Shown: piece after piece, positions 1 to 64,000 of the stretch
How the letters are laid out: every line of letters starts with the position of its first letter
How positions within the stretch are numbered: the stretch's first letter is position 1
Assembly: GCA_016709665.1 (NCBI GenBank)
Contig: JADJMI010000018.1
Span: 3,431 to 67,430 of the forward strand
Direction of reading: 5' to 3'
Length of the DNA: 64,000 nt
Source: Betaproteobacteria bacterium
GTDB lineage: Bacteria > Pseudomonadota > Gammaproteobacteria > Burkholderiales > Usitatibacteraceae
Notes under the pieces: model-generated
The model's database searches: none
The model's input: the letters and a program-made list of their open reading frames with translations, nothing else
What the model was told of the DNA's origin: nothing
Program-made: the position numbers and the translations under genes

Positions 1-1340
1 GCAACATGCTCTGCTATACGGCGGCGGGCGCGGCCGGCGCGGGCAGTTCCAATCTCGCGCTCGGGGGCTTCACCGATTCGATCCCGCTCTACATGTCGGA
101 CCCGGGCAGCGGCAACGAGATCGCGGGCCACCGGCGCTGGATCCTGCATTCGCGCAAGTCGAGCTTCGGTCTCGGGCAGGCTTCGGGCGGCACCAATGCG
201 AACGCGCTCGAGGTCTTCAATTCCGGCGCCGCGGCGCCTTCGCTGCCCAACGGCATCCCGTGGCCTCCGCGCGGCTACGTGCCCCTCGCGATCTTTCCCG
301 CATCCCTTCGCTGGTCGTTCGGCCTGCCGGGCGCCAACTTCGCCGCGGCCAACGTCACGATGAGCGTGAACGGCAACCCGCTCGCGGCCACGGTGATCTC
401 GCGAACCGCCAACGGCTACGGCGACAACACGATCGTCTGGTCGCTGCCGGGCGGGCATTCGGTGACGAAGGGTTCGGTGTACACGGTGGCCATCTCGGGC
501 ATCACCGGCGCGGCCTCGTCCACCTATGCATACGAGGTGCGCCCCATCGACCCCGCGGACACGGTGCTGCCGCCTTCACGCCTGGGGAACATCTCCACGC
601 GCATGCAGGTGCTCACGGGCAACGACGTGCTGATCGGCGGCTTCATCATCCAGGGCGCGGCGGCCAAGCAGGTGGTCGTGCGCGCGCGCGGCCCTTCGCT
701 CGTGCCTTTCGGCATCGCCAACGCCATCGCCAACCCGCGGCTCGAGCTGTACTCGGGCCCGACGGTGATCGCCTCGAACGACGATTGGGGCGCCGCCGGC
801 AACGCCGCGGCGCTGCAGGCGACGGGCTTCGCGCCGTCGAGCGCGCAGGAAGCGGCGATTCTCACCACGCTAGCCCCGGGCGCCTACACCGCGATCGTCT
901 CGGGCGTGGGCAACACGACGGGGGTGGGCATCGTCGAGGTGTTCGAGGTGGACTTGCCCGACTCGCCGCTCGCCAACATCTCCACGCGCGGGCAGGTGCT
1001 CACCGGCAACGACGTGATGATCGGCGGTTTCGTGATCCAGGGGCAGAGCCCGCAGACGGTGGTGATCCGCGCGCGGGGCCCTTCGCTTGCCGCGGCCGGC
1101 ATCCCCAATCCGCTCGCCAATCCGGTGCTGCAGCTCTTTTCGGGGGCGACCGTGATCGCGAGCAACGACGACTGGGGCACGGCGGCCAATGCCGCGATCG
1201 TCCAGTCGAGCGGGTTCGCGCCTTCGAACGCGTTGGAGTCCGCCATCCGGATCACGCTCAACCCGGGGGCCTATACGGCCATCGTCACAGGGACCGGCGG
1301 CGGAACGGGGGTGGGTATCATCGAGGTATTCGCCCAGTAA
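1..1340 (+). CDS. Secreted protein, 5' end cut by window edge; possible CAP/SCP-like head plus C-terminal twin NISTR...EVF module
   Basis: ORF 6..1340 is open to the window edge. Two tandem ~125-aa repeats start at ~578 (LGNISTRMQVLTGNDVLIGGF... then LANISTRGQVLTGNDVMIGGF...) and end GVGIIEVFAQ-stop. The same module recurs in 9 other ORFs here. The head call rests only on a GHRRWIL-type motif and is weak. Confidence 0.8.
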   Translation, partial: NMLCYTAAGAAGAGSSNLALGGFTDSIPLYMSDPGSGNEIAGHRRWILHSRKSSFGLGQASGGTNANALEVFNSGAAAPSLPNGIPWPPRGYVPLAIFPASLRWSFGLPGANFAAANVTMSVNGNPLAATVISRTANGYGDNTIVWSLPGGHSVTKGSVYTVAISGITGAASSTYAYEVRPIDPADTVLPPSRLGNISTRMQVLTGNDVLIGGFIIQGAAAKQVVVRARGPSLVPFGIANAIANPRLELYSGPTVIASNDDWGAAGNAAALQATGFAPSSAQEAAILTTLAPGAYTAIVSGVGNTTGVGIVEVFEVDLPDSPLANISTRGQVLTGNDVMIGGFVIQGQSPQTVVIRARGPSLAAAGIPNPLANPVLQLFSGATVIASNDDWGTAANAAIVQSSGFAPSNALESAIRITLNPGAYTAIVTGTGGGTGVGIIEVFAQ

Positions 1341-1346
1341 CCCCGC

Positions 1347-1514
1347 TGAAGGGGACGCACACCTTCCTGAAGGGGACGCACACATTCAGGGCCCCTGAAG
1401 GGGACGCACACCTTCAGCGCCGGTGAAGGTGTGCGTCCCCTTCAGCTTCGGTGAAGGTGTGCGTCCCCTTCAGGCTTTGCCTAATCCCGGCGCAAGGGGT
1501 AGCGTCCCCCTTGC
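1347..1514. repeat. REP/BIME-like cluster 1: 21-nt hairpin unit TGAAGGGGACGCACACCTTCA, 3 direct + 2 inverted copies plus one degenerate hairpin copy
   Basis: Copies at 1347-1366, 1368-1388 and 1396-1416 (forward) and 1424-1444 and 1452-1472 (reverse). A degenerate GCAAGGGGTAGCGTCCCCCTTGC copy lies at 1492-1514. The unit has self-complementary ends TGAAGG/CCTTCA. The cluster starts 6 nt after the stop of the upstream gene. Confidence 0.9.
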
Positions 1515-1534
1515 CACGAACCCGGAGCCCGCCC

Positions 1535-4455
1535 ATGACGCCCGCCGCCCGTCTCGCCCGAGGTCTCGCATCGATCCTCGCCTGCACGGGCCTCGCCGCC
1601 GCCCAGGCCGCCACCTTCACCGTCACCTCCACGGCCGACAGCGGCGCGGGCACCCTGCGCGCGGCCGTGACCAGCGCCAACGCTTCGCCCGGGTCGGACG
1701 TAATCGATTTCAACCTCGCCGGTTGCCCCTGCACGATCACCCTCAACTCGACGATCACCATCAGCGACACCCTCGACGTCATCGGCCCGGGACGCAACGT
1801 GCTGGTGGTGACCGCCGCCAATAGCGTGCGCCCCTTTACCGCGGGCCTGGCGACGATCCGCTTCCAGGGCCTTCGGTTCGACGGCACGGACAACCTGTTC
1901 GATGGCGGCGTGATCTTCTCGACGGGCGTCGTCGACCTCCTCGACGTGGCGTTCACCGGCAACGCCGGCCGTGACGGCGGGGCCGTCCGTGCCCAATTCG
2001 CCACGATCACCGATTCGCTCTTCGAGGACAATTCCGCCATAAACGGCGGGGCGCTCTGGCTGCTCGCCGGCGGCATCATCCAGAACACCGAGTTCAGGAG
2101 CAACATCTCCGCCGGCCCCGCCATCGGCGGAGGCGCCGTGTACATTGGCGACGGCAGCTCCTCTTTCACCGTCACCGGATCGACCTTCACCGGCAATACG
2201 AGTTCCGAGAACGGTGGCGCGATCTACGGCGGATTGGACAGCCAAATGTCGATCAGCCAATCGACGTTCACCGGCAATTCGGCGCAGCGCTGGGGCGGGG
2301 CGATCATCGCTCTCGGCGGGATGGAGCTCGTCGGCGGCACGCTCAGCGCCAACGTGGCCGGCCTGCGCGGCGGCGCGGTCTACACGGTCCCCACGCGTCC
2401 CGTGAGAATTACCGAGACGATTTTCGAGGCGAACCAGGCCGGCCAGCACGGTGGCGCAGTCTACGGGACCCCGGCGGGGGTCAACATCCTCGACGCGAGC
2501 CGCTCGATCTTCCGGAACAACGTCGCGGGTACCGTCACCGCGACCGGCCAGGGCGGGGCCTTCTACTCGGCGTCCGGCGGGCTTCGCGTCCGCAACTCGC
2601 TCCTCGCGGGGAACACGGCGGCGAGCGGCCAGGGGCTCGCCGTGTGGGGCGGGGGCACCCCGCTCTCGCTCATCCACGTCACGATCGCCAACGGCGGCTC
2701 GACGCTGGCCGGATCGGCGATCACCGCGGCGACGACCCCGATCGATTTCGCGAACAGCGTCGTCGCCGACCACGCGACGGCCCTCACGCTCGCCGCGGGC
2801 AGCGCCGCGCCCGACCGCGTCCTCGTGTGGAACACCGGCGGCCCGGCCCCCGCCTTCGTCGCGCAGGGCGCCGCGACGATCGACACCTCGCTCGTCACGA
2901 CCGGCGATCCCGTCTTCGTGAACGCGGCCGGCGGCGACTACCACCTGGGCGTGGGCTCGGCCGCCGTGAATCTCTCGCCCACCGCGCGCGAAGCTTCGGA
3001 CTACGACGGCGACAGCCGCCCGCAGGGTGCGGGACACGACGCGGGCTTCGACGAGCGCGCGCCGGGCGCCCAGTCGATCACGTTCGCCCCGCTCGCCGAC
3101 CGCCCCGTGAACGATGCGCCCTTCGCCGTCTCGGCCACGGCCTCCTCGGGCCTGGCTGTGACCTTCTCGTCGTCGACGCCCTCGGTGTGCACGGTGTCCG
3201 GCGCCACGGTGACCCTGCTGGCGGTCGGCAACTGCACGGTCGCGGCGAACCAGGCAGGCGACGTTTTCTGGGCGGCGGCGGCGCCGGTGGCGCGTACCTT
3301 CGCGGTGAACAAGCTGGCGCAGTCGATCACCTTCGCCGCCCTCGCCGACCGCACGCTGGGCGACGCGCCTTTCGGCTTGACGGCCACCGCCTCTTCGGGG
3401 CTCGCGGTGACATTCTCGTCCACGACGACCCCGGTTTGCACGGTGTCGGGCGCCACCGTGCGCGCCCGTCGCCAACGGTCGCAGTCGATCACCTTCGCCG
3501 CCGCCGCCGACCCAGCCGGGCGACGCCGGACCCCCGCCTCTTCGGCCGCGCATTCTCGTCCCGACGCGGTTTCACGGTGTCGGGCGCCACCGTGACGCTC
3601 GTCGCCACCGGAACCTGCACCGTCGCCGCCGACCAGCCGGGCGACGCCACCTATCTCTCGGGGGGGGGCGCGGTGGCGAGCGCCAACCCGCCGCGCCTGG
3701 CGAACATCTCCGCGCGGATGCAGGTGCTCGCGGGGGCGGACGTGCTCATCGGCGGGTTCATCATCGGCGGCTCGCAGGCCAAGACGGTCGTGGTGCGGGC
3801 GCGGGGCCCTTCGCTCGTTGCCGCTGGCGTGCCCGATGCACTCGCGAACCCGGTACTGCAGCTCTTCGCGGGCTCGACGCCGGTCGAGGCGAACGACAAC
3901 TGGAAGGAGGCGGTGAACCAGGCGGCCATCCAGTCATCGGGCTTCGCGCCATCGAGCGATTTCGAGTCGGCCATCCTCACGACGCTCGCCCCGGGCGCCT
4001 ACACCGCCATCGTCTCGGGCGCCGGCGGCGGGACGGGGGTGGGGATCATCGAGGTGTTCGAGGTGGACCTGCCGCTCGTGCCGCTCGTCAACATCGCCAC
4101 GCGCGGGAAGGTGCTCACGGATGCCGACGTGATGATCGGCGGCTTCATCGTCCAGGGCGACGGGCCGCAGACGGTGATCGTGCGCGCCCGCGGGCCTTCG
4201 CTCACGGCGGCGGGCGTTCCCGGCGCGCTGCAGGATCCGGTGCTGCAGCTCCTTTCAGGGGCGGCCGTGATCGCGAGCAACGACGACTGGCCGTCGAGCC
4301 CGGATGCGGCCGCAATCCAGTCGGCCGGATTCGCGCCAAGCGACGTGCGCGAGTCGGTGATCCGCATCACCCTGAGCCCCGGGGCCTACACGGCCATCGT
4401 CACGGGCAAGAACGGCACCACCGGCGTGGGTATCATCGAGGTCTTCGCCCAGTAG
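1535..4455 (+). pseudogene. Secreted beta-helix (Pmp/adhesin-like) protein with Ig-like repeats and twin NISTR...EVF module; frame broken at ~3455-3545
   Basis: Signal peptide MTPAARLARGLASILACTGLAAAQA, then TVTSTADSGAGTLRAAV and more than 10 GGA[IVLF][YW] repeats. Three QSITF...VSGATV units follow. The reading frame switches from that of ORF 1451..3595 to that of ORF 2644..4455 within a scrambled repeat junction. The twin module at ~3694..4452 ends GVGIIEVFAQ-stop. Confidence 0.8.
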
Positions 4456-4461
4456 CCATCC

Positions 4462-4538
4462 TGAAGGGGACGCACCCCTTCAGCACCGGTGAATGTGTGC
4501 GTCCCCTTCAGCTTCGGTGAAGGTGTGCGTCCCCTTCA
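4462..4538. repeat. REP/BIME-like cluster 2 (1 direct + 2 inverted copies)
   Basis: TGAAGGGGACGCACCCCTTCA at 4462-4482, with reverse copies at 4490-4510 and 4518-4538. The cluster begins 6 nt after the stop codon at 4455. Confidence 0.9.
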
Positions 4539-4559
4539 GCCTTCAGCTTGAGGAACCCC

Positions 4560-4901
4560 ATGAACACGGACCTCGATTCCCTCTCCACCGCCGATCTCGA
4601 CGCCCTCATCGCCCGCGCCATCCACGCGCGCACGAAGCGAGGCGAGCCGCACCCCGACAAGCCACCCCAGGAATTCGAGGCGACGCTCAACCCGGCGTGG
4701 TTCGTGTTCCTGGCGGGGGCCGACTCGATCGTGCAGTTCCGCCACGCGGGCGCCGGCTGGATCTCGGTGGCCATCCCGCCGCCGGAGCGCGCGCACCTCG
4801 CGACGATGCTCACGCACCACGCGCTGCTCGCCCCGCCGCCGCCCCAGCCGGCGCAGGCGCCGCCATCCCTCGCGAGCGGAGGGGGCGGGAAGGTCCACTA
4901 G
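4560..4901 (+). CDS. Hypothetical small protein (113 aa)
   Basis: ATG at 4560 is preceded by GAGGAA. The ORF track frame runs 4548..4901. The C-terminus is Pro/Ala-rich and I recognise no motif. It converges on the GT2 gene. Confidence 0.4.
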   Translation: MNTDLDSLSTADLDALIARAIHARTKRGEPHPDKPPQEFEATLNPAWFVFLAGADSIVQFRHAGAGWISVAIPPPERAHLATMLTHHALLAPPPPQPAQAPPSLASGGGGKVH

Positions 4902-4907
4902 GAAGGC

Positions 4908-7214
4908 CTACCTCGGCCGGAAGGGCTCCACCCGCGGCGGCCACGCGAGCGTGAAGGGCTCGCCCGACAGCGTGAGGTTCGGGTTGTAGTACGGGTCGTA
5001 CATCAGCTTCGCCATCCAGCGCTCCCGAAGCAGGTCCGCCTCCTTCTGGAAGCGCTTCAACTTCTCCGGCGTGTCCTCGTAGCCGCGCGTGGCGCTCTCG
5101 TGGTGGTAGAGCTCCGCGTAGGGCGTGTAGAGGTTGCGGTAGCCCGCCGCGTCGATCTTCAGGCACAGGTCCACGTCGTTGAAGGCGACGGCCAGCTTCT
5201 CGTCGAACCCGCCCGCCTTCTCGAACACTTCCCGTCGCATCGCGAGGCAGGCAGCCGTCACGCCCGAGAGCGACTGCAGCAGGTTCGCGCGGCTGAAGTA
5301 GCCGTTGTCGCCCTTCGGCTTGCCCAGGTGCGCGTGCGCCGCGAGGCCGGCCACGAGCACGAGGCCCGCATGCTGGATGGTGTCGTTCGGGTACCACAGC
5401 TTCGCGCCCACGCCGCCGATCTCCGGACGCAGCGCGTGCGAGACCATCTCGGCGAGCCACTCCGGCGCGATCACCTCGATGTCGTTGTTCATGAAGACGA
5501 GGATCGCGCCCTTCGCCTGCTTCGCCGCGTCGTTGTTGAGGCGGGAGAAGTTGAAGGGCTTCGGGTCCTTCAGCAGGCGCACCGTGCCCGCCTTCGCGAG
5601 GGCCTCGAAGTAGCGGATGGCGCCCGGGTCGTCGCTGCCGTTGTCGACGAGAAGGATCTCGCGGTTCGCGTAGGTGGTCTTCGCCTGGATGCTCTCGACG
5701 CACTGGCGCACCAGCTTCTCGCCGTTGCGCGTCGGGATGATGATCGAGGCGAGCGGCGGGTCGTCCGGCAGGCGGTAGCGCACGCGCTGCACGGCGACGG
5801 GGACCGTCTCGACGGTCGCGGCGACGCCCCGGCGGTCCAGGTGTTCCTGCACGGCCTTTCGCGCGCGTTCGGCGGCGTAGTCCTTCTCGCCCGCGGCCAC
5901 CGCCGTGCTGCCGACGATCATGCGCCAGTGATAGAGGATGCGCGGGATGTGGCGGATCTGCCGCGCCTCGATCCGCTCGATGAACCGGAGCGCGAGGTCG
6001 TAGTCCTGCGCGCCCTCGAAGCCCTCGCGGAAGCCGCCGATGTCGCGCACGATGTCGGCGCGGTAGACGCCCAGGTGCGTGATGAGATTGTGGGAAAGGA
6101 AGAGGTCCGGGTTCCAGTCGCACTTGAAGTAGGCGTTGGTGCGCTCGCCGTCGAAGCCGAGCTTGTCCTCGTCCGAATAGAGGAGCGCGGCGTCCGGGTG
6201 CTCGTCGATCTCGCGCGCGACCCAGTAGAGGGCGTCGGGCGGGATCGTGTCGTCGTGATCGAGGAGCGCGACGTAGACCCCCGTGGCGAGCGCGAGCGCC
6301 GTGTTGGAAGCGGCGCTGATGTGGCCGTTGCGTTCGCGCCACGCCACCTTGATGCGCGGATCCTTCGTGCGGTATTCCTCCACCACCGCGCGCACGTGCG
6401 GGGCCGTCGAGGCGTCGTCGGCGAGGCACAGCTCCCACTTCGGGTACGCCTGGGCGAGCACCGAATCGATCATCGCCCGCAGGGTCGCCTCCGGCGTGTT
6501 GTAGAGCGGCGTGATGAAGCTGAAGGTGATCGGGCGCGCGAAGGCCGCGGAATCGGCGGCCATCGAAGCGAGCTGCTCGGGCGATGCGGTCGAGAACTGC
6601 CTCACCCAGTCCGGGTAGGCGCCGACGCTCGCGCGGGCATGGTTGGTGAGCGCCCAGAAGGCCGATTCCCACAGGGCCTTCGGGCCACGCGAGAAGAGCA
6701 CCTGCAATCCGAGGCGGAACCACACCCACAGCTGCTTCGGCGAGAGGCGGCCGATCACGCGCGCCATGTCCCGAACCGTGTCGAACCGGCGGTGGTTTCC
6801 GGGCAGTTCGTCGATCGACAGGCCGTCACACGCGAATTCGCAGGGATAGATGCTCGGATCGAAGCGGAAATGGTCGACGCCGTCGGAGATGAGCACCTCG
6901 GCGCGGTAGTACTCGCCGTCGTGCTCGAGCTCCACCGCGCGCGATTCCGCGTAGCCGCCCTTCGGGAAGGGGATGTAGACCCGCGGGCCGGCGAGGCGGC
7001 CGCTGCGCTCCACGATGCGCGTGCGGATCACGTACCAGCCGGGCTTGAGCTTGCCCGTGCCCTTCGGCGGGCGCGCGATGAACGCCGGATCGCTCGATGT
7101 GGCGCGCCAGAAGGCGCCTGCCTGCGACGGGACCCGGACGGGGTCCTTCTTCATCGGGCGGATCGTGAGGTCGAGACTCAAGGGGTGCGCGGGGCCGGAA
7201 TTGTTGCAGCGCAC
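4908..7214 (-). CDS. Glycosyltransferase family 2 protein with two GT-A domains
   Basis: Two GT2 signatures are present: ITFSFITPLYNTPEATLRAMIDSVLAQAYPKWELCLADDAS ... LDHDD, and ASIIIPTRNGEKLVRQCVESIQAKTTYANREILLVDNGSDD ... NNDIEV. The start is either GTG at 7214 or ATG at 7154 (MKKDP). Confidence 0.85.
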   Translation of the reverse strand: MRCNNSGPAHPLSLDLTIRPMKKDPVRVPSQAGAFWRATSSDPAFIARPPKGTGKLKPGWYVIRTRIVERSGRLAGPRVYIPFPKGGYAESRAVELEHDGEYYRAEVLISDGVDHFRFDPSIYPCEFACDGLSIDELPGNHRRFDTVRDMARVIGRLSPKQLWVWFRLGLQVLFSRGPKALWESAFWALTNHARASVGAYPDWVRQFSTASPEQLASMAADSAAFARPITFSFITPLYNTPEATLRAMIDSVLAQAYPKWELCLADDASTAPHVRAVVEEYRTKDPRIKVAWRERNGHISAASNTALALATGVYVALLDHDDTIPPDALYWVAREIDEHPDAALLYSDEDKLGFDGERTNAYFKCDWNPDLFLSHNLITHLGVYRADIVRDIGGFREGFEGAQDYDLALRFIERIEARQIRHIPRILYHWRMIVGSTAVAAGEKDYAAERARKAVQEHLDRRGVAATVETVPVAVQRVRYRLPDDPPLASIIIPTRNGEKLVRQCVESIQAKTTYANREILLVDNGSDDPGAIRYFEALAKAGTVRLLKDPKPFNFSRLNNDAAKQAKGAILVFMNNDIEVIAPEWLAEMVSHALRPEIGGVGAKLWYPNDTIQHAGLVLVAGLAAHAHLGKPKGDNGYFSRANLLQSLSGVTAACLAMRREVFEKAGGFDEKLAVAFNDVDLCLKIDAAGYRNLYTPYAELYHHESATRGYEDTPEKLKRFQKEADLLRERWMAKLMYDPYYNPNLTLSGEPFTLAWPPRVEPFRPR

Positions 7215-7228
7215 ATATTACCGGGCTC

Positions 7229-7361
7229 CGAAGGGGACGCACACATTCAGTTTCGGTGAAGGGGACGCACGCCTTTACCTGTCCTGAAGGTGTGCGTCCC
7301 CTTCAGGGGGCCTGAAGGTGTGCGTCCCCTTCAGGGGGCCTGAAGGTGTGCGTCCCCTTCA
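7229..7361. repeat. REP/BIME-like cluster 3 (2 direct + 3 inverted copies)
   Basis: Copies at 7229-7249 and 7257-7277 (forward, degenerate) and at 7285-7305, 7313-7333 and 7341-7361 (reverse, identical TGAAGGTGTGCGTCCCCTTCA). The cluster ends 5 nt from the stop (7367-7369) of the minus-strand twin-module gene. Confidence 0.9.
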
Positions 7362-7366
7362 GGGGG

Positions 7367-9955
7367 TTACTGCGCGAAGGCCTCGATGATGCCCACGCCG
7401 GTGGTGCCGTTCTTGCCGGAAACGATGGCGGTGTAAGCCCCCGGCGGCAGCGTGATGCGGATCACCGCCTCGCGGGTGTCCGCGGGAGCGAAGCCCGAAG
7501 CCTGGATAGCCGCCACGTCGGCCGGAAGGGTTTGCGCCTGCCAGTCGTCGTTGGTCGCGATCGGCGTCGGGCCGTTGAATAGCTGCAGCACCGGGTCCAT
7601 CAGCGCGTTCGCGATCCCGAAGGGCACCAGGCTCGGACCCCGTGCGCGCACCGTCACCGTCTGCGGGCTTTCCCCTTGGATGATGAAGCCCCCGATCATC
7701 ACGTCGCCCCCCGTGAGCACCTGTCCCCGCGTGGAGATGTTGGCGAGCGGCGCTTCGGGGCGGTCCACCTCGAAGACTTCGACGATTCCAACGCCCGTGA
7801 CGCCACCCACGCCGGAGACCACCGCCGTATAGGCACCCGGCGAAAGCGTGACGAGGATCGCCGATTCCAGCGGGCTCGAAGGCGCGAAACCGGAAGCGGT
7901 GAGATCCGCGGCGTTGGCGGCCGTGCCCCAGTCGTCGCTCGTGGCGATCACGGTCGCCCCCGAAAACAGCTGCATCATCGGGTTCGCCAGGGCGTTGGCG
8001 ATGCCGAAGGGAACGAGCGAAGGGCCTCGTGCGCGCACCACCACCGTCTTCGGTTGCGACCCGCCGATGATGAACCCGCCGATCAGCACGTCGTTCCCGG
8101 TGAGCACCTGCATCCGCGTCGAGATGTTCGCGAGGCGTGAGATCGAAGCATTCAGCCTGAACTGCGCCCCCACGCTCTTCGCCGCATCCATCGTCACGTT
8201 GCAGGCGCCGGTGCCCGTGCACGCGCCCGTCCAGCCATCGAAGAACGAACCGGCGACAGGCGTCGCGGCAAGAGCCACCGAGACGCCCGAATCGAAGTCC
8301 GCATGGCAAGTCGAGCCGCACGCGACCCCGGCCGGCGTCGAAACGACCGACCCGCCACCGCCGCCCGCCTTCGAAACCGCAAGCGTGAAAGTCACGCGCG
8401 CGAAGGTCGCGGTCACGGCCTTCGCGGCATCCATCGTGACGGCGCATGTTCCCGTTCCGGCACAACTCCCGCCCGACCATCCCGAGAAGACCGAGCCGGC
8501 ATCGGCCACGGCGGCTAGCGTGACGACGGTTCGCGAGGCGAACTCGGCCTGGCACATTGCGCCGCAGGCGATCTCGCCCGTGCCGGAGTTCACCGTGCCC
8601 GTGCCGGTTCCGTCCCGCGTGACGGTGAGGGAGAAAGCCAGGGGCGCGGCAATGGCGAACGTGGCCGTGACGCCCTGCGCCTGGCTCATCGTGACGATGC
8701 AAGCCCCGGTGCCGGCACACCCCGCGCCGCTCCAGCCCGCGAAAAGGGACCCCGCCTCCGCCAGCGCCTCGAGCGTGACGGAGGTACCCAGGTCGAAAAC
8801 GTAGGAGCAGGCGGCCCCGCAATCGATGCCGGCAGGTGTCGAGGAGACCGTGCCCGCGCCGTTGCCCGCGCGTGAAAGCGTGAGCGGGAAGGCGATCGGC
8901 GCGTCGAGGGCGAACGTGGCCGTCACGTGGGCGGCGGCGCTCATGGGAACGGTGCAGGTGCCCGTGCCGGCGCAGCCGGCGCCGCTCCAGCCGGTGAAGG
9001 TCGAGCCCGCGTCGGCCGTGGCCGTCAGGGTGATGGGGACATTCGCCGCGAAGGTGCCCCAGCAGGCGGCGCCGCAGGCGATGCCGGCGGGCGCCGAGGT
9101 GACGCCGCCCGAACCGGTGCCGCGACGGTAAACCGACAAGGAGAACGTCGCCGGCGCCTGGGGCAGGAAGGTCGCGCTCACCTGGGTGGCGTTCTCCAAC
9201 GTCACGGTGCACGACCCCGCGCCCGTGCACGCGCCGTTCCAGCCGGCGAACGTGGAGCCCGCCGTGGGTGTCGCGATCAGCGTCACCGTCGTACCCGTCC
9301 CGAAGTCCGCCGCGCAGGTCGCGCCGCAATCGATGACCGGCGGGTCCGAGGAGACGGTGCCCGAGCCCGCCCCGTCCTTCGATACCGACAGCGTGGCCGT
9401 CGGCAGGGCCATCAGGTCCACGTGACCGAAGATGCCGATGAGCGGGCACGACTGGGGCATCGTCGCGGGGTGGAGCGTGATCGTGCCCAGCGGGTTGCCG
9501 GGCGGCACGTACGAAGGCCCGTTCGCGGGGAAGGCGAGGTAGGCGGACGCGCCACTCGCCGCGGGGCAGGCCACGTCGCCGCGCACGATCCAGAAGGGCG
9601 CCACGGTCGTGTCGGCGTAGTAGCCCGCGTCACGCATGCTGAGCACCGCGCCATAGGTGCCGGCCGGAACGTCGGCGTACGGCGCGTAGACGGCCTCGAT
9701 GTCGCAGCCGGCACCGCCCGGGAACGTGATCGCGCCGATGACGGGGCCGGTGTGCGTCTCGATGCGCACGAGCGAAGGCGCCGCCGTGGCGGGCTGGACG
9801 CAGCCCGTGGTGCTGATGAGTTCGCCGCGCGTTCCTTCGTAGAGGTTGGCGGCGACCCGGGTCAGGTTTCCGGAGAAAAACGTGGCGGCTACGGCGATGC
9901 CGGGGGAGGCGAGGGTGATCGCCAGGGCGGCGATCGTGGAGCGGAGCATCTGCAT
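7367..9955 (-). CDS. Secreted protein with five Cys-containing InlB-B-like repeats and twin NISTR...EVF module
   Basis: Signal peptide MQMLRSTIAALAITLASPGIAVA. Five ~75-aa repeats follow the pattern GSGTVSS.P.GI.CG..C...F..G..VTL.A....GS.F.GW.G.C.G.G.C.V.M....V.A.F. The twin module at ~7370..8143 ends GVGIIEAFAQ-stop. Confidence 0.85.
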   Translation of the reverse strand: MQMLRSTIAALAITLASPGIAVAATFFSGNLTRVAANLYEGTRGELISTTGCVQPATAAPSLVRIETHTGPVIGAITFPGGAGCDIEAVYAPYADVPAGTYGAVLSMRDAGYYADTTVAPFWIVRGDVACPAASGASAYLAFPANGPSYVPPGNPLGTITLHPATMPQSCPLIGIFGHVDLMALPTATLSVSKDGAGSGTVSSDPPVIDCGATCAADFGTGTTVTLIATPTAGSTFAGWNGACTGAGSCTVTLENATQVSATFLPQAPATFSLSVYRRGTGSGGVTSAPAGIACGAACWGTFAANVPITLTATADAGSTFTGWSGAGCAGTGTCTVPMSAAAHVTATFALDAPIAFPLTLSRAGNGAGTVSSTPAGIDCGAACSYVFDLGTSVTLEALAEAGSLFAGWSGAGCAGTGACIVTMSQAQGVTATFAIAAPLAFSLTVTRDGTGTGTVNSGTGEIACGAMCQAEFASRTVVTLAAVADAGSVFSGWSGGSCAGTGTCAVTMDAAKAVTATFARVTFTLAVSKAGGGGGSVVSTPAGVACGSTCHADFDSGVSVALAATPVAGSFFDGWTGACTGTGACNVTMDAAKSVGAQFRLNASISRLANISTRMQVLTGNDVLIGGFIIGGSQPKTVVVRARGPSLVPFGIANALANPMMQLFSGATVIATSDDWGTAANAADLTASGFAPSSPLESAILVTLSPGAYTAVVSGVGGVTGVGIVEVFEVDRPEAPLANISTRGQVLTGGDVMIGGFIIQGESPQTVTVRARGPSLVPFGIANALMDPVLQLFNGPTPIATNDDWQAQTLPADVAAIQASGFAPADTREAVIRITLPPGAYTAIVSGKNGTTGVGIIEAFAQ

Positions 9956-10096
9956 TCGGTTCCCGCCGGGCCAGCAACGTCCGGCGGCGATTACCGTTCA
10001 AGCTACGCCTCCCGCAATACACCCAAATGTCGTGGGGATTTCACCCGAAACAGGCGCGGCTCCCCATTCCCGGCCCGCTGGCCCGGAACCTGCCCG

Positions 10097-11863
10097 CTAC
10101 AGCGCGAACACCTCCACGATGCCCACGCCCGTCCCGCCATCCGAGCCGGTGACGATGGCCGTATAGGCACCGGGTGGCAGCGTGACGAGGATGGCCGCTT
10201 CGAGCGTGTTTCCCGGCGCGAAGCCGCTCGCCGCGACCGCGGCCTGATTGGTCGCCGACTGCCAGTTGTCGTTCACCGCGATCGCGCTCGCCCCCGCGAA
10301 GAGCTGCAGCATCGGGTTGGCGAGCGGGTTGGCGATGCCGGCGGCCGCGAGCGAGGGGCCGCGCGCGCGGACGAGGACCGTTTGCGGCCGCGTGCCCTGG
10401 ATGACGAACCCCCCGATCATCACGTCGTTGCCCGTGAGCACCTGCCCGCGCGTGGCGATGTTGATGAGCGGCATGTCCAGGCGGTCCACCTCGAAGACCT
10501 CGACGATGCCCACGCCCGAGGTGCCGCCCGCCCCGGCGACGATCGCGGTGTAGGCGCCGGGCGCGAGCGTCGCGAGCACCGCGGATTCCTGCGCGTTCGC
10601 CGGCGCGAAGCCCGAGGACTGGATGGCCGCCGCGTTGGCCGCCTGGCCCCAGTCGTCGTTCGTCGCGATCACCGTGGCGCCGGAGACGAGCTGCAGCGTG
10701 GGGTTGGCGAGCGCGTTCGCGATGCCGAAGGGAACCAGCGAGGGGCCGCGCGCGCGCACGACGACCGTCTTGGGCGCGCTGCCGCCGATGATGAAGCCGC
10801 CGATCAGCACGTCGTTGCCGGTGAGCACCTGCATGCGCGTGGAGATGTTCGCGAGGCGCGGGAACGCGGTGGGCGCGGGCACGAGCGCCTGGCCGCTGTT
10901 CGCATCCACCTGCATCGCGTCGGCGTTCACGGCCTCGAAGTTGGCGCCGGCGATGGAGCCGAGCTCGGAGAACACGGCGTCGGGCCAGCTCGCGCTCGAG
11001 ACGCCCTGGAAGAACCAGTTGCTGCCGCCGTCCGCGAGGATGAACCCGTACTTCTTGAGCGCCGTGAGGATGACGCGCGTGGGCTGCGAGTAAGGCGTCA
11101 CGTCGAACGAGGCCTTCAGGCGGAAGCGCGCGCCCATGGGCGGACGCGCGCCCGAGGTGTTCGTGCCCGAGGCGTGGCGGCCGGGCCAGAGGTACTTCTG
11201 GCCGCCGGTGGCCGCGTCGCGTCCCCAGATCTGCACGGCGGTCATGCGGATGGCGTGGGTGATCTCGCCCGCGACCACTTCCTCCCAGCGCACCAGGCCC
11301 GGGAAGATCGGCAGGCCCGCGGCATCGGCGGAGGTCCACCCGGCCTGGCGCAGCGGCCCGTTCGTCTTCAGGTCGAATCGCGCCCAGGACGTGGCGCTCC
11401 AGTTGGTGCCGCCGTTGACCGGGAAGGCCTGGTAGAGCTCGTACAGGATGCAGTTGTTGGTCTCGATCACGAGCACGTGGCGGTCCGCGCCCGAGGGGGC
11501 GCCCAGGCCGCCTTCCACCGGCGCGTCGACCGGGATGGGGAAGGGGACGTTGTCGCTTTCGTCGTCGAAGGCCCCCGCGTTCGGGATGATGAGGGACGCC
11601 GGATGCGCCCCGTTCACCGTGGCGAACGGAATGCCGAAGTTGTCGGCCAGGTTGTTGCCCCAGTCCGCGTGCAGCCGCGCGGTGTTGCCGACGGTGGCCA
11701 CCCAGTCGGTCGAGCGCGGGTGGACCGGCAGCGCGTCGATGGGCGTGTTCCAGTGGTTGTCGGCGGGGAAGACCTGGCACCCGCCGACGGTGGGGGGCGC
11801 GGCGAGGGCCGGCAGCGCGGCGGAGGCGAGCGCGAACAGGGCGCAGAAGCGAAGCGGGATCAT
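10097..11863 (-). CDS. Secreted protein, head domain of unknown function plus twin NISTR...EVF module
   Basis: Signal peptide MIPLRFCALFALASAALPALA. The ~330-aa head (CQVFPADNHWNTPIDALPVHP...) is not recognised. The twin module at ~10100..10860 ends GVGIVEVFAL-stop. Confidence 0.8.
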   Translation of the reverse strand: MIPLRFCALFALASAALPALAAPPTVGGCQVFPADNHWNTPIDALPVHPRSTDWVATVGNTARLHADWGNNLADNFGIPFATVNGAHPASLIIPNAGAFDDESDNVPFPIPVDAPVEGGLGAPSGADRHVLVIETNNCILYELYQAFPVNGGTNWSATSWARFDLKTNGPLRQAGWTSADAAGLPIFPGLVRWEEVVAGEITHAIRMTAVQIWGRDAATGGQKYLWPGRHASGTNTSGARPPMGARFRLKASFDVTPYSQPTRVILTALKKYGFILADGGSNWFFQGVSSASWPDAVFSELGSIAGANFEAVNADAMQVDANSGQALVPAPTAFPRLANISTRMQVLTGNDVLIGGFIIGGSAPKTVVVRARGPSLVPFGIANALANPTLQLVSGATVIATNDDWGQAANAAAIQSSGFAPANAQESAVLATLAPGAYTAIVAGAGGTSGVGIVEVFEVDRLDMPLINIATRGQVLTGNDVMIGGFVIQGTRPQTVLVRARGPSLAAAGIANPLANPMLQLFAGASAIAVNDNWQSATNQAAVAASGFAPGNTLEAAILVTLPPGAYTAIVTGSDGGTGVGIVEVFAL

Positions 11864-11940
11864 GGAGGACTCCTCCTGGATGAACGCCCGATGGTCCGTC
11901 GCCGCCGCGAGGGCCGCAAGGGAATTTTCGGCGCGGTGGC

Positions 11941-13885
11941 CTACTGCAGGAATATTTCGACGATCGACACGCCGGTCGTGCCGCCCGCGCCCGAGACGAC
12001 GGCGGTGTACGCGCCAGGGTCCAGGGTGAGCAGCAGGGCGGACTCCGCCGGGCTCGTCGGCGCGAAGCCTCGCGAGGCGACGGCGCCCGCGCTGTTGTTG
12101 CCCGTCTGCCAGTCGTCGTTGGTCGCGACCAACGACGCGCCGGCGAAAATCGAGAGCGAGGGGTTGGCCAGCGGGTTCGCGATGCCAAAGGGGGCGAGGG
12201 AAGGGCCCCGGGCCCGGACGACCACCGTCCGCGGCCCCGTGCCCTGGATGATGAAGCCGCCGATCAGCACGTCCGACCCCGAGGCCACGCGGCCCCGCGT
12301 GGAAATGTTCAGGAGCGGCACCGCGGCCGCATCGACCTCGAACACCTCCACGATCGCGACGCCGGTGCCGCCGGCCGCGCCCGAGACCACCACGGTGTAG
12401 CCGCCCGGCGGCAGCGTCACGAGCGCGGCCGATTCGAGCGGGTCCGCCGGCGCGAAGCCCGAGGCCTGGATGGCGGCGGCGTTCGCGGCCTGGCCCCAGT
12501 CGTCATTGGAGGCGAGGACCGTCTGGCCGGTGACGAGTTGCAGGGTCGGGTTCGCGAGCGGGTTGGCGATGCCCTGCGCGGCGAGCGAAGGGCCGCGCGC
12601 GCGCACGACGACCGTCTTCGCCTGCGAGCCGCCGATGATGAAGCCGCCGATCATCACGTCCTCGCCCGTGAGCGATTGCCCGCGCGTCGAGAGGTTGGCG
12701 AGCCGCGGCGGGTTCGTCGCGGCGGGCGTGAGCCGCACGATGCTGCCGCTCGCGATGTTGGCGGCGTAGAGCTCGCCGTTCTCGTCCTCGCCGAAGGTCG
12801 AGAGGTTCCCCACGGTCGCCACCTGCGTGGTCGTCCACGCGCCGCCGGCGCCGGGCTCCGCGGCCCAGACGCGGCCGCTGCCGAAATCGCCGTAGACGTA
12901 GAAGCCGGCGAGCCCCGGCACGGAACCGCCGCGGTAGCGGTAGCCGCCCGTCACCGACACGCCACCGGCCGCGTCGTGCGCGTATTCGAGGATCGGCGGC
13001 GTGTGGTTCGCCAGGCTGCAGTTCGAGGACGGGTTGTGGCAGGCGCTGCCTTCGAAGACGCTCCAGCCGTAATTGCGACCGCCCGGCGTGCCCGCGGGCT
13101 GGAAATCGATCTCCTCGCGCGCCCTGGCCCACGTCGCCGATGAAGTGATCGCCCGTGAGCCGGTCGAAACTGAAGCGCCACGGATTGCGCAGGCCGTAGG
13201 CCCAGATCTCGCCGCGCCGGCCCGCCTGGCCGATGAACGGATTCCCCGCGGGGTTGCCGTAGGGCGGCGTGCCGTTCACGTCGATCCGCAGGATCTTGCC
13301 GCGCAGGTCGTTCAGGTTCTGGCCCGTGGCGAACGGATCGCCCCCGCCGCCGCCGTCGCCCACGCCGATGTACAGGTAGCCGTCCGGTCCGAAGGCGATC
13401 TTGCCGCCGTTGTGGTTCGCCTGTTGCGGATGCGGAATGGTGATCAGGACCGTCGCCGACGCGGTGTCGGCCCGGTCCGGATTCGCCGCCGAGCGCGTGT
13501 AGCGCGCGACGACGATCTCGTTGCCGCCGCCGTCGCCGGCGAGCGCCCGGGTGTAGAAGACGAAGAACTGCCCGTTCGTCGCGAACGCGGGATGGAAGGC
13601 GAGCCCCAGCAGGCCCTGCTCGCCGCCGGTGCGCACCGGGCCGCCGCTGCCGGGGGAGATGTCGAGGAAGGGGGTCGCGACGAGCGCGCCGTTCCTCACG
13701 ATGCGGATTCGCCCGCCCTGCTCGACGACGAAGAGCCGCCCGGAAAAATCGTTGGCGTGCACGATCTCCACGGGCGCGGCCAGGCCGGAGACGAACGGCG
13801 TGGGCGTGAGCGCGGGCGGCGCGGCGAGCGCGCAGGAGGCGGCCAGCAGGGCGGCGCCGCAGAACGGGCGGACAAGGCGGGGCAT
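11941..13885 (-). pseudogene. PQQ-dependent soluble sugar (glucose/sorbosone) dehydrogenase-like beta-propeller fused to twin NISTR...EVF module; single frame break
   Basis: Signal peptide MPRLVRPFCGAALLAASCALA. Dehydrogenase motifs include LFVVEQGGRIRIV, GEQGLLGLAFHP, HNGGKIAFGPDGYLYIGVGDGG, GLRNPWRFSFD and GGVSVTGGYRYRG. ORF 12503..13951 joins ORF 11941..12960 through a 1-nt frame break inside a CG run at ~13113-13122 (GQGA|REEIDFQPAG). The twin module lies at ~11944..12708. Confidence 0.8.
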
Positions 13886-14021
13886 GGCTTTCCTCGGGAT
13901 CGGTCGACAGGAAGTACGGCCGATTCTAGGCGGCGGATGCCACCGCGCCACGACCGTTCGTCGGATGTCGCCTCCGGGCTACAGGCGGGGCGCCGGGTGA
14001 CGCGAAAGGCAAGGCGAGGGG

Positions 14022-16856
14022 CTACGGCTGCGCGAACACCTCGATGATGCCCACGCCCGTCGTGCTGCCCGCGCCGGTCACGATGGCCGTGTAGGCGCCC
14101 GGAGCGAGCGTTACGCGGATCGCGGACTCGAGCGCGTTCGAAGGCGCGAAGCCCGAGGCCTGGATCGCCGCCGCGTCGCCGGCCACCGTCTGCACCTGCC
14201 AGTCGTCGTTGCTCGCGACCGGCGTGGCGCCCGAGTAGAGCAGCAGCACGGGGTTCGCGAGCGCGCCGGGCACGCCGGCCGCCGTGAGCGAGGGGCCGCG
14301 CGCGCGCACCACCACGGTCTGCGGGGTGTCTCCCTGGATGATGAAGCCGCCTATCATGACGTCGTTGCCGGTGAGCACCTGGCCCCGCGTGGAGATGTTG
14401 ATGAGAGGGGCGTCGGGCAGGTCGACTTCGAACACCTCGACGATGCCCACGCCCGTGCCTCCCGCGGTGCCCGTCACGATGGCGGTGTAGGCGCCCGGCG
14501 CGAGCGTCGTGTGGATCGCGGCCTCGAGGGCGTTCGAAGGGGCGAAACCCGAGGCCTGGACCGCCGCGGCGTTCGTGGCGTCCTGCCAGTTGTCGTTGGT
14601 CGCGAGCGGCGTCGCGCCTGAGTAGAGCAGCAGCACGGGGTTCGCGAGCGCGCCGGGCACGCCGGCCGCGGTGAGCGAGGGGCCGCGTGCGCGCACGACC
14701 ACGGTCTTCGACTGCGTCCCGCCGATGATGAAGCCGCCGATCATGACGTCGTTGCCGGTGAGCACCTGCATGCGCGTCGAGATGTTGGCGAGGCGCGCGG
14801 GGTTCGTCGAGAGGGTGCCCTTGCGGATCGCGAAGTTGCTGCGGTCGGCCACGTAGAGGTTGCCGCTCGTGTCGACCGTGACGTCCTTCGGGTTGAAGAA
14901 GCGTGACGCCGTGCCCACGCCATCCGTCGAGCCGACGCTGCGGGCCGCGCCGCCGACCGTCGTCACGACGCCCGCCGCCGTGACGCTGCGGATCGTCTGG
15001 TTGTCGGTGTCGGCGACGTGGACGGTACCGGTCGCATCGACGGCGACCCCGCTCGGAAAGCGGAAAGTGGCCGCGGTGCCCGTGCCGTCGGCGTTGCCCG
15101 CGAGGCCGCTGCCCGCGAGCGTGGTGACCACGCCCGCCGGCGTGATCTTGCGGATGGCGTGGTTGCCGTGATCGCAGACGTACAGGTTGCCGGCGGAATC
15201 GACCGTGACGTCGAAGGGCACCAGGAACCGGGCCGCGGTGCCGGTGGCGTCCACGAATCCGGGGGCGCCGAGCGTGCCCGCGAGGGTGGTGACCACGCCG
15301 GCCGGCGTGATCTTGCGGATGGTCTCGCCGTCGACCGCGTACACGTTGCCGCCCGTATCGACGGCGAGGCCGTAGAGGCCGCTGAAACGCGCCGCGGCGC
15401 CGGTGCCGTTGGTCGCGCCCGACAGGCCGGCCGTGCCCGCGATCGTGGTGACCACGCCCGCCGCGGTGATCTTCCTCACGGTGTGGTTGCCCGAATCCGC
15501 CAGGTACACCGTGCCGGCGCTGTCGGCCGCGATGCCGAACGGGGCAAAGAATCGCGCTGCCGCGCCCGTGCCGTCGGCGCTGCCGAAACTGCCCTGGGTG
15601 CCCGCGAGCGTCGTGACCACGCCGGCCGGCGTGATTTTGCGCACGGTGTGGTCGGCCGCGTCGGCCACGTAGAGGTTGCCGCTGCCGTCGGAGGCCACGG
15701 TGTACGGGTCCTCGAAGCGCGCCGCGCTGCCCGTGCCGTCCACGGCGCTGCTGCGGCCCGCCAGCCCCGCGAGCGTCGTGACGGCCCCGGCCGTGTCGAT
15801 GGCGCGGATCGTGTTGCTGGCCGTGTCGGCCACCAGCAGGTTGCCGCCCGCGTCGGAGGACACGCTGGAGGGGTAGAAGAAGCGTGCGACGGATCCGGTG
15901 CCATCGGCGATGCCGGGCACGCCGGCGGAGCCGGCGAGTGTGCTCACGGTGCCGCCCGAGATCTTGCGGATGGCGTGGTTGCCGTAGTCGGCCACGTAGA
16001 CGTTGCCGCTGCCATCGACGGCCACGCCGCGGGGCTCGCGGAAGCGCGCCAGGCCGATCGCGGCGCCGTTGGTGTTGCCCGAGAAGCCGGCGATGCCTGC
16101 GAGCGTGGTCACCACGCCGCCGGGCGTGATCAACCGGATCGTGTGGTTCGACGAATCCGCGACATAGACGTTGCCGGACGAATCGACCGCGACGCCCTGC
16201 GGTTCGCGAAACCGCGCGGCCGTCCCCGTGCCGTCGGCGTTGCCGCCGGTACCCGTCGTGCCCGCGAGCGTGGTCACCACGCCCGCAGGCGTGATCTTGC
16301 GGATGGCGTGGTTCTGGTAGTCCGCCACGTAGACGTTGCCGTCGACGTCGGTGGCGACGCCGCGCGGCTCGTCGAAGCGCGCGGCCGTGCCCGTGCCGTC
16401 CGCAGTGCCGGCCGTCGCGCTCCCGGCGAACGTGGTGACGATTCCGCCGGGCGCGATCTTGCGGATGCGGTTGCCGGCGGTGTCGGCCACGTACACGTTG
16501 CCGTTGGGGTCGACCGCGACGCCATAGGGGTCGGTGAATCGCGCCGCGGCACCCGTGCCATCGATGCCGCCCTGGTTGCCCGCGGTGCCCGCGTAGGTGG
16601 TCACCACCCCGGCCGAGGTCACGAGCCGGATCGTGCTGTTGGAGGCGTCCGCCACGTAGGCCACCCCGCCGCTGCCCCGCGCGATGCCCCGCGGCGCGTA
16701 GAACTGCGCTGCCGCGCCGGTGGCATCGATGCTGCGCACCACGGCCCCGGGCGTTCCCGCGAGGGTGGACCAGGTGAAGCCGGCGGAAGAAGCGACGAGA
16801 GGCGCTGCCGCGAGCAGCCCCGCAACCAGGAATGTCCGGAACCGCTTCGCGCGCAT
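14022..16856 (-). CDS. Secreted 12-blade NHL-repeat protein with twin NISTR...EVF module
   Basis: Signal peptide MRAKRFRTFLVAGLLAAAPLVASSAG (ATG at 16856). There are twelve repeats of the type P.GVAVD..GNVYVAD..NH.IRKITP.GVVTTLAG. The twin module at ~14025..14797 ends GVGIIEVFAQP-stop. Confidence 0.9.
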   Translation of the reverse strand: MRAKRFRTFLVAGLLAAAPLVASSAGFTWSTLAGTPGAVVRSIDATGAAAQFYAPRGIARGSGGVAYVADASNSTIRLVTSAGVVTTYAGTAGNQGGIDGTGAAARFTDPYGVAVDPNGNVYVADTAGNRIRKIAPGGIVTTFAGSATAGTADGTGTAARFDEPRGVATDVDGNVYVADYQNHAIRKITPAGVVTTLAGTTGTGGNADGTGTAARFREPQGVAVDSSGNVYVADSSNHTIRLITPGGVVTTLAGIAGFSGNTNGAAIGLARFREPRGVAVDGSGNVYVADYGNHAIRKISGGTVSTLAGSAGVPGIADGTGSVARFFYPSSVSSDAGGNLLVADTASNTIRAIDTAGAVTTLAGLAGRSSAVDGTGSAARFEDPYTVASDGSGNLYVADAADHTVRKITPAGVVTTLAGTQGSFGSADGTGAAARFFAPFGIAADSAGTVYLADSGNHTVRKITAAGVVTTIAGTAGLSGATNGTGAAARFSGLYGLAVDTGGNVYAVDGETIRKITPAGVVTTLAGTLGAPGFVDATGTAARFLVPFDVTVDSAGNLYVCDHGNHAIRKITPAGVVTTLAGSGLAGNADGTGTAATFRFPSGVAVDATGTVHVADTDNQTIRSVTAAGVVTTVGGAARSVGSTDGVGTASRFFNPKDVTVDTSGNLYVADRSNFAIRKGTLSTNPARLANISTRMQVLTGNDVMIGGFIIGGTQSKTVVVRARGPSLTAAGVPGALANPVLLLYSGATPLATNDNWQDATNAAAVQASGFAPSNALEAAIHTTLAPGAYTAIVTGTAGGTGVGIVEVFEVDLPDAPLINISTRGQVLTGNDVMIGGFIIQGDTPQTVVVRARGPSLTAAGVPGALANPVLLLYSGATPVASNDDWQVQTVAGDAAAIQASGFAPSNALESAIRVTLAPGAYTAIVTGAGSTTGVGIIEVFAQP

Positions 16857-16878
16857 GGCGCCCTCCGCAATGCCAACG

Positions 16879-18552
16879 TCAGTCGGTGACCGCACCCTTG
16901 CTCGCCGTACCCACCAGCTTCGCGTATTTGGCGAGCACGCCGCGCGTGTAGCGGGGCGCGGGCTGCTTCCAGGCGGCGCGGCGCTTCGCGATTTCCGCAT
17001 CCGGCACGTTCAACTGGATGAGGAGCTGCCTCGCGTCGATGGTGACGGAATCGCCCTCCTGCACGAGCGCGATGAGGCCGCCTTCGTAGGCTTCCGGCGC
17101 GACGTGGCCGACCACCATGCCCCAGGTGCCGCCGGAGAAACGGCCGTCCGTGATGAGGCCGACCGATTCGCCCAGGCCCTTGCCGATGAGCGCGCCCGTG
17201 GGCGAGAGCATCTCGCGCATGCCCGGGCCGCCCTTGGGGCCTTCGTAGCGGATGATGACCACGTCGCCCGCATGGATGCGGTCGCCCAGGATCGCTTCCA
17301 TGGCCGCGGGCTCGGAATCGAACACCTTGGCCGGGCCGGTGATCACCGGGTTCTTGAGGCCCGTGATCTTGGCGACGCACCCCTCGGGGGCGAGGTTGCC
17401 CCTGAGGATGGCCAGGTGGCCCTGCTCGTACATCGGGTTCGACCAGGGGCGGATGACGTCCTGGTCCTTGCGCGGCTCGGCGGGGATGTCCGCGAGCGTC
17501 TCGGCGATGGTCTTGCCGGTGATGGTGATGCACTCGCCGTGGAGCACGCCGTGCTCGAGCAGCATCTTCATCACCTGCGGCACGCCGCCCGCGCGGTGGA
17601 AATCCGTGGCGACGTAGCGGCCGGAGGGTTTCAGGTCGCAGAGCACCGGCACCTTCTTGCGGATGCGCTCGAAATCGTCGATCGTCCAGTCCACCTGCGC
17701 CGCGTGGGTGATGGCGAGGAAGTGCAGCACCGCGTTGGTCGAGCCGCCGACCGCCATGATGACGGCCACGGCGTTCTCGACGGACTTCTTCGTGACGATG
17801 TCGCGCGTCTTGAGGCCCTTCTTCACGGCCTCGACCAGCACGCGGGCGCTCTCCTCGGTGCTCGCGACCTTCTCGGCGTCCTCGTTGGCCATCGTGGAGG
17901 AGTAGGGCAGCGACATGCCCAGCGCCTCGAAGGCCGAGCTCATCGTGTTGGCGGTGTACATGCCGCCGCAGGCGCCGGTGCCCGGCAGGGCGCAGCGCTC
18001 GATGCACTCGAAGTCCTCGCGGCTCATCTTGCCGGCGTTGAGCGAGCCCACGGCCTCGAACACGCTGACGATCTGCAGGTCCTCGCCCTTGTGGTGGCCG
18101 GGCTTGATGGTGCCGCCGTAGACGAAGATCGCCGGGAGGTTCATGCGGCAAAGGCCGATCATCGCGCCGGGCATGTTCTTGTCGCAGCCGCCGATGGCGA
18201 GCACGCCGTCCATGAACTGGCTCTGCACGGCGGTCTCGATGGAATCGGCGATCACCTCGCGCGAGACGAGGGAGTACTTCATGCCCTCGGTGCCCATGGA
18301 GATGCCGTCCGTCACGGTGATCGTGCCGAACATCTGCGGCATGCCGCCCGCGGCGCGGATGGCGGCGTCGGCCGCGTCGGCGAGGGGCTGCAGGCCCGCG
18401 TTGCAGGGGTTGAGCGTCGAGTGGCCGTTGGCGAGGCCGATGAAGGGCTTCTTGAAGTCCTCGTCGCCGTAGCCGATGGCGCGCAGCATCGAGCGGTTGG
18501 GGGAGCGCGAATCGCCCTCGGTGATGGTGGTGGAGCGGAATTTTTCGGTCAT
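16879..18552 (-). CDS. ilvD: Dihydroxy-acid dehydratase
   Basis: [54 protein letters not shown] ... GGCDKNMPG ... GRFSGGTWG. The gene encodes 557 aa from ATG 18552. The 1424-aa ORF in the track is stop-free read-through upstream. Confidence 0.95.
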
Positions 18553-18575
18553 GTTCGCTTCTCTCGTTCGGTGTC

Positions 18576-19541
18576 CTAGTCGACCTTGACGTTGCCGGCC
18601 TTCACGACCTTCGCCCACATCCCGGTCTGCTCGCGGATGAACTGCTCCGCCGCCTTCGGGCCCTGCGGCGCGATCTCGCCGCCCAGCGCGGCCACGCGTT
18701 CCTTGATGTCCGGCGAGGCCATCGCCTTCTGCACGGCCTCGGCCAGCTTCGCGATCACCGGCGCGGGCGTTCCGGCGGGGGCGAAGACGCCGTTCCATTC
18801 GTACACCTCGTAGCCGGGCACGCCGGCCTCGGCCATCGTCGGCAGGTCCGGCAGCGCCGCGATGCGCTTGGCGCCGGTGAGGGCGAGCGGCCGCAGCTTC
18901 CCGCCCTTCACGTGCCCCAGGCCCGAGGCCACGTTGGCGAAGAAGACGGGCACCTGGCCGCCCATCACGTCGTTCATCGCCGGGCCGCCGCCCTTGTAGG
19001 GGATGTGCTGCAGGTCGACCCCGGCCTTCTGCTTGAAGAGCTCGCCGGCGAGGTGCTGCGCGGAGCCGTTGCCGGAGGAGGCGAAGGCCACGCTGCCGGG
19101 CTTCGACTTGGCGAGGTCCACGAGGTCCTTCACGGTCTTCGGCGCGAAGGAGGGCGTCACCACGAGCATGTTCGGGTAGAGCGCGAGCACGCCGATGGGC
19201 GTGAACGCCTTGGCCGGGTCGTAGGGCAGCTTCGGGTAAAGGCTCGGGTTCACGGCGTAGTTGGCCGCGTCGAGCATGAGCGTGTAGCCGTCCGGGGCTG
19301 CGCGCGCCACCTCGCCCGCGCCGATCTGGCCGCTCGCGCCCGCCTTGTTCTCGACGACGACCGGCTGGCCGAGCGCTTCGGCCATCTTCGGCGCGATGAG
19401 GCGGGCCATGAGATCCGCGCCGCCGCCGGGCGGGTAGGTGACGATGATCTTGACGGGCTTCGTGGGGAACGCCTGGGCGAGGGCGGCCGGGGAAATCGCG
19501 AGGGCGAGCGCGCAGCCGAGCGTGGCGAGAAGTCTCTTCAT
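18576..19541 (-). CDS. Bug-family (TctC-like) tripartite tricarboxylate transporter substrate-binding protein
   Basis: Signal peptide [23 protein letters not shown], followed by [24 protein letters not shown] ... VENKAGASG ... PDGYTL, the typical Bug signature. Confidence 0.9.
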
Positions 19542-19623
19542 GGGGGCGGGAAACCGGGAGTGGGAGGAATCGGCCGCATTCTCGGACGGCCGGATCGCTA
19601 GAATAGCCCTTCGCAGACACCCG

Positions 19624-20424
19624 GTGAAACCCTTGCAAGGCGTCGATACCCACGCTCACGTGTTCTCCGCCACCGCGCCGCCCGTGGCGGGCGCGCGCTA
19701 TCGGCCCGCCTACGCCGCCACGCTCGAGGACTGGCGTTCGCGCTGGGCGGCGGCCGGCATCACGCACGGGGTGGTCGTGCAGGTGAGCTTCTACGGCACG
19801 GACAACACGGAGGTGCTGGCCGCTGTCGCGAGCGATCCTTCGCGGCTGCGGGGCGTCGCCATCGTCGAGCCGTCCATCGACGATCGCGAGCTCGCGCGGC
19901 TGGACGGCGGCGGCATCCGCGCCATCCGGCTGAACCTCAAGTCGGTGGCGGACTACGCGATCTATGGCGCGGGGGCATGGAAGGCGCTCTACCGCTGCAT
20001 CCACGCGCGCGGCTGGCATGTCGAGGTGTACGTGGATGTCGGGCGCCTGCCGGAGATCGCGCCGGCCTTCGCCGATACGCCCGTGGGCGTGGTGTTCGAC
20101 CACTTCGGCAACCCGGGGGCGACGCCGGAGGCGGTGGATCGCACCTTCGCGTCGGTGGCGGCGCTCGCGAAGGAGCGCGAGGTGTTCGCGAAGCTCTCGG
20201 CGCCCTATCGGCTGGGCGGGGCCAACCCGGCCGGCCTCGCCGCGCGCTGGCTCGAGGCCGTCGGGCCGCGCAACCTGCTGTGGGGCAGCGACTGGCCGTG
20301 GACGAACTTCGAGACGGTGCAGGATTACGGGCGCCTGCGGGCCATGCTGGACGACTGGGCGCCCGCGACGCTTCGCCCCGCGATCCTCTGGGATAATGCG
20401 GCCCGCCTCTACGGTTTCGACTGA
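19624..20424 (+). CDS. Metal-dependent amidohydrolase (amidohydrolase_2 family)
   Basis: GVDTHAHVF at the N-terminus and WGSDWPW near the C-terminus. The start is uncertain: I chose GTG 19624 because the longer ORF from 19438 would overlap the divergent Bug gene. Confidence 0.7.
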
Positions 20425-20433
20425 AAGCTCCCC

Positions 20434-21216
20434 TTGCTCACCCATCCGCAGTTCGATCCCGTCCTCTTCAGCCTGGGGCCCGTCGCCGTGCGCTGGTACG
20501 GGCTCATGTACGTGCTCGCGTTCGTGGCGTTCGTGGTGCTGGGCAAGTACCGCGCGCGCAAGGGGCCGGCGTACGGCGTGACGGAGGAGGGCGTGGACGA
20601 CATGCTGCTCTACGGCGTGCTGGGCGTGATCCTGGGCGGGCGGCTGGGGTACATCCTCTTCTACAAGCCGGAGTACTACCTCGCGCACCCGCTGGAGGTG
20701 ATCCAGATCTGGACGGGTGGGATGAGCTTCCACGGCGGGTTCCTGGGCGTGCTCTTCGCGATCTGGATCTTCTGCCGGCGCCGCAAGCTCGCGTGGCTCT
20801 CGACGATGGATTTCATCGCGCCGCTCGTGCCCGTCGGCCTGGGCGCCGGCCGCATGGGCAACTTCATCAACGGCGAGCTGCCCGGGCGCGTGACCGACGT
20901 GCCCTGGGGCATGTGGTACCCGCAGATCGACCGCGTGGCGACGCTGCGCCATCCCTCGCAGCTCTACCAGTTCGCGATGGAGGGCCTCGTGCTCTTCGCG
21001 CTGCTGTGGGTGTTCTCCGCGAAGCCGCGTCCCGCGGGCGCGGTGTCGGGCCTCTTCCTCATCGGCTACGGCGCGGGGCGCTTCATCACCGAATTCGGCC
21101 GCCAGCCCGACGATTTCCTCGGCTTCCTCGCCCTGGGCCTTTCCATGGGCCAATGGCTCTCCCTGCCCATGGTCGCCGCCGGCATCGCCATGATGGCCTG
21201 GTCCTACCGCCGTTGA
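20434..21216 (+). CDS. lgt: Prolipoprotein diacylglyceryl transferase
   Basis: [29 protein letters not shown] ... [11 protein letters not shown] ... [14 protein letters not shown], the Lgt signature. The start codon is TTG. Confidence 0.93.
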
Positions 21217-21261
21217 AGCTGGGGACAGGTGAAAAAGGGGACGGGTGTAAATGGGGACAGG

Positions 21262-21338
21262 TGAAGGAGTGCGTCCCCTTCAGCCCTTCCGAAGGGGTGC
21301 GTCCCCTTCAGCGCTCCTGAAGGTGTGCGTCCCCTTCA
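21262..21338. repeat. REP/BIME-like cluster 4 (three copies, all in reverse orientation)
   Basis: TGAAGGAGTGCGTCCCCTTCA at 21262-21282, CGAAGGGGTGCGTCCCCTTCA at 21290-21310 and TGAAGGTGTGCGTCCCCTTCA at 21318-21338. Degenerate GGGGACAGGTGA motifs lie just upstream. Confidence 0.85.
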
Positions 21339-21346
21339 TCGGGGTG

Positions 21347-21929
21347 ATGCTGGCGGGCTGTGCCGCGATGCCACTCAAAGACGTCGAGGCGCGCGTGGTG
21401 CCGGCGAGCGCCTGGGGCAGCATCCCCGCCGAGCCCGGGCGTCTCAAGCCGCACGCCGTCGAGCGCATCACCCTTCACCATGGCGGCGTGCCCTACCGCA
21501 AGGACCGCGTCACGGCCGAATACCTGCAAAGCCTGCAGGCCTGGTCGCGCCGCGAAAAGGGCTGGGCGGACGTGCCCTACCACTACGTCATCGACCCGGC
21601 GGGCGTCATCCACGAAGGGCGGCCCATCGGCCTACGCGGGCGACACCAACACCGACTACGACCCCACGGGCCACGCGCTCGTCGTGGTGCTGGGCAACTT
21701 CGAGGAGGAAGTGCCGACCGCCGCGCAGCTCGAGGCGGCCGTGGACGCGATGGCGATGATCGCCGCGCGGCACGGCGTCCCGCCGGAAAGGATCGCGGGC
21801 CACAAGGACCACTCGGGCCAGACGGTGTGTCCGGGGCGCAATCTCGCGCGGTTCCTCGAGAACGGCTGGTTCCGGGCGCGGGTGGAAGCGCGCGCCGGGC
21901 CCCTCACATCCCGTCACAAGCCGCCCTGA
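21347..21929 (+). pseudogene. N-acetylmuramoyl-L-alanine amidase (Amidase_2/PGRP-type), frame broken at ~21625-21632
   Basis: Possible lipoprotein start MLAGC. Motifs ITLHHGG and VPYHYVIDPAGVIHEGRPI are in the frame of ORF 21251. AYAGDTNTDYDPTGHALVVVLGNF ... GHKDHSGQTVCPG continue in the frame of ORF 21360..21929. Confidence 0.75.
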
Positions 21930-21952
21930 TCCCGCTGGTATCCTTGCCGCCC

Positions 21953-22495
21953 ATGAACGCTCCCGGACCGCCTTCGGGACCGATACGGCCCCGCGTCGAG
22001 GAACTGTTTCCCGCGCTCTACGACGAGCTGCGGCGGCTGGCCCGCGGGCGCCTGGCGGGCGGGGGGAGGCCGACGCTGCTCGACACCCGGTCGCTGGTGC
22101 ACGAGGCCTACATGCGCATGCAGAAGGGCGGGGGCGTCGCGGTGAACGACCGCGAGCACTTCCTCGCCTACGCGGCGAGCACCATGCGCTCCGTGGTCAT
22201 CGATTTCGTCCGTCGCCGCGATGCCGACCGCCGCGGCGGCGACGCGGAGCACGTCACCCTGCAGACGGACGCGGCGGCGGACCTGGGCGCCGCGGACGAG
22301 GAGATCCTCGCGGTCCACCAGGCGCTCGAGAAGCTGGCCGATGTCGACGCGCGGCTGGTGCGCGTGGTCGAGATGCGCTATTTCGCGGGACTCTCCGATA
22401 TCGAGATCGCCCAGGCGCTCCAGGTGACGGACCGAACGGTGCGCCGCGATTGGGAGCGCGCCAGGCTGCTGCTCGCGCAGATGCTCGGGCGCTAG
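21953..22495 (+). CDS. ECF-type RNA polymerase sigma factor (kinase-associated ECF class)
   Basis: LFPALYDELRRLARGRLAGGGRPTLLDTRSLVHEAYMRM (Sigma70_ECF-type N-terminus) and a C-terminal region-4 HTH, VVEMRYFAGLSDIEIAQALQVTDRTVRRDWERARLLL. It is the second half of the fused ORF 21251..22495. Confidence 0.88.
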   Translation: MNAPGPPSGPIRPRVEELFPALYDELRRLARGRLAGGGRPTLLDTRSLVHEAYMRMQKGGGVAVNDREHFLAYAASTMRSVVIDFVRRRDADRRGGDAEHVTLQTDAAADLGAADEEILAVHQALEKLADVDARLVRVVEMRYFAGLSDIEIAQALQVTDRTVRRDWERARLLLAQMLGR

Positions 22496-22581
22496 CGTCC
22501 GGGCTTGTCCGGACCCTGGCCCGGAGCGCGTGGAACCCCCAAGGAGAAAGCGCCCCGCTCCCCGCGCGGCCCGAGGACACC

Positions 22582-25269
22582 GTGCATCCCCCCGACCCGC
22601 CCGACAGCCACCGCCTGAAGCAACTGGCCGTTCTCCTCGACGAGGCGCTCGCGCTCGCGCCCGAGGCGCGCGGGACCTGGCTCGCCTCGCTCCCGGACAC
22701 CCAGGCGCCGCTTCTCGCCGACCTGCGGGCCCTGCTCGCGCGCGCGGAGGTCGCCACGGATACCTTCATGGGCCGGCCGGTGAGCCTCGAGGCGCTCGGT
22801 GTCGCGCCGCCGGGCTCCGACGCGCCTTCGGGACTCGTGGGCACCTACCGCCTCGTGCGCGAACTGGGCGAGGGGGGCATGGCGACCGTCTGGCTCGCCG
22901 AGCGCGCCGACGGGACGCTGCAGCGGCAGGTAGCGCTCAAGCTGCCGCGCATGGGCTGGGCGCGGGGTCTCGCCGAACGCATGGCGCGCGAGCGGGACAT
23001 CCTCGCCGGGCTCGAGCACCCGCACATCGCGCGGCTGTACGACGCCGGCGTGACGGACGAGGGCCGGCCGTATCTCGCGATGGAGTTCGTGGACGGCCAG
23101 CCGATCGACCGGTACTGCGCTTTGCGCCACGCGGACCTGGCGACGAGGCTCGCGCTCTTCCTGCAGGTGTGCGAGGCGGTGTCGCACGCGCACGCGAGGC
23201 TGGTGGTGCACCGGGACCTCAAGCCCTCGAACATCCTCGTGACCCACGCCGGCTCGGTGCGCCTGCTCGATTTCGGCGTGGCGAAACTGCTGGAGGGCGA
23301 GGGCCGCGTCGACACCGGGCTCACGCAGTTCCACGGCCGCGCCTTCACGCCCGACTACGCCTCGCCCGAGCAGGTCCGCGGCGAGGCCCTGGGCACCGCG
23401 AGCGACGTGTACTCGCTCGGCGTGGTGCTCTACGAGCTGCTCGCGAGCGAGCGGCCCTATCGCGTCGCGCGCGACACGCCGGCGGCTCTCGAGGAAGCGG
23501 TGCTCGACGCGGAAGTGCCGCCGGCCAGCTCGCGGGTCTCCGACCGGCGGCTCGCGCGGGCGCTGCGCGGCGATCTCGACACCATCCTCGCGAAGGCGCT
23601 GCGCAAGCGCCCGGCGGCGCGCTACGCGAGCGTCGACGCCTTCGCGCAGGACGTGCGCCGCCATCTCGAGGGTGAGCCCGTGCTCGCCCGGCCGCCGAGC
23701 TTCCGCTACCGCGCGACGAAGTTCATGCGCCGCCATCGCTGGCCCGTGGCGGCGTTGGCCTCCATCGTGCTCGCGCTCGGCGCAGGCGTCGCGGTGGCGC
23801 TCAACGAGGCGCACGAGGCCGATCGCCAGCGCCGGCTCGTCCTCGAACGCACGACCCAGGCGGAGGCGGCGCTGGAGTTCGCGAGCTCGGTCATCACCGA
23901 GGGCATCCGCGGCGGCGAGCGGCTCACGCGCGAGGAGCTTCTCGAGCGGGCGACGCAGCTGGCGGCGGCGGCCGGCGGGAGCGCGGCGGAACGCCTCACC
24001 GCGGCGGACACCGTGAGCAGCTGGAACATGTCGGTCGGTCGCCATCGCGTCGCGGAGGCGCTGCTCTCGCGGACCCTCGCGGAGACCTCGCGCGAAGAGG
24101 CGCCTTTCCTGCACCGGATACTGACCTGCCGGCTGGGCTCGGCGCGCGCGAGCCTGGGTCGCCTGGACGAGGGCATCGCCGTGCTGACGGGCGTGATCGA
24201 CGAGCCGCGCGTCCCGGCGGAAGTGGCCGCCTATTGCCTGCAGCGGCGCGCGCTCGTGGCCCGCTATTCCGGCGATGCCGCGTCGGCGCTGCGGTTCGCG
24301 CTCCGGGCGCGCCAGCAGCACGAGGCCTCGGAGCGCTTCACGCCGGTCGCGCGGGCGCTGCTGGAAGGCGAGCTCGGCTACGCGTATTCGATGGCGGGCC
24401 AGCCGGCCGAGGCGGACCGCCACTACGGCGAAGCGAGCCGGGTCTTCGGCGCCTCGGGCCGCGACCACAGCGTGCAGGCCCTCACCGTGTACAACAACTG
24501 GGGCATCGCGCTCCTCAGCATGGGCAATCCGCGCGAGGCGCTCGTGCAGCTCGAGCGCGCGCTCGCGGTCTCGAAACGCTACGCCGTCGAAGGCGACGCG
24601 CCCGGCTACCTCATCTCCAACCAGGCCATCGCCTTCCTGATGCTCGCGCGCATCGACGAGGCGGAGGCGAACTTCCGGCGCCTGCTGCCGGTCGCGCGCG
24701 CCGCGGGCGACGTGAACTTCGAGGTCGCCGCCCATTCCGGTCTCGCGGAGGTCGAGCTCGTCCGGGGACGCCTCGACGCGGCCGGCGCGGTGCTCGACGA
24801 GGGCGAGCGTCTCGTCGCCGAGCGGAAGCTGCATCCCGGCACCGCGCCCGTGCGGCGCCTCCTCACCGCGAGGATCGCGTACCTGATCGAGCGCGGCCGC
24901 CTGGACGAGGCGGGGCGGCTCGTGGACGAGGTGCTCGCCGAGTTCGAGCGCGCGCAACTGAAGGTCGGCGCGCTCAGCATCTCGCTGCGCCAGCGCAGCG
25001 TGATCCACGCGCGGCAGGGCCGGCTGGCCGAGGCGCTGGCGGACGCGGAGCGCTCGCTCGTCGTCGCGCGCGACACGCAGGGGGCGAAGCCGCACTCGTT
25101 CTTCGCGGGCGCGGCGTGGCTCGCGATCGCGCGCCTGAAGGAACGCGGGGACAACGGCCCCGAAGCGGCGGCGGCGGCGCGGGAGGCGCTCGTGAACCTC
25201 GAGGCGACCGCGGGCGGGACGCATCCGCTCACGAAGGAAGCGAAACGGCGGGTTGGCGCGGCGCGCTGA
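22582..25269 (+). CDS. Ser/Thr protein kinase with one TM segment and a C-terminal TPR-like domain
   Basis: Hanks kinase motifs GEGGMATVWLA, VALK, HRDLKPSNILV, DFGVAK and SPEQ. The TM segment is WPVAALASIVLALGAGVAVAL. A long helical-repeat C-terminus follows. Start GTG 22582 is preceded by AGGA; the ORF is open back to TTG 22450. Confidence 0.88.
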   Translation: MHPPDPPDSHRLKQLAVLLDEALALAPEARGTWLASLPDTQAPLLADLRALLARAEVATDTFMGRPVSLEALGVAPPGSDAPSGLVGTYRLVRELGEGGMATVWLAERADGTLQRQVALKLPRMGWARGLAERMARERDILAGLEHPHIARLYDAGVTDEGRPYLAMEFVDGQPIDRYCALRHADLATRLALFLQVCEAVSHAHARLVVHRDLKPSNILVTHAGSVRLLDFGVAKLLEGEGRVDTGLTQFHGRAFTPDYASPEQVRGEALGTASDVYSLGVVLYELLASERPYRVARDTPAALEEAVLDAEVPPASSRVSDRRLARALRGDLDTILAKALRKRPAARYASVDAFAQDVRRHLEGEPVLARPPSFRYRATKFMRRHRWPVAALASIVLALGAGVAVALNEAHEADRQRRLVLERTTQAEAALEFASSVITEGIRGGERLTREELLERATQLAAAAGGSAAERLTAADTVSSWNMSVGRHRVAEALLSRTLAETSREEAPFLHRILTCRLGSARASLGRLDEGIAVLTGVIDEPRVPAEVAAYCLQRRALVARYSGDAASALRFALRARQQHEASERFTPVARALLEGELGYAYSMAGQPAEADRHYGEASRVFGASGRDHSVQALTVYNNWGIALLSMGNPREALVQLERALAVSKRYAVEGDAPGYLISNQAIAFLMLARIDEAEANFRRLLPVARAAGDVNFEVAAHSGLAEVELVRGRLDAAGAVLDEGERLVAERKLHPGTAPVRRLLTARIAYLIERGRLDEAGRLVDEVLAEFERAQLKVGALSISLRQRSVIHARQGRLAEALADAERSLVVARDTQGAKPHSFFAGAAWLAIARLKERGDNGPEAAAAAREALVNLEATAGGTHPLTKEAKRRVGAAR

Positions 25270-25394
25270 GCCCGTGCCGTCCTGTCGCCGTCCGGCGACG
25301 ACGGGGAGTTGCTGAAAAAGTCGTGTCCGCAATCGGCGGGGACCTGCGTGGAACCGGGTAGGAGCGTCCCGTTCCGCTCAGACAAGGACCCGCG

Positions 25395-26987
25395 ATGAAA
25401 CCCGCATTCCCGCATCTTCCCCTCGCCGCGCGCACGGACACCGACGCCGTGCGCCCGCGTCCCCACATCATCCTGGCCGGCGCCACGATGGCCGTAGTCG
25501 CGCTGGTCGCCGTCACCGCCGCGGCCGTCAACGGCGATCTTGCGCCGCGCGAAGGACCGCGCGCGATCGAAGCGCCGCTCGGCATCGCCGCGCTGAGCCC
25601 GGAATCGGTTCCGCTCGGATCGGGCAACTTCCTGCTCACGGTGAGCGGCTCGGGCTACGAGGCCGGGACCACGGCGCTCTGGAACGGCGAGCGGCGCCCG
25701 ACGCAGGTGCTCTCGCCGCGCCGGCTGGCGGCCTGGATCACCGCGGCGGACGCCGCGCGCCAGGGACCGCACGTCGTGACGGTCGCCACGCCGGGCGTCG
25801 GCCGGTCGTCCGCGATGTACGTGACCACCTACGAGCGCGCCGAACTCGACGCGCGGGCCGACCGCGTGCTGGGCCAGCCGGGCTTCGCGGCGAAGATGCC
25901 CTATCACCCGGACGTGGGCGCGGAGCGCGACGGCGTCGTGAATGCGGCGGGCTTCGATCGCCTGGGTCCGCAAGGCACGGCCGTCGATCCGGCGAGCGGG
26001 CGGCTGTTCGTCGTCGAGTCGCGGGCGGCGCGAATCCTGTCGTGGCCGAGCGCGCGCGCCTTCCAGAACGCGGAAGCCGCGGACATCGTGATCGGCCAGC
26101 CCGACGAATTTTCCGCGGGACCGAAGCCCGCGGACGCGCGCACCTTCTGCGCGCCGCAATCCGTGGCCGTGGATCCGGCCGGCTCGGCCTACGTCTCGGA
26201 CGATTGCTACAACCGCGTCCTGCGCTTCGATCCGCCTTTCGCCTCGGGCATGGCGGCCGCGGCCGTCTACGGGCAGGGCGGTTCGTTCGAGACCACCGCG
26301 TCCAACCGCGGCGGGCGCAGCCGGGCGAGCCTCTCCAGCCCGCTGGGCGTCGCGGTGAACGGCGAGGCGCTTTTCGTGCACGACGCGGGCAACCGTCGCG
26401 TGCTGGTGTTCAAGCAGCCGCGCTCGCGTGCGACCGCCGATGCCGTGATCGGCCAGGCCGACGCGAACGCGTTCGATGCCGCCCCGGCGAGCGCGACCCG
26501 CCTGGCCGCGGGCGAGGGCGCCCTCGCGCTCGACGCCGCCGGCCGCCTCTACGTGGCCGACTCCGCGGGCAACCGCGTGCTGCGCTTCTCGCCGCCCTTC
26601 CGCAGCGCCATGGCGGCCGACCTCGTGCTCGGCCAGCGGGACTTCGCGCAGGTAGGGCGCTCGAATCTCGCCGGGGGCCTCTGGCGGCCGGCCGCGCTCG
26701 CGTTCGACGGCGCCGGCAACCTGCTCGTGGCCGATGCCGGCAACCATCGCGTCGTGCGCTACGCCGCGCCGCTCGCGAGCGGCATGTCCGCCTCGGGCCT
26801 GCTCGGGCAGGCGGGGTTCGGGATGGGCACGCCGGGCGTGGGGCGTTCGCGCTTCGCGACGCCCTCGGGCATCGCCGTGGATGCCGGCGGCGACGTGATC
26901 GTGGCCGACGCCGGCAACGCGCGCGTGCTCGCCTTCGACCGGCCCTTTCCGGTGACCGGGACGGGCACGCTCGCGCGGAGCCGCTGA
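25395..26987 (+). CDS. Membrane-anchored IPT/TIG + six-blade NHL-like propeller protein (half-size paralogue, no twin module)
   Basis: N-terminal TM HIILAGATMAVVALVAVTAAAV. The IPT-like segment (LSPESVPLGSGNFLLTVSGSGYEAGTTALWNGERRPT) is followed by blades with a D..N.RVLRF..PF...M motif. It is collinear with the C-terminal half of the four downstream giants. Confidence 0.85.
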   Translation: MKPAFPHLPLAARTDTDAVRPRPHIILAGATMAVVALVAVTAAAVNGDLAPREGPRAIEAPLGIAALSPESVPLGSGNFLLTVSGSGYEAGTTALWNGERRPTQVLSPRRLAAWITAADAARQGPHVVTVATPGVGRSSAMYVTTYERAELDARADRVLGQPGFAAKMPYHPDVGAERDGVVNAAGFDRLGPQGTAVDPASGRLFVVESRAARILSWPSARAFQNAEAADIVIGQPDEFSAGPKPADARTFCAPQSVAVDPAGSAYVSDDCYNRVLRFDPPFASGMAAAAVYGQGGSFETTASNRGGRSRASLSSPLGVAVNGEALFVHDAGNRRVLVFKQPRSRATADAVIGQADANAFDAAPASATRLAAGEGALALDAAGRLYVADSAGNRVLRFSPPFRSAMAADLVLGQRDFAQVGRSNLAGGLWRPAALAFDGAGNLLVADAGNHRVVRYAAPLASGMSASGLLGQAGFGMGTPGVGRSRFATPSGIAVDAGGDVIVADAGNARVLAFDRPFPVTGTGTLARSR

Positions 26988-26988
26988 A

Positions 26989-29900
26989 GTGGATCCGCGA
27001 ACCGCGTCCCGCAGGCGCCGTCGCGACGACGAATCGCCGGGGCATACCCTGAAAGTCGTGGCCGGGTTCCTCGCCGCCCTCGTCGCGCTGCTGCTCGCCG
27101 CCATGGCCTCGACGATGGCGCGCGCCGCCCCGCTCGATTTCGTGCCCGACGCCGTGCTCGGCAAGCCCGACTACACGTCGCCGCCGTTCGGCACGCCATC
27201 GGCCACGAACCTGTCGCGGCCCATCGCGATGGCCGAAGACCCGGTTTCCGGCGAGTTGTGGGTCGTCGACAACGGATTGAGCCGCGTGCTGCGCTTCGCG
27301 TCGGCCGCCGCCTTCGCCGCCGGCGAGGCGGCCAACCTCGTGCTGGGGCAGGCGACCTTCACCGTGGGCGCGGGCAATCGCGGCGGGCCCGTGTCCGCGA
27401 ACACGCTCAACCAGCCCCACGGCATCGCCGTGGACCAGGCCCGCCGCGTCCATGTCGCCGACACGGGGAATCATCGGGTGCTCGTTTACGCGCCGCCCTT
27501 CGCGAACGGCATGGACGCGAGCCGGGTGCTCGGCCAGGCCGACTTCGCGTCGAATGCGCCCAATGCCGGCCAGGCGCTTCCCCACGCGCGCGGCTTCAGC
27601 AATCCGCTCGGCCTCGCCCTCGGCGACACGGGCACCCTGTGGGTCGCGGACAGCGCCAATGCGCGGGTCCTGCGCTTCAGCGCGCCCGCGAGGAGCAACG
27701 ATGCCGCCTCGGGCGTCCTCGGGCAGCCGGGGTTCGTCACGAATGTCCAGATGGTTTCGGCCACGGGGATGAGGTCCCCGAGCGGCGTCCACGTGGACCC
27801 CGGCGGCAATCTCTGGGTGGCGGATGGGTTCGGCAACCGCGTGACGCGCTACGCCCGCGGCGTGCTGGGCACCCCGGGCGCTGCGGCGGACGCCGTCCGG
27901 TGCCAGCCCGGCTTCACCACGTCGGCCCCGGGCACTTCGGAGTCGGCGTGCAACGGTCCCGACGCGGTGTTGGTCGATGCGGAGGGATTCGGCCTCTACG
28001 TGTCGGAGTTCTTCAACAATCGCGTGCTGCAGTTCGGCGCCGGCACGGCGACGGCGTGGCTGGGGCAGGCTTCGCCCAACGAAGGGCTCTGCAATCGCGG
28101 CCTGGCGGGACGGACGCACGAAACCCTGTGCCTGCCGCGCGGACTGCTGTTCGACCGGATCGGCAACCTGCTCGTCGCGGACCTGGGCAACGGCCGCGTG
28201 CTGCGCTACGACCGGCCGGTGGCGCCGGGCACGGCGATCGCGAATGCGGCGGCGCCCCAAGCGATACCGGCCGGGTCGGGCAGCGTCGACGTCACGATCG
28301 GCGGCCAGGCGCTTTACGCGCACACCGTCGTCCGACTGAACGGCCAGCCGGTCGCATCGCGGTACCTGTCGAGCGGGCGGCTCGTGGCGACGCTGCCGGC
28401 CGCGGCGCTCGCCGGAAGCGGGCCCCTCGCGCTCACGGTCGAAACGCCGGGTGCCCTCGGGGCGCCGTCTCCCGCGATGCCGCTCGCCCGCTACGCCCGC
28501 GCGCCTCACGACGGCCTCGCCGACCGGGTGCTGGGACAGCCCGACTTCGTGACGAAGGCCAACGCCAATCCGTCCGTCGGCGGCGCAAGAGTGGGCCCCG
28601 CCAACGGCGCGACCCTGGGCGACGAAGGGCGCGTGGCGATCGACCCGGTGTCGGGCCGCGTCTTCGTCGTGCAGCGCTTCGAGAACCGCGTGCTTTCCTG
28701 GCCGAGCCAGGCGGAATTCCACAACGCGCAGCGTGCCGATGTCGTGATCGGGCAGCCGGACGAGTTCGCCTTCCAGCCGGGCGCGACCGACGCGCGCACC
28801 TTGTCCGGTCCCCGCGGCCTCGCTGTGGATCCCGCGGGCCGGCTCTACGTCGCGGACTCCGGCCATCACCGCGTGTTGCGCTTCGATCCGCCGTTCGCGA
28901 CGGGCATGGCCGCCGTGCGGGTGTTCGGCCAGGGCGGGGCCTTCGACACGGGCATCGCCGACAAGGGCGGGCGCAGCGGCGCGAGCCTCAACACCCCCCA
29001 GGCCGTCGCGGCGGACGCGAATCGCCTCTTCGTGATCGACAGCGCCAACCATCGCGTCCTCGTCTACGAGAATCCCGACGCCGACACGACGGCGGATGCG
29101 GCCATCGGCCAGGCGGACCTGGCGAGCGCCGCCGTGCTGCCGGCCAGCCGGACGCGATTCAACGGCACGGCATTCGGACTCGCGCTCGACGGCAGCGGGC
29201 GCCTTTACTTCGCCGGCGCGAACGAGCATCGCGTGCTGCGTTTTCCGCCGCCCTTCGCGAGCGACATGGCCGCCGACCTCGTCATCGGCCAGCCCGACTT
29301 CGTCTCCACGGCCGCCGGCCGGTCGGCGACCGCGCTGAACCGGCCGGTCGGCGTCGCCGTCGATGCCGCCGGTCACCTGCTCGTGGCCGAGTCGTCCAAC
29401 CATCGCGTGATGCGCTTCGCCGCGCCCCTCGCGAACGGGCAGGCCGCAAACGGATTGCTGGGACCGCCGGGCTACACGGACGCCATTCGCGGGACGGACC
29501 GGCGCCTGCTCGACAGCCCCACGAGCGTGGCGGTGGACGAGAGCGGCAACGTGCTCGTGTACGACCAATTGAACCGGCGCGTACTCGCCTACGACCGGCC
29601 GTTCGGGCGCCTCTCGCCTTCGCGCACGGTGAATCTCTCCACCCGAATGGCGGTGCTCACCGGCGAGAACGTGCTGATCGGCGGCTTCGTGATCGAGGGC
29701 ACGGCTCCGAAGCGCGTGGTGATCCGCGCGCGCGGGCCGTCTCTTTCGGGCTTCGGCATTCCCAACGCGCTCGCCAACCCGGTGCTGCAACTCTTCTCGG
29801 GACCGACGCAGATCGCCGCCAACGACGACTGGCGCGCGGCAGCCAATGTCGCCGACATCCAGGCGAGCGGCTTCGCGCCGGCGAACGACCGCGAGTCGGC

Positions 29901-30382
29901 GATCCTCGCGACGCTCCAGCCCGGCGCCTACACCGCGATCGTCTCGGGCGCGGGCGGGGTGACGGGCGTAGGCATCGTGGAGGTGTTCGAAGTGGACACG
30001 CCCGCCACGCCGCTCATCAACATCGCCACGCGCGGCGCGGTGCTCACCGGGAGCGACGTGATGATCGCGGGCTTCGTGATCCAGGGCCCGGGCGCGCAGA
30101 CGGTGGTGGTGCGCGCGCGGGCCTTCGCTCGCGCAGGCCGGTGTCGCGCAACCGCTCGCCAACCCGCTGCTGCAACTCTTCGCGGGCGCGACGTCGATCG
30201 CATCCAACGACGACTGGACCGTCTCGGGCAACGCGGCGGCCATCCAGGCGAGCGGCTTCGCGCCCGCGCACGCGAAGGAGGCGGCGATCCTCGTGACGCT
30301 GCAACCGGGCGCCTACACCGCGATCGTCTCCGGTGTGGGCGGCACCACCGGCGTGGGCATCGTCGAAGTCTTCATTCCCTGA
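26989..30382 (+). pseudogene. Dual-propeller NHL/IPT secreted protein A with twin NISTR...EVF module; 2-nt (GC)n contraction at 30111-30119
   Basis: Signal peptide ...FLAALVALLLAAMASTMARA; the start is GTG 26989 or GTG 27058. The architecture is propeller 1, IPT, propeller 2, then the twin module from ~29620. Against paralogue B, the run gtgcgcgcgcgcggg is shortened to gtgcgcgcgcggg. The restored frame ends VEVFIP-stop at 30380-30382. The out-of-frame read-through creates the artificial 1945-aa ORF. Confidence 0.85.
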
Positions 30383-30405
30383 ACGCGAAACCGAGGCTAT
30401 CCCCG

Positions 30406-33400
30406 ATGAAATCCACCCCGACCCGGTTCCTGGCCGCATTTCTTATCGCGTGCGCGGGCCTCGCCCGGGCCGCGCCGCTCGACCTCGCCCCCGACGCGGT
30501 GCTCGGCAAGCCGGACTACACGACCCCGACGGTCGGCGCGGCGTCCGCGACGAACATCCAGATGCCGATGGGGCTCGCCGAGGACCCCGTGAGCGGCGAA
30601 CTGTGGGTGACGGACCACTTCGCGAGCCGCGTGTTGCGCTACGCCTCCGCGCGGGCCTTCGCGAACGGCGAGGCGGCCAACCTCGTGCTCGGGCAGGCGA
30701 ACTTCACGGCTTCGGACGCCAACCGGGGCGGCGCGGTCGCCGCGAACACGCTCAACCGGCCGCGGGGCCTCGCCGTGGACCAGGCGCGCCGCCTCTACGT
30801 GTCGGACTCCGACAACCACCGCGTGCTGGTCTACGCGCCGCCGTTCGCGAACGGGATGGACGCGGGCGTCGTGGTCGGCCAGGGCAGCTTCACGACGAAC
30901 GCTCCCGACCTGGGCGGCGGCACGCCGACGCATATCGGGCTGCGGGCGCCCCACGGCCTCGCGCTCGACGACGAGGGCCAGCTCTGGGTGGCGGACGCGG
31001 GCAATGCCCGGGTGCTGCGGTACGGCGCCCCGCTGAGGTCGTTCGCCGGTGCGATCGACGTCAAGGGCCAACCGGGCTTCTTCTCCCGCACGCCGGTCCT
31101 GGATGCCTCGGGCATGGGCTTTCCCGTCGGCATGAACGTGGACCGCGAGGGCAATCTCTGGGTGGTGGACCGCGGGTTCCACCGCGTCACGCGTCACCAT
31201 CGGAACGTCCTGCGCACGGACGGCGCGCCCGCGGACTGGGTGATCTGCCAGCCCGACTTCACGACCGCGACCGCGGGCGTGACCGCCACGAACTGCAACT
31301 TTCCCGAGGCGGTGGTGGTGGATCCGGAACAGACCTACGCCTACATCGCCGATGCCGGCAACAACCGCGTCCTGCGGGTCTTCAGCAAGACGGCGGACGC
31401 GTGGATCGGGCAGGCGGGCCCGAACGACCAGCTCTGCAACCGCAACGCGCAGGCGCCGTCGGCCGCCACGCTCTGCAATCCCTTCGCGCTCGCGTTCGAT
31501 CGCCTGGGCAACCTGCTCGTGGCCGATGGCGCCAACGGCCGCGTGCTGCGCTACGACCAGCCTTCCGAAAGGAACACGCCGGTTCCCCTCGAGGCGAGCC
31601 CGAGCGTGATTCCCCAGGACGGCGGTGACCTCACCGTGACGATCCACGGCCTGCGCTTCCACGGCGATACGACCGCCGTATTGAACGGGCAGCCCGTCCC
31701 GACGCGCTATCTCGCGCGGGGCCGGCTCGGCGCGACTTTGCCGGCGGCCGCGCTCGCGGGTTCCGGGGCGCTGAACATCGGCCTGCAGACGCCCGGCGCC
31801 ACCCTGGGAAGCGTGCAACCGCCGATCCCGCTGGCCCGTTACGCCCGCATGCCGGGCGACCGGCTCGCCGACCGGGTGCTGGGCCAGCCCGATTTCGACA
31901 TGGACAGTTCATCGAACTCGTCGGTCGGCGAGGCCTTGCTCGGGTCCGTCAATGCCGCCAACCTGGAAGGCGCGGGGCAGGTGGTGATTGACCCGGTCTC
32001 GGGCCGCGTCTTCCTCTCGCAGGCGCAAGCGCGGCGCTCTCGTGGCCGAGCCACGCGGACCTGCGCAACGGGCAATCGGCCGACGTCGTCATCGGCCGGC
32101 GCGATTTCTTCGAAGCCCAGGACGCCGACGTGGACGCACGGACGCTGGGCCAGGCGTTCAACGCGCTTGCGATCGACCCTGCCGGACGGCTTTACGTCGC
32201 GGACTATTTCCGCCACCGCGTGCTGCGCTTCGATCCGCCATTCGCGACGGGCATGGTCGCCGCGCGCGTATTCGGCCAGGGCGGGTCCTTCACCTCGGAC
32301 ACGAAGAACCTCGGCGGGCGCAGCGGCGCGAGCCTGGCCTACCCCGGCGCCATCGCCGTGGATGCGAACCGCCTCTTCGTCTTCGACAGCGATAGCCGCC
32401 GGATCCTGGTCTACGAGAATCCCGATGCCGACGCGACGGCGGACGCGGCCATCGGCCAGGCGGACCTGGTGTCCGCCGTGCAAATGCCGGCAAGCGCGAC
32501 GCGGATCGGGGGAGCCGGCACGGGCCTCGCGCTCGACGGCAGCGGTCGGCTCTACTTCGCCGACTACGACGCGAACCGCGTGCTGCGCTTCTCGCCGCCC
32601 TATTCGAGCGGCATGGCCGCCGACCTCGTCATCGGGCAGCCTGATTTCACGACGCGTGGACCCGGCACCTCCGAGCGCAGTCTCGACCGGCCGGGTGGCC
32701 TCGCGATCGATGCGGCCGGTCACCTGTTCGTGGTCGACCGTTCGAACAACCGGATCATCCGCTTCGCCGCGCCGCTCGCGAGCGGGCAGGCGGCCCACGG
32801 GCTGCTCGGCCAGGCGGGCTACCTGAACGCCAGCGACGGTACCGGTCGCGACGGTCTCAGCAATCCCGAGAGCGTGGCGGTGGACGAGAGTGGCAACGTG
32901 CTCGTGTACGACCAGTCGAACAGCCGCCTGCTCGCCTACGACCGGCCCTTCGGCCGCCTCTCGCCTTCGCGCACGGTGAATCTCTCCACCCGAATGGCGG
33001 TGCTCACCGGCGAGAACGTGCTGATCGGCGGCTTCGTGATCGAGGGCACGGCTCCGAAGCGCGTGGTGATCCGCGCGCGCGGGCCGTCTCTTTCGGGCTT
33101 CGGCATTCTCAACGCGCTCGCCAACCCGGTGCTGCAACTCTTCTCGGGACCGACGCAGATCGCCTCCAACGACGACTGGCGCGGGGCGGCCAACGCGGCC
33201 GACGTCCAGGCGAGCGGCTTCGCGCCGTCGAACGACCGCGAGTCGGCGATCCTCGCGACGCTCCAGCCCGGCGCCTACACGGCGATCGTCTCGGGCGCGG
33301 GCGGGGTGACGGGCGTAGGCATCGTTGAAGTGTTCGAAGTGGACACGCCCGCCACGCCGCTCATCAACATCGCCACGCGCGGCGCGGTGCTCACCGGGAG

Positions 33401-33731
33401 CGACGTGATGATCGCGGGCTTCGTGATCCAGGGCCCGAGCGCGCAGACGGTGGTGGTGCGCGCGCGCGGGCCCTCGCTCGCGCAGGCCGGTGTCGCGCAA
33501 CCGCTCGCCAACCCGCTGCTGCAACTCTTCGCGGGCGCGACGTCGATCGCATCCAACGACGACTGGACCGTCTCGGGCAACGCCGCGGCCATCCAGGCGA
33601 GCGGCTTCGCGCCGCCGAACCCGCGGGAAGCCGCGATTCTCGTGACGCTGCAACCGGGCGCCTACACCGCGATCGTCTCCGGCGTGGGCGGCACCACCGG
33701 CGTGGGCATCGTCGAAGTGTTCATCCCCTGA
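30406..33731 (+). pseudogene. Dual-propeller NHL/IPT secreted protein B with twin NISTR...EVF module; frame break at ~32020-32035
   Basis: Signal peptide MKSTPTRFLAAFLIACAGLARA. The frame of ORF 26989..32826 holds up to GRVFLSQAQ. The protein then continues as ALSWPSHADLRNGQSADVVIG... in the frame of ORF 32130..33731. It ends GVGIVEVFIP-stop. Confidence 0.85.
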
Positions 33732-33835
33732 CCGGCCGATGTCCGCTTCGGCGGCGTGATCGCGTGGGACGAGACAAGGGGATCCGTGCGCGCGCCGGCA
33801 TCCCCGTCCCACGACAACGACAGGAAGCGTTCCCC

Positions 33836-36800
33836 ATGCAATCCCTCATCCGCCGGTTCGCGCCGGGGCTCGTCGCGCTCGCGTGCGCAACCTCCCCGCC
33901 GCTCGCGGCCGCGCCCATCGACGCCATCGCCGATGCGGTGATCGGCAAGCCCGGTTTCGACGCACCGGCGGGCGGCGCTGCCTCGGCCGACAATTTCCTC
34001 CGGCCTTCCGCGCTGGCCGAGGATCCGGTCTCGGGCGAACTCTGGGTCGCCGACGCGAACGCGCACCGGGTGCTGCGATTCGCCTCCGCACGCGCCTTCG
34101 CGAACGGCGAAGCGGCCAACCTCGTGCTGGGGCAGGCGGATTTCGCGGGCGCGGCGCCCAATCGGGGCGGCGCGGCGGGCCCGGGCACGCTCGCCACGCC
34201 GGCGGGACTCGCCGTGGACGGCGCACGGCGCCTGTACGTGTCGGACGCGAACAACCACCGCGTGCTGGTCTTCAAGCCGCCCTACGCCAACGGCATGGAT
34301 GCGTCGAACGTCTTCGGCCAGGGCAATCTCGTGTCGGCCGCGCGCAACCGGAATTCCGGCACGCCCCGCGCCGACGGCCTCGACACCCCGCAGGGAATCG
34401 CGCTGGACCCGGAAGGGCGGCTCTGGGTCGCGGACGGCTTCAACGCGCGCGTCGTGCGGACCTCGGCGCCGGTCACCGTCAACGGGCTCCGCGCGGACGT
34501 GATCCTGGGCCAGCCCTCGGAAGTCTCGAATGCGCCGGCGCTCACCGCCACCGGCATGCGCGTGCCCACCGGCGTCGCCCTGGATCCGGAGGGCAACGTC
34601 TGGGTGGCCGACTTCCTCTGGCATCGCGTGACGCGCTACGCCGCGCCGGCGCCGGGCACGCTCGGCCCGCCGGCCGACCGCGTGCTCTGCCAGCTGGGCC
34701 CGCTGTCCTCGGTCACGGGCGCCGGCGACTCGCGCTGCAACATGCCCACGGGCGTCGCGGTCGATGCGGAGGGCCGGGTCCACGTGACCGACCTGGGCAA
34801 CAGCCGCGTGCTGATGTTCGCCTCGCCGGATCTCGCGCCGATCGCGACGGGCTGGATCGGCCAGGCCACGGCCGACGGCGCGCTCTGCAACGGCGGGGCG
34901 GCGCAGCCGTCGGCGCGGTCGCTCTGCGCTCCCCTCAGCGCGAGCCTCGACCGGCACGGCGACCTGCTGGTGGCGGACTCGGGGAACGGGCGCGTGCTGC
35001 GCTTCGATTCCCCCTTCCTCCGGAACCCGTCGGAGGCGACGAGCCTGAGCCCGTCGACGATCGCGCGCGGCACGGGCGATTTCGACCTCACCGTGAACGG
35101 ATCCGGCTTCTACGGCGACTCCGTGGTGCACTGGAACGGCCAGCCGCGCCCGACGCGCTACGTGAGCGGCGAGCGGCTCGTCGCGAGGATCGCGGGGGCG
35201 GATGTCGCCGCCGCGGGCCACGCCGAAATCCTGGTCATGACGCCCGCGCCGTTCGGCGGCCCGTCGGGCCTGCTGGGTGCATTCATCGCCGATCGCCAGG
35301 CGGGCGACGGGATCGCCGACCTCGTACTCGGCCAGCCCGATCTCTTCGCGAGCGTCGTGCTGAACCGGCGCGTCGGTGCGCAGGCCCTGGGCACGGCGAA
35401 TCCCGCCTCGCTTCCCGCCAACCTGCGGTCCGTCGCGATCGATCCCGCCACGGGGCGCCTTTTCGTCGCCGACGGCCGCGCCCGCGTGCTCTCCTGGCCC
35501 GGCCTCGCGAACCTGCAGAACGGCGAGGCGGCGGACGTGGTCGTCGGCCGGCCCGACGCGTTCACCCTCGACTGCGACGACATGGCGCCCACGGCGACGA
35601 TCGTGTGCGACCCCTGGGGGCTCGCGGTCGACGCGGGCGGGCGGCTCTACGTGTCCGAACCGGCGCGGCATCGCGTGCTGCGCTTCGACCCGCCCCATCG
35701 CACGGGCATGGCCGCCGCCCGCGTCTTCGGGCAAGGCGGTTCGTTCACCACCTTCACGCGCAACAAGGGCGGCATCGGGCCCGGCAGCCTGAGCGAACCG
35801 AGCGGCCTCGCGACGAGCGGCAACCGCCTGTTCATCCATGACGGCGGCAACGCCCGCATTCTCGTGTTCGACGATCCGGATGCCGTCGCGAACGCCAATG
35901 CCGTGATCGGCCAGCCGGACATGGTCACGGCCGCCGTGCAGGCGCCGAGCGCCACGCGCCTGGGTGGCGGGCCCGGGGGGCTCGCGGTGGACCGCGACGG
36001 CCGGCTTTTTCTCGCCGATGGCGCGAACGCTCGCGTCCTGCGCTTCGCGCCGCCTTTCGCGAACGGCATGCCCGCCGATCTCGTCATCGGCCAGGCCGGC
36101 TTCACGACGAACGGCAGCGGGCTTTCGGCCTCGAACCTCCGGTTGCCGGCGGCCGTGGCCGTGTCCCGCGGCGGCGACCTGCTCGTCGCCGACGGCGGCA
36201 ACCATCGCGTGCTGCGCTTCGCCGCGCCGCTCGCGACCGGCATGGCGGCGACGCGCGTGCTCGGCCAACCGGCCTTCAATACCGACATGCCGGTCGCTTC
36301 CCCGGAGGGGCTCGGCACGCCGGTCGGCGTGGCGATCGACGCGGGCGGCAACGTCGTCGTGGCCGATTCGGGCAACGCACGGGTCCTCGCCTACGACCGT
36401 CCCTTCGGCGGGACGGCGCCGTCGCCGGGCCGCGTGGTCAACCTCTCCACGCGCATGGCGGTGCTCACGGGCAACGACGTGATGATCGGCGGCTTCATCG
36501 TCGGCGGCACGCAGCCCAAGCGGGTCGTGATCCGCGCGCGCGGGCCTTCGCTCGCGGCGGCCGGGGTGCCGAACGTGCTGGCGAACCCGCTGCTGCAGCT
36601 ATTCGCGGGGCCGACGCCGATCGCCGCCAACGACGATTGGCGCGTGGCGGCCAATGCCGCCGACGTGCAGGCGAGCGGCTTCGCGCCGTCGAACGACCGC
36701 GAGGGCGCGATCCTCGCGACGCTCGCTCCCGGGGCCTACACCGCGATCGTCTCGGGCGTCGCCGGGACCACGGGCGTGGGCCTCGTGGAAGTCTTCGAGG

Positions 36801-37195
36801 TGGACCTGCCCGCGTCGCCGCTCGTCAACATCGCCACCCGCGGCCGCGTGCTCACGGGCAACGACGTGATGATCGCGGGCTTCGTGATCCAGGGCGACCT
36901 GCCGCAGAAAGTGGTGATCCGCGCGCGCGGGCCCTCGCTCGCGGCCCAGGGCGTGCCGGGCGTGCTCGCCAACCCCTTGCTGCAGGTGCTCTCGGGCGCG
37001 ACGCCCGTCGCCGTGAACGACGACTGGGGACTCGCGGCCAACGCGGCCGCCCTCCAGGCGAGCGGCTTCGCGCCCGCAGACCCGCGGGAGGCCGCGGTCC
37101 TCGCGACGCTCGAGCCCGGCGCCTATACCGCCATCGTCACCGGGGCGGGAAGCACCACCGGCGTGGGCATCGTGGAGGTCTTCGCCATTCCCTGA
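33836..37195 (+). CDS. Dual-propeller NHL/IPT secreted protein C with twin NISTR...EVF module
   Basis: Signal peptide MQSLIRRFAPGLVALACATSPPLAAAP. It has the same architecture as A and B and is intact. The twin module at ~36430..37192 ends GVGIVEVFAIP-stop. Confidence 0.9.
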   Translation: MQSLIRRFAPGLVALACATSPPLAAAPIDAIADAVIGKPGFDAPAGGAASADNFLRPSALAEDPVSGELWVADANAHRVLRFASARAFANGEAANLVLGQADFAGAAPNRGGAAGPGTLATPAGLAVDGARRLYVSDANNHRVLVFKPPYANGMDASNVFGQGNLVSAARNRNSGTPRADGLDTPQGIALDPEGRLWVADGFNARVVRTSAPVTVNGLRADVILGQPSEVSNAPALTATGMRVPTGVALDPEGNVWVADFLWHRVTRYAAPAPGTLGPPADRVLCQLGPLSSVTGAGDSRCNMPTGVAVDAEGRVHVTDLGNSRVLMFASPDLAPIATGWIGQATADGALCNGGAAQPSARSLCAPLSASLDRHGDLLVADSGNGRVLRFDSPFLRNPSEATSLSPSTIARGTGDFDLTVNGSGFYGDSVVHWNGQPRPTRYVSGERLVARIAGADVAAAGHAEILVMTPAPFGGPSGLLGAFIADRQAGDGIADLVLGQPDLFASVVLNRRVGAQALGTANPASLPANLRSVAIDPATGRLFVADGRARVLSWPGLANLQNGEAADVVVGRPDAFTLDCDDMAPTATIVCDPWGLAVDAGGRLYVSEPARHRVLRFDPPHRTGMAAARVFGQGGSFTTFTRNKGGIGPGSLSEPSGLATSGNRLFIHDGGNARILVFDDPDAVANANAVIGQPDMVTAAVQAPSATRLGGGPGGLAVDRDGRLFLADGANARVLRFAPPFANGMPADLVIGQAGFTTNGSGLSASNLRLPAAVAVSRGGDLLVADGGNHRVLRFAAPLATGMAATRVLGQPAFNTDMPVASPEGLGTPVGVAIDAGGNVVVADSGNARVLAYDRPFGGTAPSPGRVVNLSTRMAVLTGNDVMIGGFIVGGTQPKRVVIRARGPSLAAAGVPNVLANPLLQLFAGPTPIAANDDWRVAANAADVQASGFAPSNDREGAILATLAPGAYTAIVSGVAGTTGVGLVEVFEVDLPASPLVNIATRGRVLTGNDVMIAGFVIQGDLPQKVVIRARGPSLAAQGVPGVLANPLLQVLSGATPVAVNDDWGLAANAAALQASGFAPADPREAAVLATLEPGAYTAIVTGAGSTTGVGIVEVFAIP

Positions 37196-37219
37196 GCTTC
37201 ATGTGTGTCGTTCCCTTTC

Positions 37220-37245
37220 GGGCGCCCGGTGGCGCCCCTTTTTTT
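37220..37245 (+). terminator. Rho-independent terminator after paralogue C
   Basis: GGGCGCC-CGGT-GGCGCCC stem-loop followed by CTTTTTTT, 25 nt after the stop codon. Confidence 0.8.
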
Positions 37246-37368
37246 GCCGATCCTGCGCGACCCGATGTCCGCCACGGACCGGCGACTGCGTGAAACGAGA
37301 GGGAAGCCTCGCGCCCGTTCCGGGCGCGGGGCGAACGCCCGTGCCCCCGGGATGAAAGGCCCGATGCC

Positions 37369-40300
37369 ATGACCGTACGCTGGATCCTTCGCCTGCTGCT
37401 GTCGTTGTCGATCGTCACGATGGCGATGGCGACGTCCTGTTCCTCGCAGGCGGCGGCGCTCGATGCCGTGCCCGACGCCGTGCTCGGCAAGCCGGACTTC
37501 GTGACGCCGGCCGGCGGCGCGGCGTCGTCGACGAACCTCTTGCGCCCCGGAGGGCTCGCCGAGGATCCGGTGTCCGGGGAGCTGTGGGTCGCGGATCCCG
37601 GGGCGAACCGCGTGCTGCGCTTCGCTTCCGCGAGGGCCTTCGCGAACGGCGAGGCCGCGAACGCGGTGCTGGGCCAGGCCGATTTTTCCGCGTCGGCGGC
37701 CAACCGGGGCGGCCCGGCCGCGGCCGGAACGCTCGCTCGTCCCTCGGCCCTCGCGGTGGACGCGGCCCGGCGCCTCTACGTCGCCGACACCGGCAATCAC
37801 CGCGTGCTCGTCTTCGGGCCGCCCTATGCCGACGGCATGGCCGCGCGCGTGGTCGTGGGGCAGGACGATTTCGCCGGAGCCCTCGCCAACCGCGGCGCGC
37901 CCGCGCCGACGAGCGAGAGCCTCGCGGCGCCCCAGGGACTCGCGCTCGATCTCGTCGGCAACCTCTGGGTGGCGGATACCGGCAATGCGCGCGTCCTGCA
38001 GTTCTCGGGATACATCGAAGGCCAGAACCGTTCGCCCGACGGCGTCCTCGGGCAGCCGGGATTCACGACGGCGGCGGCGAACCTCACGGCGCGCGGCCTT
38101 TCCGCGCCGGTGGGCCTGGCGATCGACGGCGATTCCCACCTCTGGGTCGTGGATCGGGGCCACCACCGCGTCCTGAAATATCCGCCCACGCCGCTCCTCA
38201 CGACGAACGCCGCGGCCGTGGGCGTGCTGTGCCAGGGCGACTTCGTCACGGCCGTGTCCGCGACATCGGCGACGGGGTGCCTCGCGCCGGCCGGCGTCGC
38301 CATCGACGGGGAAGGCCGCGTGCACGTGACCGATTCGGGCAACCATCGCGTGCTGCGGTTCGACGCGCCGGCCCCGGGCGCGGCGGCCGATGCGATCCTC
38401 GGGCAGGCGCTGCCGGGCGACGGGGCGTGCAACCGCGGCGCCATCGCCCCGACGGATCTTTCGCTTTGCGGGCCGTCGTCGCTGGGCGTGGACCGCCGCG
38501 GCAACCTGCTGGTCGCGGACGGCGGCAACGGGCGCCTGCTGCGCTACGACATTCCCGTGCGCCGCGCCCGGCCCGTGGCGCGCGCCACGAGCCCCGCCGC
38601 GCTGGCGAGGAACTCGCCGGGCGCCACGCTGACGGTCGACGGCGAACGGTTCACCGACGATGCGGTGGTCCTCTGGAATGGCCTGCCGCGGCCGACACGG
38701 TTCGTGTCGGCCCACCGCCTGCTGGCGGACCTGCCGGCCGCCGACGTGGCCGTGGCCGGGCCCCACGCGGCGCGCGTCGTCACGCCGGCGCCGGGGGGCG
38801 GCGAGAGCGCGGATGCGCTCGTCGTGGACACCTACGAGCGCGCGCCCTTCGACGCCGCGGCCGACGGCGTGCTGGGCCAGCCCGGTTTCGCGAGCGGCTT
38901 GGCGCTGAACCGCTCGGTCGGTGCCGGGCAGGTGGGCTTCTTCAACGCGTCGAGCCTGCATGACCTGATGCATTTCGTGACGATCGACCCGGTCACGGGG
39001 CGGGTCTTCGCGAACGACGCCTGGGCCGGCCGGGTGCTGTCGTGGCCGAACATCGCCGCGGTGCGCGACGCGCTCCCCGCGGACGTGGTGATCGGCAAGC
39101 CCGACGCCTTCGCGTCGCAATGCGACTTCCTCGCGCCCACGGCGAGCGAACTGTGCGACGCCGCGCAGGTGGCGATCGACGAGGCGGGCCGGCTCTACGT
39201 GGCGGAATCGATCCGCCATCGCGTGTTGCGCTTCGACCCGCCCTTCGCGACCGGGATGGCGGCCTCGCGCGTGTTCGGCCAGGCGGGCTCGTTCGCGACC
39301 GGCGAATCGAACCTCGGGGGACTGGGCCCGGCGAGCCTCGATTCGCCTTCCGGCCTCGCCGTTCACGGCCGGCGCCTGTTCATCCTGGACGGCGGAAACA
39401 TGCGGATCCTCGTGTACGACGATCCCGATGCCCGGCTCGCCGCGGACGCCGTCATCGGCCAGGCGGATTTCGCGTCGGCCGGCTTCGCGCCGGCGAGCGC
39501 CACGCGCTTCCGGTCCCCGTACTCGGGGCTCGCCACCGATCGCGAGGGGCGCCTGTTCCTGGCGGATTCCCACGCGAACCGCGTGCTGCGCTTCTCGCCG
39601 CCGTTCGCGAACGACATGGCCGCGGACCTCGTCGTCGGCCAGGCGAACTTCACCGGCACGGGCGCCGGCCTGTCGGCCTCCCGGTTCGACTTTCCCTGGG
39701 CCGTCGCTCTCGACGAATCCGGCGCCCTCCTCGTGGCCGACCGGAACAACCATCGGGTGCTGCGCTTCCCGGCGCCGTTGTCGGACGCGATGGCCGCGAC
39801 GGGCGTGCTCGGCCAGGCCGGGTTCGGCACGGGCGTGCCGTCCGCGACCTCGCGCACCAGCCTCCTGCACCCCGTCGGCATCGCCGCCGACAAGCAAGGC
39901 AACGTGGTGGTGATCGACTCGGGACGCTCGCGCATCCTCGCCTACGACCGGCCCTTCGCGAGCGCCGCCGCGCCGGGCCGCCTCGTCAATCTATCGACGC
40001 GCATGTCGGTGCGTACCGGGGACGACGTGCTGATCGGCGGCTTCGTGATCGGCGGGACGCAGCCGAAGAACGTCGTGCTGCGCGCGCGCGGGCCTTCGCT
40101 CGCCGGCGTGGGAGTCCCGAATGCCCTGCTGGATCCGGAGCTGCGGCTTTTCTCCGGGCAGACCGTGATCGCCGCGAACGACACCTGGAGCGCCGCGCCG
40201 AACGCGGCCGCGATCGAGCTGGGCGGCTTCGCGCCGAACCACTCGCATGAAGCGGCGATCCTCGCGAGGCTCGCCCCGGGCGCCTACACCGCGATCGTGT

Positions 40301-40740
40301 CGGGCGTGGGCGGCACGACGGGCGTGGGACTCGTCGAGGTGTTCGAGGTGGACGTTCCCGCCTCGCCGCTCGCCAACATCGCCACGCGCGGAAACGTCCG
40401 GACGGGAAGCGACGTGATGATCGCCGGCTTCATCATCCAGGGGGAGACGCCGCAGACCGTCGTGATCCGCGCGCGCGGCCCCTCGCTCGCGCCCTTCGGC
40501 TTCGCCGAGGTCCTCGCCGATCCCGTCCTGCAACTCTTCTCGGGCGCGACGCCGATCGCCACGAACGACGACTGGTCGCTCGCGGCCGATGCGCCGGCCA
40601 TCCTGGCGAGCGGCTTCGCGCCGGCCCACGCGCGGGAAGCCGCCATCCTCGTCACCCTCAACCCCGGCGCCTACACCGCCATCGTCTCGGGCGCCGGCGG
40701 TACCACCGGCATCGGGTTGGTGGAAGTGTTCGCGCGCTAA
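37369..40740 (+). CDS. Dual-propeller NHL/IPT secreted protein D with twin NISTR...EVF module
   Basis: Signal peptide MTVRWILRLLLSLSIVTMAMATSCSSQAAA (possible lipobox-like TSC). It has the same architecture as A-C. The twin module at ~39975..40737 ends GIGLVEVFAR-stop. Confidence 0.9.
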   Translation: MTVRWILRLLLSLSIVTMAMATSCSSQAAALDAVPDAVLGKPDFVTPAGGAASSTNLLRPGGLAEDPVSGELWVADPGANRVLRFASARAFANGEAANAVLGQADFSASAANRGGPAAAGTLARPSALAVDAARRLYVADTGNHRVLVFGPPYADGMAARVVVGQDDFAGALANRGAPAPTSESLAAPQGLALDLVGNLWVADTGNARVLQFSGYIEGQNRSPDGVLGQPGFTTAAANLTARGLSAPVGLAIDGDSHLWVVDRGHHRVLKYPPTPLLTTNAAAVGVLCQGDFVTAVSATSATGCLAPAGVAIDGEGRVHVTDSGNHRVLRFDAPAPGAAADAILGQALPGDGACNRGAIAPTDLSLCGPSSLGVDRRGNLLVADGGNGRLLRYDIPVRRARPVARATSPAALARNSPGATLTVDGERFTDDAVVLWNGLPRPTRFVSAHRLLADLPAADVAVAGPHAARVVTPAPGGGESADALVVDTYERAPFDAAADGVLGQPGFASGLALNRSVGAGQVGFFNASSLHDLMHFVTIDPVTGRVFANDAWAGRVLSWPNIAAVRDALPADVVIGKPDAFASQCDFLAPTASELCDAAQVAIDEAGRLYVAESIRHRVLRFDPPFATGMAASRVFGQAGSFATGESNLGGLGPASLDSPSGLAVHGRRLFILDGGNMRILVYDDPDARLAADAVIGQADFASAGFAPASATRFRSPYSGLATDREGRLFLADSHANRVLRFSPPFANDMAADLVVGQANFTGTGAGLSASRFDFPWAVALDESGALLVADRNNHRVLRFPAPLSDAMAATGVLGQAGFGTGVPSATSRTSLLHPVGIAADKQGNVVVIDSGRSRILAYDRPFASAAAPGRLVNLSTRMSVRTGDDVLIGGFVIGGTQPKNVVLRARGPSLAGVGVPNALLDPELRLFSGQTVIAANDTWSAAPNAAAIELGGFAPNHSHEAAILARLAPGAYTAIVSGVGGTTGVGLVEVFEVDVPASPLANIATRGNVRTGSDVMIAGFIIQGETPQTVVIRARGPSLAPFGFAEVLADPVLQLFSGATPIATNDDWSLAADAPAILASGFAPAHAREAAILVTLNPGAYTAIVSGAGGTTGIGLVEVFAR

Positions 40741-40937
40741 CCCCGGAACAGCCCCATGGACGATTTCGCCTGCTTCCTTCGCGCCTGCCTTGTCGTGCTC
40801 TCGACGGGCCTCTCGGCGCCGACCTTTCCCGCCGAACCCGGCACGGGGCCCGACGCAGGCCTGCCGGGCGGCGCGCGCACGTGCGATGTCCGGAATCCGC
40901 AGGCGGACGCGTGAGACCGGATGAAAGGAGATTTCCC

Positions 40938-41855
40938 ATGGCATCGATTCCCCAGTTACGCGGTATCCCGCCCCGCCCGCGACTCGCCCTCGCGGTGGGC
41001 AGCGGCGGCGTGCGCAGCGCCGCGGCACTCGGGCTCGCCGAGGTGCTCGCCGAGTCCGGGCTGCGTCCCGAGGCGATCGCCGGATGCGGCTCCGGCGCGC
41101 TCGTCGCCGCGGCGATCGCGCTCGGGTTCGAGCGCGACAGGTCCCTGGCGCTCGCGGCTAGCGCCTGGTCGGCCCGGATCGCGCGCAGGACGCATTGGCG
41201 GTCGTGGTGGCAGCTCGTCGCGCCCCGCCTCGCGGGCTTCGACGAGGACTTCGCGCTGCGCGACGACCGGCTGCTGCTCGGCGAACTCGGCAAGGCCTTC
41301 GGCGGCAAGCGCCTCGAGGAACTGCCGATCCCGCTGCGCGTCGCGGCCACCGATGCCGCGACGGGGCGCGCCGTGGCGATCCGCCAGGGCTCGGTGGTGA
41401 ACGCGCTCCGCGCGAGCGCGGCGACGCCGCTGCTGCATCGCGGCGCCGACGTCGAAGGGCGGCGCCTGGTCGACGGCGCCCTGAGCGATCCGCTCGCCCT
41501 CGGTGCCCTCGACGACGCGCCGGTGGTGATCGCGATGGGCTTCACCGGCATCGTGCCGCGCTGCATCGACGGGCCCTCGCAGCTCGTCGGGCAGGCCGCG
41601 ACGACGGTCGTGAACAACCTGCTGCTCGCGAAGCTCGAGGCGGCGCGCGCGTCGGGGCGGTGCATCGTCTACCTCGAACCGCGCTTCGACCGGCACGTCG
41701 GCCGCTGGGAGACCTCGGCCCTCGCGGAGATGCACGAGATCGGCCGCGAAATGGCGCGCGGGCGCGTGGGCGAGATCCGCCGGCTCGTCGAAGGCGCGGT
41801 CTCGATGGCCACGCAGCCCTCCCGCTTCCCCTTCCCGCCGAGAATCCACCTGTGA
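40938..41855 (+). CDS. Patatin-like phospholipase family protein
   Basis: GSGGVRSAAALG (Gly-rich oxyanion motif), GCGSGALVAA (nucleophile-elbow-like) and LVDGALSDP (catalytic Asp motif). An AAAGGAG ribosome-binding site lies 6 nt upstream of ATG 40938. Confidence 0.75.
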   Translation: MASIPQLRGIPPRPRLALAVGSGGVRSAAALGLAEVLAESGLRPEAIAGCGSGALVAAAIALGFERDRSLALAASAWSARIARRTHWRSWWQLVAPRLAGFDEDFALRDDRLLLGELGKAFGGKRLEELPIPLRVAATDAATGRAVAIRQGSVVNALRASAATPLLHRGADVEGRRLVDGALSDPLALGALDDAPVVIAMGFTGIVPRCIDGPSQLVGQAATTVVNNLLLAKLEAARASGRCIVYLEPRFDRHVGRWETSALAEMHEIGREMARGRVGEIRRLVEGAVSMATQPSRFPFPPRIHL

Positions 41856-42802
41856 ACACCCTCATCTCGCCGTCGGAGCCGCTGGGCTCGCCGTCGCGTT
41901 ACGCCCGCTGCATCGAGCTGTCGCAACGCATCCGCTGGGACATCGACCGGGACGTGCTGCGCGGCCGCCGCCTCGACCTTTCCCGGGACTTCCTGCCCGA
42001 GGGGCTCGCGCGCACGGCCGGGCTCGCCTTTCTCGCCAGCGACGAGCGGCGCCTGCTCACCCAGGTGCAGGGCCGCACCTACGCCAACATGTTCGCCCTG
42101 GTGGAGCGGTTCATCGGCGCGAAGATGCTCCAGCTCGCGTCGAACCATGCGCTGGGCGACCAGGTGGCCACGGAGGCGCTCGTGCGCTTCACCGAGGAGG
42201 AACTCAAGCACCAGGCGCTTTTCCGGCGCGTGGAGGCGCTCGCGGCCGATTGCATGATCGACGGCTATCGCTTCGTCGCCGATCCCGACGAGGTCGCGCG
42301 CTCGGTGCTCGGGGCGTCCGCCTGGGCCGTGCTCGCGCTCACCTGCCACATCGAGCTCTTCACGCAGGCGCACTACCGCGAGTCGCTCGAAGGGGACGAG
42401 AACCTCTCGCCGCTCTTCAAGGACGTCTTCCTCTACCACTGGCGCGAGGAGTCGCAGCACGCGATCCTGGACGAGCTGGAATGGCGGCGCGAGGATGCCC
42501 GGCTGGACCAGGCCGGGCGCGACCGGGCCGTCGACGAGCTGATCGCGCTCGTGGGGGCGGTGGACGCGATCCTCGCGCGGCAGGCCGCGGCCGATGCGGA
42601 TTATTTCCAGATCGCCTGCGCGCGCGTCTTCCCGGCCGCGGAGCGCTCGAGCCTCGCCGGCGCGATCCTGGCCGCCTACCGCGGGCAGTACATCGTCTCG
42701 GGGTTCCGCGAGCCGCGCTTCCGCAAGATCCTGCGCTCGCTCGTCACCGGCCACCAGCAGAGGCGCATCGAGTCGGCGCTCTCCCCGATCATGGACTTCT
42801 AG
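41852..42802 (+). CDS. Ferritin-like diiron-carboxylate protein (AurF/oxygenase-like)
   Basis: Two ExxH motifs (FTEEELKHQALF and WREESQHAILDE) sit in a helical protein. The GTG start overlaps the patatin stop (GTGA). Confidence 0.6.
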   Translation: MNTLISPSEPLGSPSRYARCIELSQRIRWDIDRDVLRGRRLDLSRDFLPEGLARTAGLAFLASDERRLLTQVQGRTYANMFALVERFIGAKMLQLASNHALGDQVATEALVRFTEEELKHQALFRRVEALAADCMIDGYRFVADPDEVARSVLGASAWAVLALTCHIELFTQAHYRESLEGDENLSPLFKDVFLYHWREESQHAILDELEWRREDARLDQAGRDRAVDELIALVGAVDAILARQAAADADYFQIACARVFPAAERSSLAGAILAAYRGQYIVSGFREPRFRKILRSLVTGHQQRRIESALSPIMDF

Positions 42803-43371
42803 GCGCCGGCCTCGCCCTCCCACCGCGCCGCGAACTCCGCCTCCGTGTACCGCGGCGTGATGTGCTGCGGGCAGTTCCAGTCGAAGGCTTCGACCGCGAT
42901 CACCACGGCCCGCTCGACGTGCGCGCGGTACGACGGGTCCTCCAGCTTCGCGACGAGGGCCGGGTCGTCGGCCGCATCCACGAGGCGGGCACGCCCGAGG
43001 ATCTTCAGGCGCCGGCGGTTCGCATAGTCCATGAGGATGAGCGAGATGCGCCCGTCGCCCGCGAGGTTGCCCGCGCTGATGTACTGCATGTTCCCGCGGA
43101 AGTCGGCGTAGGCGATCGTGCGTTCGTCCAGCACGCGCAGGAAGCCCGCGGGACCGCCGCGGAACTGCACGTAGGGCCAGCCGGTTTCGCTCACCGTGGC
43201 CTGGTAGAAGCCGTCGCGTTCGGCGATGAACTCGGCTTCGGCCTCGGTGAGGATCGTGCCGCGCTCGTCGACGGGATCGTCCGGGCGCGGGGCGCGCGTG
43301 CGGACGCCGCGGCTTTCCTGGAAGGCGCGCACGGCGGGGGTGAAGGCGATCTTGCCGAAAGGGCGGGGCAT
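42799..43371 (-). CDS. Pyridoxamine 5'-phosphate oxidase-like FMN-binding protein
   Basis: ERDGFYQATVSETGWPYVQFRGGPAGFLRVLDERTIAYADFRGNMQYISAGNL ... ISLILMDYANRRRLKILGRA matches the split-barrel PNPOx family pattern. Confidence 0.75.
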   Translation of the reverse strand: MPRPFGKIAFTPAVRAFQESRGVRTRAPRPDDPVDERGTILTEAEAEFIAERDGFYQATVSETGWPYVQFRGGPAGFLRVLDERTIAYADFRGNMQYISAGNLAGDGRISLILMDYANRRRLKILGRARLVDAADDPALVAKLEDPSYRAHVERAVVIAVEAFDWNCPQHITPRYTEAEFAARWEGEAGA

Positions 43372-43426
43372 GGCGGTCTCCTGGGGGGGGCGCGGGGCCG
43401 GCGCCGGGCCGGTCCCGCGGGGTGGG

Positions 43427-43987
43427 TCAGGCCGCGGCCTTCGCCGGGGTGTGGAGCAGCGCGACCTTCGGGAAGTCGATGTCGACCCGAACGGCCTTGC
43501 CGAGGATGTTGGTGAACACGTTGAGCGCCACGACGGCGATCACCTCGACGATCTCGGCGTCCGTGAGGCCGGCACGGCGCGCGGCGTCGAATTCGGTCGT
43601 GGTGATCTCGCCCAGGTTGTCGTTGAGCGTCTTGGCGAAGGCGACCGTCGCGGCGGCGCGCGTCTCGCCCGACGAACCGCGGCGGTTGAGCGCCATCTCG
43701 TCGTTCGTGAGGCCTGCGTGCCGGCCGATGGCGGTGTGCGCGGAGACGCAGTACTCGCAGGCGTTGCCTTCGGCGACGGCGAGGGCGATGCGTTCCTGCG
43801 TGGCCTTGTCGAGCGAGAAGCCGGCGGCCGCGCCGTACAGGCCGAGGAAGCCCTCGAGCGCCTTGGGCGAGTTCGCGAGGACGCGGATGAAGTTGGGCGT
43901 GACGCCCAGTTGCGCTTGCACGGCGTCGAGCAGGGCCTTGGCGGGCGCGGGGGCGGTCTTCGGATCGAGGGCGGGGAGGCGGGACAT
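43427..43987 (-). CDS. Carboxymuconolactone decarboxylase / AhpD-like family protein
   Basis: The AhpD-core CxxC motif is present (EGNACEYCVSAHT). The family-typical N-terminus is LDPKTAPAPAKALLDAVQAQLGVTPNFIRVLANSP. Confidence 0.8.
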   Translation of the reverse strand: MSRLPALDPKTAPAPAKALLDAVQAQLGVTPNFIRVLANSPKALEGFLGLYGAAAGFSLDKATQERIALAVAEGNACEYCVSAHTAIGRHAGLTNDEMALNRRGSSGETRAAATVAFAKTLNDNLGEITTTEFDAARRAGLTDAEIVEVIAVVALNVFTNILGKAVRVDIDFPKVALLHTPAKAAA

Positions 43988-44112
43988 GGCGGCTTTCCTT
44001 TCGGGTCGGGGTTGTCGGAAGTGACGGTGCCCATGGTGATTGCTTCCGCCTTCCGGGATAAATGCCCTGAATCGATCTGGATAGCTGCGAAAAATGGAGT
44101 AATCTCGCCGCC

Positions 44113-45021
44113 ATGGACAAGCTGCGGGCCATGGACACGTTCGTGCGCATCGTCGAGGGCGGCAGCCTCACGGCGGCGGCGGACGCCCTCCACACGTCGC
44201 TGCCGTCGGTCGTGCGGCAACTGGCGGCGCTCGAGGCCGCGCTCGACGTGCGCCTGCTCAACCGCACCACGCGGCGCCTCGCGCTCACCGACGAGGGGCG
44301 CGAATACTACGAGCACGCGAAGCGGCTGCTCGCCGACGTCGAGGATGCCGAGGCGGCGCTCTCGGCCCGTCGCGCGGAGCCGCGCGGCCGGCTGCGTGTC
44401 ACGGCGTCGGTGCTCTTCGGCCGCCTGCACGTGGCGCCCGCGCTCAACGCGTTCTGCGCGAGACATCCGGCCGTGCACGCGGAGCTCATCCTCCTCGACC
44501 GCCCCGTGGACCTGCTCGAGGAGGGCCTCGACGTCGCCGTGCGCATCGCCGCGATGCCGGATTCCTCGCTCGTCGCGGTGCCCGTGGGCGCGACGCGGCG
44601 GGTGGTGTGCGCGAGCCCGGCATACCTCAAGCGCCACGGCCGGCCCGCGTCGCCCGAGGCGCTGGCCGGACACCGCTGCGTGGGCTTTCGCGGGCTCGCC
44701 CCGGACCACGAGTGGCTCTTCGCGGACGGCCCGCGCGTCCGCCGCGTGAAGGTGGAGCCGGCGATCGCCTCCAACCAGGTCGACGTCGCGCTCGCCGCGT
44801 GCACCGACGGGCTGGGCCTGGGGCAGTTCCTCTGCTACCAGGTGAGCGCGGCGATCGCCGCGGGGGCGCTCGTGCGCGTGCTGGCGGCGCACGAACCGCC
44901 GGCGGTGCCGGTCCAGGTCATCTACCCGGGCACGCGCCGGATGTCGGCCAACGTGCGGGCGTGGGTGGATTGGCTCGCGCCGAGGTTGCGCAAGTCGCTC
45001 GCCGCCGGTTCGGTACAGTGA
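44113..45021 (+). CDS. LysR-family transcriptional regulator
   Basis: N-terminal wHTH MDKLRAMDTFVRIVEGGSLTAAADALHTSLPSVVRQLAALEAALDVRLLNRTTRRLALTDEG. It is divergent from the AhpD-like gene. Confidence 0.92.
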   Translation: MDKLRAMDTFVRIVEGGSLTAAADALHTSLPSVVRQLAALEAALDVRLLNRTTRRLALTDEGREYYEHAKRLLADVEDAEAALSARRAEPRGRLRVTASVLFGRLHVAPALNAFCARHPAVHAELILLDRPVDLLEEGLDVAVRIAAMPDSSLVAVPVGATRRVVCASPAYLKRHGRPASPEALAGHRCVGFRGLAPDHEWLFADGPRVRRVKVEPAIASNQVDVALAACTDGLGLGQFLCYQVSAAIAAGALVRVLAAHEPPAVPVQVIYPGTRRMSANVRAWVDWLAPRLRKSLAAGSVQ

Positions 45022-45051
45022 CGCGGACGCCACCCCGACCCGGAGCCCGCC

Positions 45052-45528
45052 ATGCCCCCCGAAGCCCCCCGCCCGCCGTTGCCCCCGTTCACGCGCGAGA
45101 CCGCCATCCGGAAGGTGCGGATGGCCGAGGACGCCTGGAACACGAAGGACCCCGTCCGCGTCTCGATGGCCTACACGCCCGACACCCGCTGGCGCAATCG
45201 CGCGGAGTTTCCCGTCGGACGCGAGCGGGTCGTCGAGTTCCTGACGCGCAAGTGGGCGAGGGAACTCGACTACCGCCTCATCAAGGAGCTGTGGGCCGTC
45301 GAGGGCAACCGCATCGCCGTGCGCTTCGCCTACGAGTGGCACGACGATTCCGGCCAGTGGTACCGCTCCTACGGCAACGAGAACTGGGAGTTCGACGAAG
45401 CCGGCTACATGGCGAAGCGATTCGCCAGCATCAACGACAAGCCCATCGCCGAGAGCGAGCGCAAGTACTTCTGGCCGGCCGGACGGCGTCCCGACGACCA
45501 TCCCGGCCTATCCGACCTCGGCTTGTGA
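45052..45528 (+). CDS. DUF1348 (NTF2/SnoaL-like) family protein
   Basis: [23 protein letters not shown] ... RWRNRAEF ... [43 protein letters not shown] is the characteristic DUF1348 pattern. Confidence 0.8.
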
Positions 45529-45557
45529 CCGGCGCTATCAGGCATCGAAAGTCCGGC

Positions 45558-45586
45558 TTGACAGTTTGTGCGCTGCACCATAACTT
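45558..45586 (+). promoter_or_regulatory. Candidate sigma70 promoter (TTGACA-N17-TAACTT)
   Basis: TTGACA at 45558-45563, a 17-nt spacer, then TAACTT at 45581-45586. It lies ~190 nt upstream of the PanE-like gene. Sequence match only. Confidence 0.35.
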
Positions 45587-45775
45587 GATGCTTTAGCGTA
45601 CGCAGTCCTTCCGCGGCATCGGGGCCATCCGCCCCCCGCCGACGGCCCCGCCCCACCCAGGCGGCGAGAGACACCGGCGGCAGCTACTCCGCCCGACGCC
45701 CATGACCACAGTCTCGGATCCTGGTCCCCGCCCCTCCGCCCTCGAGCGGACCGGGGACCGTCTATTGGGGGAAAC

Positions 45776-46792
45776 ATGCGTTTCTGCATAGTCGGTGCCG
45801 GCGCCATCGGTGGCTTCGTCGGCGCGAAGCTCGCCCTGGCCGGCGAGGAAGTCACGTTCATCGCGCGCGGCAAGAACCTCGCCGCGATCAACGAAAAGGG
45901 CATGAGCGTCTTCTACCGCGACGGCCGCGAGGAGCACGCGACCATGGCCAAGGCGGAAGAGGACTACGCGAAAGCGGGAACCTTCGACGTCGTCATCCTC
46001 ACGCTGAAGGCGCACCAGGTGGGCGCCGTGGCCGAAAAGCTCGCGCCGCTCTACCACAAGGACACCGTGGTGATCCCGATGCAGAACGGGATCCCCTTCT
46101 GGTACTTCCACGACCACGGCGGCGAGCTCGCCGGGCGCACCGTCGAGACGGTCGATCCGGGCGGGGTGGTGAAGAACGCCATCCCCAAGGAGCGCATCAT
46201 CGGCTGCGTGGTCTACCCGGCCACGGAACTGGTGGAGCCCGGCCGCGTCGTGCACATCGAGGGCGACCGCTTCCCGCTGGGCGAGCTGGACGGCTCGACC
46301 ACCGAGCGCATCACGAGGATCACGGAGGCCTTCACGAAGGCCGGGCTCAAGAGCCCGATCCTGGAGAACGTGCGCGCCGAGATGTGGCTCAAGCTCTGGG
46401 GCAACCTCACCTTCAACCCGATCTCGGCCCTCACGCACGCCACGCTCCAGGACATCTGCGAGGACCCGTACGGCAAGGCCCTCGCCGCGCAGATGATGAT
46501 GGAGGCGCAGGCGGTGGCCGAGCACCTGGGCATCACCTTCCGCGTGCCGCTCGAGAAGCGCATCGAGGGCGCCCGCAAGGTGGGCAAGCACAAGACCTCC
46601 ATGCTGCAGGACGTGGAAGCCGGCCGCCCGGTGGAGATCGACGCGCTGGTGGGCTCGGTCGTCGAGCTGGGCGATCTCACGAAAATCCCGGTGCCCACGA
46701 TCCGCGCGGTGTTCCAGGCGGTGAAGCTGCTGGACAAGACGTATACCGACCAGGCCGTCAGTATTCGCGCGGTACAAACCGACGGAAGCTGA
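45776..46792 (+). CDS. 2-dehydropantoate 2-reductase (ApbA/PanE family)
   Basis: N-terminal Rossmann motif MRFCIVGAGAIGGFVGAKLA. The C-terminal family motif is KHKTSMLQDVEAGRPVEIDALVG. Confidence 0.85.
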   Translation: MRFCIVGAGAIGGFVGAKLALAGEEVTFIARGKNLAAINEKGMSVFYRDGREEHATMAKAEEDYAKAGTFDVVILTLKAHQVGAVAEKLAPLYHKDTVVIPMQNGIPFWYFHDHGGELAGRTVETVDPGGVVKNAIPKERIIGCVVYPATELVEPGRVVHIEGDRFPLGELDGSTTERITRITEAFTKAGLKSPILENVRAEMWLKLWGNLTFNPISALTHATLQDICEDPYGKALAAQMMMEAQAVAEHLGITFRVPLEKRIEGARKVGKHKTSMLQDVEAGRPVEIDALVGSVVELGDLTKIPVPTIRAVFQAVKLLDKTYTDQAVSIRAVQTDGS

Positions 46793-46841
46793 TCCCCGTC
46801 ACGACGGGCGTCGTGCCGACGTGCGACGCTGACGGACGGCC

Positions 46842-48084
46842 GTGAACGATCCCCGCACCGTCTTCCTCGCCTTCCTCACCAGCGTGGCCATCGGGCTGCT
46901 GGTGGGGCTCGAGCGCGAGCGCCACCCGGAATCCAAGGCGGGCATCCGCACCTTCGCCCTCATCTCGCTCGCCGGCGCCCTGTGCGCCATGCTGGGCGAG
47001 AAGGCCGGCTCGGCGTGGGTGCTGGTGGCGGGCCTCCTCGCCTGCGCCGGCGGCGTGCTGTCGGCCTACCGCGCCGACGGCGACGCGAGCTGGGATTCGG
47101 GCACCACCACCGTCGTCGCGGCCGTGGTCACCTACGGGCTGGGCGCGGCGACGTGGTACGGCTTCGAGGACCTCGCCGTCGCCCTCGCCATCGTCGTCAC
47201 GGTGCTGCTTCACTTCAAGGCGCAGATCGAGGGGTTCTCGGTGCGCCTCACCGCGAAGGACGTCGCGAGCCTGCTGCAGTTCGCGGTGCTCTCGCTCGTC
47301 ATCCTGCCGGTGGTGCCCAACGAGGGCTTCGGCCCCTACGGGGCGTTCAACCCCTACCACCTGTGGCTGATGGTCGTGCTCATCTCGGCGGTGAGCCTGG
47401 CGGGCTACCTCGCCTTCCGGCTCGCGGGCGGGCGGGCGCCGGCCCTGCTGCTGGGCGCGATGGGCGGCCTCGTCTCGAGCACGGCGACCACGCTCGTGTA
47501 CGCGCGGCGCGAAGGGCGGCCCGAGCTGAGAACACGGCGGCGACCGTGATCCTGCTCGCCAACCTCGTGGTGTTCGTGCGCATCGCGGTGCTCACGGCCG
47601 TGGTGGCCCCGGCGCTGCTGCCCGTGCTCGCGCCCGTGCTCGCCGCAGGCCTCGTCGCGACGCTGCCGGTCGCTTGGGTCACGTGGAAGCGCCACCAGGC
47701 CGAGGCGGGCTTCGCGAGCCCGGAACTCACCAACCCGACGGATCTCAAGGTGGCATTGGGCTTCGGCGTCGCCTACGCGGCGATCCTCGTCGCCGGCGCG
47801 TGGCTCAACGACGTGGCGGGCGCGCGCGGCCTGTACGGACTCGCCTTCGCCTCGGGCCTCACGGACGTGGACGCGATCTCGCTCTCGGCCATGCGCCTCT
47901 TCGGCGACGCCTCGATCCCGGCAGGCACCGCGGCCATGGCGATCGTGGTGGCGATCCTCTCCAACGTGATCGTGAAGGCCGGCATCGCGTTCGTGGCGGG
48001 CGGGGCGGCGCTCGGGCGGCGGTGCCTGGCGGGCTTCGGGCGATGGCGGCGGCCCTGGTGGTCTCGGCGCTCGTCGTCGGCTAG
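46842..48084 (+). pseudogene. MgtC/SapB + DUF4010 integral membrane protein, two frame breaks (~47505-47530 and ~48030-48042)
   Basis: VNDPRTVFLAFLTSVAIGLLVGLERERHPESKAGIRTFALISLAG (MgtC-type). The protein continues as ENTAATVILLANLVVFVRIAVL... in the frame of ORF 46982. The tail AMAAALVVSALVVG-stop is in the frame of ORF 47674..48084. Confidence 0.7.
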
Positions 48085-48167
48085 CCGGGCCCCATTCGCG
48101 CCCCCGGGAGGCGGGCCCGTATAATTGACGGTTGCTTCCCGCCCCCCAATCCCACAAGGAAAACCCC

Positions 48168-48755
48168 ATGAAAAAGCTCCTCGCTGCTGCGGCGATCGCC
48201 GCGATCGCCCTCTCCGCCTAAGCCCAGGACAAGAAGGCCGCCGACAAGACCGTCGGCGCCGTCGGCAAGGCCTCGGCCGTCTACGTCGTCGACGCGATCG
48301 ACCAGGCCACGCGCAAGGTCGTCCTGAAGGACGCGACCGGCCAGACCCTCACCTTCGTCGCCGGCGACGAAGTGAAGAACCTCCCGCAAGTGGTGAAGGG
48401 CGACAAGGTCACCTTCACGGTCGTCGAGGCCGTGGTGCTCTCCCTGAACAAGTCGACCTCCACCGTGCGCGAGCGCGTCGAGACCGAGACTTCCTCCGCT
48501 GCCCCCGCCGGCTCGAAGCCCGCCGGCACGGTGACCCGCTCGGTGAAGATCGTCGCCTCCGTCGAGGCGATCGACGCCAAGGCCGGCAAGGTGACCGTCC
48601 GCGGCCCGCAGCGCACCGTCGTCCTCAGCGTGAAGGACGCCGCCGTCCTGAAGACCCTCAAGAAGGGCGACATGATCGAGGCGACGTTCGCCGAATCCGT
48701 CACCATCAAGGTCGAGAAGGGCATGGCTTCGCCCGCGGCGCCGGCCAAGAAGTAG
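48168..48755 (+). pseudogene. Small periplasmic two-repeat protein with an in-frame TAA at the predicted signal-peptide cleavage site
   Basis: ATG 48168 gives MKKLLAAAAIAAIALSA-TAA(48219-48221)-AQDKKAADKTVG..., in the same frame as ORF 48372..48755. Two ~75-aa internal repeats are visible (VVDAIDQATRKVVLKDATGQTLTF... and VEAIDAKAGKVTVRGPQRTVVLSV...). Confidence 0.55.
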
Positions 48756-48806
48756 TTTCCGGGCCCTCGCCGCGAGGCGAGGGTCGCGGTCGCATCGAAG
48801 GGCGTG

Positions 48807-48812
48807 TATAAT
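48807..48812 (+). promoter_or_regulatory. Candidate -10 box (TATAAT) for tRNA-Ala
   Basis: A perfect TATAAT lies 14 nt upstream of the tRNA 5' end. No clear -35 was identified. Confidence 0.35.
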
Positions 48813-48826
48813 TTCGCCCTTCACGT

Positions 48827-48902
<76 letters not shown>

Positions 48903-48910
48903 CTTTTCGA

Positions 48911-48938
48911 AGGCCAGACATCGCTCTGGCCTTTTTTT
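48911..48938 (+). terminator. Rho-independent terminator after tRNA-Ala
   Basis: AGGCCAGA-CATCGC-TCTGGCCT stem-loop followed by TTTTTT. Confidence 0.8.
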
Positions 48939-49216
48939 CGTCCGGAATTCCCCAATGAATCCGGGCTGTTGGCGAAACGTGCGAAGAGTGGCCACACCCC
49001 CGGTGGCCAACATTCCGGCCGTTTTGCCCTCTACCCCCTCTCCGTTATCTGTTTCTGCGAAGAGCGCTCTTCGCTCCACCCCTGCCATTTCAAGGGGTTA
49101 GCAATTTCGATTTGAGCAAGTTCTTGGTCATCAAGGGCGACCCCTTCAAGGGATCGCATAGTGAGCCTGACTGCTGCCAAACTTTGAAAGCCCATAGCTC
49201 GCGGGTTGAAACTTTT

Positions 49217-50482
49217 GCCTCTCTTGAATTCTGAGTGGGTATTCTGGCGTCATATTCAACATGGTGGCGAGGATCTGAGATGACGGCGAAGGTGTTTGAG
49301 GCGGCGCTGGGGATCGTCGAGCCTTGGTCGGTGAAGTCGGTGGACTTCAAGGAAGCGGCCAAGTTGCTGACGATCCAGATCGACTTCACGCCGGGCAGCC
49401 GTTTTCCGGTGCCCGGCCACGAGGGCGTGCATCCGGTGCACGACACGGTGACCAAGACGTACCGGCACCTGAGCTTCTTCCAACACGAGTGTCACCTGCA
49501 GGTGCGTACGCCGCGGGTGAAGCTGCCCGACGATTCGGTGCGCCTGATCGAGCCGGGCTTCGCCGGTCGACTGTCGGGCTTCACGCTGCTCTTCGAGGCG
49601 ATGATCCTGATGCTGGCACGGCAGATGCCGTTTGCGGCCGTTGCACGCATCGTGGGGGAGTCGGCCTACCGGGTCATGGCGGTGGCAGCGTCGAGCTTGC
49701 CCCGGGCGGCCGACTTGAGTGGCGGAAGGCGCTGGCCATCGACAGACTCGCGGCCCGTGGCCACGACTACATCACCGGCCGCGATGCGCCGAGCGCCGGG
49801 TGCTGTTCGTCACCGAGGGACGCGACGCCGAGACCATCAAGGCGCTGGCCTGCGATCTCGAAGAGCACGGCTGCGCGCGCGAGGCGATCGAGTCGGTGAG
49901 CATCGACATGTCGCCAGCCTTCATCAAGGGCGTGAGCGAGGCATTGCCCAACGCCCAGATCACCTTCGACAAGTTCCACGTCGTCGGCCACGCCAACACG
50001 CCTGGACAAGACGCGCCGCATCGAGCAGCGGACGACAAGTCCTCAGGGATGCGCTGGACGCTGCTGCCAGGACCGTGCCGCCCAAACCTGAGGCCGCCGC
50101 CGACCTCGACGCTTGATCGCCAGGTCACCACCAGCGCACCGCCGAGCTGGGTCTACAAGGAGCAGTTGCGCGCGATCCCGAGCGCAAGCAGATCAATGTC
50201 GGCGCGCCATGCTCAGCATGGGCACCTGATGCGACCCAAGGTCGAGCCGATGAAAGAGGTCGCCAGGATGATCCGCCGTCACATCGAGGGCATCGTCGCC
50301 TGGACCCAGACCCGCCAGACCAACGGCTTCCTTGAAGCCATTAACGGCCTCTTCCACCGCCAAGCGCCGCGCCCGCGGTTTACGCGCCTTCCACCATCAG
50401 GACGGTCTTCCGTCGCCGGCAAGCTCGACTTCCGCGCAATCAACCCTCATGCCCCGCAACCCACTTGAAATTCAACAGAGCC
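49217..50482 (+). mobile_element. ISL3-family insertion sequence (decayed transposase) with imperfect terminal inverted repeats and 8-bp target-site duplication
   Basis: IRL is GCCTCTCTTGAATTCTGAGTGGGT (49217-). The reverse complement of the right end is GGCTCTGTTGAATTTCAAGTGGGT (to 50482), 19 of 24 positions matching. The identical flanking octamer AAACTTTT occurs at 49209-49216 and 50483-50490. Confidence 0.88.
49280..50468 (+). pseudogene. ISL3-family transposase, multiple frame disruptions
   Basis: MTAKVFEAALGIVEPWSVKSVDFKEAAKLLTIQIDF ... YRHLSFFQHECHLQVRTPRVKLPD is an ISL3 N-terminus. Recognisable segments (VLFVTEGRDAETIKAL..SIDMSPAFIKGVSEALPNAQITFDKFHVVGHAN and VEPMKEVARMIRRHIEGIVAWTQTRQTNGFLEAINGLF) are spread over all three frames (ORFs 49235, 49324 and 49719). 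Confidence 0.85.
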
Positions 50483-50530
50483 AAACTTTTGCACTATCCT
50501 GATCAGCATTCCCGCTTTCGGGAGGATGTG

Positions 50531-50738
50531 ATGACACCACGCAGTGCGCAGGCCGAGATCCTGACCATCAGGGAGGTCGCCGGATACCTGAAGGTCACGC
50601 AGCGGACGATCTACAGGCTAGCCGCAGCCAAGAAGATCCCTGCATTCAAGGGTTGGCGGGACGTGGCGCTTCCGGCAGGTAGACATCGACGGCTGGATCG
50701 CAGCCCAATCGAAGAACGCGGAGGGGCAAGCAGGTTGA
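50531..50738 (+). pseudogene. Excisionase-family (HTH_17-like) DNA-binding protein, frame break at ~50648-50655
   Basis: MTPRSAQAEILTIREVAGYLKVTQRTIYRLAAAKKIPAFK is followed, after a 1-nt shift in a G run, by VGGTWRFRQVDIDGWIAAQSKNAEGQAG-stop (TGA 50736-50738). A GGGAGG ribosome-binding site lies upstream of ATG 50531. Confidence 0.65.
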
Positions 50739-53643
50739 TCTCCGCCTACCACGCCAAGTACTACGCCCATGAGCTGACTCGACGTCATGGGGCCGATGGC
50801 GTCGACCGCCTCTCTCTCAGTCGCTGTTTGACGCCAGCGTCGATCTGAACCCGCACCAGATCGAAGCGGCGTTGTTCGCCCTGCGCAATCCGCTGCAGGA
50901 AGGCGTACTGCTTGCCGACGAAGTCGGTGTGGGCAAGACCATCGAAGCATCGCTTGTGGTCTGCCAGTACTGGGCTGAACGCCGCCGCCGTCTGCTGGTG
51001 ATTTGTCCTGCGAGCCTGCGCAAGCAGTGGGCGCAGGAGATGCACGACAAGTTCGCGGTGCCGACCACCGTAGTCGATGCTGTGTCCCTGCGCAAGCAAG
51101 CCGCAGGCGACATCCTCGCCACCTTGCAGCGCATGGTCGGCAAGGCGGTCGTAATCATGTCCTACCAGTTCGCCGTCAAACTGGAAACCGAGCTGCGCGC
51201 AGTGCCGTGGGATGTAGTGGTCATAGACGAAGCGCACAAGCTGCGCAATGCGCACCGCCCCAGCAACCGCACTGGCCAGGCGCTTAAGCGCGCCTTGGCG
51301 GGCCGCAAAAAACTATTGCTAACCGCCACGCCGCTTCAGAACTCGCTTATGGAGCTGTACGGACTGTCCACGCTGCTAGACGAGCACCTTTTCGGTGATG
51401 AAACCGCGTTCCGCAGGCAGTTCATGAGCAGTGCCACGGGCACAGCCGAGTTGCGGGAGCGTCTCGCATCCTTTGCCAAGCGCACGCTTCGACGCGAAGT
51501 GCTCGAGTACATCAAGTACACCGAACGCAAGACGCTGACCCAGCCCTTCGATCCCACTGACGATGAGCAGTCACTTTATGAACGCATCTCGACTTTTTTG
51601 CAGCGTGAGGATTCGTACGCCCTGCCAAAGCGGCAGCGCCACCTCACCGCGCTGATCCTGCGCAAGCTGCTGGCCTCCAGCTCTCACGCTGTGTCAGCAA
51701 CGCTCATCACAATCCGCCAACGGCTGGTACGGCTGCTGGATGGAACAAGCGACGACAACGGCAGCCAACTAGTCGAGCAGCTCATCGCCGAAGACGACTT
51801 GGAGCAGGACTATCTGGAAGAGGAAGCGGCCGAGGATGAAGACGCGCCAACGGACGACGCGCGACCCGCAGAGGACGACGACAAGCCCAATCCCAACGCC
51901 CTCCGTGCCGAAATCGCCGAGCTGACCGCCTTTATTGACGCCGCCCAGGCCCTGCAAACGGACACCAAGGCGCAGGCGCTACTCACGGCGCTCGCCCTCG
52001 GCTTCGGCAAGATGGCCGAGCTGCGCGCCCCTCGCAAGGCCATCATCTTCACGGAGTCCAGGCGTACACAGGAGTACCTGCATCGCTTTCTCTCTGCCAA
52101 CGGCTACATGGGCAGATTAGTGCTTTTTAGCGGCACCAACACCCGCGAAGAGTCCACAGCAATCTATCAACGCTGGCTTGAGGAGTTCAAGGGCACAGAC
52201 CAGTCACAGGTTCACCGCAGGTAGATCGCCGCACGGCCTGATCGATCACTTCCGCCAGGACGACGGCACAGGCGCGGAAATCATGATCGCCACCGAAGCC
52301 GCAGCTGAGGGCGTCAACCTGCAGTTCTGTGCGCTCATCATCAACTACGACCTGCCGTGGAACCCGCAACGCATTGAACAGCGAATTGGTCGTTGTCACC
52401 GTTACGGTCAACGCTACGACGTAGTGGTCATCAACTTCCTCAACACCCGAAACCAGGCCGATCAGCGCGTGTTGGAACTGCTCACTGAGAAGTTCAACCT
52501 GTTCTCCGGCGTATTCGGCGCGTCTGACGAAGTGCTAGGCCGCATCGAAGGCGGGCTGGACTTCGAGAAACGCATCCTGCAGATATACGACACCTGCCGT
52601 CAGCCGGAGCAGATCGAAGCCGCCTTCAACGCACTGCAAGCGGAACTGGAAGAAGTCATTGCCGACCGCATCAAGGACACCCAGACCCAGTTGCTGGAAA
52701 CTTCGACGAGGATGTCCACGACCGCCTCAAGCTACGTCTGGACGAAGCCGAAGCCAGGCTCGACAAGCTTGGCCGATGGTTCTGGGGCGTCACCCGCTAT
52801 GCCCTGAGTGACCGGGCGCGCTTTGACGAGCAGTCCTATGCCTTCTCCCTGATCAGGCCGCCGGAGGCGCTTACCTCTAAGTGCTGCCGGGCCGCTACCA
52901 ACTCATTCGTGGCGCGGCACAGCCTGACATACTGGCTCACGCCTACCGCCTCAGCCATCCGCTGGGCGAGTGGAGCATTGACGCCAGCCTCAACGCCTCT
53001 ACACCGCTCGCCGCACTGAAGCTGACTACGGCAAGCACGGCACGCGCATCTCCGTCGTTGAGAAGTTGCGAGGCAATTCCGGCTGGCTCACGCTGGTACG
53101 TCTGGAAGTAACCGCCTTCGAGACAACCGAGGCGCTGCTGTTCTCGGGCTGCACCGACGATGGTGAGCTACTCGATCAGGAAGCCTGCGAAAAGCTGCTG
53201 ACGATCCCGGCGGCAGGCAAGCCTGTCGCTGCCCACGATGATGCCCAAGCAGCCTTGAAGCCAACAGCCAGCGCCGCGTGGAGGCCACCATTGCCGAAGT
53301 GCTCGAAGCCAACCAGCGCCTGTTCAATGAAGAACGAGACAAGCTGGAGCGCTGGGCCGACGACAAGCTGTTGGCGGCCGAGGAAGCCCTCAAGAACACC
53401 AAGGCGCTCATCGCCCAGCTGAAACGCGATGCCCGGAAGGCTGCCAGCCTGCAAGAGCAGGACGGCATCCAGCGCGAGCTGTCGGAACTGGAGCGCAAGC
53501 AGCGCCGCCTGCGCCAGGACATCTTTGCCGTCGAGGACGAGATCATCGAAAAGCGCGACGCGCTCATCGCCTCACTCCAGCAGCGACTGCACGAGAAGAC
53601 TGACACCCAGACCCTGTTCACCCTGCGCTGGCAGGTGGTGTGA
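50735..53643 (+). pseudogene. SNF2/Rad54-family helicase (defence-type, DrmD-like N-terminus), at least 7 frame disruptions
   Basis: ISAYHAKYYAHELTRRHG ... DLNPHQIEAALFALRNPLQEGVLLADEVGVGKTIEA (motif I), VVIDEAHKLRN (motif II), LLLTATPLQNSLMELY, NLQFCALIINYDLPWNPQRIEQRIGRCHRYGQ (motifs V/VI), and a coiled-coil C-terminus. The pieces lie in ORFs 50465, 50872, 52178, 52881, 53066 and 53278. Breaks occur at ~50809-50820 ((CT)n), 52200-52245 (two), 52696-52700 (A run), ~52875, ~53020 and ~53270. Confidence 0.85.
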
Positions 53644-56600
53644 AGCGCACAACCAACAACGAAGAAATCAAGGCCCGAATCATGACCACGAAACAAAACG
53701 TCAAATTCCAGGAGCTCGTCGCCAAGCTGCGCGAGATTTTTCAGATCGACCGTCCGGAACTGGATTTCGGGATCTACCGCATCCTCAACGCCCGAGCCAG
53801 CGAGATCAACGACTACTTGGAGAACCGGCTGGCAGAGAGAGTTCAGGCGGCACTAGCTTTAGGCAGCGCAGCCACCACCCAGCAACTACAAGCGGAATTG
53901 CAGGAGGCCGAGAAAAGCGCACAGGCCCTGGGCGTCAGCCCCGATGGCGTGCCCAAGGTCCAGGAGCTGCGTGCCCGATTGAAGGATGCCAGCGCAGGCA
54001 GCTTCGAGCACGAAAACGCTGTGTTTTCGCACTTGCTGGCCTTCTTCACCCGCTACTACCAGGACGGGGACTTCATCAGCCAGCGCCGTTACAAGGGCGA
54101 CACCTACGCCATCCCCTACGCGGGCGAAGAGGTGATGCTGCACTGGGCCAACAAGGATCAGTACTACACCAAGAGCGGCGAGAACTTCAGCAACTACAGC
54201 TTCAAGCTCGAAGACGGCCGCACGGTCCACTTCCGCCTCGTGGCCGCCGACACCGCCAAGGATAACCGCAAGGACAACGACAAGGAGCGTCGCTTTGCGC
54301 TAATTGAGCGCAAGACCACCACCCGTATCGACGAGCAGGGCGACGAGGTCGAAGATGAACTGTTGCCGATCGGGGAAGTGGATGGCGCCAACGGAAAAGA
54401 GCTGATCGTCCGCTTTGAGTACAGGCCTGTCGCGAAGGGCACCAAGCAGGAGGCCCTGGTAGCCCAAGCCGTGGTGACTTTGTTGGCCGATCCTGCCGTC
54501 AAGGCCCGCTGGCTCGACTTGGGCATCCGCGCCCCCACCGAGAAGAACCCCCAGCGCACCCTGCTGGAAAAGCACCTGAGCGACTACACCATCAAGAATA
54601 CGGCCGATTACTTCATCCACAAGGATCTGGGTGGCTTCCTGCGCCGGGAACTGGACTTCTACATCAAGAACGAGGCCATGCACCTGGACGATGTCCAGCA
54701 CGCGAACGCGTTTGCCGACATCGAGAAGTCGTTGCGCATGATTCAGTGCCTGAGGAGTATCGCGCTGGAACTAATCGTATTTCTGGCGCAGCTAGAAGAC
54801 TTCCAGAAGAGGCTGTGGCTGAAGAAGAAGTTCGTGGTGTCCAGCCACTTCTGCATCACGCTGGATCGAGTGCCGGAGACGCTTTATCCAGAGATTGTGG
54901 CAAATGAAAAGCAGTGGCAGCAGTGGAAGCTACTCGGCATTTGGGATGCTGATGTGCCAGGTTCGGTGGAAACCTTGAAGGCAGGCCAATTCCGGATGGT
55001 CGACACGAGTCTTTATAGCTACGAATTCAGGCGAAGACTACTTAGCGCGTCAGAGAACTTGGACAGCACCATTGATGGTGTGCTGATTCATGGAGACAAC
55101 TTCCAAGGCCTAGGTCTTCTAGAAAAGCGATACGCACGGGATGTTGACTGCGTCTATATCGACCCACCCTACAACTCTGACGCCAGTGCCATTTTGTACA
55201 AGAACGGCTACAAGTCCTCAAGCTGGGTTTCTTTGATGCAGAGTCGCCTGCAACGAACGCGAGCGCTTCTAAAAGATGCAGGCGTTCTGGTTGCAGCGAT
55301 CGACGATGCTCAACAAAGGGAACTAAGCTTTCTTCTTTCGGAGGTCTTCGACAACAACTCGCTCGGGGTAATAACAGTACGCTCAAACCCTTCAGGGCGT
55401 CCTACTCAGAGCGGGTACGCCGTGTCTCATGAGTACCTACTGTTTGCAGGAAACTCAAGCGAATCGAAGATTCAGCGCTTACCACCAACTCCAGCGCAGA
55501 TGGCTCGGTTTAATGAGGCCGATGAATTAGGGGCGTTCGAGTGGCGGAACCTACGTCGTGAAGGCTCAGACTCCGACAGGAATGAACGCCGGTCCATGTA
55601 CTACCCCATCTATATAACTGGCGAAGCCCTCCGCGTGCCACCGCTTGAGTGGAAAGAAGATACAGAAGAATGGATTCCACTTGAGCCCCCCGGCGCAGAC
55701 GACACCGTAGTGCTTCCCGACAATGAGGATGGAGTACAGAAGCGTTGGCGTTGGGAATGGAGGACCGTCGAGGCCAAGAAATCTCAGCTCGCGGTGAGAA
55801 GGGATCGGTCCGGGAAGAGGTACGTGTACTGCAAGAGACGGCCCAACGAAGACGGCGTGGTGTCTGTGTCGACATGGGCGGACGCGAAGCATTCCGCCAC
55901 TGAGCACGGCACTGCACTGCTGAAGAACCTGTTTGGAAGTAATCCCTTCTCCTATCCAAAGTCGATTCACGCCGTAGTGGACGCGATCTATGTCGCAGGC
56001 GCTGTAGATCCCAAATCACTGACATTCGACTACTTCGCGGGTTCTGGAACAACCGCACATGCAGTCATAAACCTGAACAGGAGAGACAAAGGGCAGCGGC
56101 GATATGTTTTGGTCGAGCAAGGGGAATACTTTGACCGGGTCCTGAAGCCGCGAATTCAGAAGGCCGTCTACTCGGAGCGCTGGGAGCAAGGGAAACCAAC
56201 GGCTCCTGAGACTGGCCTCTCCCACTGCTTCAAGGTCCTCAAGCTCGAAGGCTATGAGGACACGCTGAACAACCTGCAACTGCGCCGCACGGCCGGACAA
56301 GACAATCTGTTCGCCAAGCTGCCACAGCAGGCCAAAGACGACTACCTGCTGCATTACATGTTGGATGTGGAAAGCCGGGGCTCGCTCTTGTCGGTGGAGG
56401 ACTTCAAGAAGCCCTTCGACTACGCGCTGAACGTCGCTGTCGATTCAGCGGGGGCCTTTGAGCCGCGCAACGTCGATCTAGTGGAGACCTTCAACTACCT
56501 AATCGGCCTTCGTGTGAAGCACATCGATGCCCAACCCGAGCGCGGCTTTGTCACCGTCACGGGCGTGATGCCCAGCGGTGAGTCCTGCCTCGTGCTTTGG

Positions 56601-56825
56601 CGCGACTGCGAGGTGCTGGACTACGAAGGTGTCGCCGGGCTTTGCGACAAGCTAGCCATTAACCCGGCGGACAACGAATTCGACGTGGTCTACATCAACG
56701 GCGACCACAACATTCCGACCGTGCTGACGCAGACTGCCGAGGAAGGCGGTGCCACCCGCGTGCTCAAGTTGCGGCAGATCGAACCGGAGTTTCTGTCACA
56801 CATGTTCTCGGTAGAGGACATCTGA
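53640..56825 (+). CDS. Type III Mod-like (beta-class N6-adenine/N4-cytosine) DNA methyltransferase with a long N-terminal extension
   Basis: Motif IV VYIDPPYNS (~55161) precedes motif I DYFAGSGTTAHAV (~56030), which is the beta-class order. The N-terminal ~330 aa (ELDFGIYRILNARASEINDYL...) are unassigned. The start is GTG 53640 (overlapping the SNF2 stop, GTGA) or ATG 53682. The reading frame is intact. Confidence 0.85.
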   Translation: MKRTTNNEEIKARIMTTKQNVKFQELVAKLREIFQIDRPELDFGIYRILNARASEINDYLENRLAERVQAALALGSAATTQQLQAELQEAEKSAQALGVSPDGVPKVQELRARLKDASAGSFEHENAVFSHLLAFFTRYYQDGDFISQRRYKGDTYAIPYAGEEVMLHWANKDQYYTKSGENFSNYSFKLEDGRTVHFRLVAADTAKDNRKDNDKERRFALIERKTTTRIDEQGDEVEDELLPIGEVDGANGKELIVRFEYRPVAKGTKQEALVAQAVVTLLADPAVKARWLDLGIRAPTEKNPQRTLLEKHLSDYTIKNTADYFIHKDLGGFLRRELDFYIKNEAMHLDDVQHANAFADIEKSLRMIQCLRSIALELIVFLAQLEDFQKRLWLKKKFVVSSHFCITLDRVPETLYPEIVANEKQWQQWKLLGIWDADVPGSVETLKAGQFRMVDTSLYSYEFRRRLLSASENLDSTIDGVLIHGDNFQGLGLLEKRYARDVDCVYIDPPYNSDASAILYKNGYKSSSWVSLMQSRLQRTRALLKDAGVLVAAIDDAQQRELSFLLSEVFDNNSLGVITVRSNPSGRPTQSGYAVSHEYLLFAGNSSESKIQRLPPTPAQMARFNEADELGAFEWRNLRREGSDSDRNERRSMYYPIYITGEALRVPPLEWKEDTEEWIPLEPPGADDTVVLPDNEDGVQKRWRWEWRTVEAKKSQLAVRRDRSGKRYVYCKRRPNEDGVVSVSTWADAKHSATEHGTALLKNLFGSNPFSYPKSIHAVVDAIYVAGAVDPKSLTFDYFAGSGTTAHAVINLNRRDKGQRRYVLVEQGEYFDRVLKPRIQKAVYSERWEQGKPTAPETGLSHCFKVLKLEGYEDTLNNLQLRRTAGQDNLFAKLPQQAKDDYLLHYMLDVESRGSLLSVEDFKKPFDYALNVAVDSAGAFEPRNVDLVETFNYLIGLRVKHIDAQPERGFVTVTGVMPSGESCLVLWRDCEVLDYEGVAGLCDKLAINPADNEFDVVYINGDHNIPTVLTQTAEEGGATRVLKLRQIEPEFLSHMFSVEDI

Positions 56826-59701
56826 TGGCACGCCCACGAAAGACCACAGCCGCCTCTGTCGGCACTGCTGGCTCAAGAAGCGGTGGCAAGAAGCGCACCT
56901 TCCACCAGGAACTGGTACTTAATCGCTGGATGTTGGGCTTCTTCAGGGGGGGCAGTCTCAGCGCCTTGAAGCTGCGGTTGGGCGATGATCGCCACGAGGG
57001 GATCGACGAGGACGGACAAACAAAGTTCTTTCATGAGCTGACGCGCAACCTTTTCGAAGTGGATCGTGTATCTGAGGCCGATCTGCGTCGCTACGACCTG
57101 AACATCGTTGGCCATTGGCAGGCCATCACTTCCCAGCGCAACAAGCTGGAAGGCCATGAACTGCAGATGAAGTACTTTCAGTACCTCTCACTGCTGTTCA
57201 CCGAGATCTACCTGGACTGGTACTTCAACAAGCGCCAGGACCTGCTGGATGGTCTTAACGAGGAGTTGGTGCGCTACAGCGCCGAAACTGGCGCAGAGCC
57301 CTTCCGCGACTTTGATGCGGACGATCTGAACAAGATCGCCTTCTGGAACGCCACGGGCAGCGGCAAGACGCTTCTGCTGCACGTCAACATTTGGCAGTAC
57401 TTGCATTATTTCCAGGCTGGCCGAGGCGACCACTACCCGAGCAAGATCATCCTGCTCACGCCGAACGAGGGCTTGTCGCGCCAGCATCTGGAGGAGCTGC
57501 ACTTGTCGGGCTTCGGCTTCGCCCAGTTCTTCAACAAGGCGCAGACCCCTGCGCGTGGGACTATCGAGATCATCGACATCAACAAGCTGGGCGATGAGAT
57601 GGGTGACAAGACAGTCGCCGTGGATGCGTTTGAGGGAAACAACCTGGTGCTGGTGGACGAAGGCCACCGTGGTACTGGCACGGCGGCAGGCGCGTGGATG
57701 AGTCGCCGTGATGCGCTGGTGCGCGGCGGCTTTGCCTTCGAGTACTCGGCGACCTTTGGGCAGGCCGTGGCCAAAGGATTGACCGTGTCGGCGGCGGAAG
57801 AAGACATCCAGAAGAAGCGCGCCAAGATGCTGTTCGACACGACCAGCCTGAAAAAGCTGGACGACGGCCAGCTTGCCCAGCTTGCGCTAACTCCCGAGGA
57901 CAGGCGCCGCGCGCGGGTCACCGCTACTCGCGAGATCTACGCCAAGTGCATCTTGTTCGACTACTCGTACAAGTTCTTCTACGAGGACGGCTACGGCAAG
58001 GAATCGCTGATCCTCAACATGAACGGAGAGGCCTATGAGCCGGCGGAGAACGCCCGCAAGTATTTCACTGCCTGTCTGCTGGCCTTCTATCAGCAGCTTT
58101 GGCTGTGGAGCACCCACCGCGAAAAGCTGACCGACTTCAACATTGAAAAGCCGCTGTGGGTGTTCGTGGGTAACACAGTGTCAGGTGAGGAGTCGGACAT
58201 TCTGGAGGTGGTGAACTTTCTCGCCGACTTCCTGAACAACGATGCGCAGATTAAGACCTGGCTGGCCGATCTGATCGCCGACCGGACGCAGATTGTGGAC
58301 GCCAAGGGCAACAATATCTTCCAGGGTCGATTCACACCCCTCATGGGATTCGTGGATCAGGTGGACGCGCTGTACGCCGACATCCTGGTGCGCGTGTTCA
58401 ATGCCCAGGCGAAGCAACGGCTTAAACTGGTCAACATCAAGAGTAGCAAGGGAGAGCTGGCGCTGCGGGTGGGCGACGCGGAACCCTTCGGCCTCATCAA
58501 CATTGGCGACGACGCAGGCTTCTTCGGGATGGCCGAGGACTCCGACGCCTTCGACAGCGAGCGCGATGACTTCGGCGGCGCGTTGTTCGGAACGCTGAAC
58601 AACAAGGACAGCCAGCTCAACGTGCTGATCGGGTCGCGCAAGTTCACGGAAGGGTGGAGCAGTTGGCGCGTGTCCACTATGGGCCTCCTGAACATGGGCC
58701 AGGGCGAGGGCTCGCAGATCATTCAGCTGTTCGGGCGCGGCGTGCGCCTAAAGGGCAAGGGCTTTTCGCTTAAGCGCACAACGCCGCAGGAACGACCCAA
58801 GGGTGTGCATCTGGACAAGCTGGAGGCGCTGAACATTTTCGGCGTGCGCGCCAGCTACATGGCTGCATTCAAGGACTATTTGCGCGAAGAAGGCATCACG
58901 CCCAGCGACGAAATTCTGGAGCTCGATTTCCCCACACGACCCAACCTGCCCGCGGGCAAGCTCAAGACGCTGGCGCTGAAGGACGGCTACAAGGACAACC
59001 AGAAGATGGGCTTCAAGCGCACCCACTTCCCGTGGTTGTACGAAATACCCGCAAAGTTCCAAGGAAAGATCAAAGCGCCACACGTGGTGCTTGACCTATA
59101 CCCCCGCGTCGAGGCGCTGGCCACGAACGACAAAGGCTCGGCCAGCACGGCCGAAGCAAGGCACAAGGGCAAGTTGAACGCGAGCGTGTTTGCTGTGTTC
59201 GACTGGGATTGCATCTATCTGGCGTTGCAGGACTACAAACTGCAACGGAGCTGGAGCAACCTGCGGCTAGACCGACAGAAACTGATCGACTTCTGCGCAG
59301 GTGCACCTGACTGGTACACGCTGTTCATCCCTGCGGTGGAACTGGCCGTGAACACGTTCAGCGACATTCGCAAGCAGGAGGACATCCTGATCCGACTGCT
59401 GACCGACTACACCGACCGCTTTTACAAGGCGCTGAAGACCGGCTACGAGGGGCAATTCTACGACGTCACGCGCATCGATGAAGACCACGGCTCGATGCTC
59501 AAGCTCTACCAGTTCGAGATCGAAAACAGCGATGACGGGCTGGAGTATCAGAAGAAGCTGGAAGTGCTGAAGAAGCTGGTGGCCGACGGCAAGATCGGTG
59601 AGGCCAGCAAATGGAACGCTCCTCACATGGTTGCTGTTAGTTTCGACCGACACCTTTACTACCCGCTGATGGCGCTGGAAGACAAGGACGCGGTGCCTTG
59701 A
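56825..59701 (+). CDS. Type III Res-like SF2 helicase/ATPase (no recognisable nuclease domain)
   Basis: Walker A FWNATGSGKTLLLH, motif II LVLVDEGHRGT, FEYSATF, KFTEGWSSWRV and QLFGRGVRLKG (Res-type motifs V/VI). The start ATG shares one nt with the Mod stop (TGATG). The frame is intact over 958 aa. Confidence 0.8.
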   Translation: MARPRKTTAASVGTAGSRSGGKKRTFHQELVLNRWMLGFFRGGSLSALKLRLGDDRHEGIDEDGQTKFFHELTRNLFEVDRVSEADLRRYDLNIVGHWQAITSQRNKLEGHELQMKYFQYLSLLFTEIYLDWYFNKRQDLLDGLNEELVRYSAETGAEPFRDFDADDLNKIAFWNATGSGKTLLLHVNIWQYLHYFQAGRGDHYPSKIILLTPNEGLSRQHLEELHLSGFGFAQFFNKAQTPARGTIEIIDINKLGDEMGDKTVAVDAFEGNNLVLVDEGHRGTGTAAGAWMSRRDALVRGGFAFEYSATFGQAVAKGLTVSAAEEDIQKKRAKMLFDTTSLKKLDDGQLAQLALTPEDRRRARVTATREIYAKCILFDYSYKFFYEDGYGKESLILNMNGEAYEPAENARKYFTACLLAFYQQLWLWSTHREKLTDFNIEKPLWVFVGNTVSGEESDILEVVNFLADFLNNDAQIKTWLADLIADRTQIVDAKGNNIFQGRFTPLMGFVDQVDALYADILVRVFNAQAKQRLKLVNIKSSKGELALRVGDAEPFGLINIGDDAGFFGMAEDSDAFDSERDDFGGALFGTLNNKDSQLNVLIGSRKFTEGWSSWRVSTMGLLNMGQGEGSQIIQLFGRGVRLKGKGFSLKRTTPQERPKGVHLDKLEALNIFGVRASYMAAFKDYLREEGITPSDEILELDFPTRPNLPAGKLKTLALKDGYKDNQKMGFKRTHFPWLYEIPAKFQGKIKAPHVVLDLYPRVEALATNDKGSASTAEARHKGKLNASVFAVFDWDCIYLALQDYKLQRSWSNLRLDRQKLIDFCAGAPDWYTLFIPAVELAVNTFSDIRKQEDILIRLLTDYTDRFYKALKTGYEGQFYDVTRIDEDHGSMLKLYQFEIENSDDGLEYQKKLEVLKKLVADGKIGEASKWNAPHMVAVSFDRHLYYPLMALEDKDAVP

Positions 59702-59703
59702 AG

Positions 59704-60216
59704 ATGCGCCCACTGGCCTTCGATGCGCCAAGCGAATGGGAATTCGTTCGGGATCTGGAATCGTTCTACAACTCGCCCGCTGGCAAAGTCGCCATCGGGT
59801 CGCGCAGCCTGTACCTGCTGCGCAATGCGGATCGTGAGGAGAAGGGTCTGGGATTTGCGCTGGCTGGCAACTTTTACCCGGACTTCTTGCTGTGGCTGGT
59901 GGACGATGCCACCGGCAAGCAATGGTTGACATTCGTCGATCCCAAGGGCCTGCGCAACCTTGATCTCTCACACCCCAAGCTTGGGCTCTACAAGGAGGTG
60001 AAGTCACTGGAGACGACGCTGGCGGCTCAGGCCAAGCCCGGTGAGCCACCCCTGGTCTTGAACGCCTTCGTACTGTCCCCCACGAAGTTCTCCGACCTGC
60101 TCAATGTGGGCGATCCAACAAAGAAGGCCGAGTTGGAGGAGCGACATGTGCTGTTCATGGAAGACGGCGGAGACGCCTACCTGAAGAAGCTGTTTGCAAA
60201 GGTGGCAGCCGCATGA
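59704..60216 (+). CDS. Small PD-(D/E)xK-like nuclease candidate (split-off Res endonuclease domain?)
   Basis: FYPDFLLWLVDD ... QWLTFVDPKG fits the Y-PDF ... (D/E)xKG pattern of Type III Res and restriction-endonuclease-fold domains. The ORF begins 3-6 nt around the Res stop (TTG 59698 or ATG 59704). Confidence 0.5.
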   Translation: MRPLAFDAPSEWEFVRDLESFYNSPAGKVAIGSRSLYLLRNADREEKGLGFALAGNFYPDFLLWLVDDATGKQWLTFVDPKGLRNLDLSHPKLGLYKEVKSLETTLAAQAKPGEPPLVLNAFVLSPTKFSDLLNVGDPTKKAELEERHVLFMEDGGDAYLKKLFAKVAAA

Positions 60217-60351
60217 CCGGTCAGGACGCCAAAGTCCCCATGGCAATTGCTCGCTGCAGTACCCTTCCGGCCCAATAGACTTACCGGAGAGGCCCCACTG
60301 CGGTGCCGTTCCGCTCGCGCTGATTAATGCTTCTATGAAGCGTGGCGTGTC

Positions 60352-61434
60352 TCAGCTGACTGCGGCGACAGGGGCGTGCCGAGTCAGTCGCTCCAGCGCA
60401 AAACTTAGGGCGCGATCGTCGAACAACCGATCCTTGCGCTCTGCCGCGCCCGGTCCACCGCACCAATGGCGCAGGCCTTCTCTGACCGCCGTCACGTTGG
60501 GCGCAACGCCCTCGTTCGCGAGGAGCCAATCAACCGTCGCCAACAATTCCATGCCGAAAGGCGACTCGAATCCATCAATCAGCGCTGCCGTGTACTCCAG
60601 CGCCTCAAGATAAGGCTTAGCTTCCGTCTTGAGATAGGTTTGCAAGAAGCCCTTCCGCTCGTCGTCAAACCAAATCACGTCGAGTGGGTCTGCGTCGCTG
60701 ATCCGCTTCTCGCAGTGAAGGTAGCTTCCGTCAAGGTTATTAAGCAGATGAGTTAGGCGGTTGGCGTATGGACCGTACTTGTTTGGTATGAACCGTAGGT
60801 CCAAGGGGTTGTCCGCCGGGGAAAAGCGCTCGATTGCGCGCTCCAAGAACCACGCGAGCGTCTGAATCTCCAGCAAGCTGCACTCCATGCCAAGTACCCA
60901 ATAGCGTCGAACCAGTTCGGCGATCAGGGCGCGGGCCGGTGTCAACTTCTCGACGCCGCTTCGCTTGGCCACGTTTTGGTACTGCTTTGTCGGCTCGAAG
61001 ACCAGAATGTCGATGTCGAGGTCGCCCAGTGCGGCCTCGATCTGCGCTCGGACGTCGGCCCATTCGAGGCCTCCATTCCCCGATCCTAGGGGCGGGATGG
61101 CGACCGACTTCACTTCATTGGCAAGCAGGACACGACGCAGATCCTGGAGCCCTTCGACGATCCACTCCATCCGGGATGGAGCACGCCAATGTTGCTTGGT
61201 GGGGAAGTTGATAATCCAGCGCGGACCGTTCAGCTCGTGGACTTCGGTCACAAAGACCTTCCCGGTCTGTATCTGGCTGGCCTTACAGGCAGCCGAATAG
61301 AGGCGGAAATTTTCCGCGAACCGTTCCTTGAACATAAGGGCAATGCCCTTGCCCATCACACCGACGGTATTGACGGTGTTGACCAGCGCCTCAGCCCTAG
61401 CTTCTAGCAAGTTGCCTTGTCTGAGCGTGATCAT
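60352..61434 (-). CDS. darG: DarG antitoxin (macrodomain ADP-ribosylglycohydrolase plus C-terminal DarT-binding domain)
   Basis: [39 protein letters not shown] ... [12 protein letters not shown] ... [11 protein letters not shown] is a macrodomain signature. The ATG shares one nt with the darT stop (TGATG). Confidence 0.88.
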
Positions 61435-62084
61435 CAGAAATACCACTTTGGCAGAACTAGAACTTCCAGCTTCATGTCTTCTCTCTGGATCTGGGCTTCA
61501 AGCGCCGATTTTACCGCTTCGGTATAGCAGACTACCGCGATCAGTCCGGTGATGGGTAGCTGTCGGTACACGAGGGCCTCGGCCTGATAGCGTTCGATTT
61601 GCTCGGGGTCATCTGGATTGCGCTGAAAATTACGAGTCTGGAGCAACGGCCAGTCAATCTTGCCCAGGTCATCAAGCTCGTTGGAAAAGTTGGCCAACGA
61701 TGTATAGGCATGTCGATCCGTGAATACGAAATCGAGCTCCATCGCTTTAACCTTCGGCAGGCTGGAGACGAGAATGCAGATCTCTTCATTGCGACGTCTT
61801 GGGACTTCGCCGCGTCCGGTATAGATGTTGTACATCATGGGCGAAAACGGAGTGAAGTAGAACGGAACGTAGTCGGCCAGTGTGCCTCCCGGTGCCACCA
61901 GGACATTACGATGCGTCCGTCGACTGATCAAGTCAGCGTTACCAATTGCGACGTAGTTCGGGTCTCGCACTGGAGAGTTCGCACAGTGCAAGCCATTGCG
62001 CATTATCCATGGAAGATTATCGCGATGGACGATGCGCCAGATCAGCGCCTTCTCCGGGTTCAGGTTGGGGTAGTTGTTAGCCAT
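61434..62084 (-). CDS. darT: DarT (DUF4433) ssDNA thymidine ADP-ribosyltransferase toxin
   Basis: [34 protein letters not shown] ... [17 protein letters not shown] ... FVFTDRHA ... ERYQAEALV is the DUF4433 pattern. It lies immediately upstream of the macrodomain gene. Confidence 0.88.
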
Positions 62085-62189
62085 TCACCGGCTCCAGGAA
62101 CGTGCAACAGCCCGCCACCGTGACCCGTTGAGCCGTTGGCTTGGGCGCGACCATCACGTCCTGCTTGGGCATTCGGTCGTCCTCTGTAC

Positions 62190-62513
62190 CTAGTCCAGAA
62201 CCACCAGAAATTCGGTGGCCAGCGCGGTCGGCCGAACATCGCGGACATTCCGGGTAAGCTCAACTAGTCCGTATCCCTCCATCATTCTCAACGTCCGCGA
62301 CAGGTTCGACACCTGCCGGCCTGTCAGCGCGGCCAACTCGGTCAGGGTCTTCGGCTGTGCATCCCGAATGACCCGCAACAACGCCCGGTTCTCCTCGGAT
62401 AGCACAGCTGCCATCGTCGCTGTCGATGGAAACCAGACTGTCGGGAGCCGCTTCGCCCCGCCATTGGTCTGGCCATTACTCGTTCCGCGTATGCCGACGA
62501 CACAACGCTTCAT
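62190..62513 (-). CDS. Winged-helix (MarR/ArsR-like) transcriptional regulator
   Basis: LSEENRALLRVIRDAQPKTLTELAALTGRQVSNLSRTLRMMEGYGLVEL forms the HTH core. The true start may be the internal Met (MAAVLSE). Confidence 0.65.
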   Translation of the reverse strand: MKRCVVGIRGTSNGQTNGGAKRLPTVWFPSTATMAAVLSEENRALLRVIRDAQPKTLTELAALTGRQVSNLSRTLRMMEGYGLVELTRNVRDVRPTALATEFLVVLD

Positions 62514-62604
62514 TTCCTGCGCTTCGGGGTCATGAGTGGAAGCGTAAGTTTATCACTGTGGCACAAGCATAGCGAGACTCCGTGTCTGCCAAGACATTCG
62601 ACCG

Positions 62605-63086
62605 TCACAGGAGAATGCGAGCCTCAGCATTGCGGCGAGCAACGAGGCCGGGGAGCACTCTGCCACCACCGTAGACCCAGCGCCGCAATTCCGATGCTGC
62701 ATCCCCCGGGCTTGCTGGATGAGCCTGCGTCGGAGTGTTGATGTCTGTAGACGTCCCGCGCCGAGATTGAATGTGAAGTCGACGATGGCTGCGAGCCGGC
62801 CCTCGGGCTCTGTGGCGAGCGCCGGGCAGTACCGCAGGGTCGCGTTAAGGGCGGAGAGCAGGTCGTGCGCCAGGTAGTCCTCCGCTTCCGCCTCGGTGAT
62901 CGGTGGGTGCTGCGGGTCGCAGAGATGACCGTAGCCGATCGTCCAGCAGTAGCCCGCGGGGCAGATGGGTGCGCCCTCCCCGGATCCATCCTTTGGCACC
63001 CGGTGGAATCCCTCGAACCGCTTTGCAAGTTCACGGCGGCCTGCGGCACCGCAATCACGGCCGCACCCGGTCAAACACGCGCCCAA
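62605..63086 (-). pseudogene. Phage endolysin (GH24 lysozyme-like), frame break at ~62700-62715
   Basis: LAKRFEGFHRV ... WTIGYGH ... AIVDFTFNLGAGRLQTSTLRRRL. The expected tail AASELRRWVYGGGRVLPGLVARRNAEARILL-stop (TGA 62605-62607) lies in another frame, after a C/G homopolymer run. Confidence 0.75.
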
Positions 63087-63174
63087 GGAACCAGAAATTG
63101 CAGCACCCGGCCCAGAGCCTGATCGGCCTCGGTCCAGGCCTGCAACACGGCGGCACTCCAGCCGAGCCCGGCGG

Positions 63175-63528
63175 TCATGGCACCCACAAAGCCGCCGTCT
63201 TGGCCGCGCAGTAAAGGGCCATGAACCAGTAGGTGATCACAGGCCGCACGCTGACTGAGAGCGCATCGGCCCAGCGCACACCGGTCTTCTCCCCTTGGGT
63301 GCGGACCGCATCACGCAGGGCCTCGATGGCACCGGTGTTCCAGGCGGCATCGGCCCCCGCGCCAATTTCGGCCATCTTCTGGGCGCCACGCAGGCGGTCG
63401 AACTCCAACGCCTTGTCCTGCATCGCGAGTTCGTGGCCACGCTCGCTCTTTCGGTCGAACCACTTGAGAACTTCAGGTGCCAGGCGAAACACGCCACCCA
63501 GCAGACCACCCAACAGGGTCTCGATCAT
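63175..63528 (-). CDS. Phage membrane protein, holin-like
   Basis: MIETLLGGLLGGVFRLAPEVLKWFDRK... with a hydrophobic C-terminus ITYWFMALYCAAKTAALWVP. The ATGA overlap with the upstream ORF and the position just before the endolysin support the call. A 34-aa continuation (MTAGLGWSAAVLQAW...) lies in another frame. Confidence 0.5.
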   Translation of the reverse strand: MIETLLGGLLGGVFRLAPEVLKWFDRKSERGHELAMQDKALEFDRLRGAQKMAEIGAGADAAWNTGAIEALRDAVRTQGEKTGVRWADALSVSVRPVITYWFMALYCAAKTAALWVP

Positions 63529-63827
63529 TGCGAGCCTCCCATGATCTTGAACTTGATCGCTGCACCCAAGAGCGCGACCACCAGGAGGCTGGTTGTCGCG
63601 ACGCGGATCACGGTGCGCCAGGCGGTGCGGCGGGCATCGCGCCAGGCTTCGAGCAGATCGCGCAGCTCCCGGATGTCTTCGGCCGCATGGGGGCCCTCGA
63701 GGCCGAGGTGAACGAGCGCGCGCTCGGCGCCACGTTCGGCGGCGCGATCGAGCAGGTCCTCGAAATCCTCCTTGCGGACGGTGAGGACGTTGTCTTCGGG
63801 GGACGGTGTGATGTGTTCGGCGTTCAT
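63525..63827 (-). CDS. Phage lysis-cassette membrane protein (C-terminal TM)
   Basis: A 100-aa protein with an acidic/helical N-terminus and TM segment VIRVATTSLLVVALLGAAI. It is translationally coupled (ATGA) to the next ORF. Confidence 0.5.
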   Translation of the reverse strand: MNAEHITPSPEDNVLTVRKEDFEDLLDRAAERGAERALVHLGLEGPHAAEDIRELRDLLEAWRDARRTAWRTVIRVATTSLLVVALLGAAIKFKIMGGSQ

Positions 63828-63911
63828 TGGGTCTCCAAAGGCGAACCCGCCACGAGGGGCTGACTCTCGGGCGGGTTCCGGGTTGAATCACAGCTATGTC
63901 CTACGGGTGGA

Positions 63912-64000
63912 TCAAATCTCGATTACCTCCAGCGTGAGACTGGGTGCGACACCCTCGATGACGTCGTCGCGCACGAATACGGTTTGGCCAACCTGGGCAT
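63912..64000 (-). CDS. 3' end of an unidentified (phage?) gene running off the window
   Basis: An open frame ...VFVRDDVIEGVAPSLTLEVIEI-stop (TGA complement at 63912-63914). Only 29 codons are visible. Confidence 0.3.
   Translation of the reverse strand, partial: AQVGQTVFVRDDVIEGVAPSLTLEVIEI

Follow-up and report, generated by a model that had tools for sequence, protein, structure and literature searches.

A fixed C-terminal pair of beta-sandwich modules with a predicted PPC/collagen-binding fold on exported proteins of soil diderms

Introduction

Among the closest described counterparts of the module reported here is the ColG s3a-s3b tandem of Hathewaya (Clostridium) histolytica (PDB 5iku; single domains 1nqj, 2o8o and 3jqw), in which two beta-sandwiches of ∼115 to 120 aa form the extreme C terminus of a secreted protein. 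The ColG tandem is stabilized by Ca2+ and attaches bivalently to its polymer. The same fold is seen in pre-peptidase C-terminal (PPC) domains (PF04151), represented by structure 5sv5, by E495 of Pseudoalteromonas and by FibA of Myxococcus, which are likewise C-terminal, often duplicated and Sec exported, and for which substrate binding and matrix localization have been documented (PMC3327674, PMC3236237). In protease E495, two C-terminal PPC domains bind protein substrates and raise the catalytic efficiency on proteins (PMC3327674), and the PPC pair of FibA accumulates in the extracellular matrix and the spore cuticula (PMC3236237).

A constant terminal unit borne by many unrelated exported heads, encoded in clustered and expanded genes, is also the hallmark of the T9SS C-terminal domain (CTD), PEP-CTERM/exosortase, dockerin-cohesin and SLH systems. 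Here we analyze such a unit, a twin module carried by ten genes in a 64-kb stretch of DNA (the window), and compare it with these systems.

Results

Exactly 20 copies of a module of 119 to 122 aa, two at the C terminus of each of 10 proteins, were detected by a motif scan and a six-frame HMM scan of the window, and neither scan found a further copy anywhere else in the 64 kb. A sequence-only reading of this DNA had proposed the same 20 copies in 10 C-terminal tandem pairs, with coordinates that agree with ours to within a few bases, and a signal peptide at each visible N terminus, which was found in nine of nine cases. Below, the scanned positions of the two copies follow the span of each twin module in brackets.

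On the plus strand, gene 1 (3..1340), whose 5′ end is cut by the window, carries its twin module at 579-1337 (588-944/975-1331) behind a head without a recognized family. Gene 2 (1535..4455) encodes a signal peptide, a Chlam_PMP/right-handed beta-helix, Ig-like repeats and the twin module at 3694-4452 (3703-4059/4090-4446); its reading frame is broken at ∼3515-3570. Four genes lie on the minus strand. Gene 3 (7367..9955) combines a signal peptide and five InlB B-repeat (Flg_new_2) domains with a twin module at 7370-8137 (7376-7741/7772-8128). Gene 4 (10097..11863) has a signal peptide and an unnamed but widespread head of ∼300 aa, followed by the twin module at 10100-10858 (10106-10462/10493-10849); in other organisms this head bears dockerin, SLH, FN3, TIG or PKD modules in the same slot. 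Gene 5 (11941..13885), with a signal peptide, a PQQ glucose/sorbosone dehydrogenase (GSDH) and a twin module at 11944-12705 (11950-12309/12340-12696), contains a frameshift at ∼13115 within a run of GC dinucleotides. Gene 6 (14022..16856) encodes a signal peptide, 11 NHL repeats and the twin module at 14025-14795 (14034-14399/14430-14786), and a public contig of 99% identity gives its product as 944 aa.

The remaining four genes, all on the plus strand, encode a signal peptide followed by a dual NHL propeller. In genes 7 (27058..30382; twin module 29623-30379, copies 29632-29988/30019-30373) and 8 (30406..33731; 32970-33728, copies 32979-33335/33366-33722) the propellers come with TIG. In gene 7, 2 bp missing from a (CG)n tract at ∼30111 disrupt the second copy, and gene 8 has a frameshift at ∼32019-32037. 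Gene 9 (33836..37195) carries its twin module at 36431-37192 (36440-36796/36827-37183), and gene 10 (37369..40740), with a choice-of-anchor-Z repeat, at 39979-40737 (39988-40344/40375-40731). The 99%-identical contig, 15.9 kb long and reached via an IlvD homologue, covers none of the four frameshift sites in tagged genes.

Pfam assigned the heads to Chlam_PMP/beta-helix, GSDH, Flg_new_2, an 11-repeat NHL protein and four NHL+TIG dual propellers, with one left without a family. The proposal that the heads are unrelated therefore stands for most of them. The head of gene 1 (3-578), described as CAP-like, had no Pfam or NCBIfam match. Two other genes in the same stretch deserve mention, a gene for an NHL-repeat protein without the twin module (25395..26987, plus strand) that immediately precedes the four dual-propeller genes and a dual GT2 glycosyltransferase gene (4908..7214, minus strand) that comes last in the series of tagged genes on the minus strand; any link of the glycosyltransferase to the module is conjecture only.

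Conservation among the modules was high, with a mean column identity of 74% and 35 invariant columns in the alignment of the 19 intact copies. The invariant columns include the polar residues N1, R5, RARGPSL, NDDW, E88 and E117, and N1, N64/D65, E88 and E117 are candidate Ca2+ ligands judging from their invariance. The motif NISTR was considered as an N-glycosylation sequon and ruled out, many copies having NIATR instead. The two copies represent two subtypes in a fixed order, as had been suggested, and this order is kept in homologues: the copy-1 profile scored higher for 319 of 341 first copies, and the copy-2 profile for 249 of 345 second copies.

All ten proteins had been said to end in EVF-x-x-stop. 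The stop codon indeed follows the motif after 2 to 3 residues in 10/10 proteins, but the motif itself is EVF in eight, EAF in one and EIF in one, and the residues between the last beta-strand and the stop vary (AQ, AL, IP, AR, AIP, AQP and LQ). This ending is no more than the final beta-strand of the terminal domain, and copy 1 has the same EVF end. A signal resembling the C terminus of outer membrane proteins was likewise rejected, as the Phe is not terminal and the same strand ends copy 1 internally.

AlphaFold models of the single module (pLDDT 88) and of the pair (pLDDT 87, pTM 0.74) were all-beta. In a Foldseek search of the PDB, the single module matched the PPC domain of Bacillus anthracis collagenase (5sv5; E = 1e-5, probability 1.0, TM-scores of 0.61 and 0.68 normalized to query and target, root mean square deviation of 3.5 Å), with further matches to ColG s3b (1nqj, 2o8o), the collagen-binding domain of ColH (3jqw), 2luw, the C-terminal domain of Clostridium perfringens enterotoxin and the C-terminal domain of vEP; TM-scores against 5sv5 and ColG s3b were 0.6 to 0.68. 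For the pair, the top PDB match was the ColG s3a-s3b tandem itself (5iku; E = 8e-8). GOLD domains and capsid jelly-rolls were also among the matches. The predicted structure thus identifies the module as a PPC/collagen-binding-domain beta-sandwich, and the idea that it is of an unknown kind has to be dropped.

At the sequence level the module stands apart. Scanned against Pfam, neither the pairs nor diverse single modules gave any match to the module; for PF04151 this held at E ≤ 1 for the window pairs and at E ≤ 10 for six diverse single modules. Comparison of the module profile with PDB sequences produced only noise (E ≥ 0.16). The DxDxY residues reported to be important for PPC binding in E495 are not evident in the module, and an hhalign comparison of the module profile with one PPC sequence (the P0090 domain) was not significant (probability 3.5%). 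In that alignment the NDD and G-Y-T motifs fell in the expected register. The sequence-only reading had named assignment to a known domain as the outcome that would undo it; this outcome is nearly realized for the fold, whereas the sequence family is distinct and has no Pfam entry. We conclude that the module is a separate sequence family absent from Pfam, whose fold and logic are already known and which introduces no new principle.

The sole library model with a significant match was NF038127 (DVUA0089 family, FDP_fam), with 47.4, 40.8, 35.4, 33.1 and 20.0 bits for the window pairs, so that four of five (33 to 47 bits) exceeded its cutoff of 29 bits. Single modules scored 24.1 bits, 21.9 bits or not at all, and coverage was mostly confined to profile positions 48 to 109 of 150; NF038127 was not listed for the full-length protein of 992 aa. 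The weak likeness concerns mainly the central region, the DVUA0089-family profile being covered in part, and by its sequence the module appears to be a distant relative of this family rather than a member. Published mentions of DVUA0089 are confined to its being a target of sigma54/DVUA0057 in an exopolysaccharide and biofilm regulon (PMC4641369), and we found no description of the module in the literature on DVUA0089, on PPC domains in Verrucomicrobia or on choice-of-anchor domains.

The constant C-terminal pair on variable Sec-exported cargo holds far beyond the window. At E ≤ 1e-3 the family comprises 18,143 clusters at 50% identity, with at least 585 confirmed module loci in GTDB species representatives. 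Its carriers range over soil Usitatibacter, Chthoniobacterales, Gemmatimonadota and Acidobacteriota, among others. All hosts found are diderms, the majority of them Betaproteobacteria or Verrucomicrobiota. Module identity across phyla is 48 to 62% (about 50% between Betaproteobacteria and Verrucomicrobiota). Among 264 proteins, 236 had two copies, 22 had four, 5 had three and 1 had five. The tail after the last module was ≤5 aa in 139 of 144 best representatives, and within a set of 126 module ORFs in 80 genome loci it was 2 to 4 aa in 100 of 120 ORFs. Its residues vary in homologues as well (AQ, AR, xVP, LQ and others).

The C-terminal position is, however, not obligate. Pairs placed N-terminally, right behind the signal peptide, occur in DUF1800/CHRD proteins, cadherin/M43 proteins and four-copy proteins, and double pairs at both the N and C termini were also found. 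Three complete proteins (P0028, P0036 and P0109) consist of a signal peptide and the pair with only ∼45 aa of other sequence. In Verrucomicrobiota, the pair is also found behind metzincin proteases. Tagged genes lie close together: there are 10 within 40 kb of the window, and 12-kb loci from other genomes hold as many as 4.

Clustering of all neighbor ORFs revealed no universal partner gene, no neighbor being common to more than 9 of the 80 loci. One larger cluster, with 70 loci, was discarded because its representative is a 3,350-aa run-off; it most likely consists of spurious ORFs that overlap the module in other frames in GC-rich loci. In nine loci from three phyla, a small secreted protein of ∼180 aa is encoded downstream of pair genes with two different heads, but it is not encoded in the window. 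No exporter gene was seen near the module genes.

The expectation that the module, lacking a transmembrane (TM) segment and a basic tail, matches no known sorting tag was confirmed by Pfam, NCBIfam, Foldseek and the sequence ends. The T9SS CTD was found neither among Pfam and NCBIfam matches nor among structural matches; neither Betaproteobacteria nor Verrucomicrobiota, to which most hosts belong, are known to possess a T9SS. For a PEP-CTERM- or sortase-type tag there is no hydrophobic segment, the proteins ending 2 to 3 residues past the last beta-strand, and dockerin PF00404 gave no match to the module, which is all-beta in its model. The module matched none of these tags in sequence or structure, and it also differs from them in its lack of a TM helix or basic tail, in its nonobligate position and in that no dedicated partner was found.

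Discussion

On balance, and by analogy with the systems described above, we consider the twin module to be probably, although by no means securely, a unit for bivalent binding or anchoring to a polymeric target that the proteins share, and probably not a new secretion tag. The ten proteins, predicted to be exported via the Sec pathway, each end in two rigidly paired beta-sandwich domains of ∼120 aa. This pair would be an ancient unit whose copies 1 and 2 keep their position-specific features across phyla and which has apparently been shuffled onto many heads, such as propellers, PQQ dehydrogenase, beta-helices, Ig arrays and the metzincin proteases of Verrucomicrobiota. Like ColG s3a-s3b, E495 and FibA, it probably acts as a bivalent and possibly Ca2+-stabilized binding unit, which would hold the head on a common target, be it material of the cell surface or matrix or a substrate that is insoluble. 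The suggestion of an anchoring or lectin-like module fits the predicted fold.

The analogy has its bounds. Identity to ColG is just 9 to 14%, and the module is found in Gram-negative soil bacteria on heads that are mostly not collagenases; compared with PPC domains, it lacks a PF04151 match, forms a fixed pair with position-specific subtypes, is carried mostly by nonprotease heads and also occurs N-terminally. Against an anchoring role, the heads include PQQ dehydrogenase, plastocyanin and DUF1800, which are usually periplasmic. Moreover, ∼50% identity between Betaproteobacteria and Verrucomicrobiota together with a near-universal tail of 2 to 4 aa is tighter than for most accessory binding domains, and this could point to one conserved partner.

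With the module comes a very large protein family, unnamed in current Pfam, to which a sizeable share of the exported proteins predicted for abundant, poorly cultured soil lineages (Udaeobacter/Chthoniobacterales and Usitatibacter) belongs. A model for it would improve the annotation of thousands of "hypothetical" proteins and identify them as exported, with a probable association with the surface or matrix. Testable handles on how these bacteria organize extracellular enzymes come from the fixed pair itself, from the pairs that are now and then N-terminal and from the ECF sigma/kinase genes that recur as neighbors.

The fold family takes its name from pre-peptidase behavior, and the pair might accordingly be an extension that aids folding, secretion (e.g., recognition by type II secretion) or latency and is cleaved after export instead of serving as a permanent anchor. 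E495 exists with both of its PPC domains, with one of them or with neither (PMC3327674), the PPC pair of FibA is released (PMC3236237), and the Verrucomicrobial metzincin proteases followed by the pair, the diderm nature of all hosts and the lack of a nearby exporter would agree with it. We nevertheless think this unlikely, as most heads in the window are not peptidases, no conserved cleavage motif was apparent on inspection of the head-to-pair linker, and a C-terminal helper that is later removed accords poorly with N-terminal pairs and nearly cargo-less proteins. Strict pairing, a terminal site and 35 invariant columns with polar residues are in turn more than a spacer needs, and it is very improbable that the pair is a passive structural element (a stabilizing cap, spacer or self-association domain) with no specific ligand, even though beta-sandwich repeats are often spacers, the Foldseek matches include GOLD and capsid jelly-rolls and the FibA PPC fragment may form a layer (PMC3236237).

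The suggestion of a secretion signal or sorting system has gained no positive evidence, and that the head of gene 4 bears dockerin, SLH, FN3, TIG or PKD modules elsewhere counts against it. The N-terminal pairs, the nearly cargo-less proteins and the lack of a conserved partner nearby lead us to disfavor an obligate C-terminal sorting signal. A true cargo tag, either dockerin-like or for sorting, would rely on one receptor, scaffold or processing machine encoded elsewhere that displays or exports the tagged proteins. It would explain why identity is so high across unrelated heads and across phyla, why the pair is almost always terminal with its short tail and why tagged genes cluster; NHL and choice-of-anchor-Z heads bear PEP-CTERM-type anchors in other lineages, according to NCBIfam names, and the ∼180-aa secreted protein recurs after pair genes. 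That protein is not in the window, no neighbor is shared by more than 9/80 loci, pairs are also N-terminal, tail residues vary, and neither a TM segment, lipobox or cleavage motif nor a structural match to T9SS CTD or dockerin was seen, making a cargo tag distinctly unlikely.

We regard as equally doubtful a more elaborate version, in which the twin module would serve an as yet undescribed system for display or sorting in soil diderms as its recognition handle (Usitatibacteraceae, Chthoniobacterales/Udaeobacter, Gemmatimonadota and Acidobacteriota), plugging in a dockerin-like manner into one receptor or scaffold, with the ∼180-aa secreted protein as candidate receptor and an ECF sigma/Ser-Thr kinase pair as switch.

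ECF sigma/kinase pairs adjoin twin-module genes in 8 of 80 loci, in other phyla. A bipartite motif, TGTCCGS-N15-GCGTGRRAC, lies upstream of the plus-strand genes in the window and is a candidate promoter for the ECF sigma factor; a search of the other loci, among them these eight, did not find it. In the window, the ORF previously taken for the ECF sigma gene proved to comprise an Amidase_2 gene, with a frameshift at 21629, and behind it the actual sigma gene (Sigma70_ECF, PF07638; 21950..22495, plus strand, start approximate), which encodes ∼180 aa and adjoins, as a pair, the gene for a Hanks-type Ser/Thr kinase with TPR repeats (22450..25269, plus strand). The sigma2.2 motif of this factor is DTRS, compared with the ECF43 consensus QTTA (PMC13147305).

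Ten exported proteins in the window end in a fixed pair of modules

Scanning all six frames with regular expressions and with an HMM built from the copies, we found exactly 20 copies of the module, each 119 to 122 amino acids long and all confined to positions 588 to 40731; neither method detected another copy in the remainder of the 64-kb window. The copies form ten head-to-tail pairs, each of which closes its reading frame and is followed by 2 to 3 residues and the stop codon. Alignment of the 19 intact copies gave a mean column identity of 74%, with 35 invariant columns and the conserved blocks NISTR, GGF, RARGPSL, NP, NDDW, GFAP, E, PGAYT, and G.G..E.F. These scans and the alignment confirmed the coordinates, the conserved blocks, and the two subtypes in fixed order that had been described in an earlier sequence-only reading. 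The remaining copy (30019 to 30373) is interrupted where two bases are missing from a (CG)n tract at ∼30111, a lesion visible in alignment with a 94%-identical paralogue at 33366 to 33731.

The ten tagged genes were delimited by a GC3 frame plot and inspection of N-termini. As that reading had held for every visible N-terminus, a typical Sec signal peptide was present in all nine genes whose 5′ end lies inside the window. The variable N-terminal parts (heads) were also unrelated, as it had maintained, and family scans assigned them to distinct families: a Chlam_PMP/beta-helix with Ig-like repeats, five Flg_new_2 (InlB B-repeat) domains, a PQQ glucose/sorbosone dehydrogenase, an NHL protein of 11 repeats, and four paralogous proteins with dual NHL propellers and a TIG domain. 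A "choice-of-anchor Z" repeat was present in the single dual-propeller protein scanned against NCBIfam. No family was recognized for the first head, which is truncated at the window edge, and neither Pfam nor NCBIfam holds a family for the ∼300-amino-acid head of tagged gene 4 (10859 to 11863, minus strand). The latter is a very common secreted domain, with at least 8,000 matches in many phyla, and may represent an unnamed enzyme family.

In two adjacent dual-propeller genes, the DNA encoding the pair (29550 to 30400 versus 32900 to 33750) is 95 to 96% identical, compared with ∼73% for the propeller sequence just upstream, a difference indicative of a recent gene conversion limited to the tag.

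Besides the lesion at ∼30111, three tagged genes have broken frames, at ∼3515 to 3570, ∼13115 (also inside a GC-dinucleotide run), and ∼32019 to 32037. Two of the breaks lie in (CG)n tracts coding for the RAR of RARGPSL or for GAR. Such lesions are not special to tagged genes. Positions 13980 to 28553 are 99.08% identical to public contig JAHZTR010009271.1, and the sole indel between the two, an extra C at 21629 in the window, disrupts an Amidase_2 gene whose frame is continuous in that contig; a DrmD-like helicase is likewise split near 52200. The 64 kb contain at least six breaks, untagged genes included; the frameshifts may thus be assembly errors, or else slippage-prone sites, and should not be taken as biology.

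The module is predicted to be a new sequence family of the PPC/CBD fold

The module had no match in Pfam, even at an E value of ≤10, or among PDB sequences. The single NCBIfam family matched was NF038127 ("DVUA0089 family protein"; cut-off, 29 bits). Pairs scored 33 to 47 bits, above the cut-off because the scores of two copies add, except for one pair at 20 bits; single modules reached 22 to 24 bits or gave no match. The matches span mostly profile positions 48 to 109 of 150. On these scores and this coverage, the module reads as a distant relative of NF038127 rather than a member.

AlphaFold2 yielded confident, all-beta models of both the single module (pLDDT, 88.3; pTM, 0.82) and the pair (pLDDT, 87.4; pTM, 0.74). 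The top Foldseek match of the single module in the PDB was the pre-peptidase C-terminal (PPC) domain of Bacillus anthracis collagenase (5sv5; E value, 1e-5; TMq, 0.61; TMt, 0.68; rmsd, 3.5 Å), followed by the collagen-binding domains (CBDs) of ColG and ColH, the C-terminal domain of Clostridium perfringens enterotoxin, GOLD domains, and the C-terminal domain of Vibrio vEP. The pair model best matched the tandem CBD s3a-s3b of ColG (5iku; E value, 8e-8). Judged by these model-based matches, the module is a new, unnamed sequence family inside the PPC/CBD fold that is used as a fixed pair. The sequence-only reading had named an ordinary PPC/CBM-type domain as the outcome that would count against it; in fold the module comes close to this, but its sequence, pairing, and cargo are not ordinary. 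Classical PPC domains and the twin module can coexist in one protein, as in one exceeding 2,250 amino acids from a complete Pseudomonadota MAG genome (CP170502.1; locus L019, 1 to 6774), where 13 or more classical PPC-type repeats are combined with thrombospondin-type-3-like Ca2+ repeats and a C-terminal twin module.

The pair is widespread

Among 1.84 billion representatives clustered at 50% identity, the module profile matched 18,143 clusters at an E value of ≤1e-3 and 8,609 at ≤1e-30. A word-seeded search with one pair returned at least 8,000 candidates, and at least 585 loci were confirmed in GTDB species representatives, so that a constant C-terminal pair on variable cargo, as originally proposed, holds far beyond the window. 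The 80 best loci all came from MAGs, namely, of Usitatibacter and other Betaproteobacteria, a Lysobacter-labelled MAG, Gemmatimonadaceae, Acidobacteriota, many Chthoniobacterales/Udaeobacter, Nitrospirota, Competibacteraceae, and a 42%-GC Flavobacterium MAG; identity to the window pair fell from 75% to 46 to 54% across phyla. These loci hold 126 module-bearing ORFs, indicating that tagged genes cluster elsewhere too. Heads outside the window included DUF11, He_PIG, Big_3_5, FN3, Kelch, RHS, ASPIC/UnbV, plastocyanin, classical PPC arrays, and metzincin proteases.

Domain mapping of 264 proteins showed two copies in 236, four in 22, three in 5, and five in 1. Of the 144 best representatives, 139 had no more than 5 residues after the last copy, and tails of 2 to 4 residues were seen in 100 of 120 ORFs from the 80 loci. 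In homologues, the first copy most resembled window copy 1 in 94% of cases and the second resembled window copy 2 in 72%. The pair is thus an ancient unit whose two halves travel together.

A small secreted protein of ∼180 amino acids (TTVIPPSFDELV...GTVT...) lies immediately 3′ of twin-module genes with metzincin or beta-helix heads in Verrucomicrobiota, Usitatibacter, and Gemmatimonadaceae (L009, 4081 to 4848; L014, 6603 to 7445; L022, 2505 to 3371; L023, 1797 to 2465; L029, 6800 to 7480; L031, 6819 to 7448; L037, 6274 to 6810; L040, 6847 to 7470). It had no match in Pfam, NCBIfam, or PDB.

The pair probably anchors or targets its cargo

Several findings count against the pair as an obligate C-terminal signal. 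In some proteins it directly follows the signal peptide, either in four-copy proteins with both N- and C-terminal pairs or as the sole pair, ahead of CHRD and DUF1800 or of cadherin and M43-like regions. In three complete proteins on long contigs (P0028, P0036, and P0109), the signal peptide and the pair are accompanied by only ∼45 residues, and this nearly cargo-less architecture indicates that the pair can itself be the payload. The head of tagged gene 4 occurs elsewhere alone or followed by dockerin, SLH, FN3, TIG, PKD, or Flg_new_2 modules, so the pair fills a slot that elsewhere holds accessory binding or anchoring domains. The tails vary (AQ, AR, xVP, LQ, and others), no hydrophobic or basic tail follows the pair, and clustering of all neighbour ORFs of the 80 loci revealed no partner gene in more than nine. 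The terminal "EVF" was rejected as a special signal, being simply the end of the last strand, since copy 1 ends identically within the protein.

The secretion or sorting signal considered in the sequence-only reading was therefore not borne out, given N-terminal pairs, nearly cargo-less proteins, and the lack of a common neighbour, and that interpretation proved half right. What stands of its cargo-tag proposal is a constant terminal module that probably anchors or targets its exported cargo; a dedicated secretion or sorting machine found no support. C-terminal PPC or CBD pairs with binding or localization roles like the one proposed here are present in ColG, protease E495, and FibA. Binding of the ColG tandem to collagen is bivalent. 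Protease E495 has two PPC domains that bind protein substrates and increase activity on proteins (PMC3327674), and in Myxococcus the PPC pair of FibA is located in the spore cuticula and the extracellular matrix (PMC3236237). Together with the observations against a signal, these precedents lead us to favour, with modest confidence, a pair that would act as a bivalent binding or anchoring unit.

A removable helper in the style of pre-peptidase domains seems rather unlikely. A dockerin-like tag with a conserved partner encoded elsewhere would suit the tight conservation and terminal position of the pair, as well as the small secreted protein encoded behind pair genes of two head types in three phyla, but that protein is absent from the window and no neighbour recurs in more than 9 of the 80 loci; we consider such a tag unlikely. 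That the pair is a passive structural element is highly improbable. The fold and its behaviour are already known and the sequence family is new; the chief value lies in annotation and in insight into the exported proteomes of uncultured soil bacteria.

Gene neighbourhood and candidate promoter

On the minus strand, TctC and IlvD are followed, with short gaps, by the pair genes with NHL, GSDH, family-less, and InlB heads and by a dual GT2 gene. The plus strand carries genes for an amidohydrolase, Lgt, Amidase_2, an ECF sigma factor, a Ser/Thr kinase-TPR protein, and an NHL protein, then the four dual-propeller pair genes and a patatin gene. The ECF sigma (PF07638) and Hanks Ser/Thr kinase-TPR genes (21950 to 25269, plus strand) directly adjoin pair genes here and also in 8 of the 80 loci (L007, L011, L018, L021, L027, L036, L041, and L071; from the Lysobacter-labelled MAG, Acidobacteriota, and Chthoniobacterales). 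Their repeated occurrence beside twin-module genes suggests a recurrent link in regulation. Group ECF43 is marked by an ECF sigma gene that adjoins a gene for a Hanks kinase (PMC13147305); the window sigma reads DTRS where this group has QTTA.

The bipartite motif TGTCCG(C/G)-N15-GCGTGRRAC occurs five times in the window, always on the plus strand, against 0.47 expected by chance. One site (22506 to 22536) lies just beyond the sigma stop codon, inside the predicted 5′ end of the kinase ORF; others lie upstream of the untagged NHL gene (25324 to 25354) and of two dual-propeller genes (33740 to 33770 and 37266 to 37296); and the last (40887 to 40917) is just beyond the final dual-propeller gene, inside the predicted 5′ end of the patatin ORF. 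The motif, which was not found in the other, related loci, is a candidate for the promoter that the adjacent ECF sigma recognizes.

A 21-nt element, CTGAAGGGGACGCACACCTTC, is present in sixteen copies (0.01 expected by chance), in REP/BIME-like direct and inverted clusters at 1346 to 1473, 4461 to 4539, 7228 to 7362, and 21263 to 21339. The sites are intergenic, just 3′ of three tagged genes and near the Lgt and amidase genes. Positions 48000 to 64000, of lower GC content (58 to 63%), form a defence island with the split DrmD-like SNF2 helicase (50872 to 52807), a type III restriction-modification pair (Mod, 53640 to 56825; Res, 56825 to 59701), and, on the minus strand, DarT (61434 to 62084) and DarG (60352 to 61446).

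Follow-up and report, generated by a model that had tools for sequence, protein, structure and literature searches.

A candidate phosphorylation-gated ECF43-type sigma factor, its cognate transmembrane kinase and a putative local regulon that includes an array of NHL-propeller genes

The window, by which we mean the whole 64-kb stretch of DNA analysed here, was drawn from a 72-kb MAG contig and encodes an ECF sigma factor, a transmembrane Hanks-type kinase, five NHL-propeller paralogues (A to E) and, behind these, a patatin-like phospholipase and an AurF-like di-iron protein (Table 1). A first-pass annotation had placed the sigma factor and the TM/TPR kinase upstream of five collinear paralogues, and this arrangement is borne out by domain matches for the former and, for the latter, by BLASTP paralogy as well as a GC3 periodicity that supports plus-strand coding throughout the array; the intergenic gaps given there (1, 23, 104 and 173 nt) are correct. 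The assignment to the ECF class that is paired with kinases rather than anti-sigma factors also stands, as the kinase gene begins 86 nt downstream of the sigma gene and a profile search detected no anti-sigma domain among the sigma gene's neighbours. On its 5' side, Amidohydro_2, lgt and Amidase_2 genes are encoded with gaps of 9, 34 and 23 nt, the Amidase_2 gene directly adjoining. Furthermore, a kinase-domain match lies within 10 kb in 76 of 80 species-representative sigma loci (L011-L090).

Table 1. Features of the sigma/kinase locus and the propeller array, with positions counted from the first nucleotide of the window.
Feature	Position	Strand	Basis or remark
Sixth NHL paralogue, upstream of array	~14022-16856	-	
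ECF sigma factor, ECF43/TIGR02999 type, 180 aa	21953-22495	+	Profile matches; identical to MBK7660297.1
P_kin, in sigma-kinase gap	22506-22536	+	PWM 23.8 bits; TGTCCG 22506-22511, N16, GCGTGGAAC 22528-22536
Hanks-type receptor Ser/Thr kinase, 895 aa	22582-25269	+	Profile and motif matches
P_A, 40 nt upstream of A start codon	25324-25354	+	PWM 30.1 bits, top match of the window
Paralogue A, 530 aa	25395-26987	+	N-terminal membrane anchor, IPT-like (CoaZ_rpt_PGGG), one NHL propeller
Paralogue B	26989-30382	+	Signal peptide, propeller 1, IPT-like, propeller 2, 2x C-terminal module; frameshifted
Paralogue C	30406-33731	+	Architecture as B; frameshifted
P_D	33740-33770	+	PWM 29.6 bits; identical in independent assembly L091
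Paralogue D, 1119 aa	33836-37195	+	Intact; 100% identical to MBK7660302.1
Intrinsic-terminator-like hairpin and T run, after D	37220-37245	+	
P_E	37266-37296	+	PWM 28.1 bits
Paralogue E, 1123 aa	37369-40740	+	Intact
Small ORF, 52 aa	40756-40914	+	Hydrophobic N-terminus; position conserved in two related assemblies
P_pat, 20 nt upstream of patatin ATG	40887-40917	+	PWM 20.8 bits; AAGGAG Shine-Dalgarno between motif and ATG
Patatin-like phospholipase	40938-41855	+	Conserved more widely than any other neighbour of this sigma clade
AurF-like di-iron protein	41852-42802	+	4-nt overlap with patatin stop codon

The sigma factor matches both PF07638 (132.5 bits; cutoff 21.1) and TIGR02999 (159.9 bits; cutoff 126.15) and, as is the case for ECF43 proteins, has no domains other than sigma-2 and sigma-4. 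A replacement of the acidic DAED cluster in sigma-2.2 by mostly uncharged residues is a further ECF43 feature (PMC8999054) and is found here as well: the motif reads D44-T45-R46-S47, followed by LVHE, with the first Asp being the sole acidic residue of the cluster that is kept. ECF43 factors are phosphorylated on a Thr at the third position of this motif, which is conserved in 88% of members (PMC13147305). This canonical Thr is absent from the window sigma factor, where the position is occupied by Arg46; approximately 12% of ECF43 members lack it as well. Across the sigma clade, the third position varies (R/S/A/G/T), and it is Thr45 that is invariant instead. Candidate phosphorylation sites are Thr45 and the linker residue Thr105.

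The kinase comprises an 88-aa N-terminal extension, a Pkinase domain (residues 89-351) with the catalytic motifs GEGGMATV (at 96), VALK (117), HRDLKPSN (210), DFG (230) and SPE (261), a hydrophobic segment, and a C-terminal region with TPR repeats at 593-665 (TPR_12). The hydrophobic segment corresponds to one TM segment (~387-410, with hydrophobic windows beginning at 387-392), and the topology derived from it presumably places the C-terminal TPR region in the periplasm. This region is 62% identical to that of the sister species and 25-38% identical to those of other genera, with values of 57-72% for the kinase domain.

All paralogues carry an N-terminal signal or anchor sequence and match PF01436 with E-values of 1e-22 to 1e-67. 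The IPT/TIG-like "choice-of-anchor Z" profile NF058597 was found in A, D and E (70.9-86.2 bits; cutoff 30), while the matches of B and C to PF01833 are borderline (19.3-22.4 bits; cutoff 20.9). According to BLASTP, B and C are 69% identical, D and E 59%, and B or C versus D or E ~56% over ~1100 aa; A aligns with the half of B-E that contains the IPT domain and the second propeller (46-50%) and is devoid of the C-terminal tandem module. The sixth paralogue is part of an unrelated TctC/dehydratase operon. An AF2 model of E (pLDDT 82) predicts a pair of six-bladed NHL propellers together with one Ig-like domain and, at the C-terminus, two beta-sandwich domains, with the best fold matches being the NHL domains of TRIM proteins and Lin41, the sensor domain of PknD and the NHL domains of teneurins (Foldseek target-normalised TM of 0.78-0.86 for the NHL domains of TRIM71, TRIM2, Thin and PknD). 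As exported proteins, the NHL products are double six-bladed propellers that are probably non-catalytic, and their Ig-like domain and C-terminal tandem beta-sandwich suggest ligand-binding or surface proteins. The C-terminal module itself is a tandem of ~105-aa repeats with 55-70% identity, for which no sequence match was obtained in Pfam, NCBIfam or PDB and for which the best Foldseek match is weak (E 1.5e-3, target-normalised TM 0.63; range of TM 0.5-0.64). It is very widespread and represents an uncurated family that comprises no fewer than 15,000 clusters when grouped at 50% identity (E <= 1e-10), and its strictly C-terminal place suggests a role in sorting, anchoring or binding.

B and C had been annotated as plain paralogue genes. 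Their paralogy and coordinates hold, but as sequenced these two of the five array genes are frameshifted, and their lengths are not multiples of 3 because each contains one frameshift. In B, one GC unit (2 nt) is lost from a (GC)n tract at ~30111-30119 relative to the 3' end of C, the last 780 bp of the two genes being 96% identical; in C, the reading frame switches at ~32020-32037, and frame 1 stays open over 26989-32826. The chances appear about even that these genes are either decaying to pseudogenes, so that the figure of about 15 kb proposed earlier for the expression of propeller proteins would be overstated, or contain assembly errors within near-identical repeats. The occurrence of frameshifts in both B and C points in this direction, as do the origin of the window from a MAG contig, the splitting of an SNF2 gene at another site of the window, which hints at indel errors, and the fact that the amidase gene preceding the sigma gene has a third indel, which is absent in four 99%-identical short-read assemblies. 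However, GC3 periodicity remains strong to either side of the two shifts and the domains are intact, which argues against long-standing pseudogenes, and the sites in B and C are covered by no independent sequence, as a search for independent contigs across them returned none.

A bipartite ECF-like motif, TGTCCG-N16-GCGTGGAAC, recurs along the locus. When a PWM built from loci of other genera only was scanned over the 64-kb window, exactly five strong matches were obtained (20.8-30.1 bits), all of which are intergenic, on the plus strand, and precede the kinase, A, D, E and patatin genes. The next-best match in the window scored 8.6 bits, and the best score of 100 shuffles averaged 11.6 and never exceeded 22.5, a range that includes the 20.8 bits of the patatin match, for which counterparts in L091, L092 and L093 scored 24.1, 20.4 and 20.7 bits. 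No match was found within the window upstream of the sigma gene, B, C or the sixth paralogue. It should be noted that the motif search started from a seed first spotted in this window, and the motif discovery is therefore not fully independent. The sole convincing terminator detected, which consists of an all-GC stem of 7 bp (37220-37237) with a T run behind it, is indeed a single one, as had been annotated, but it lies between D and E, i.e., the fourth and fifth paralogues, and not between C and D. From the sequence, the array thus looks like three promoter-bearing transcription units (A-B-C; D, ending at the terminator; and E) rather than one output unit. The AurF-like gene is probably co-transcribed with the patatin gene.

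In other genera of the Burkholderiales, orthologues of the sigma gene are accompanied by the motif as well; within the ~10 kb that were scanned on each side of the sigma gene, it stands ahead of genes for the sigma factor, the kinase and patatin and of neighbouring genes. At 29 loci with a sigma factor at least 65% identical to that of the window, GTCC lies exactly 21 nt upstream of 24 of 42 GCGTGRRAC seeds, with every other offset yielding 0 or 1; at 53 loci with at most 61% identity, this offset was found for 0 of 41 seeds. Core patterns number 22 in the close loci, 0 in the far loci and 5 in the window, and a match of at least 20 bits is present in 25/29 close loci versus 1/53 far loci. These matches precede GNAT-patatin-sigma-kinase operons, sigma genes, kinase genes and divergent neighbours, are intergenic wherever genes are called, and end a median of 20 nt before the start codon; the sigma-kinase gap contains one in five other genera as well. 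In the sister species (sigma factor 85% identical), matches lie upstream of the sigma gene, each of three NHL units and the patatin gene, and a third related species has two matches. When 12 motif regions are aligned, TGTCC and GCGT..C are the only invariant positions, and the spacing is fixed. Bipartite elements, a fixed spacer, CGT in the putative -10 element and a location upstream of sigma operons are all features of ECF-type promoters. For ECF43 in particular, the literature covered, which omits the key paper, contained no published promoter consensus for comparison.

Since relatives were scanned only ~10 kb around the sigma gene, another ECF sigma factor could recognise the motif. Burkholderiales genomes are rich in ECF sigma factors, with many encoded per genome. 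The average number of ECF sigma factors is ~10 per genome (PMC7826278). The motif could thus be genuine and be read by another regulator encoded elsewhere, either an ECF sigma factor or a DNA-binding protein, with the sigma/kinase pair being a target instead of the driver; the sigma-proximal nature of the DNA examined in relatives and the missing motif at the window sigma gene itself would fit. We nevertheless consider this unlikely, as the motif tracks the sigma clade sharply, as operons that include the sigma gene have it directly upstream in many genera, a pattern typical of ECF autoregulation, and as its architecture is ECF-like, with a spacer of fixed length and a CGT within the downstream element.

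Synteny of the sigma/kinase pair with the array, which the first-pass annotation had suggested comparing in related genomes, does not extend beyond very close relatives: no NHL array was found within 10 kb in any of the 80 species-representative sigma loci (sigma identity 50-81%), and the array is therefore a lineage-specific addition and not a conserved partner. Instead, the commonest motif-linked neighbours in the closest genera are patatin and GNAT genes, and genes for AurF-like, OsmC, di-haem-peroxidase-like and thioesterase proteins are motif-linked in single genera. The absence from relatives, together with an NHL copy number that differs among three close species and a sixth paralogue without motif in an unrelated operon, could also indicate that the adjacency is meaningless, i.e., that a mobile, expanding family landed between kinase and patatin genes and is expressed independently. 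This appears distinctly unlikely, however, given that every promoter-bearing NHL unit in the three species keeps the motif with exact spacing while flanks and spacer have diverged, and that a separate NHL homologue (51% identical to E) is encoded 2.7 kb from a different ECF43/kinase pair. The proposal that the array is the output of the sigma/kinase pair is hence supported in part, in that a conserved motif precedes A, D and E, but not with respect to synteny, a single unit and the reading frames of B and C.

Taken together, we regard it as fairly probable that the locus encodes a phosphorylation-gated ECF43-type sigma factor and its cognate transmembrane Hanks kinase along with their local regulon, and the array is probably switched on by the adjacent sigma factor. 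The sigma gene would probably share a transcript with the lgt and amidase genes upstream of it, and its product is presumed to be inactive until phosphorylated by the kinase, whose presumably periplasm-facing TPR region may sense an envelope or extracellular cue. We infer that the active holoenzyme would initiate transcription at the TGTCCG-N16-GCGTGGAAC promoters, of which the one at the kinase gene would provide positive feedback. P_A would drive A, with read-through into B and C, P_D would drive D up to the terminator, P_E would drive E, and P_pat the patatin and AurF-like genes. In other genera, the same promoter type may drive genes for patatin and GNAT proteins as well as genes related to oxidative stress and lipids; from this, the ancestral output looks like a response to membrane damage or stress, to which the NHL genes, with a copy number varying between species, would be a recent addition.

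Beyond being an output, the propellers might also serve as inputs, namely as ligand-capturing co-receptors that dock on the TPR region of the kinase and form a split version of a PknD-type NHL-sensor kinase. While we consider this very improbable, the sharp divergence of the TPR region in the NHL-bearing lineage would be consistent with it, as would the match to the PknD sensor fold and the NHL homologue near the second ECF43/kinase pair. If true, a growing array would broaden the spectrum of cues, and its expression under the sigma factor would complete a loop of positive feedback.

Signalling by kinase-gated ECF43 sigma factors has been established only recently, and few examples have been studied; this locus would add one, together with a candidate promoter that is sharply defined for one subclade of the Burkholderiales. 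It also illustrates how such a regulon may evolve, as a frequent patatin/GNAT set was seemingly joined by a newly captured, expanding family of exported propeller proteins with a promoter copy per unit.

Among known systems, the best, albeit weak, fold matches of the ~105-aa repeats come from clostridial collagenases, namely their pre-peptidase C-terminal (PPC) and collagen-binding domains (PDB 5SV5, 1NQD). Both are beta-sandwiches at the C-terminus of secreted proteins, but the present module forms a tandem pair that is strictly C-terminal and unusually conserved (55-70% identity). PknD of Mycobacterium tuberculosis (PDB 1RWL), a Hanks kinase whose extracellular sensor is a six-bladed NHL propeller, shares its sensor fold with the E propellers (TM 0.78) as well as the context of Ser/Thr-kinase signalling. 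In the window, by contrast, propellers and kinase are distinct proteins, the former exported and the latter carrying TPR repeats, so that the likeness is one of fold and gene context. In Vibrio parahaemolyticus, the sigma factor EcfP is activated through Thr phosphorylation in sigma-2.2 by PknT (PMC8999054, PMC8103513). It belongs to the same family, has likewise largely lost the DAED cluster, and acts in an envelope or membrane response; from the loss of the cluster, we infer an intrinsically inactive sigma factor that is rescued by the kinase. EcfP contains STTA, with the second Thr being phosphorylated, whereas the equivalent residue in the window is Arg46. A matching layout is that of EcfK/PknS from Xanthomonas citri, in which an ECF43 sigma factor and a TM TPR Hanks kinase control an adjacent T6SS cluster (PMC13147305, PMC6653060). 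The two differ in sigma-2.2 (DTRS in the window, QATE in EcfK) and in their output, which in the window, as read from sequence, consists of the NHL-propeller array, patatin and AurF-like genes instead of a T6SS. They are alike in an ECF43-type gene adjoining a kinase with N-terminal extension, kinase domain, TM segment and C-terminal TPR region (PMC13147305), in a presumed output that is the neighbouring gene cluster, and in the absence of the pair from closely related clusters, which implies that the wiring is lineage-specific.

GC3 periodicity together with Pfam and NCBIfam scans bore out the 2 genes called in the first-pass annotation as an ECF sigma factor and a TM/TPR Hanks kinase. The sigma factor matches PF07638 with 132.5 bits and TIGR02999 with 159.9 bits, and the kinase (895 aa) is of the Hanks type, with intact catalytic motifs, a single TM segment, and C-terminal TPR repeats. 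The sigma protein is identical to MBK7660297.1 and NHL paralogue D to MBK7660302.1 (locus tag IPJ28_14740), both encoded on a contig of 72,053 bp from a MAG that bears the label "Betaproteobacteria bacterium"; the G+C content of the window is ~72%. At least 6 other assemblies, among them those of the relative loci L001-L006 and of L091, which independently covers part of the array, contain contigs 96-99% identical to the window, while the closest sigma homologues are from Piscinibacter, Rubrivivax, Methylibium, Caldimonas, and Pseudorhodoferax.

The head-to-tail array of 5 plus-strand NHL paralogues directly after the kinase gene was likewise recovered, as were the reported intergenic gaps of 1, 23, 104, and 173 nt. 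However, the only good terminator in the array, previously placed between C and D, sits between D and E. In BLASTP comparisons, protein identity is 69% for B and C, 59% for D and E, and ~56% for the remaining full-length pairs, and A corresponds to the IPT and second-propeller half of B-E (46-50% identity). The 3' 780 bp of B (29603-30382) and C (32950-33731) are 96% identical, which, compared with the 69% identity of the whole proteins, points to recent gene conversion; because of this near-identity, short-read assemblies break at these stretches. Furthermore, a sixth NHL paralogue lies downstream of TctC and ILVD/EDD-family dehydratase genes, within a TctC/dehydratase gene string.

Coordinates of the features discussed, with strand where assigned
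Feature	Position	Strand	Remark
Sixth NHL paralogue	~14022-16856	minus	944 aa in L001; C-terminal tandem module as in the array
Amidase_2 gene	21251-21929		directly upstream of sigma; frameshifted by an extra G near 21620
ECF43-type sigma gene	21953-22495	plus	
P_kin, promoter-like motif	22506-22536	plus	sigma-kinase gap
Hanks Ser/Thr kinase gene	22582-25269	plus	
NHL paralogue A	25395-26987	plus	
NHL paralogue B	26989-30382	plus	
NHL paralogue C	30406-33731	plus	
NHL paralogue D	33836-37195	plus	
Terminator	37220-37245		
NHL paralogue E	37369-40740	plus	
Tandem ~105-aa C-terminal module	39900-40740		in E; likewise C-terminal in B, C, D, and the sixth (minus-strand) paralogue, whose end lies near 14022
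Patatin gene	40938-41855		
AurF-like gene	41852-42802		
tRNA-Ala(CGC)	48827-48902		
Low-G+C region	48827-64000		
ISL3 transposase fragment	within 48827-64000		
SNF2 helicase	within 48827-64000		two ORFs (split)
Large N6/N4 DNA methylase; ResIII helicase	within 48827-64000		
DarT/DarG (macro-domain) toxin-antitoxin pair	60352-62084	minus	

While B and C are both present as paralogues, neither is a clean ORF, each being frameshifted as sequenced. Compared with C, whose 3' end is 96% identical, B is 1 GC unit short in a (GC)n tract at ~30111-30119; C changes frame at ~32020-32037, and in the sequence as written frame 1 stays open over 26989-32826. The Amidase_2 gene is intact in 4 short-read assemblies that are 99% identical. 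Since the window indel is absent there, an assembly error is plausible, suggesting that the window sequence contains indel errors. No independent contig across the B or C frameshift sites was found (L091 begins only within the 3' end of C), and 2 pattern scans for these sites in metagenomes returned nothing. Further downstream, G+C drops from ~0.71 to 0.56-0.64 right after the tRNA-Ala gene, and the region from there on looks like an integrated defence island.

All NHL paralogues carry an N-terminal signal peptide or membrane anchor. The AF2 model of E (pLDDT 82) comprises 2 six-bladed propellers, an Ig-like domain, and 2 C-terminal beta-sandwiches, and the PDB structures that match it best are NHL domains without enzymatic function, namely those of TRIM71, TRIM2, Thin, the filamin-NHL region of Lin41, the PknD sensor domain, and teneurins. 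The C-terminal module has no sequence match in Pfam, NCBIfam, or the PDB, and its fold weakly resembles PPC and collagen-binding domains. Among representatives of 50%-identity clusters, 18,964 carry the module, 15,514 of them at E ≤ 1e-10; it almost always closes the protein, preceded by many unrelated N-terminal domains, with a cross-taxon identity of 55-70%. In the sister species (L092), a propeller of the glucose/sorbosone-dehydrogenase type also carries the C-terminal tandem module of the NHL paralogues.

The first-pass annotation had read the array as a possible regulon output of the sigma/kinase module and had proposed conserved synteny as a check on this link. We compared 80 species-representative loci encoding sigma homologues 50-81% identical to the window sigma, each with 10-kb flanks and annotated by tblastn using the window proteins. 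A kinase-domain match lies within the fetched flanks of 76 loci, and a patatin gene directly precedes sigma and kinase in most of the ~25 closest ones. An NHL array within 10 kb of sigma was found in none of the 80, with a single weak match (52 bits) in one locus. Conserved synteny beyond close relatives thus does not support the regulatory link. As judged from these loci, the array is lineage-specific: it was seen only in the window species, in the sister species (sigma 85% identical), where it consists of A and 2 large genes followed by patatin and AurF, and in a third species, with NHL copy number varying among the 3. At a metagenomic locus (L094, 3440-12767; JGI metagenome 3300072892), a different ECF43 sigma/Hanks kinase pair is preceded at a distance of 2.7 kb by the gene for an NHL double-propeller protein with 51% identity to E. 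This protein has DUF4214 at its end where E has the tandem module, and several DUF4214 proteins are encoded nearby; the sigma factor is 50% identical to that of the window and has the canonical QTTA motif. The TGTCCG motif described below is absent from this locus.

A shared sequence, GCGTGRRAC, is present in the gaps preceding the kinase gene, paralogues A, D, and E, and patatin, with its CGT at 22529, 25347, 33763, 37289, and 40910, respectively. In relatives, it occurs near sigma 18-27 nt before start codons, with a Shine-Dalgarno sequence in between, and TGTCCG lies at a fixed distance upstream. Among 29 loci with a sigma at least 65% identical, GTCC was found exactly 21 nt upstream of 24 of the 42 seeds (other offsets, at most 1), compared with 0 of 41 seeds in 53 loci with a sigma at most 61% identical. 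When 12 motif-bearing regions are aligned, invariance is confined to TGTCC and GCGT..C. TGTCCG-N16-GCGTGGAAC reads as an ECF-style -35/-10 pair. A PWM trained on other genera alone, with the window left out, has 5 matches in the window (30.1, 29.6, 28.1, 23.8, and 20.8 bits), all intergenic and on the plus strand; the next-best match scores 8.6 bits, and the best score over 100 shuffles had a mean of 11.6 and a maximum of 22.5. No match precedes B, C, or the sixth paralogue.

Within the ~10 kb scanned on either side of sigma in relatives, the motif lies upstream of GNAT-patatin-sigma-kinase operons and of the kinase gene, as well as upstream of AurF-like, OsmC, di-haem-peroxidase-like, cytochrome P460, thioesterase, and PEP-CTERM genes. 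The sister species has matches before sigma, each of its 3 NHL units, and patatin, and the third species has 2 matches. The wiring differs, however: in the window the motif precedes the kinase gene and none precedes sigma, whereas in the sister species, where the sigma-kinase gap is only 25 nt, it precedes sigma (L092, 1013-1052). Autoregulation is usual among ECF sigma factors, and promoter prediction for them relies on it (PMC7826278). Therefore, TGTCCG-N16-GCGTGGAAC is most simply read as the promoter of this sigma clade; no published ECF43 promoter motif was found in the literature searched.

Other readings of the motif were considered. A pairing of GGAAC (-35) with CCGYTCC further downstream (-10) was rejected because its spacing varies from 14 to 18 nt or more and because start codons in relatives follow GGAAC by only 18-27 nt, a Shine-Dalgarno sequence included; the upstream TGTCCG fits better because its distance is fixed. 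TGGAAC resembles the -24 element TGGCAC of sigma-54 promoters, yet no TTGC follows it, and this reading was likewise rejected. A conserved leader RNA was not favored by the folding z-scores of 6 leaders (-2.2 to +0.6), and no Rfam family was found between 20 and 43 kb of the window. A standard sigma-70 promoter scan of 21.2-41.1 kb returned no sites. Several controls were non-discriminating: unbiased 9-/10-mer enrichment mostly reflected base composition and conserved coding sequence, an ORF lay within 100 nt of 35/47 motif matches and 964/2320 random positions, and a crude coding mask left 26/48 matches, and also 46% of bases, outside called coding sequence.

The array as regulon output is thus supported in silico by the promoter-like motif but not by synteny, and the array itself, although present, appears to have several promoters, is lineage-specific, and is partly frameshifted as sequenced. 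In the circuit we propose, sigma would be supplied constitutively from the lgt-amidase gene string, its activity would be gated by the kinase, and P_kin would give positive feedback on the kinase, with 3 NHL transcription units, patatin, and the AurF-like gene as putative output. The locus provides a concrete candidate promoter and, as a by-product, an uncharacterised domain family.

With respect to known systems, sigma-2.2 of ECF43 sigma factors has no acidic DAED patch, and the partner kinase activates the sigma factor in the case of EcfP (V. parahaemolyticus) and of EcfK (X. citri) (PMC8999054, PMC13147305). Unlike these kinase-activated ECF43 sigma factors, the window sigma has Arg46 at the canonical phospho-Thr position, within a sigma-2.2 motif that reads DTRS; Thr45 and the linker Thr105 are invariant across the clade. 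The kinase resembles PknS in its layout of N-terminal extension, kinase domain, TM segment, and TPR region, and the locus is a further instance of the already known ECF43/kinase design.

What the first reader, a model, noticed from the sequence alone, without database searches (positions are those of the whole stretch)
49217..53643. Decay is concentrated in the front of the defence cassette: IS in the promoter region, HTH and SNF2 shattered, while Mod-Res-nuclease-DarTG (8.4 kb) are frame-perfect
Seen: the ISL3 right end (50482) lies 48 nt upstream of the HTH start codon. The element therefore separates the cassette from whatever lay upstream. The HTH has one frame break, the SNF2 gene at least seven in 2.9 kb, and the transposase at least four. 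The next 8.4 kb (53640-62084) contains none.

Inference: random sequencing error at the SNF2 density would be expected to break Mod and Res many times. Either the SNF2 arm is genuinely pseudogenised, leaving a methylase/Res core behind, or this 4.4-kb stretch has locally poor consensus (low coverage, strain mixture). If it is real, it is a natural experiment on whether the SNF2 partner is dispensable.
Basis: partly seen in the sequence, partly recalled or inferred. Interest (0 to 1): 0.6.

Follow-up and report, generated by a model that had tools for sequence, protein, structure and literature searches.

The report
Apparent gene decay, probably assembly error
The many frame breaks in front of this prophage-borne restriction/DarTG defence cluster are most likely leftover sequencing-consensus errors around a real insertion-sequence insertion, not gene decay, so it is not a natural test of whether the SNF2 helicase is dispensable.

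Summary
An ISL3 element (49217-50482, 8-bp target duplication AAACTTTT) ends 48 nt before the HTH start. The HTH has one frame break and the SNF2 gene has seven. The transposase is shattered.

The claimed contrast does not hold. Res carries a 1-bp deletion at 59695, and the "172-aa nuclease" ORF is simply its C-terminal part. Frame-breaking indels also hit chromosomal genes (13115; 47500-47527) and the neighbouring phage lysis region (from 62595).

Seven independent wastewater and activated-sludge metagenomes hold the same cassette at about 99% identity. In them there is no IS, and HTH (68 aa), SNF2 (970 aa), Mod (1061 aa) and Res (1130 aa) are intact. No indexed run holds the window's version.

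The pattern does not fit neutral decay:
- Window-specific changes are almost all small deletions.
- Flawless stretches alternate with noisy ones. The IS has 468 identical bases, then about 44 deletions in 730 bp.
- Substitutions are few and mostly synonymous, so they look like real allelic patches.

This fits unpolished long-read or mixed-strain consensus (about 0.75). The IS insertion itself looks real.

The cassette is an ordinary, widespread HTH, DrmD-like SNF2 and Type III-like Mod/Res operon plus DarTG, at a prophage end beside tRNA-Ala.

The parts
46842..48124 (+). Chromosomal MgtC/DUF4010 gene, broken in the window. It lacks 4 bases at 47500-47527 and has further indels near 48037-48141.
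   Evidence: Four metagenomes insert CG, G and G at 47500, 47513 and 47527. A 414-aa orthologue aligns in two frames. The Pfam DUF4010 domain is split between the two ORFs.
48827..48902 (+). tRNA-Ala(CGC), at the boundary between the chromosome (about 69% GC) and the prophage end (about 58-62% GC).
   Evidence: ARAGORN and the composition profile. A related genome, L093, has no prophage after the homologous genes.
48903..49208 (.). Non-coding stretch between the tRNA and the defence operon. It presumably holds the operon's native promoter. A terminator-like hairpin lies at 48909-48934.
   Evidence: In metagenome contigs this stretch is joined directly to 50483. The terminator scan is. No sigma-70 consensus site was found.
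49217..50482 (+). ISL3-family insertion sequence (1266 bp), flanked by the 8-bp target duplication AAACTTTT at 49209-49216 and 50483-50490.
   Evidence: Pfam HTH_Tnp_ISL3, Zn_ribbon_ISL3 and DDE_Tnp_ISL3. The empty-site joint is seen in 4 runs. An intact 1314-bp copy with an uninterrupted transposase reading frame (426 codons stop-to-stop, about 411 aa from the ATG) is in L092.
49684..50412 (+). Noisy 3' two-thirds of the IS. Against an intact copy it shows about 44 small deletions (53 bases) and 23 substitutions, and the transposase switches frame at least 8 times. The first 468 bp and the last 70 bp are identical to the intact copy.
50531..50738 (+). HTH gene (excisionase/MAD1-like, 68 aa when intact), broken by one extra G at 50650.
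   Evidence: Pfam HTH_17. NCBIfam MADS1 scores 79.6 bits against a cut-off of 80, and TIGR01764 also matches. The indel is seen.
50735..53643 (+). SNF2 helicase gene (DrmD-like, 970 aa when intact). The window has an extra CT at 50810 and 1-bp deletions at 52202, 52237, 52697, 52877, 53023 and 53244.
   Evidence: Pfam SNF2-rel_dom and Helicase_C. PADLOC DrmD PDLC02619. NCBIfam DISARM_DrmD_b scores 632 bits, below the cut-off of 950. The indels are seen. A 970-aa gene is called in L081-L083.
53640..56825 (+). Mod, a 1061-aa N6/N4 DNA methyltransferase of a Type III-like R-M system. It is intact. A patch of 11 SNPs at 54089-54239 is mostly synonymous.
   Evidence: Pfam PF01555, PADLOC MTase_III PDLC03646, SNP classification.
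56825..60216 (+). Res, a 1130-aa helicase-nuclease when intact. In the window a 1-bp deletion at 59695 splits it into 958-aa and 172-aa ORFs. A largely synonymous patch of 7 SNPs lies just upstream at 59632-59669.
   Evidence: Both ORFs match one PADLOC profile, REase_III PDLC03654, at positions 6-964 and 968-1125. The two parts are contiguous and in frame in 68 of 68 orthologues. All four runs and L081 insert a C. The gene is called as 1130 aa.
60352..61446 (-). DarG antitoxin (macro domain), intact.
   Evidence: Pfam Macro, PADLOC DarG, NCBIfam NF048014 at 432 bits against a cut-off of 250.
61434..62084 (-). DarT toxin, intact. Its protein is identical to that on 18 metagenome contigs.
   Evidence: Pfam DarT, NCBIfam NF048013 at 253 bits against a cut-off of 150, the look-up of encoding contigs.
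62190..64000 (-). Prophage genes next to the cassette: an HTH_20 regulator (62190-62513), then endolysin, a 158-aa protein and DUF6127. The window has further frame-breaking indels here (62595, 62702, 62966, 62986, 63032 and others).
   Evidence: Gene calls for L081 and L082, PHROGs tail, virion and endolysin hits, the difference list, Pfam.

Best explanation
The window carries a prophage end integrated beside tRNA-Ala in an uncultured betaproteobacterium from wastewater or activated sludge. Usitatibacteraceae are its nearest named relatives. The prophage end encodes a translationally coupled operon of HTH, DrmD-like SNF2 helicase, Type III-like Mod and Res, with a convergent DarT-DarG toxin-antitoxin pair.

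An ISL3 element has really transposed into the leader of the operon, 48 nt before the HTH start. The evidence is a clean 8-bp target duplication and the empty site seen elsewhere.

The 'decay' is most likely not biological. This covers the one HTH break, the seven SNF2 breaks, the one Res break, the dozens in the transposase, and those in the neighbouring chromosomal and phage genes. It looks like residual, deletion-biased consensus error of a long-read or hybrid (meta)genome assembly. Such error survives where short-read polishing or deep coverage was not available: a repeat (the IS), a strain-specific junction, and patches where this strain's allele differs from the majority allele in the sample.

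Shown: the positions and kinds of all differences, the intactness of the cassette elsewhere, and the non-uniform, substitution-poor spectrum. Inferred: the sequencing history of the window.
For: 1. Seven independent runs (X1, X2, X3, X5, X8, X9, X10) carry contigs about 99% identical to the cassette. At the listed break sites that each run's contigs cover, every informative contig shows the intact state. No run covers a site with the window's state. Assembled contigs L081-L084 call SNF2 at 970 aa, Mod at 1061 aa and Res at 1130 aa.
2. No indexed run holds the window's version or the IS-HTH junction. The highest word shares are 0.88, 0.80 and 0.50.
3. The spectrum is wrong for neutral decay. 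In the IS 3' part there are about 44 deletion events, no net insertion and 23 substitutions in 730 bp, next to 468 bp with no difference at all. In HTH plus SNF2 there are 8 indels against 14 substitutions, and 1.3 kb (50811-52142) has essentially no difference, with only one mixed-strain site at 50929. Neutral bacterial decay should give several-fold more substitutions than indels (my own knowledge of bacterial mutation spectra).
4. The substitutions that do exist fall at third codon positions in 22 of 34 cases (p = 2e-4) and are mostly synonymous: Mod 8 of 11, Res 9 of 12. They are therefore selected allelic variation, not decay. Of the 7 indels from 51441 to the end of DarT, three (52202, 52237, 52877) lie inside such SNP patches, and a fourth (59695) lies 26 bp downstream of the 59632-59669 patch. 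This is where mixed pile-ups or failed polishing are expected.
5. The deletions are not slippage events. In the IS, 85% of the 1-bp deletions lie outside homopolymers. In the cassette they are mostly contractions of short runs, GG to G or AA to A.
6. Frameshifts are not specific to the cassette. They occur in the chromosome at 13115 (a CG deletion; adding it back restores a 679-codon reading frame), in MgtC/DUF4010, and in two of the full-length copies of the tandem NHL-repeat paralogue array (homology only). Long unique stretches are clean: 36-42 kb and most of 1-20 kb.
7. Residual indels in repeats after short-read polishing, and frameshifts in long-read (meta)genomes, are documented (abstracts of PMC8812927, 10.1101/2021.08.23.457338 and PMC9262707).
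Against: The window's own reads could not be found, so there is no direct read-level proof.

Most of the chromosome in the window is of good quality, so the explanation needs strongly uneven local quality.

Several SNF2 indels (52697, 53023, 53244, 50650, 50810) are solitary and not next to any SNP patch or repeat.

The IS insertion in the leader would give a natural reason for relaxed selection on the operon.

Natural loss of the SNF2 partner does occur in other genomes. SNF2 is absent from its usual place upstream of Mod in 9 of 73 assessable orthologous loci, although one of these, L080, has an SNF2 homologue downstream. Remnants are present in 2 more.
Confidence: 0.75

Rival explanations
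1. Real pseudogenisation. The ISL3 insertion cut the operon off from its promoter. Selection on HTH and SNF2, and partly on Res, was relaxed, and the genes accumulated real frameshift mutations. The strain now has a decaying defence cassette and a dead IS copy.
For: The IS insertion is real and sits in the leader. Indels per substitution are higher in HTH/SNF2 (8:14) than in Mod-Res-DarTG (1:24). Bacterial pseudogenes are known to be deletion-biased. SNF2-less and SNF2-remnant cassettes exist elsewhere, for example L017 and L057.
Against: Eight or more indels arose with virtually no unselected substitutions, and 1.3 kb of SNF2 is identical to the intact allele. The IS shows about 44 deletions in 730 bp next to 468 identical bases, which no uniform neutral process would produce. 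Unrelated chromosomal genes 1-2 kb on the other side of the IS carry the same kind of damage. Mod, DarT and DarG are intact, yet Res is broken. No other sample holds any of the broken alleles.
Confidence: 0.13
2. A mixture. The assembly collapses two or more co-existing variants of the prophage end, one with the IS and one without, carrying different alleles. A few frameshifts are real minority alleles and the rest are consensus artefacts of the mixed pile-up.
For: The window is a mosaic of stretches identical to the common allele and short, mostly synonymous SNP patches from another allele. Metagenome contigs break at the same places, for example around 52340-52370 and 59602-59620, which shows strain variation there. 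Indels lie in or next to the SNP patches.
Against: It cannot be told apart from the best explanation without reads. It adds real frameshift alleles for which there is no positive evidence in seven runs.
Confidence: 0.1

Closest known systems
Type III restriction-modification systems (Mod + Res, EcoP15I type)
   Same: A methyltransferase with an N6_N4_Mtase domain is followed, with overlapping stop and start codons, by a large SF2-helicase Res with a C-terminal nuclease part. PADLOC files both genes under Type III (MTase_III PDLC03646, REase_III PDLC03654).
   Different: Mod (1061 aa) and Res (1130 aa) are much larger than the classical enzymes (my own knowledge: about 650 and 970 aa). The operon also carries an SNF2 helicase and a small HTH gene upstream. 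Many orthologous loci carry extra cargo between Mod and Res. No NCBIfam model names Mod or Res.
DISARM class 1 (DrmD SNF2 helicase with DrmMI, DrmA, DrmB, DrmC)
   Same: The SNF2 protein is most similar to DrmD models (PADLOC PDLC02619, E = 2e-114; NCBIfam NF038318, E = 1e-189). It sits directly next to an adenine-type methyltransferase.
   Different: It scores below the NCBIfam equivalog cut-off (632 against 950 bits). No hit to a DrmA, DrmB (DUF1998) or DrmC (PLD) model was found in the cassette. Its partner is a Type III-like Res.
DarTG toxin-antitoxin / anti-phage system
   Same: DarT and DarG both score above the NCBIfam equivalog cut-offs. They are adjacent and overlapping, with the toxin gene first.
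   Different: Nothing unusual. The pair sits convergent to the R-M operon at a prophage end.
ISL3-family insertion sequences
   Same: The element has the three ISL3 transposase domains, an 8-bp target duplication and terminal inverted repeats beginning GGCTCT/GCCTCT. An intact sister copy exists in L092.
   Different: In the window's copy the 3' two-thirds are riddled with small deletions.
Residual indel errors of long-read or hybrid assemblies in repeats and strain-variable regions
   Same: The errors are deletion-biased, frame-breaking and clustered in a repeat (the IS) and in strain-variable patches, while well-covered unique sequence is clean. Errors in repeats are reported to survive short-read polishing (PMC8812927 abstract), and frameshifts impair gene calls in long-read metagenomes (10.1101/2021.08.23.457338 abstract).
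   Different: The sequencing platform of the window is unknown. Many of the deletions lie outside homopolymers, whereas homopolymer-length errors are the most commonly cited class.

Membership tests
Type III restriction-modification | Mod subunit with an N6/N4 amino-methyltransferase domain | tested here: met
   Pfam PF01555, E = 7e-20. PADLOC MTase_III PDLC03646, 1163 bits.
Type III restriction-modification | Res subunit: one polypeptide with an SF2 helicase/ATPase and a C-terminal endonuclease part | tested here: inconclusive
   The PADLOC REase_III profile is covered at 6-964 by the 958-aa ORF and at 968-1125 by the 172-aa ORF. Res is one 1130-aa ORF in L081-L084 and in 68 of 68 orthologues. 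In the window it is split by a 1-bp deletion at 59695. The catalytic nuclease motif was not examined.
Type III restriction-modification | mod precedes res in one operon | tested here: met
   The Mod stop and Res start overlap at 56823-56827. The order is the same in the orthologous loci, although about a third have cargo genes in between.
Type III restriction-modification | ATP-dependent cleavage that needs two inversely oriented unmethylated sites, with hemimethylation by Mod | not testable with these tools
   This is a biochemical property.
DISARM class 1 | DrmD SNF2 helicase at equivalog level | tested here: not met
   NCBIfam NF038318 scores 632.6 bits against a cut-off of 950. NF038317 scores 282.8 against 610.
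DISARM class 1 | DrmA helicase, DrmB (DUF1998) and DrmC (PLD) present | tested here: not met
   Mod, Res and the other non-SNF2 cassette proteins have no PADLOC or Pfam hit to DrmA, DrmB or DrmC. The SNF2 pieces give only a much weaker secondary hit to a DrmA model, far below their DrmD hit.
MADS (methylation-associated defence system) | MAD1 HTH together with the other mad genes | tested here: not met
   The HTH scores 79.6 bits against the MAD1 cut-off of 80. It is the only protein with a mad hit in PADLOC.
DarTG | DarT ADP-ribosyltransferase and DarG macrodomain antitoxin, adjacent | tested here: met
   NF048013 scores 252.6 bits (cut-off 150) and NF048014 scores 431.9 bits (cut-off 250). 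The genes overlap at 61434-61446.
ISL3 insertion sequence | DDE_Tnp_ISL3 transposase, terminal inverted repeats and an 8-bp target duplication | tested here: met
   The transposase reading frame is not intact in the window.
Genuine pseudogene (neutral decay) | The frameshifts are present in the organism's DNA (independent reads) | not testable with these tools
   No indexed run holds the window's alleles or the IS-HTH junction. Seven runs hold only intact alleles.
Genuine pseudogene (neutral decay) | Substitutions accumulate along with indels, spread evenly over the inactivated sequence | tested here: not met
   SNF2/HTH has 8 indels and 14 substitutions, half of them synonymous and clustered in patches, and 1.3 kb has essentially none. 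The IS has about 44 deletions and 23 substitutions in 730 bp beside 468 identical bases.

The most novel reading that the evidence does not exclude
The frameshifts are real. After an ISL3 insertion silenced a prophage-borne SNF2 and Type III-like R-M operon, a local process that produces almost only 1-bp deletions shattered the IS, HTH, SNF2 and neighbouring genes within a few kilobases. It left hardly any substitutions, and Mod and DarTG stayed intact. That would point to an unknown localised frameshift-mutagenic process. It would also give a natural SNF2-null variant of this defence system.
Probability: 0.1. Interest if true: 0.55.

Novelty: not a real feature. Interest (0 to 1): 0.12.

Why it matters
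The main value is as a caution. Frameshift 'decay' patterns in a single assembly, especially next to an IS and inside a strain-variable prophage, should not be read as biology without reads or an independent assembly. Here public metagenomes supplied the independent copies and showed an intact cassette.

Two results are useful in themselves. The '172-aa nuclease' is the C-terminal part of Res. The HTH, SNF2, Mod and Res cluster with DarTG is a common prophage-end cargo in wastewater betaproteobacteria.

Examples are L001, L047, L059, L079, L017 and L057.

Tried and rejected
- Homopolymer-only error model: rejected. Most deletions lie in runs of 1-2 bases.
- Neutral pseudogene decay: rejected as the main cause, on the indel-to-substitution ratio and the alternation of perfect and noisy stretches.
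- Substitutions as sequencing noise: rejected. Their third-position and synonymous bias shows they are real alleles.
- Search for the window's own source or reads: three exact-protein look-ups found nothing. Word searches with the broken SNF2 part and with the IS-HTH junction found no run that holds them.
- Plasmid collection: only distant ISL3 and helicase hits, no orthologous cassette.
- Promoter scan of the leader and IS end: no sigma-70 consensus site, so nothing can be said about the lost native promoter or an outward IS promoter.
- DarT-driven mutagenesis as a cause of the deletions: considered because T is over-represented among deleted bases in the IS (19 of 53 against 16%). The cassette deletions show no T bias, and DarG is intact. 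Not supported.
- MADS or DISARM membership: rejected.


Full report
**What is in the window.** The first 48.8 kb is a chromosome of about 69% GC. A tRNA-Ala(CGC) lies at 48827-48902, and after it the GC content drops to about 58-62%.

The finding's region holds an ISL3-family insertion sequence followed by a tightly packed operon:
- a small HTH gene (50531-50738)
- an SNF2 helicase (50735-53643)
- a 1061-aa methyltransferase, Mod (53640-56825)
- Res (from 56825)

A convergent DarT/DarG pair lies at 60352-62084. Successive operon genes overlap by a few bases (HTH/SNF2, SNF2/Mod, Mod/Res), which indicates one translationally coupled operon.

Near-identical metagenome contigs continue past DarT into an HTH_20 regulator, an endolysin, and tail and virion genes. 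The cassette is therefore cargo at the end of a prophage integrated beside the tRNA. A related genome has no prophage at that place. The closest named relatives of a chromosomal marker protein are Usitatibacteraceae and unclassified Betaproteobacteria. The sequence is found in activated-sludge, wastewater and groundwater metagenomes.

**Checking the observation.** The IS spans 49217-50482 and is flanked by the 8-bp duplication AAACTTTT. Contigs from four metagenomes join 49208 directly to 50483, which is the empty site. The insertion is therefore a real transposition event, and it lies 48 nt before the HTH start codon.

Seven runs carry contigs about 99% identical to the cassette. Against them the window differs by an extra G at 50650 (HTH), an extra CT at 50810, and 1-bp deletions at 52202, 52237, 52697, 52877, 53023 and 53244 (SNF2). 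Undoing these eight changes gives a 68-aa HTH and one 970-aa SNF2 reading frame. That matches the 970-aa gene called on contigs L081-L083.

The transposase is worse than stated. An ungapped comparison with a Burkholderia ISL3 transposase shows at least eight frame switches. An intact sister copy from a JGI metagenome (L092, uninterrupted transposase reading frame) differs from the window's copy by 23 substitutions and 53 deleted bases in about 44 events. All of these lie in 49684-50412. The first 468 bp and the last 70 bp are identical.

The stretch 53640-62084 is not frame-perfect. The 958-aa 'Res' and the 172-aa 'nuclease' ORFs match adjacent parts of a single PADLOC REase_III profile. They are contiguous and in the same frame in all 68 assessable orthologous loci, and they form one 1130-aa gene on L081-L084. 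All four runs laid on that stretch, and L081, have one more C at 59695.

Frame-breaking indels also occur outside the cassette:
- The chromosomal MgtC/DUF4010 gene lacks four bases at 47500-47527 and is disturbed again near 48040.
- A minus-strand gene lacks a CG at 13115. Adding it back restores a 679-codon reading frame.
- Two of the full-length tandem NHL-repeat paralogues switch frame at about 30112 and about 32030. This rests on homology only.
- The endolysin region has several indels from 62595 onward.

In contrast, 36-42 kb and most of 1-20 kb show no indel against contigs of about 99%-identical strains.

**Why this is probably not gene decay.**
1. At the listed break sites that each run's contigs cover, every informative contig shows the intact state. 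No run holds the window's alleles or the IS-HTH junction.
2. The spectrum is wrong. Neutral decay in bacteria yields several substitutions per indel (my own knowledge). Here HTH plus SNF2 show 8 indels and 14 substitutions, and 1.3 kb (50811-52142) has essentially no difference. The IS has about 44 deletions and 23 substitutions in 730 bp, right beside 468 identical bases.
3. The substitutions that exist are not decay. In the cassette 22 of 34 fall on third codon positions (p = 2e-4), and most are synonymous. They are short patches of a second, functional allele. Three of the seven indels between 51441 and the end of DarT lie inside such patches, and a fourth lies 26 bp from one.
4. The indels are almost all deletions, usually of one base. 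They mostly lie outside homopolymers or in runs of two. That is not the signature of replication slippage.
5. The same kind of damage affects unrelated chromosomal genes on the other side of the IS.

Perfect stretches alternating with deletion-ridden stretches, concentrated in a repeat, at a strain-specific junction and in allele-variable patches, is what incompletely polished long-read or hybrid assemblies look like. The literature describes errors that persist in repeats after short-read polishing, and frameshifted gene calls in long-read metagenomes (abstracts of PMC8812927, 10.1101/2021.08.23.457338 and PMC9262707).

I put this explanation at about 0.75, real pseudogenisation at about 0.13, and a mixed picture at about 0.10. 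The weak points are these. The source reads could not be located. Several SNF2 indels are solitary. An IS in the leader would be a plausible trigger for relaxed selection.

**What the cassette is.** Mod and Res fall under Type III R-M in PADLOC, but they are unusually long and have no NCBIfam name. The SNF2 protein is DrmD-like but scores below the equivalog cut-off. The Mod, Res and other non-SNF2 proteins match no DrmA, DrmB or DrmC model, so this is not DISARM. The HTH scores 79.6 bits against the MAD1 cut-off of 80, but no other MADS gene is present. DarT and DarG are clear members of their families.

The gene order is widespread. At least 502 genome loci encode a Mod relative, and I examined the best 80. 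SNF2 is full-length directly upstream of Mod in 62. It is absent from that position in 9, one of which (L080) has an SNF2 homologue downstream. It is reduced to remnants in 2 (L017, L057), and 7 loci are cut by contig ends. About a third of the loci carry extra genes between Mod and Res, for example AAA_21 plus DUF4276, or RhuM.

By analogy with Type III enzymes, the likely mechanism is that Mod methylates host sites and Res translocates on and cuts unmodified DNA. The SNF2 partner would be an accessory translocase or sensor. This is inference only.

**Verdict.** The IS insertion and the cassette are real but ordinary. The 'decay gradient' is partly mis-described and most likely an assembly artefact. 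Its interest is low. The practical lessons are to demand read support for such patterns and to use the SNF2-less orthologous loci for the dispensability question.

Noticed in passing
window 56825-60216: The '172-aa nuclease' ORF (59698-60216) is the C-terminal part of Res. The window lacks one C at 59695, just after a patch of 7 mostly synonymous SNPs (59632-59669).
   Followed up: yes
window 62100-64000; L081 1-9900: The defence cassette sits at the end of a prophage. An HTH_20 regulator, endolysin, DUF6127, tail proteins and a 1208-aa virion protein follow DarT. DarT's exact protein occurs on 18 metagenome contigs with the same neighbours.
   Followed up: yes
window 46842-48124: The chromosomal MgtC/DUF4010 gene is frameshifted. 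The window lacks CG, G and G at 47500, 47513 and 47527, and there are more indels near 48037-48141. Orthologues are a single 414-aa gene.
   Followed up: yes
window 11941-13975 (- strand): A 2-bp (CG) deletion at 13115, relative to four metagenomes, splits a gene. Adding it back gives one 679-codon reading frame.
   Followed up: yes
window 25500-40740: Tandem array of large NHL-repeat paralogues of about 1100 aa. C-terminal-domain relatives also occur at 0.5-1.3, 3.6-4.5, 7.4-8.1, 10.1-10.9, 11.9-12.7 and 14.0-15.6 kb. Two copies switch frame, at about 30112 and about 32019-32037. This was not checked against reads.
   Followed up: partly
window 49684-50412: Among the 53 bases deleted from the IS relative to an intact copy, T on the + strand is over-represented (19 of 53 against 16% of the sequence). 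85% of the single-base deletions are outside homopolymers. Unexplained.
   Followed up: partly
window 54089-54239, 57953-58041, 59632-59669: Short patches of mostly synonymous SNPs in Mod and Res against the common metagenome allele. They look like recombination between functional alleles of the cassette.
   Followed up: partly
L001-L080 (orthologous loci): The slot between Mod and Res is variable. About a third of the loci carry 1-1.9 kb of extra genes there, for example AAA_21 ATPase plus DUF4276 in L006 and a RhuM-family protein in L002. Nine loci lack SNF2 upstream of Mod, and two (L017, L057) keep only remnants.
   Followed up: partly
window 48929-49208: The non-coding stretch between the tRNA and the operon is only about 88% identical to the metagenome contigs. 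The cassette itself is about 99% identical and the chromosome about 99%. This boundary region therefore has a different history from its flanks.
   Followed up: no
protein database hits to SNF2: Most of the closest database relatives of the SNF2 protein are truncated (400-840 aa against 970 aa), including some on long contigs. I did not examine whether this reflects contig ends, gene-calling or frequent breakage.
   Followed up: no

Follow-up and report, generated by a model that had tools for sequence, protein, structure and literature searches.

A frameshifted copy of a probable mobile HTH-SNF2-Mod-Res operon with a Type III-like restriction-modification core, adjoining DarTG at a prophage end

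The window analysed here is a 64,000-nucleotide stretch of a betaproteobacterial contig. It contains an ISL3-family insertion sequence, an operon of four genes (HTH, SNF2, Mod and Res), a DarTG pair and the end of a prophage (Table 1). The initial annotation had described the operon as five genes on one strand. The open reading frames and motifs that it listed are present, and the gene junctions overlap in the way that it gave; however, its fifth gene, a nuclease, is the tail of Res, and the spans given for HTH and SNF2 are not open.

Table 1. Features of the operon and its surroundings in the window
Feature	Position	Strand	Evidence
ISL3-family insertion sequence, 1266 bp	49217..50482	+	Pfam HTH_Tnp_ISL3, Zn_ribbon_ISL3 and DDE_Tnp_ISL3 on two ORFs
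HTH_17 / excisionase-type regulator gene, 68 aa when intact	50531..50738	+	Pfam HTH_17; NCBIfam excise / MAD1-like matches; two-frame tblastn alignment
SNF2-family ATPase gene, DrmD-like, 970 aa when intact	50735..53643	+	Pfam SNF2-rel_dom and Helicase_C on separate fragments; frame map
Mod, beta-class N6-adenine-type DNA methyltransferase, intact, 1061 aa	53640..56825	+	PADLOC MTase_III PDLC03646, 1163 bits; Pfam N6_N4_Mtase
Res, N-terminal 958 aa, SF2 helicase-like ATPase	56825..59701	+	PADLOC REase_III PDLC03654, positions 6-964 of 1154, 1454 bits; Pfam ResIII
Res, C-terminal PD-(D/E)xK nuclease domain (PDF...DPKG)	59698..60216	+	Same PADLOC REase_III profile, positions 968-1125
DarG (60352-61446) and DarT (61434-62084), intact, convergent with Res	60352..62084	-	Pfam Macro and DarT; PADLOC DarG 405 bits, DarT 238 bits
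Prophage end: HTH_20 gene, endolysin, small lysis-region ORFs	62190..64000	-	Pfam Phage_lysozyme

The ISL3 element carries imperfect inverted repeats at its termini. Its ends can be read directly in the sequence, as can the 8-bp duplication of its target, AAACTTTT (49209-49216 and 50483-50490). The transposase coding sequence lies in two frames. The element stops 48 nt short of the HTH start codon and separates the operon from the upstream DNA. The element is missing from contigs L097-L102, which are otherwise 99% identical. On the other side, Pfam and PADLOC confirm that the cassette adjoins DarT and DarG, as described earlier. The DarTG arrangement is the same in contigs L089-L102, and an identical DarT with matching flanks occurs in betaproteobacterial wastewater MAG contigs. 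An actinomycete host, which a GC content of 70-74% had suggested, was rejected on these matches. DarTG is part of the same mobile island and not of the operon. PHROGs tail and endolysin families are found on the intact contig, which is listed in IMG/VR.

Across window positions 50483-63998, the sequence is 98.99% identical to wastewater-metagenome contigs that carry an intact twin of the operon (L089-L092 and L097-L102). In the twin, HTH has 68 aa, SNF2 970 aa, Mod 1061 aa and Res 1130 aa, and Res is followed by DarG/DarT and then by phage tail and lysis genes. Each indel was located to the base by alignment to three relatives with intact genes and to one contig of 99% identity. The window copy has one in HTH, seven in SNF2 and one in Res, and none in Mod or DarTG. 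Disruption had only been hinted at before, in a mention of a repaired SNF2; it now amounts to nine mapped indels.

The indel in Res explains the apparent fifth gene. The 958-aa Res ORF contains GSGKT (178), DEGH (278), SATF, TEGW (608) and GRGVR (637), which bears out the four motifs named for it originally, and is 86-92% identical to proteins of 1108-1152 aa. A 1-nt deletion at 59696-59698 turns GTGCCCTTG into GTGCCTTG, resulting in a premature TGA and a -1 shift. The 170-aa ORF that follows aligns in the -1 frame with residues 959-1128 of full-length Res at 85% identity. Therefore, the 170-aa PD-(D/E)xK protein is the Res tail cut off by one missing base and not an independent gene.

The initial annotation had instead proposed a new five-gene system, a Type III/DISARM hybrid in which the nuclease is a separate subunit. 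The ORF (59698/59704-60216) does contain PDF...DPKG and has its own ATG 3 nt after the Res stop, and a distant homologue in Thermus phage phiLo has no nuclease domain, with a small 'restriction endonuclease' encoded separately close by. However, the nuclease is fused to Res in 78 of the 80 relatives surveyed, the remaining two being cut by contig ends, so that every complete relative has the fusion, as in canonical Type III systems. The top 120 database homologues (1108-1152 aa) are fused as well, and so are the 99%-identical contigs, from which the window differs by one deleted base at the junction. A search for exact copies of the frameshifted allele in JGI metagenome contigs gave 0 matches. 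A split-nuclease system is therefore highly improbable, and the five-gene architecture is the product of a single-base frameshift.

For the first two genes, the families assigned earlier (excisionase-type HTH and SNF2 helicase) are right, but neither span has a length that is a multiple of 3 and the coding jumps frame in both. HTH is broken by a +1 insertion at 50652 relative to L086, L001 and L097. SNF2 has a +2 insertion at ~50817 and 1-nt deletions at ~52204, 52238, 52701, 52879, 53025 and 53245. Since HTH and SNF2 hold eight frameshifts and one missing base detaches the Res nuclease domain, the locus as written would be restriction-dead. Mod is its sole intact gene (no indels and two amino acid changes relative to L097), and the locus could provide a solitary methylase at most.

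The frameshifts could also stem from errors in the consensus or the assembly, as when long reads of a strain-variable mobile region are incompletely polished, and the operon would then really be intact and functional. HTH, SNF2 and Res together show 9 mostly single-base indels against ~37 mostly synonymous substitutions relative to the 99%-identical reference, a ratio far above the expectation for plain neutral decay. The substitutions are few, mostly synonymous transitions, consistent with older allelic variation, and several indels lie inside or beside SNP patches. Further frameshifts in the window fall in the IS transposase and in a strain-variable flank (MgtC-DUF4010); both kinds of DNA are typically difficult to polish. 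However, the indels follow gene boundaries. HTH and SNF2 (3.1 kb) have eight, and the endolysin and orf158 region, which is 91-94% identical to the intact island with many indels and substitutions, has 11 gap openings. Mod, Res and DarTG (~8.5 kb) have only one, and the calculated probability of one or fewer under a uniform rate is ~1e-5. The clustering by gene therefore argues against a uniform error. ORFs of 3-5.9 kb are unbroken elsewhere in the window, and the ISL3 insertion is a structural difference rather than a base-calling error. An exact search for the SNP haplotype of the window SNF2, with or without two deleted bases, gave 0 matches. The chance that the frameshifts are errors seems only a little below even. 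Such errors would alter the state of the locus, not its identity.

Mod is the gene most easily assigned. It is the intact 1061-aa beta-class methyltransferase recognized originally, with DPPY at aa 508 followed by FAGSGTT at aa 799, and its only Pfam match is PF01555 (E=7e-20). Among PDB sequences it matches the Type III Mods Mbo45V (8.7e-33), EcoP15I (1.2e-18) and 6k0w, and its predicted fold has as top Foldseek matches 6k0w, 4zcf and 7dsu (1e-11 to 1e-14). The DNA alignment to relatives breaks at ~55012-56109, a variable stretch with the target-recognition region inside. The conserved N-terminal ~470 aa has no Pfam domain, and no non-methyltransferase is among the Foldseek matches listed for it.

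Type III R-M systems methylate one strand of a short asymmetric site, and cleavage needs ATP and two inversely oriented unmodified sites. The systems are two-component, without a further obligatory subunit. The cassette resembles the EcoP1I/EcoP15I type in several respects. Its mod is upstream of res and co-oriented with a 1-nt overlap (TGATG) at 56825, and every relative surveyed keeps the mod-then-res order. The amino-methyltransferase Mod is of the beta class, with DPPY before FxGxG and a variable central part. The Res of the family is a single chain that combines an SF2 ATPase with a C-terminal PD-(D/E)xK nuclease, and the 1-nt deletion splits this chain in the window copy. The variable centre of Mod and the unrelated defence-type genes inserted into 31 of the loci also fit the way in which R-M loci behave. 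The REBASE-derived Type III profiles MTase_III and REase_III of PADLOC match Mod and Res end to end. These matches, together with the PDB sequence and Foldseek matches of Mod, support the earlier view of the core as a Type III-like Mod+Res pair.

There are also differences from Type III systems. Mod is longer, at ~1060 aa, than the EcoP15I Mod chain of the PDB match (644 aa), and carries the ~470 aa as a conserved N-terminal extension. Res, at ~1130 aa, has an unassigned N-terminus and shows no detectable sequence similarity to EcoP15I Res or to any other solved structure, since searches of PDB sequences with the single sequence and with a 14-sequence profile (including a 38%-identical phage homologue) gave no match. 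An AF2 model of Res from a 30-sequence alignment has a mean pLDDT of 44, too poor for fold comparison, and Foldseek against the PDB gave nothing below E=0.1. The Pfam ResIII match is weak (29.7 bits), and the sole Type III Res model that matches is the family-specific, REBASE-derived PADLOC REase_III. A Type III-like mode of action is thus suggested by Mod, by the motif content and by this family-specific profile. Within its own family, Res is 62-92% identical across Proteobacteria, Chlorobi, Verrucomicrobia and others. Unlike Type III systems, cassette-type operons often begin with a gene for a small regulator, HTH or BrxR, and in relatives the HTH gene is swapped for BrxR/WYL or a resolvase.

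A further difference is the third conserved gene before mod. In the neighbourhood survey, a full-length SNF2 precedes Mod on the same strand in 56 of the 64 assessable loci (88%), in fixed order and in several phyla. Plasmids of Klebsiella and E. coli, contigs of Paraburkholderia and Klebsiella, and prophages also carry SNF2-Mod-Res loci. A megablast of complete E. coli genomes with the Klebsiella locus matched the resolvase alone.

The locus could be a plain Type III R-M system in which SNF2 is an independent defence gene merely travelling along. Mod-Res occurs without SNF2 in six surveyed loci, and 31 loci have unrelated defence-type genes inserted in the Mod-Res or the SNF2-Mod interval. 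The window SNF2 has also decayed while Mod is intact. However, the 88% co-occurrence in fixed order and orientation across phyla, the overlapping or closely spaced stop and start codons in many loci, and the correlation of SNF2 and Res identities across loci (r=0.86) all argue for a linkage. The SNF2 clade is also conserved as strongly as Res, with the top 120 matches 85-100% identical. A merely travelling SNF2 is therefore unlikely, and SNF2 is a real, conserved partner of Mod-Res rather than a chance neighbour, as the initial annotation had suspected. Because of the six loci without it, SNF2 may be accessory rather than integral.

The best matches of the SNF2 protein are DrmD models (PADLOC DrmD PDLC02619 and NCBIfam DrmD_b), which raises a relation to class 1 DISARM. 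DISARM has a similar logic, with an SNF2 protein, an adenine methylase as self marker, a second SF2 ATPase and a nuclease, and the cassette could be a variant in which a helicase-nuclease stands in place of DrmABC. However, the intact SNF2 is under the NCBIfam thresholds (DrmD_b, 638 bits with a cut-off of 950; DrmD, 283 bits with a cut-off of 610). It covers DrmD_b model positions 22-655 of 868, and its C-terminal ~300 aa are unmatched. DrmB (DUF1998) and DrmC (PLD), already reported missing, are not found in the window at 44-64 kb or in the intact contigs, and neither is DrmA. The nuclease is PD-(D/E)xK and not PLD. The methylase is of the PF01555 Type III-like kind and not the pfam13659 type of the class 1 DISARM methylase DrmMI (10.1101/2021.12.28.474362). 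A DISARM variant is thus very unlikely.

MANTIS / Gao_RL and other BREX-related systems provide a mechanistic analogy for the presence of a second ATPase. They are methylation-based defences with two ATPases, a hemimethylating adenine methylase that gives specificity and a helicase-nuclease effector (10.64898/2026.09.23.753747, PMC12839542). Unlike MANTIS / Gao_RL and BREX, the cassette is without a DUF499/BrxC-type AAA+ ATPase, MtsB and a PLD nuclease. No cassette gene has a Pfam or PADLOC match to a DUF499/BrxC-type AAA+ ATPase, PglZ or a PLD-helicase effector, and the PADLOC Gao_RL and BREX models give no match beyond weak ones to BrxH-type helicases. A likeness to MADS is limited to the HTH: the homologue in intact relatives passes the NCBIfam MAD1 cut-off (83.2 against 80 bits) and the window fragment matches PADLOC mad1. 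In contrast to the eight-gene set mad1-mad8, the cassette has the mad1-like HTH only, and among the best 25 PADLOC matches listed per protein there are no other mad models for SNF2, Mod or Res. MANTIS/Gao_RL, DUF499-centred BREX-related systems, MADS, ARMADA, Hma and DISARM were rejected on gene content, and no named system of SNF2 with a Type III Mod/Res was found in the literature searched. The initial annotation had considered the cassette impossible to place in a named system. This holds for SNF2, which is left as an orphan DrmD-like match, but not for Mod and Res, which match PADLOC Type III; a classifier would label the pair 'RM type III'.

The cassette is therefore best read, with a probability of roughly 0.75, as one copy of a widespread, horizontally mobile HTH-SNF2-Mod-Res operon riding with DarTG at a prophage end. 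On this reading, the window copy is a decayed example of a conserved variant of Type III-like R-M that is associated with SNF2. Gene content, homologies, indels and conserved neighbourhoods are direct results, and the mechanism and the part played by SNF2 are inferred. In an intact member, Mod would recognize a short sequence and methylate host DNA, and would also give restriction its specificity. Res would cut unmethylated invading DNA in an ATP-dependent manner with its fused C-terminal PD-(D/E)xK nuclease. SNF2 may be a second, dsDNA-tracking motor that co-evolves with Res. It would most likely assist or license restriction; it might, for instance, clear proteins bound to DNA or communicate over long distances along it. 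Since Mod-Res pairs also occur without SNF2, it may be dispensable for the persistence of the pair. The HTH protein would control operon expression.

A bolder and more doubtful proposal is that SNF2-Mod-Res is an undescribed three-component restriction family. SNF2 would then be a dsDNA translocase integral to a highly divergent Type III-like Mod/Res, and the long unassigned N-termini of Mod and Res might be docking or regulatory modules for SNF2. If so, classifiers silently file the family as 'RM type III', and its second motor and any new self/non-self checking have been overlooked, although the family occurs in many phyla, in prophages and on clinical Klebsiella and E. coli plasmids. A working SNF2 subunit would be a tractable example in which to study why a second ATPase is recruited by methylation-based defences, DISARM, BREX and MANTIS among them. 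In clinical Enterobacteriaceae, it would further hinder the transfer of plasmids and phages, as a barrier that is now labelled ordinary Type III R-M.

For the window, a false lead is removed: the locus is a disrupted four-gene operon and not a five-gene system with a split nuclease. At the family level, the results point to SNF2-Mod-Res as a common and very strongly conserved module, borne on plasmids and prophages and annotated only generically. No tandem or simple repeats of note that could make mod or res phase-variable are present at the window locus.

The cassette in the window belongs to a Type III-like restriction-modification (R-M) family with an SNF2 partner and is disrupted. The initial annotation had described a hybrid or undescribed five-gene cassette; its Type III-like core and SNF2 linkage stand, while the split nuclease and the five-gene architecture do not. 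The PDF...DPKG motif does occur in the small ORF, which had been taken for a separate PD-(D/E)xK nuclease gene, and this ORF is the end of Res. The PADLOC REase_III profile PDLC03654 (1154 positions) is covered at positions 6-964 by the 958-aa ORF and at positions 968-1125 by the small ORF. Among the 120 best database matches to the 958-aa ORF, every protein has a length of 1108-1152 aa and an identity of 82-92%. When a full-length homologue is aligned to the window by tblastn, the alignment leaves one frame at '...EDKDAVP*' and resumes in the -1 frame with 'LKMRPLAFDAPSEW...'. DNA alignment with four intact relatives shows a single base missing at 59696-59698 (GTGCCCTTG to GTGCCTTG), which splits Res. 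Res is full length and includes the nuclease in 78 of 80 loci of relatives, and the other two end at contig ends.

The HTH and SNF2 spans, as first given, are not open reading frames; coding sequence in 50531-53643 is broken into five or more segments in different frames. Contigs from several wastewater metagenomes, here called the twin, are 98.99% identical to window 50483-63998 and encode intact HTH, SNF2, Mod and Res in that order. In the window, an ISL3-family insertion sequence (IS) whose transposase is broken into two frames stops 48 nt short of the HTH start codon, and this element has probably cut the operon off from part of its promoter. Relative to the intact island, the substitutions cluster in short patches (window 54089-54239 and 59632-59669) and are mostly synonymous transitions, a pattern suggestive of short stretches acquired by recombination with related alleles and not of dispersed point mutations.

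Features of the window and their differences from the twin contigs
Feature	Window position	Product in window	Product in twin	Indels or gaps vs twin	Other differences vs twin
MgtC-DUF4010	46842-48124	two frames	single 415-aa protein
ISL3-family IS	49217-50482	8-bp target duplication AAACTTTT, duplication limits 49209-50490	missing
HTH (HTH_17)			68 aa	+1 at 50652	3 substitutions
SNF2			970 aa	+2 at ~50817; -1 at ~52204, 52238, 52701, 52879, 53025, 53245	11 substitutions
Mod	53640-56825	intact, 1061 aa	1061 aa	none	2 amino-acid changes
Variable stretch of Mod	55012-56109
Res		two ORFs	1130 aa	-1 at ~59696	12 substitutions
Res N-terminal ORF	56825-59701	958 aa
Small ORF	59698-60216	172 aa, frame differs from preceding ORF
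DarG				none	1 amino-acid change
DarT				none	none
Endolysin and orf158 genes				11 gap openings	91-94% identity
Two NHL-repeat ORFs	26956-33731	overlap of ~830 nt

The odds are roughly even that the indels are real mutations or that they are consensus errors, in which case the operon is intact; the identity of the cassette is the same either way. The indels respect gene boundaries, with 8 in the 3.1 kb of HTH and SNF2 and 1 in the ~8.5 kb of Mod, Res and DarTG. Such a distribution has a calculated probability of ~1e-5 at a uniform rate, and other parts of the window have uninterrupted ORFs of 3-5.9 kb; both points argue for mutation. The substitutions between window and twin are few and mostly synonymous transitions (synonymous to non-synonymous 6:5 in SNF2, 8:3 in Mod and 9:3 in Res) and look like older allelic variation. 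On that background, nine indels are many times the number predicted by plain neutral decay, which favors consensus error. Further frameshifts, also in line with error, fall in an IS and a strain-variable MgtC-DUF4010 flank, and DNA of this kind is typically hard to polish. Neither the frameshifted Res allele nor the SNP haplotype of the window, with or without the deletions, was found by exact search of metagenome contigs.

The MgtC-DUF4010 gene is broken at ~47.54 kb, so that DUF4010 positions 1-47 and 44-210 fall in separate ORFs; the unbroken gene is on twin contig L098. In the two NHL-repeat ORFs the third-position G+C signal changes frame at ~32.13 kb, 700 nt ahead of the stop of the first ORF. 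This pair may reflect a further frameshift, within the gene of a giant repeat protein.

Mod covers the PADLOC MTase_III profile PDLC03646 end to end, and the motifs first noted in it are present, with DPPY at aa 508 ahead of FAGSGTT at aa 799. Its sequence matches the solved Type III Mods Mbo45V, H. pylori 6k0w and EcoP15I, which are also the best Foldseek matches of its AF2 model (pLDDT 61, with 80-90 in the methylase core). The variable stretch, in the central part of Mod, is the sole place where relatives of 85% identity no longer align at the DNA level, as would be expected at the site of a specificity domain. The N-terminal ~470 aa are kept across the family but match nothing known. All four motifs reported for Res (GSGKT, DEGH, TEGW and GRG) were found. 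Apart from a weak match to Pfam ResIII, this protein matches only its own PADLOC profile, which derives from REBASE. Not even a profile search found a solved structure related to it, and the AF2 model of Res failed.

The Walker A (GVGKT) and DEAH motifs of SNF2 look intact. The best matches of the protein are DrmD models; an intact homologue scores 638 bits, from the helicase core alone, against a cut-off of 950 for NCBIfam DrmD_b. The NCBI annotation of its members is simply 'SNF2-related protein'. The intact form of the HTH exceeds the MAD1 cut-off, and no other MADS components were seen among the PADLOC matches listed.

DISARM was rejected because DrmA, DrmB and DrmC are missing from the cassette (the lack of DrmB and DrmC had been noted correctly), SNF2 scores under the threshold and the methylase is of a different family. 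MADS, MANTIS/Gao_RL and a DUF499-centred BREX relative do not match the cassette and were also rejected. The description that fits the cassette best is a family of Type III-like R-M systems in which Mod and Res are enlarged and an SNF2 partner is conserved. Classifiers would report 'RM type III' and an orphan DrmD-like gene. No description of the SNF2-Mod-Res trio as a system was found in the literature; coverage was incomplete and REBASE was outside the search, so an earlier description is possible. One paper has such genes side by side, uncommented, on a Cronobacter island.

SNF2 is not a chance neighbor of the Type III-like pair. A scan with one genome per species found 191 Res relatives, of which 80 loci were kept, and 64 of these had sufficient upstream sequence to judge SNF2. 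A full-length SNF2 on the same strand lies upstream of Mod in 56 of the 64; the rest comprise one SNF2 cut by the locus end, one remnant and six loci without the gene. The identities of SNF2 and Res to the reference are correlated (r=0.86). More than 400 nt separate Mod from Res in 22 loci and SNF2 from Mod in 9 loci. Extra genes, of defence type and unrelated to the operon, sit in the gaps examined (loci L013, L022, L006 ~8.1-10.0 kb; L024, L051, L063; L040; L072; L084; L032; L079; L067). Read from their translations, they appear to encode an AAA ATPase with a DUF4276-like partner and YhcG/DUF1016-like, RhuM-like, PIN, Abi_2-like, Fic and PLD-like proteins. Such genes nested within R-M operons are well known for Type I systems.

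The leading regulator also differs and may be a MAD1-like HTH_17, a BrxR/WYL protein (L087) or, in Klebsiella, a serine resolvase, which suggests interchangeable control or mobility modules. The leading genes are at 3005-3916 in L087, 3374-3952 in L002 and 3716-3928 in L001.

By analogy with Type III enzymes, Mod would mark host DNA and supply sequence recognition, and Res would be an ATP-dependent nuclease acting on unmodified DNA. SNF2 may be a second dsDNA-tracking motor in the restriction arm, where it could relay signals along DNA, clear bound proteins or serve as a MANTIS-like checkpoint. The checkpoint analogy is based on the second ATPase of MANTIS (10.64898/2026.09.23.753747); the role of DrmD in DISARM itself is not established (10.1101/2021.12.28.474362). 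In the window SNF2 has seven indels while Mod is intact and Res has one; provided that these indels are real, this would suggest that protective methylation can do without SNF2. The Mod-Res pairs without SNF2, together with this pattern, favor a role in the restriction arm.

The G+C content of the window is 70-74% up to ~48 kb and 56-62% across 50-62 kb. DarTG adjoins the cassette as first described, as an intact pair in the 60352-64000 region that is convergent with Res, and the window DarT has a 100% identical counterpart in a betaproteobacterial MAG. In the twin, DarG and DarT are likewise convergent with Res and are followed by an HTH_20 gene, endolysin and phage tail genes; the comparison of window 60352-64000 with positions 1-11733 of twin contig L089 gives this same order. 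Since the tail and endolysin families on the intact contig were confirmed with PHROGs and one twin contig is present in IMG/VR, the operon and DarTG are read as cargo at a prophage end.

The four-gene order is also found on an E. coli IncF plasmid, and full-length Res is on 21 plasmids; one intact plasmid-borne operon lies at 29496-39248 of NZ_CP018955.1. On approximately 190 plasmids of enterobacteria, for the most part conjugative ones from E. coli, Salmonella and Klebsiella, the Res family is represented only by a 303-nt fragment. This piece spans residues 654-754 (81% identity), has the annotation 'DUF1158 domain-containing protein' (plasmid matches H22-H35, e.g. NZ_CP116155.1 31899-32201) and looks like a widely copied gene remnant. 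In the Thermus jumbo phage phiLo (L104 5780-9511), a distant homologue of Res (38% identity) is naturally arranged in another way: it has no C-terminal nuclease domain and is preceded by a small 'putative restriction endonuclease' gene and by the gene for a 251-aa methylase.
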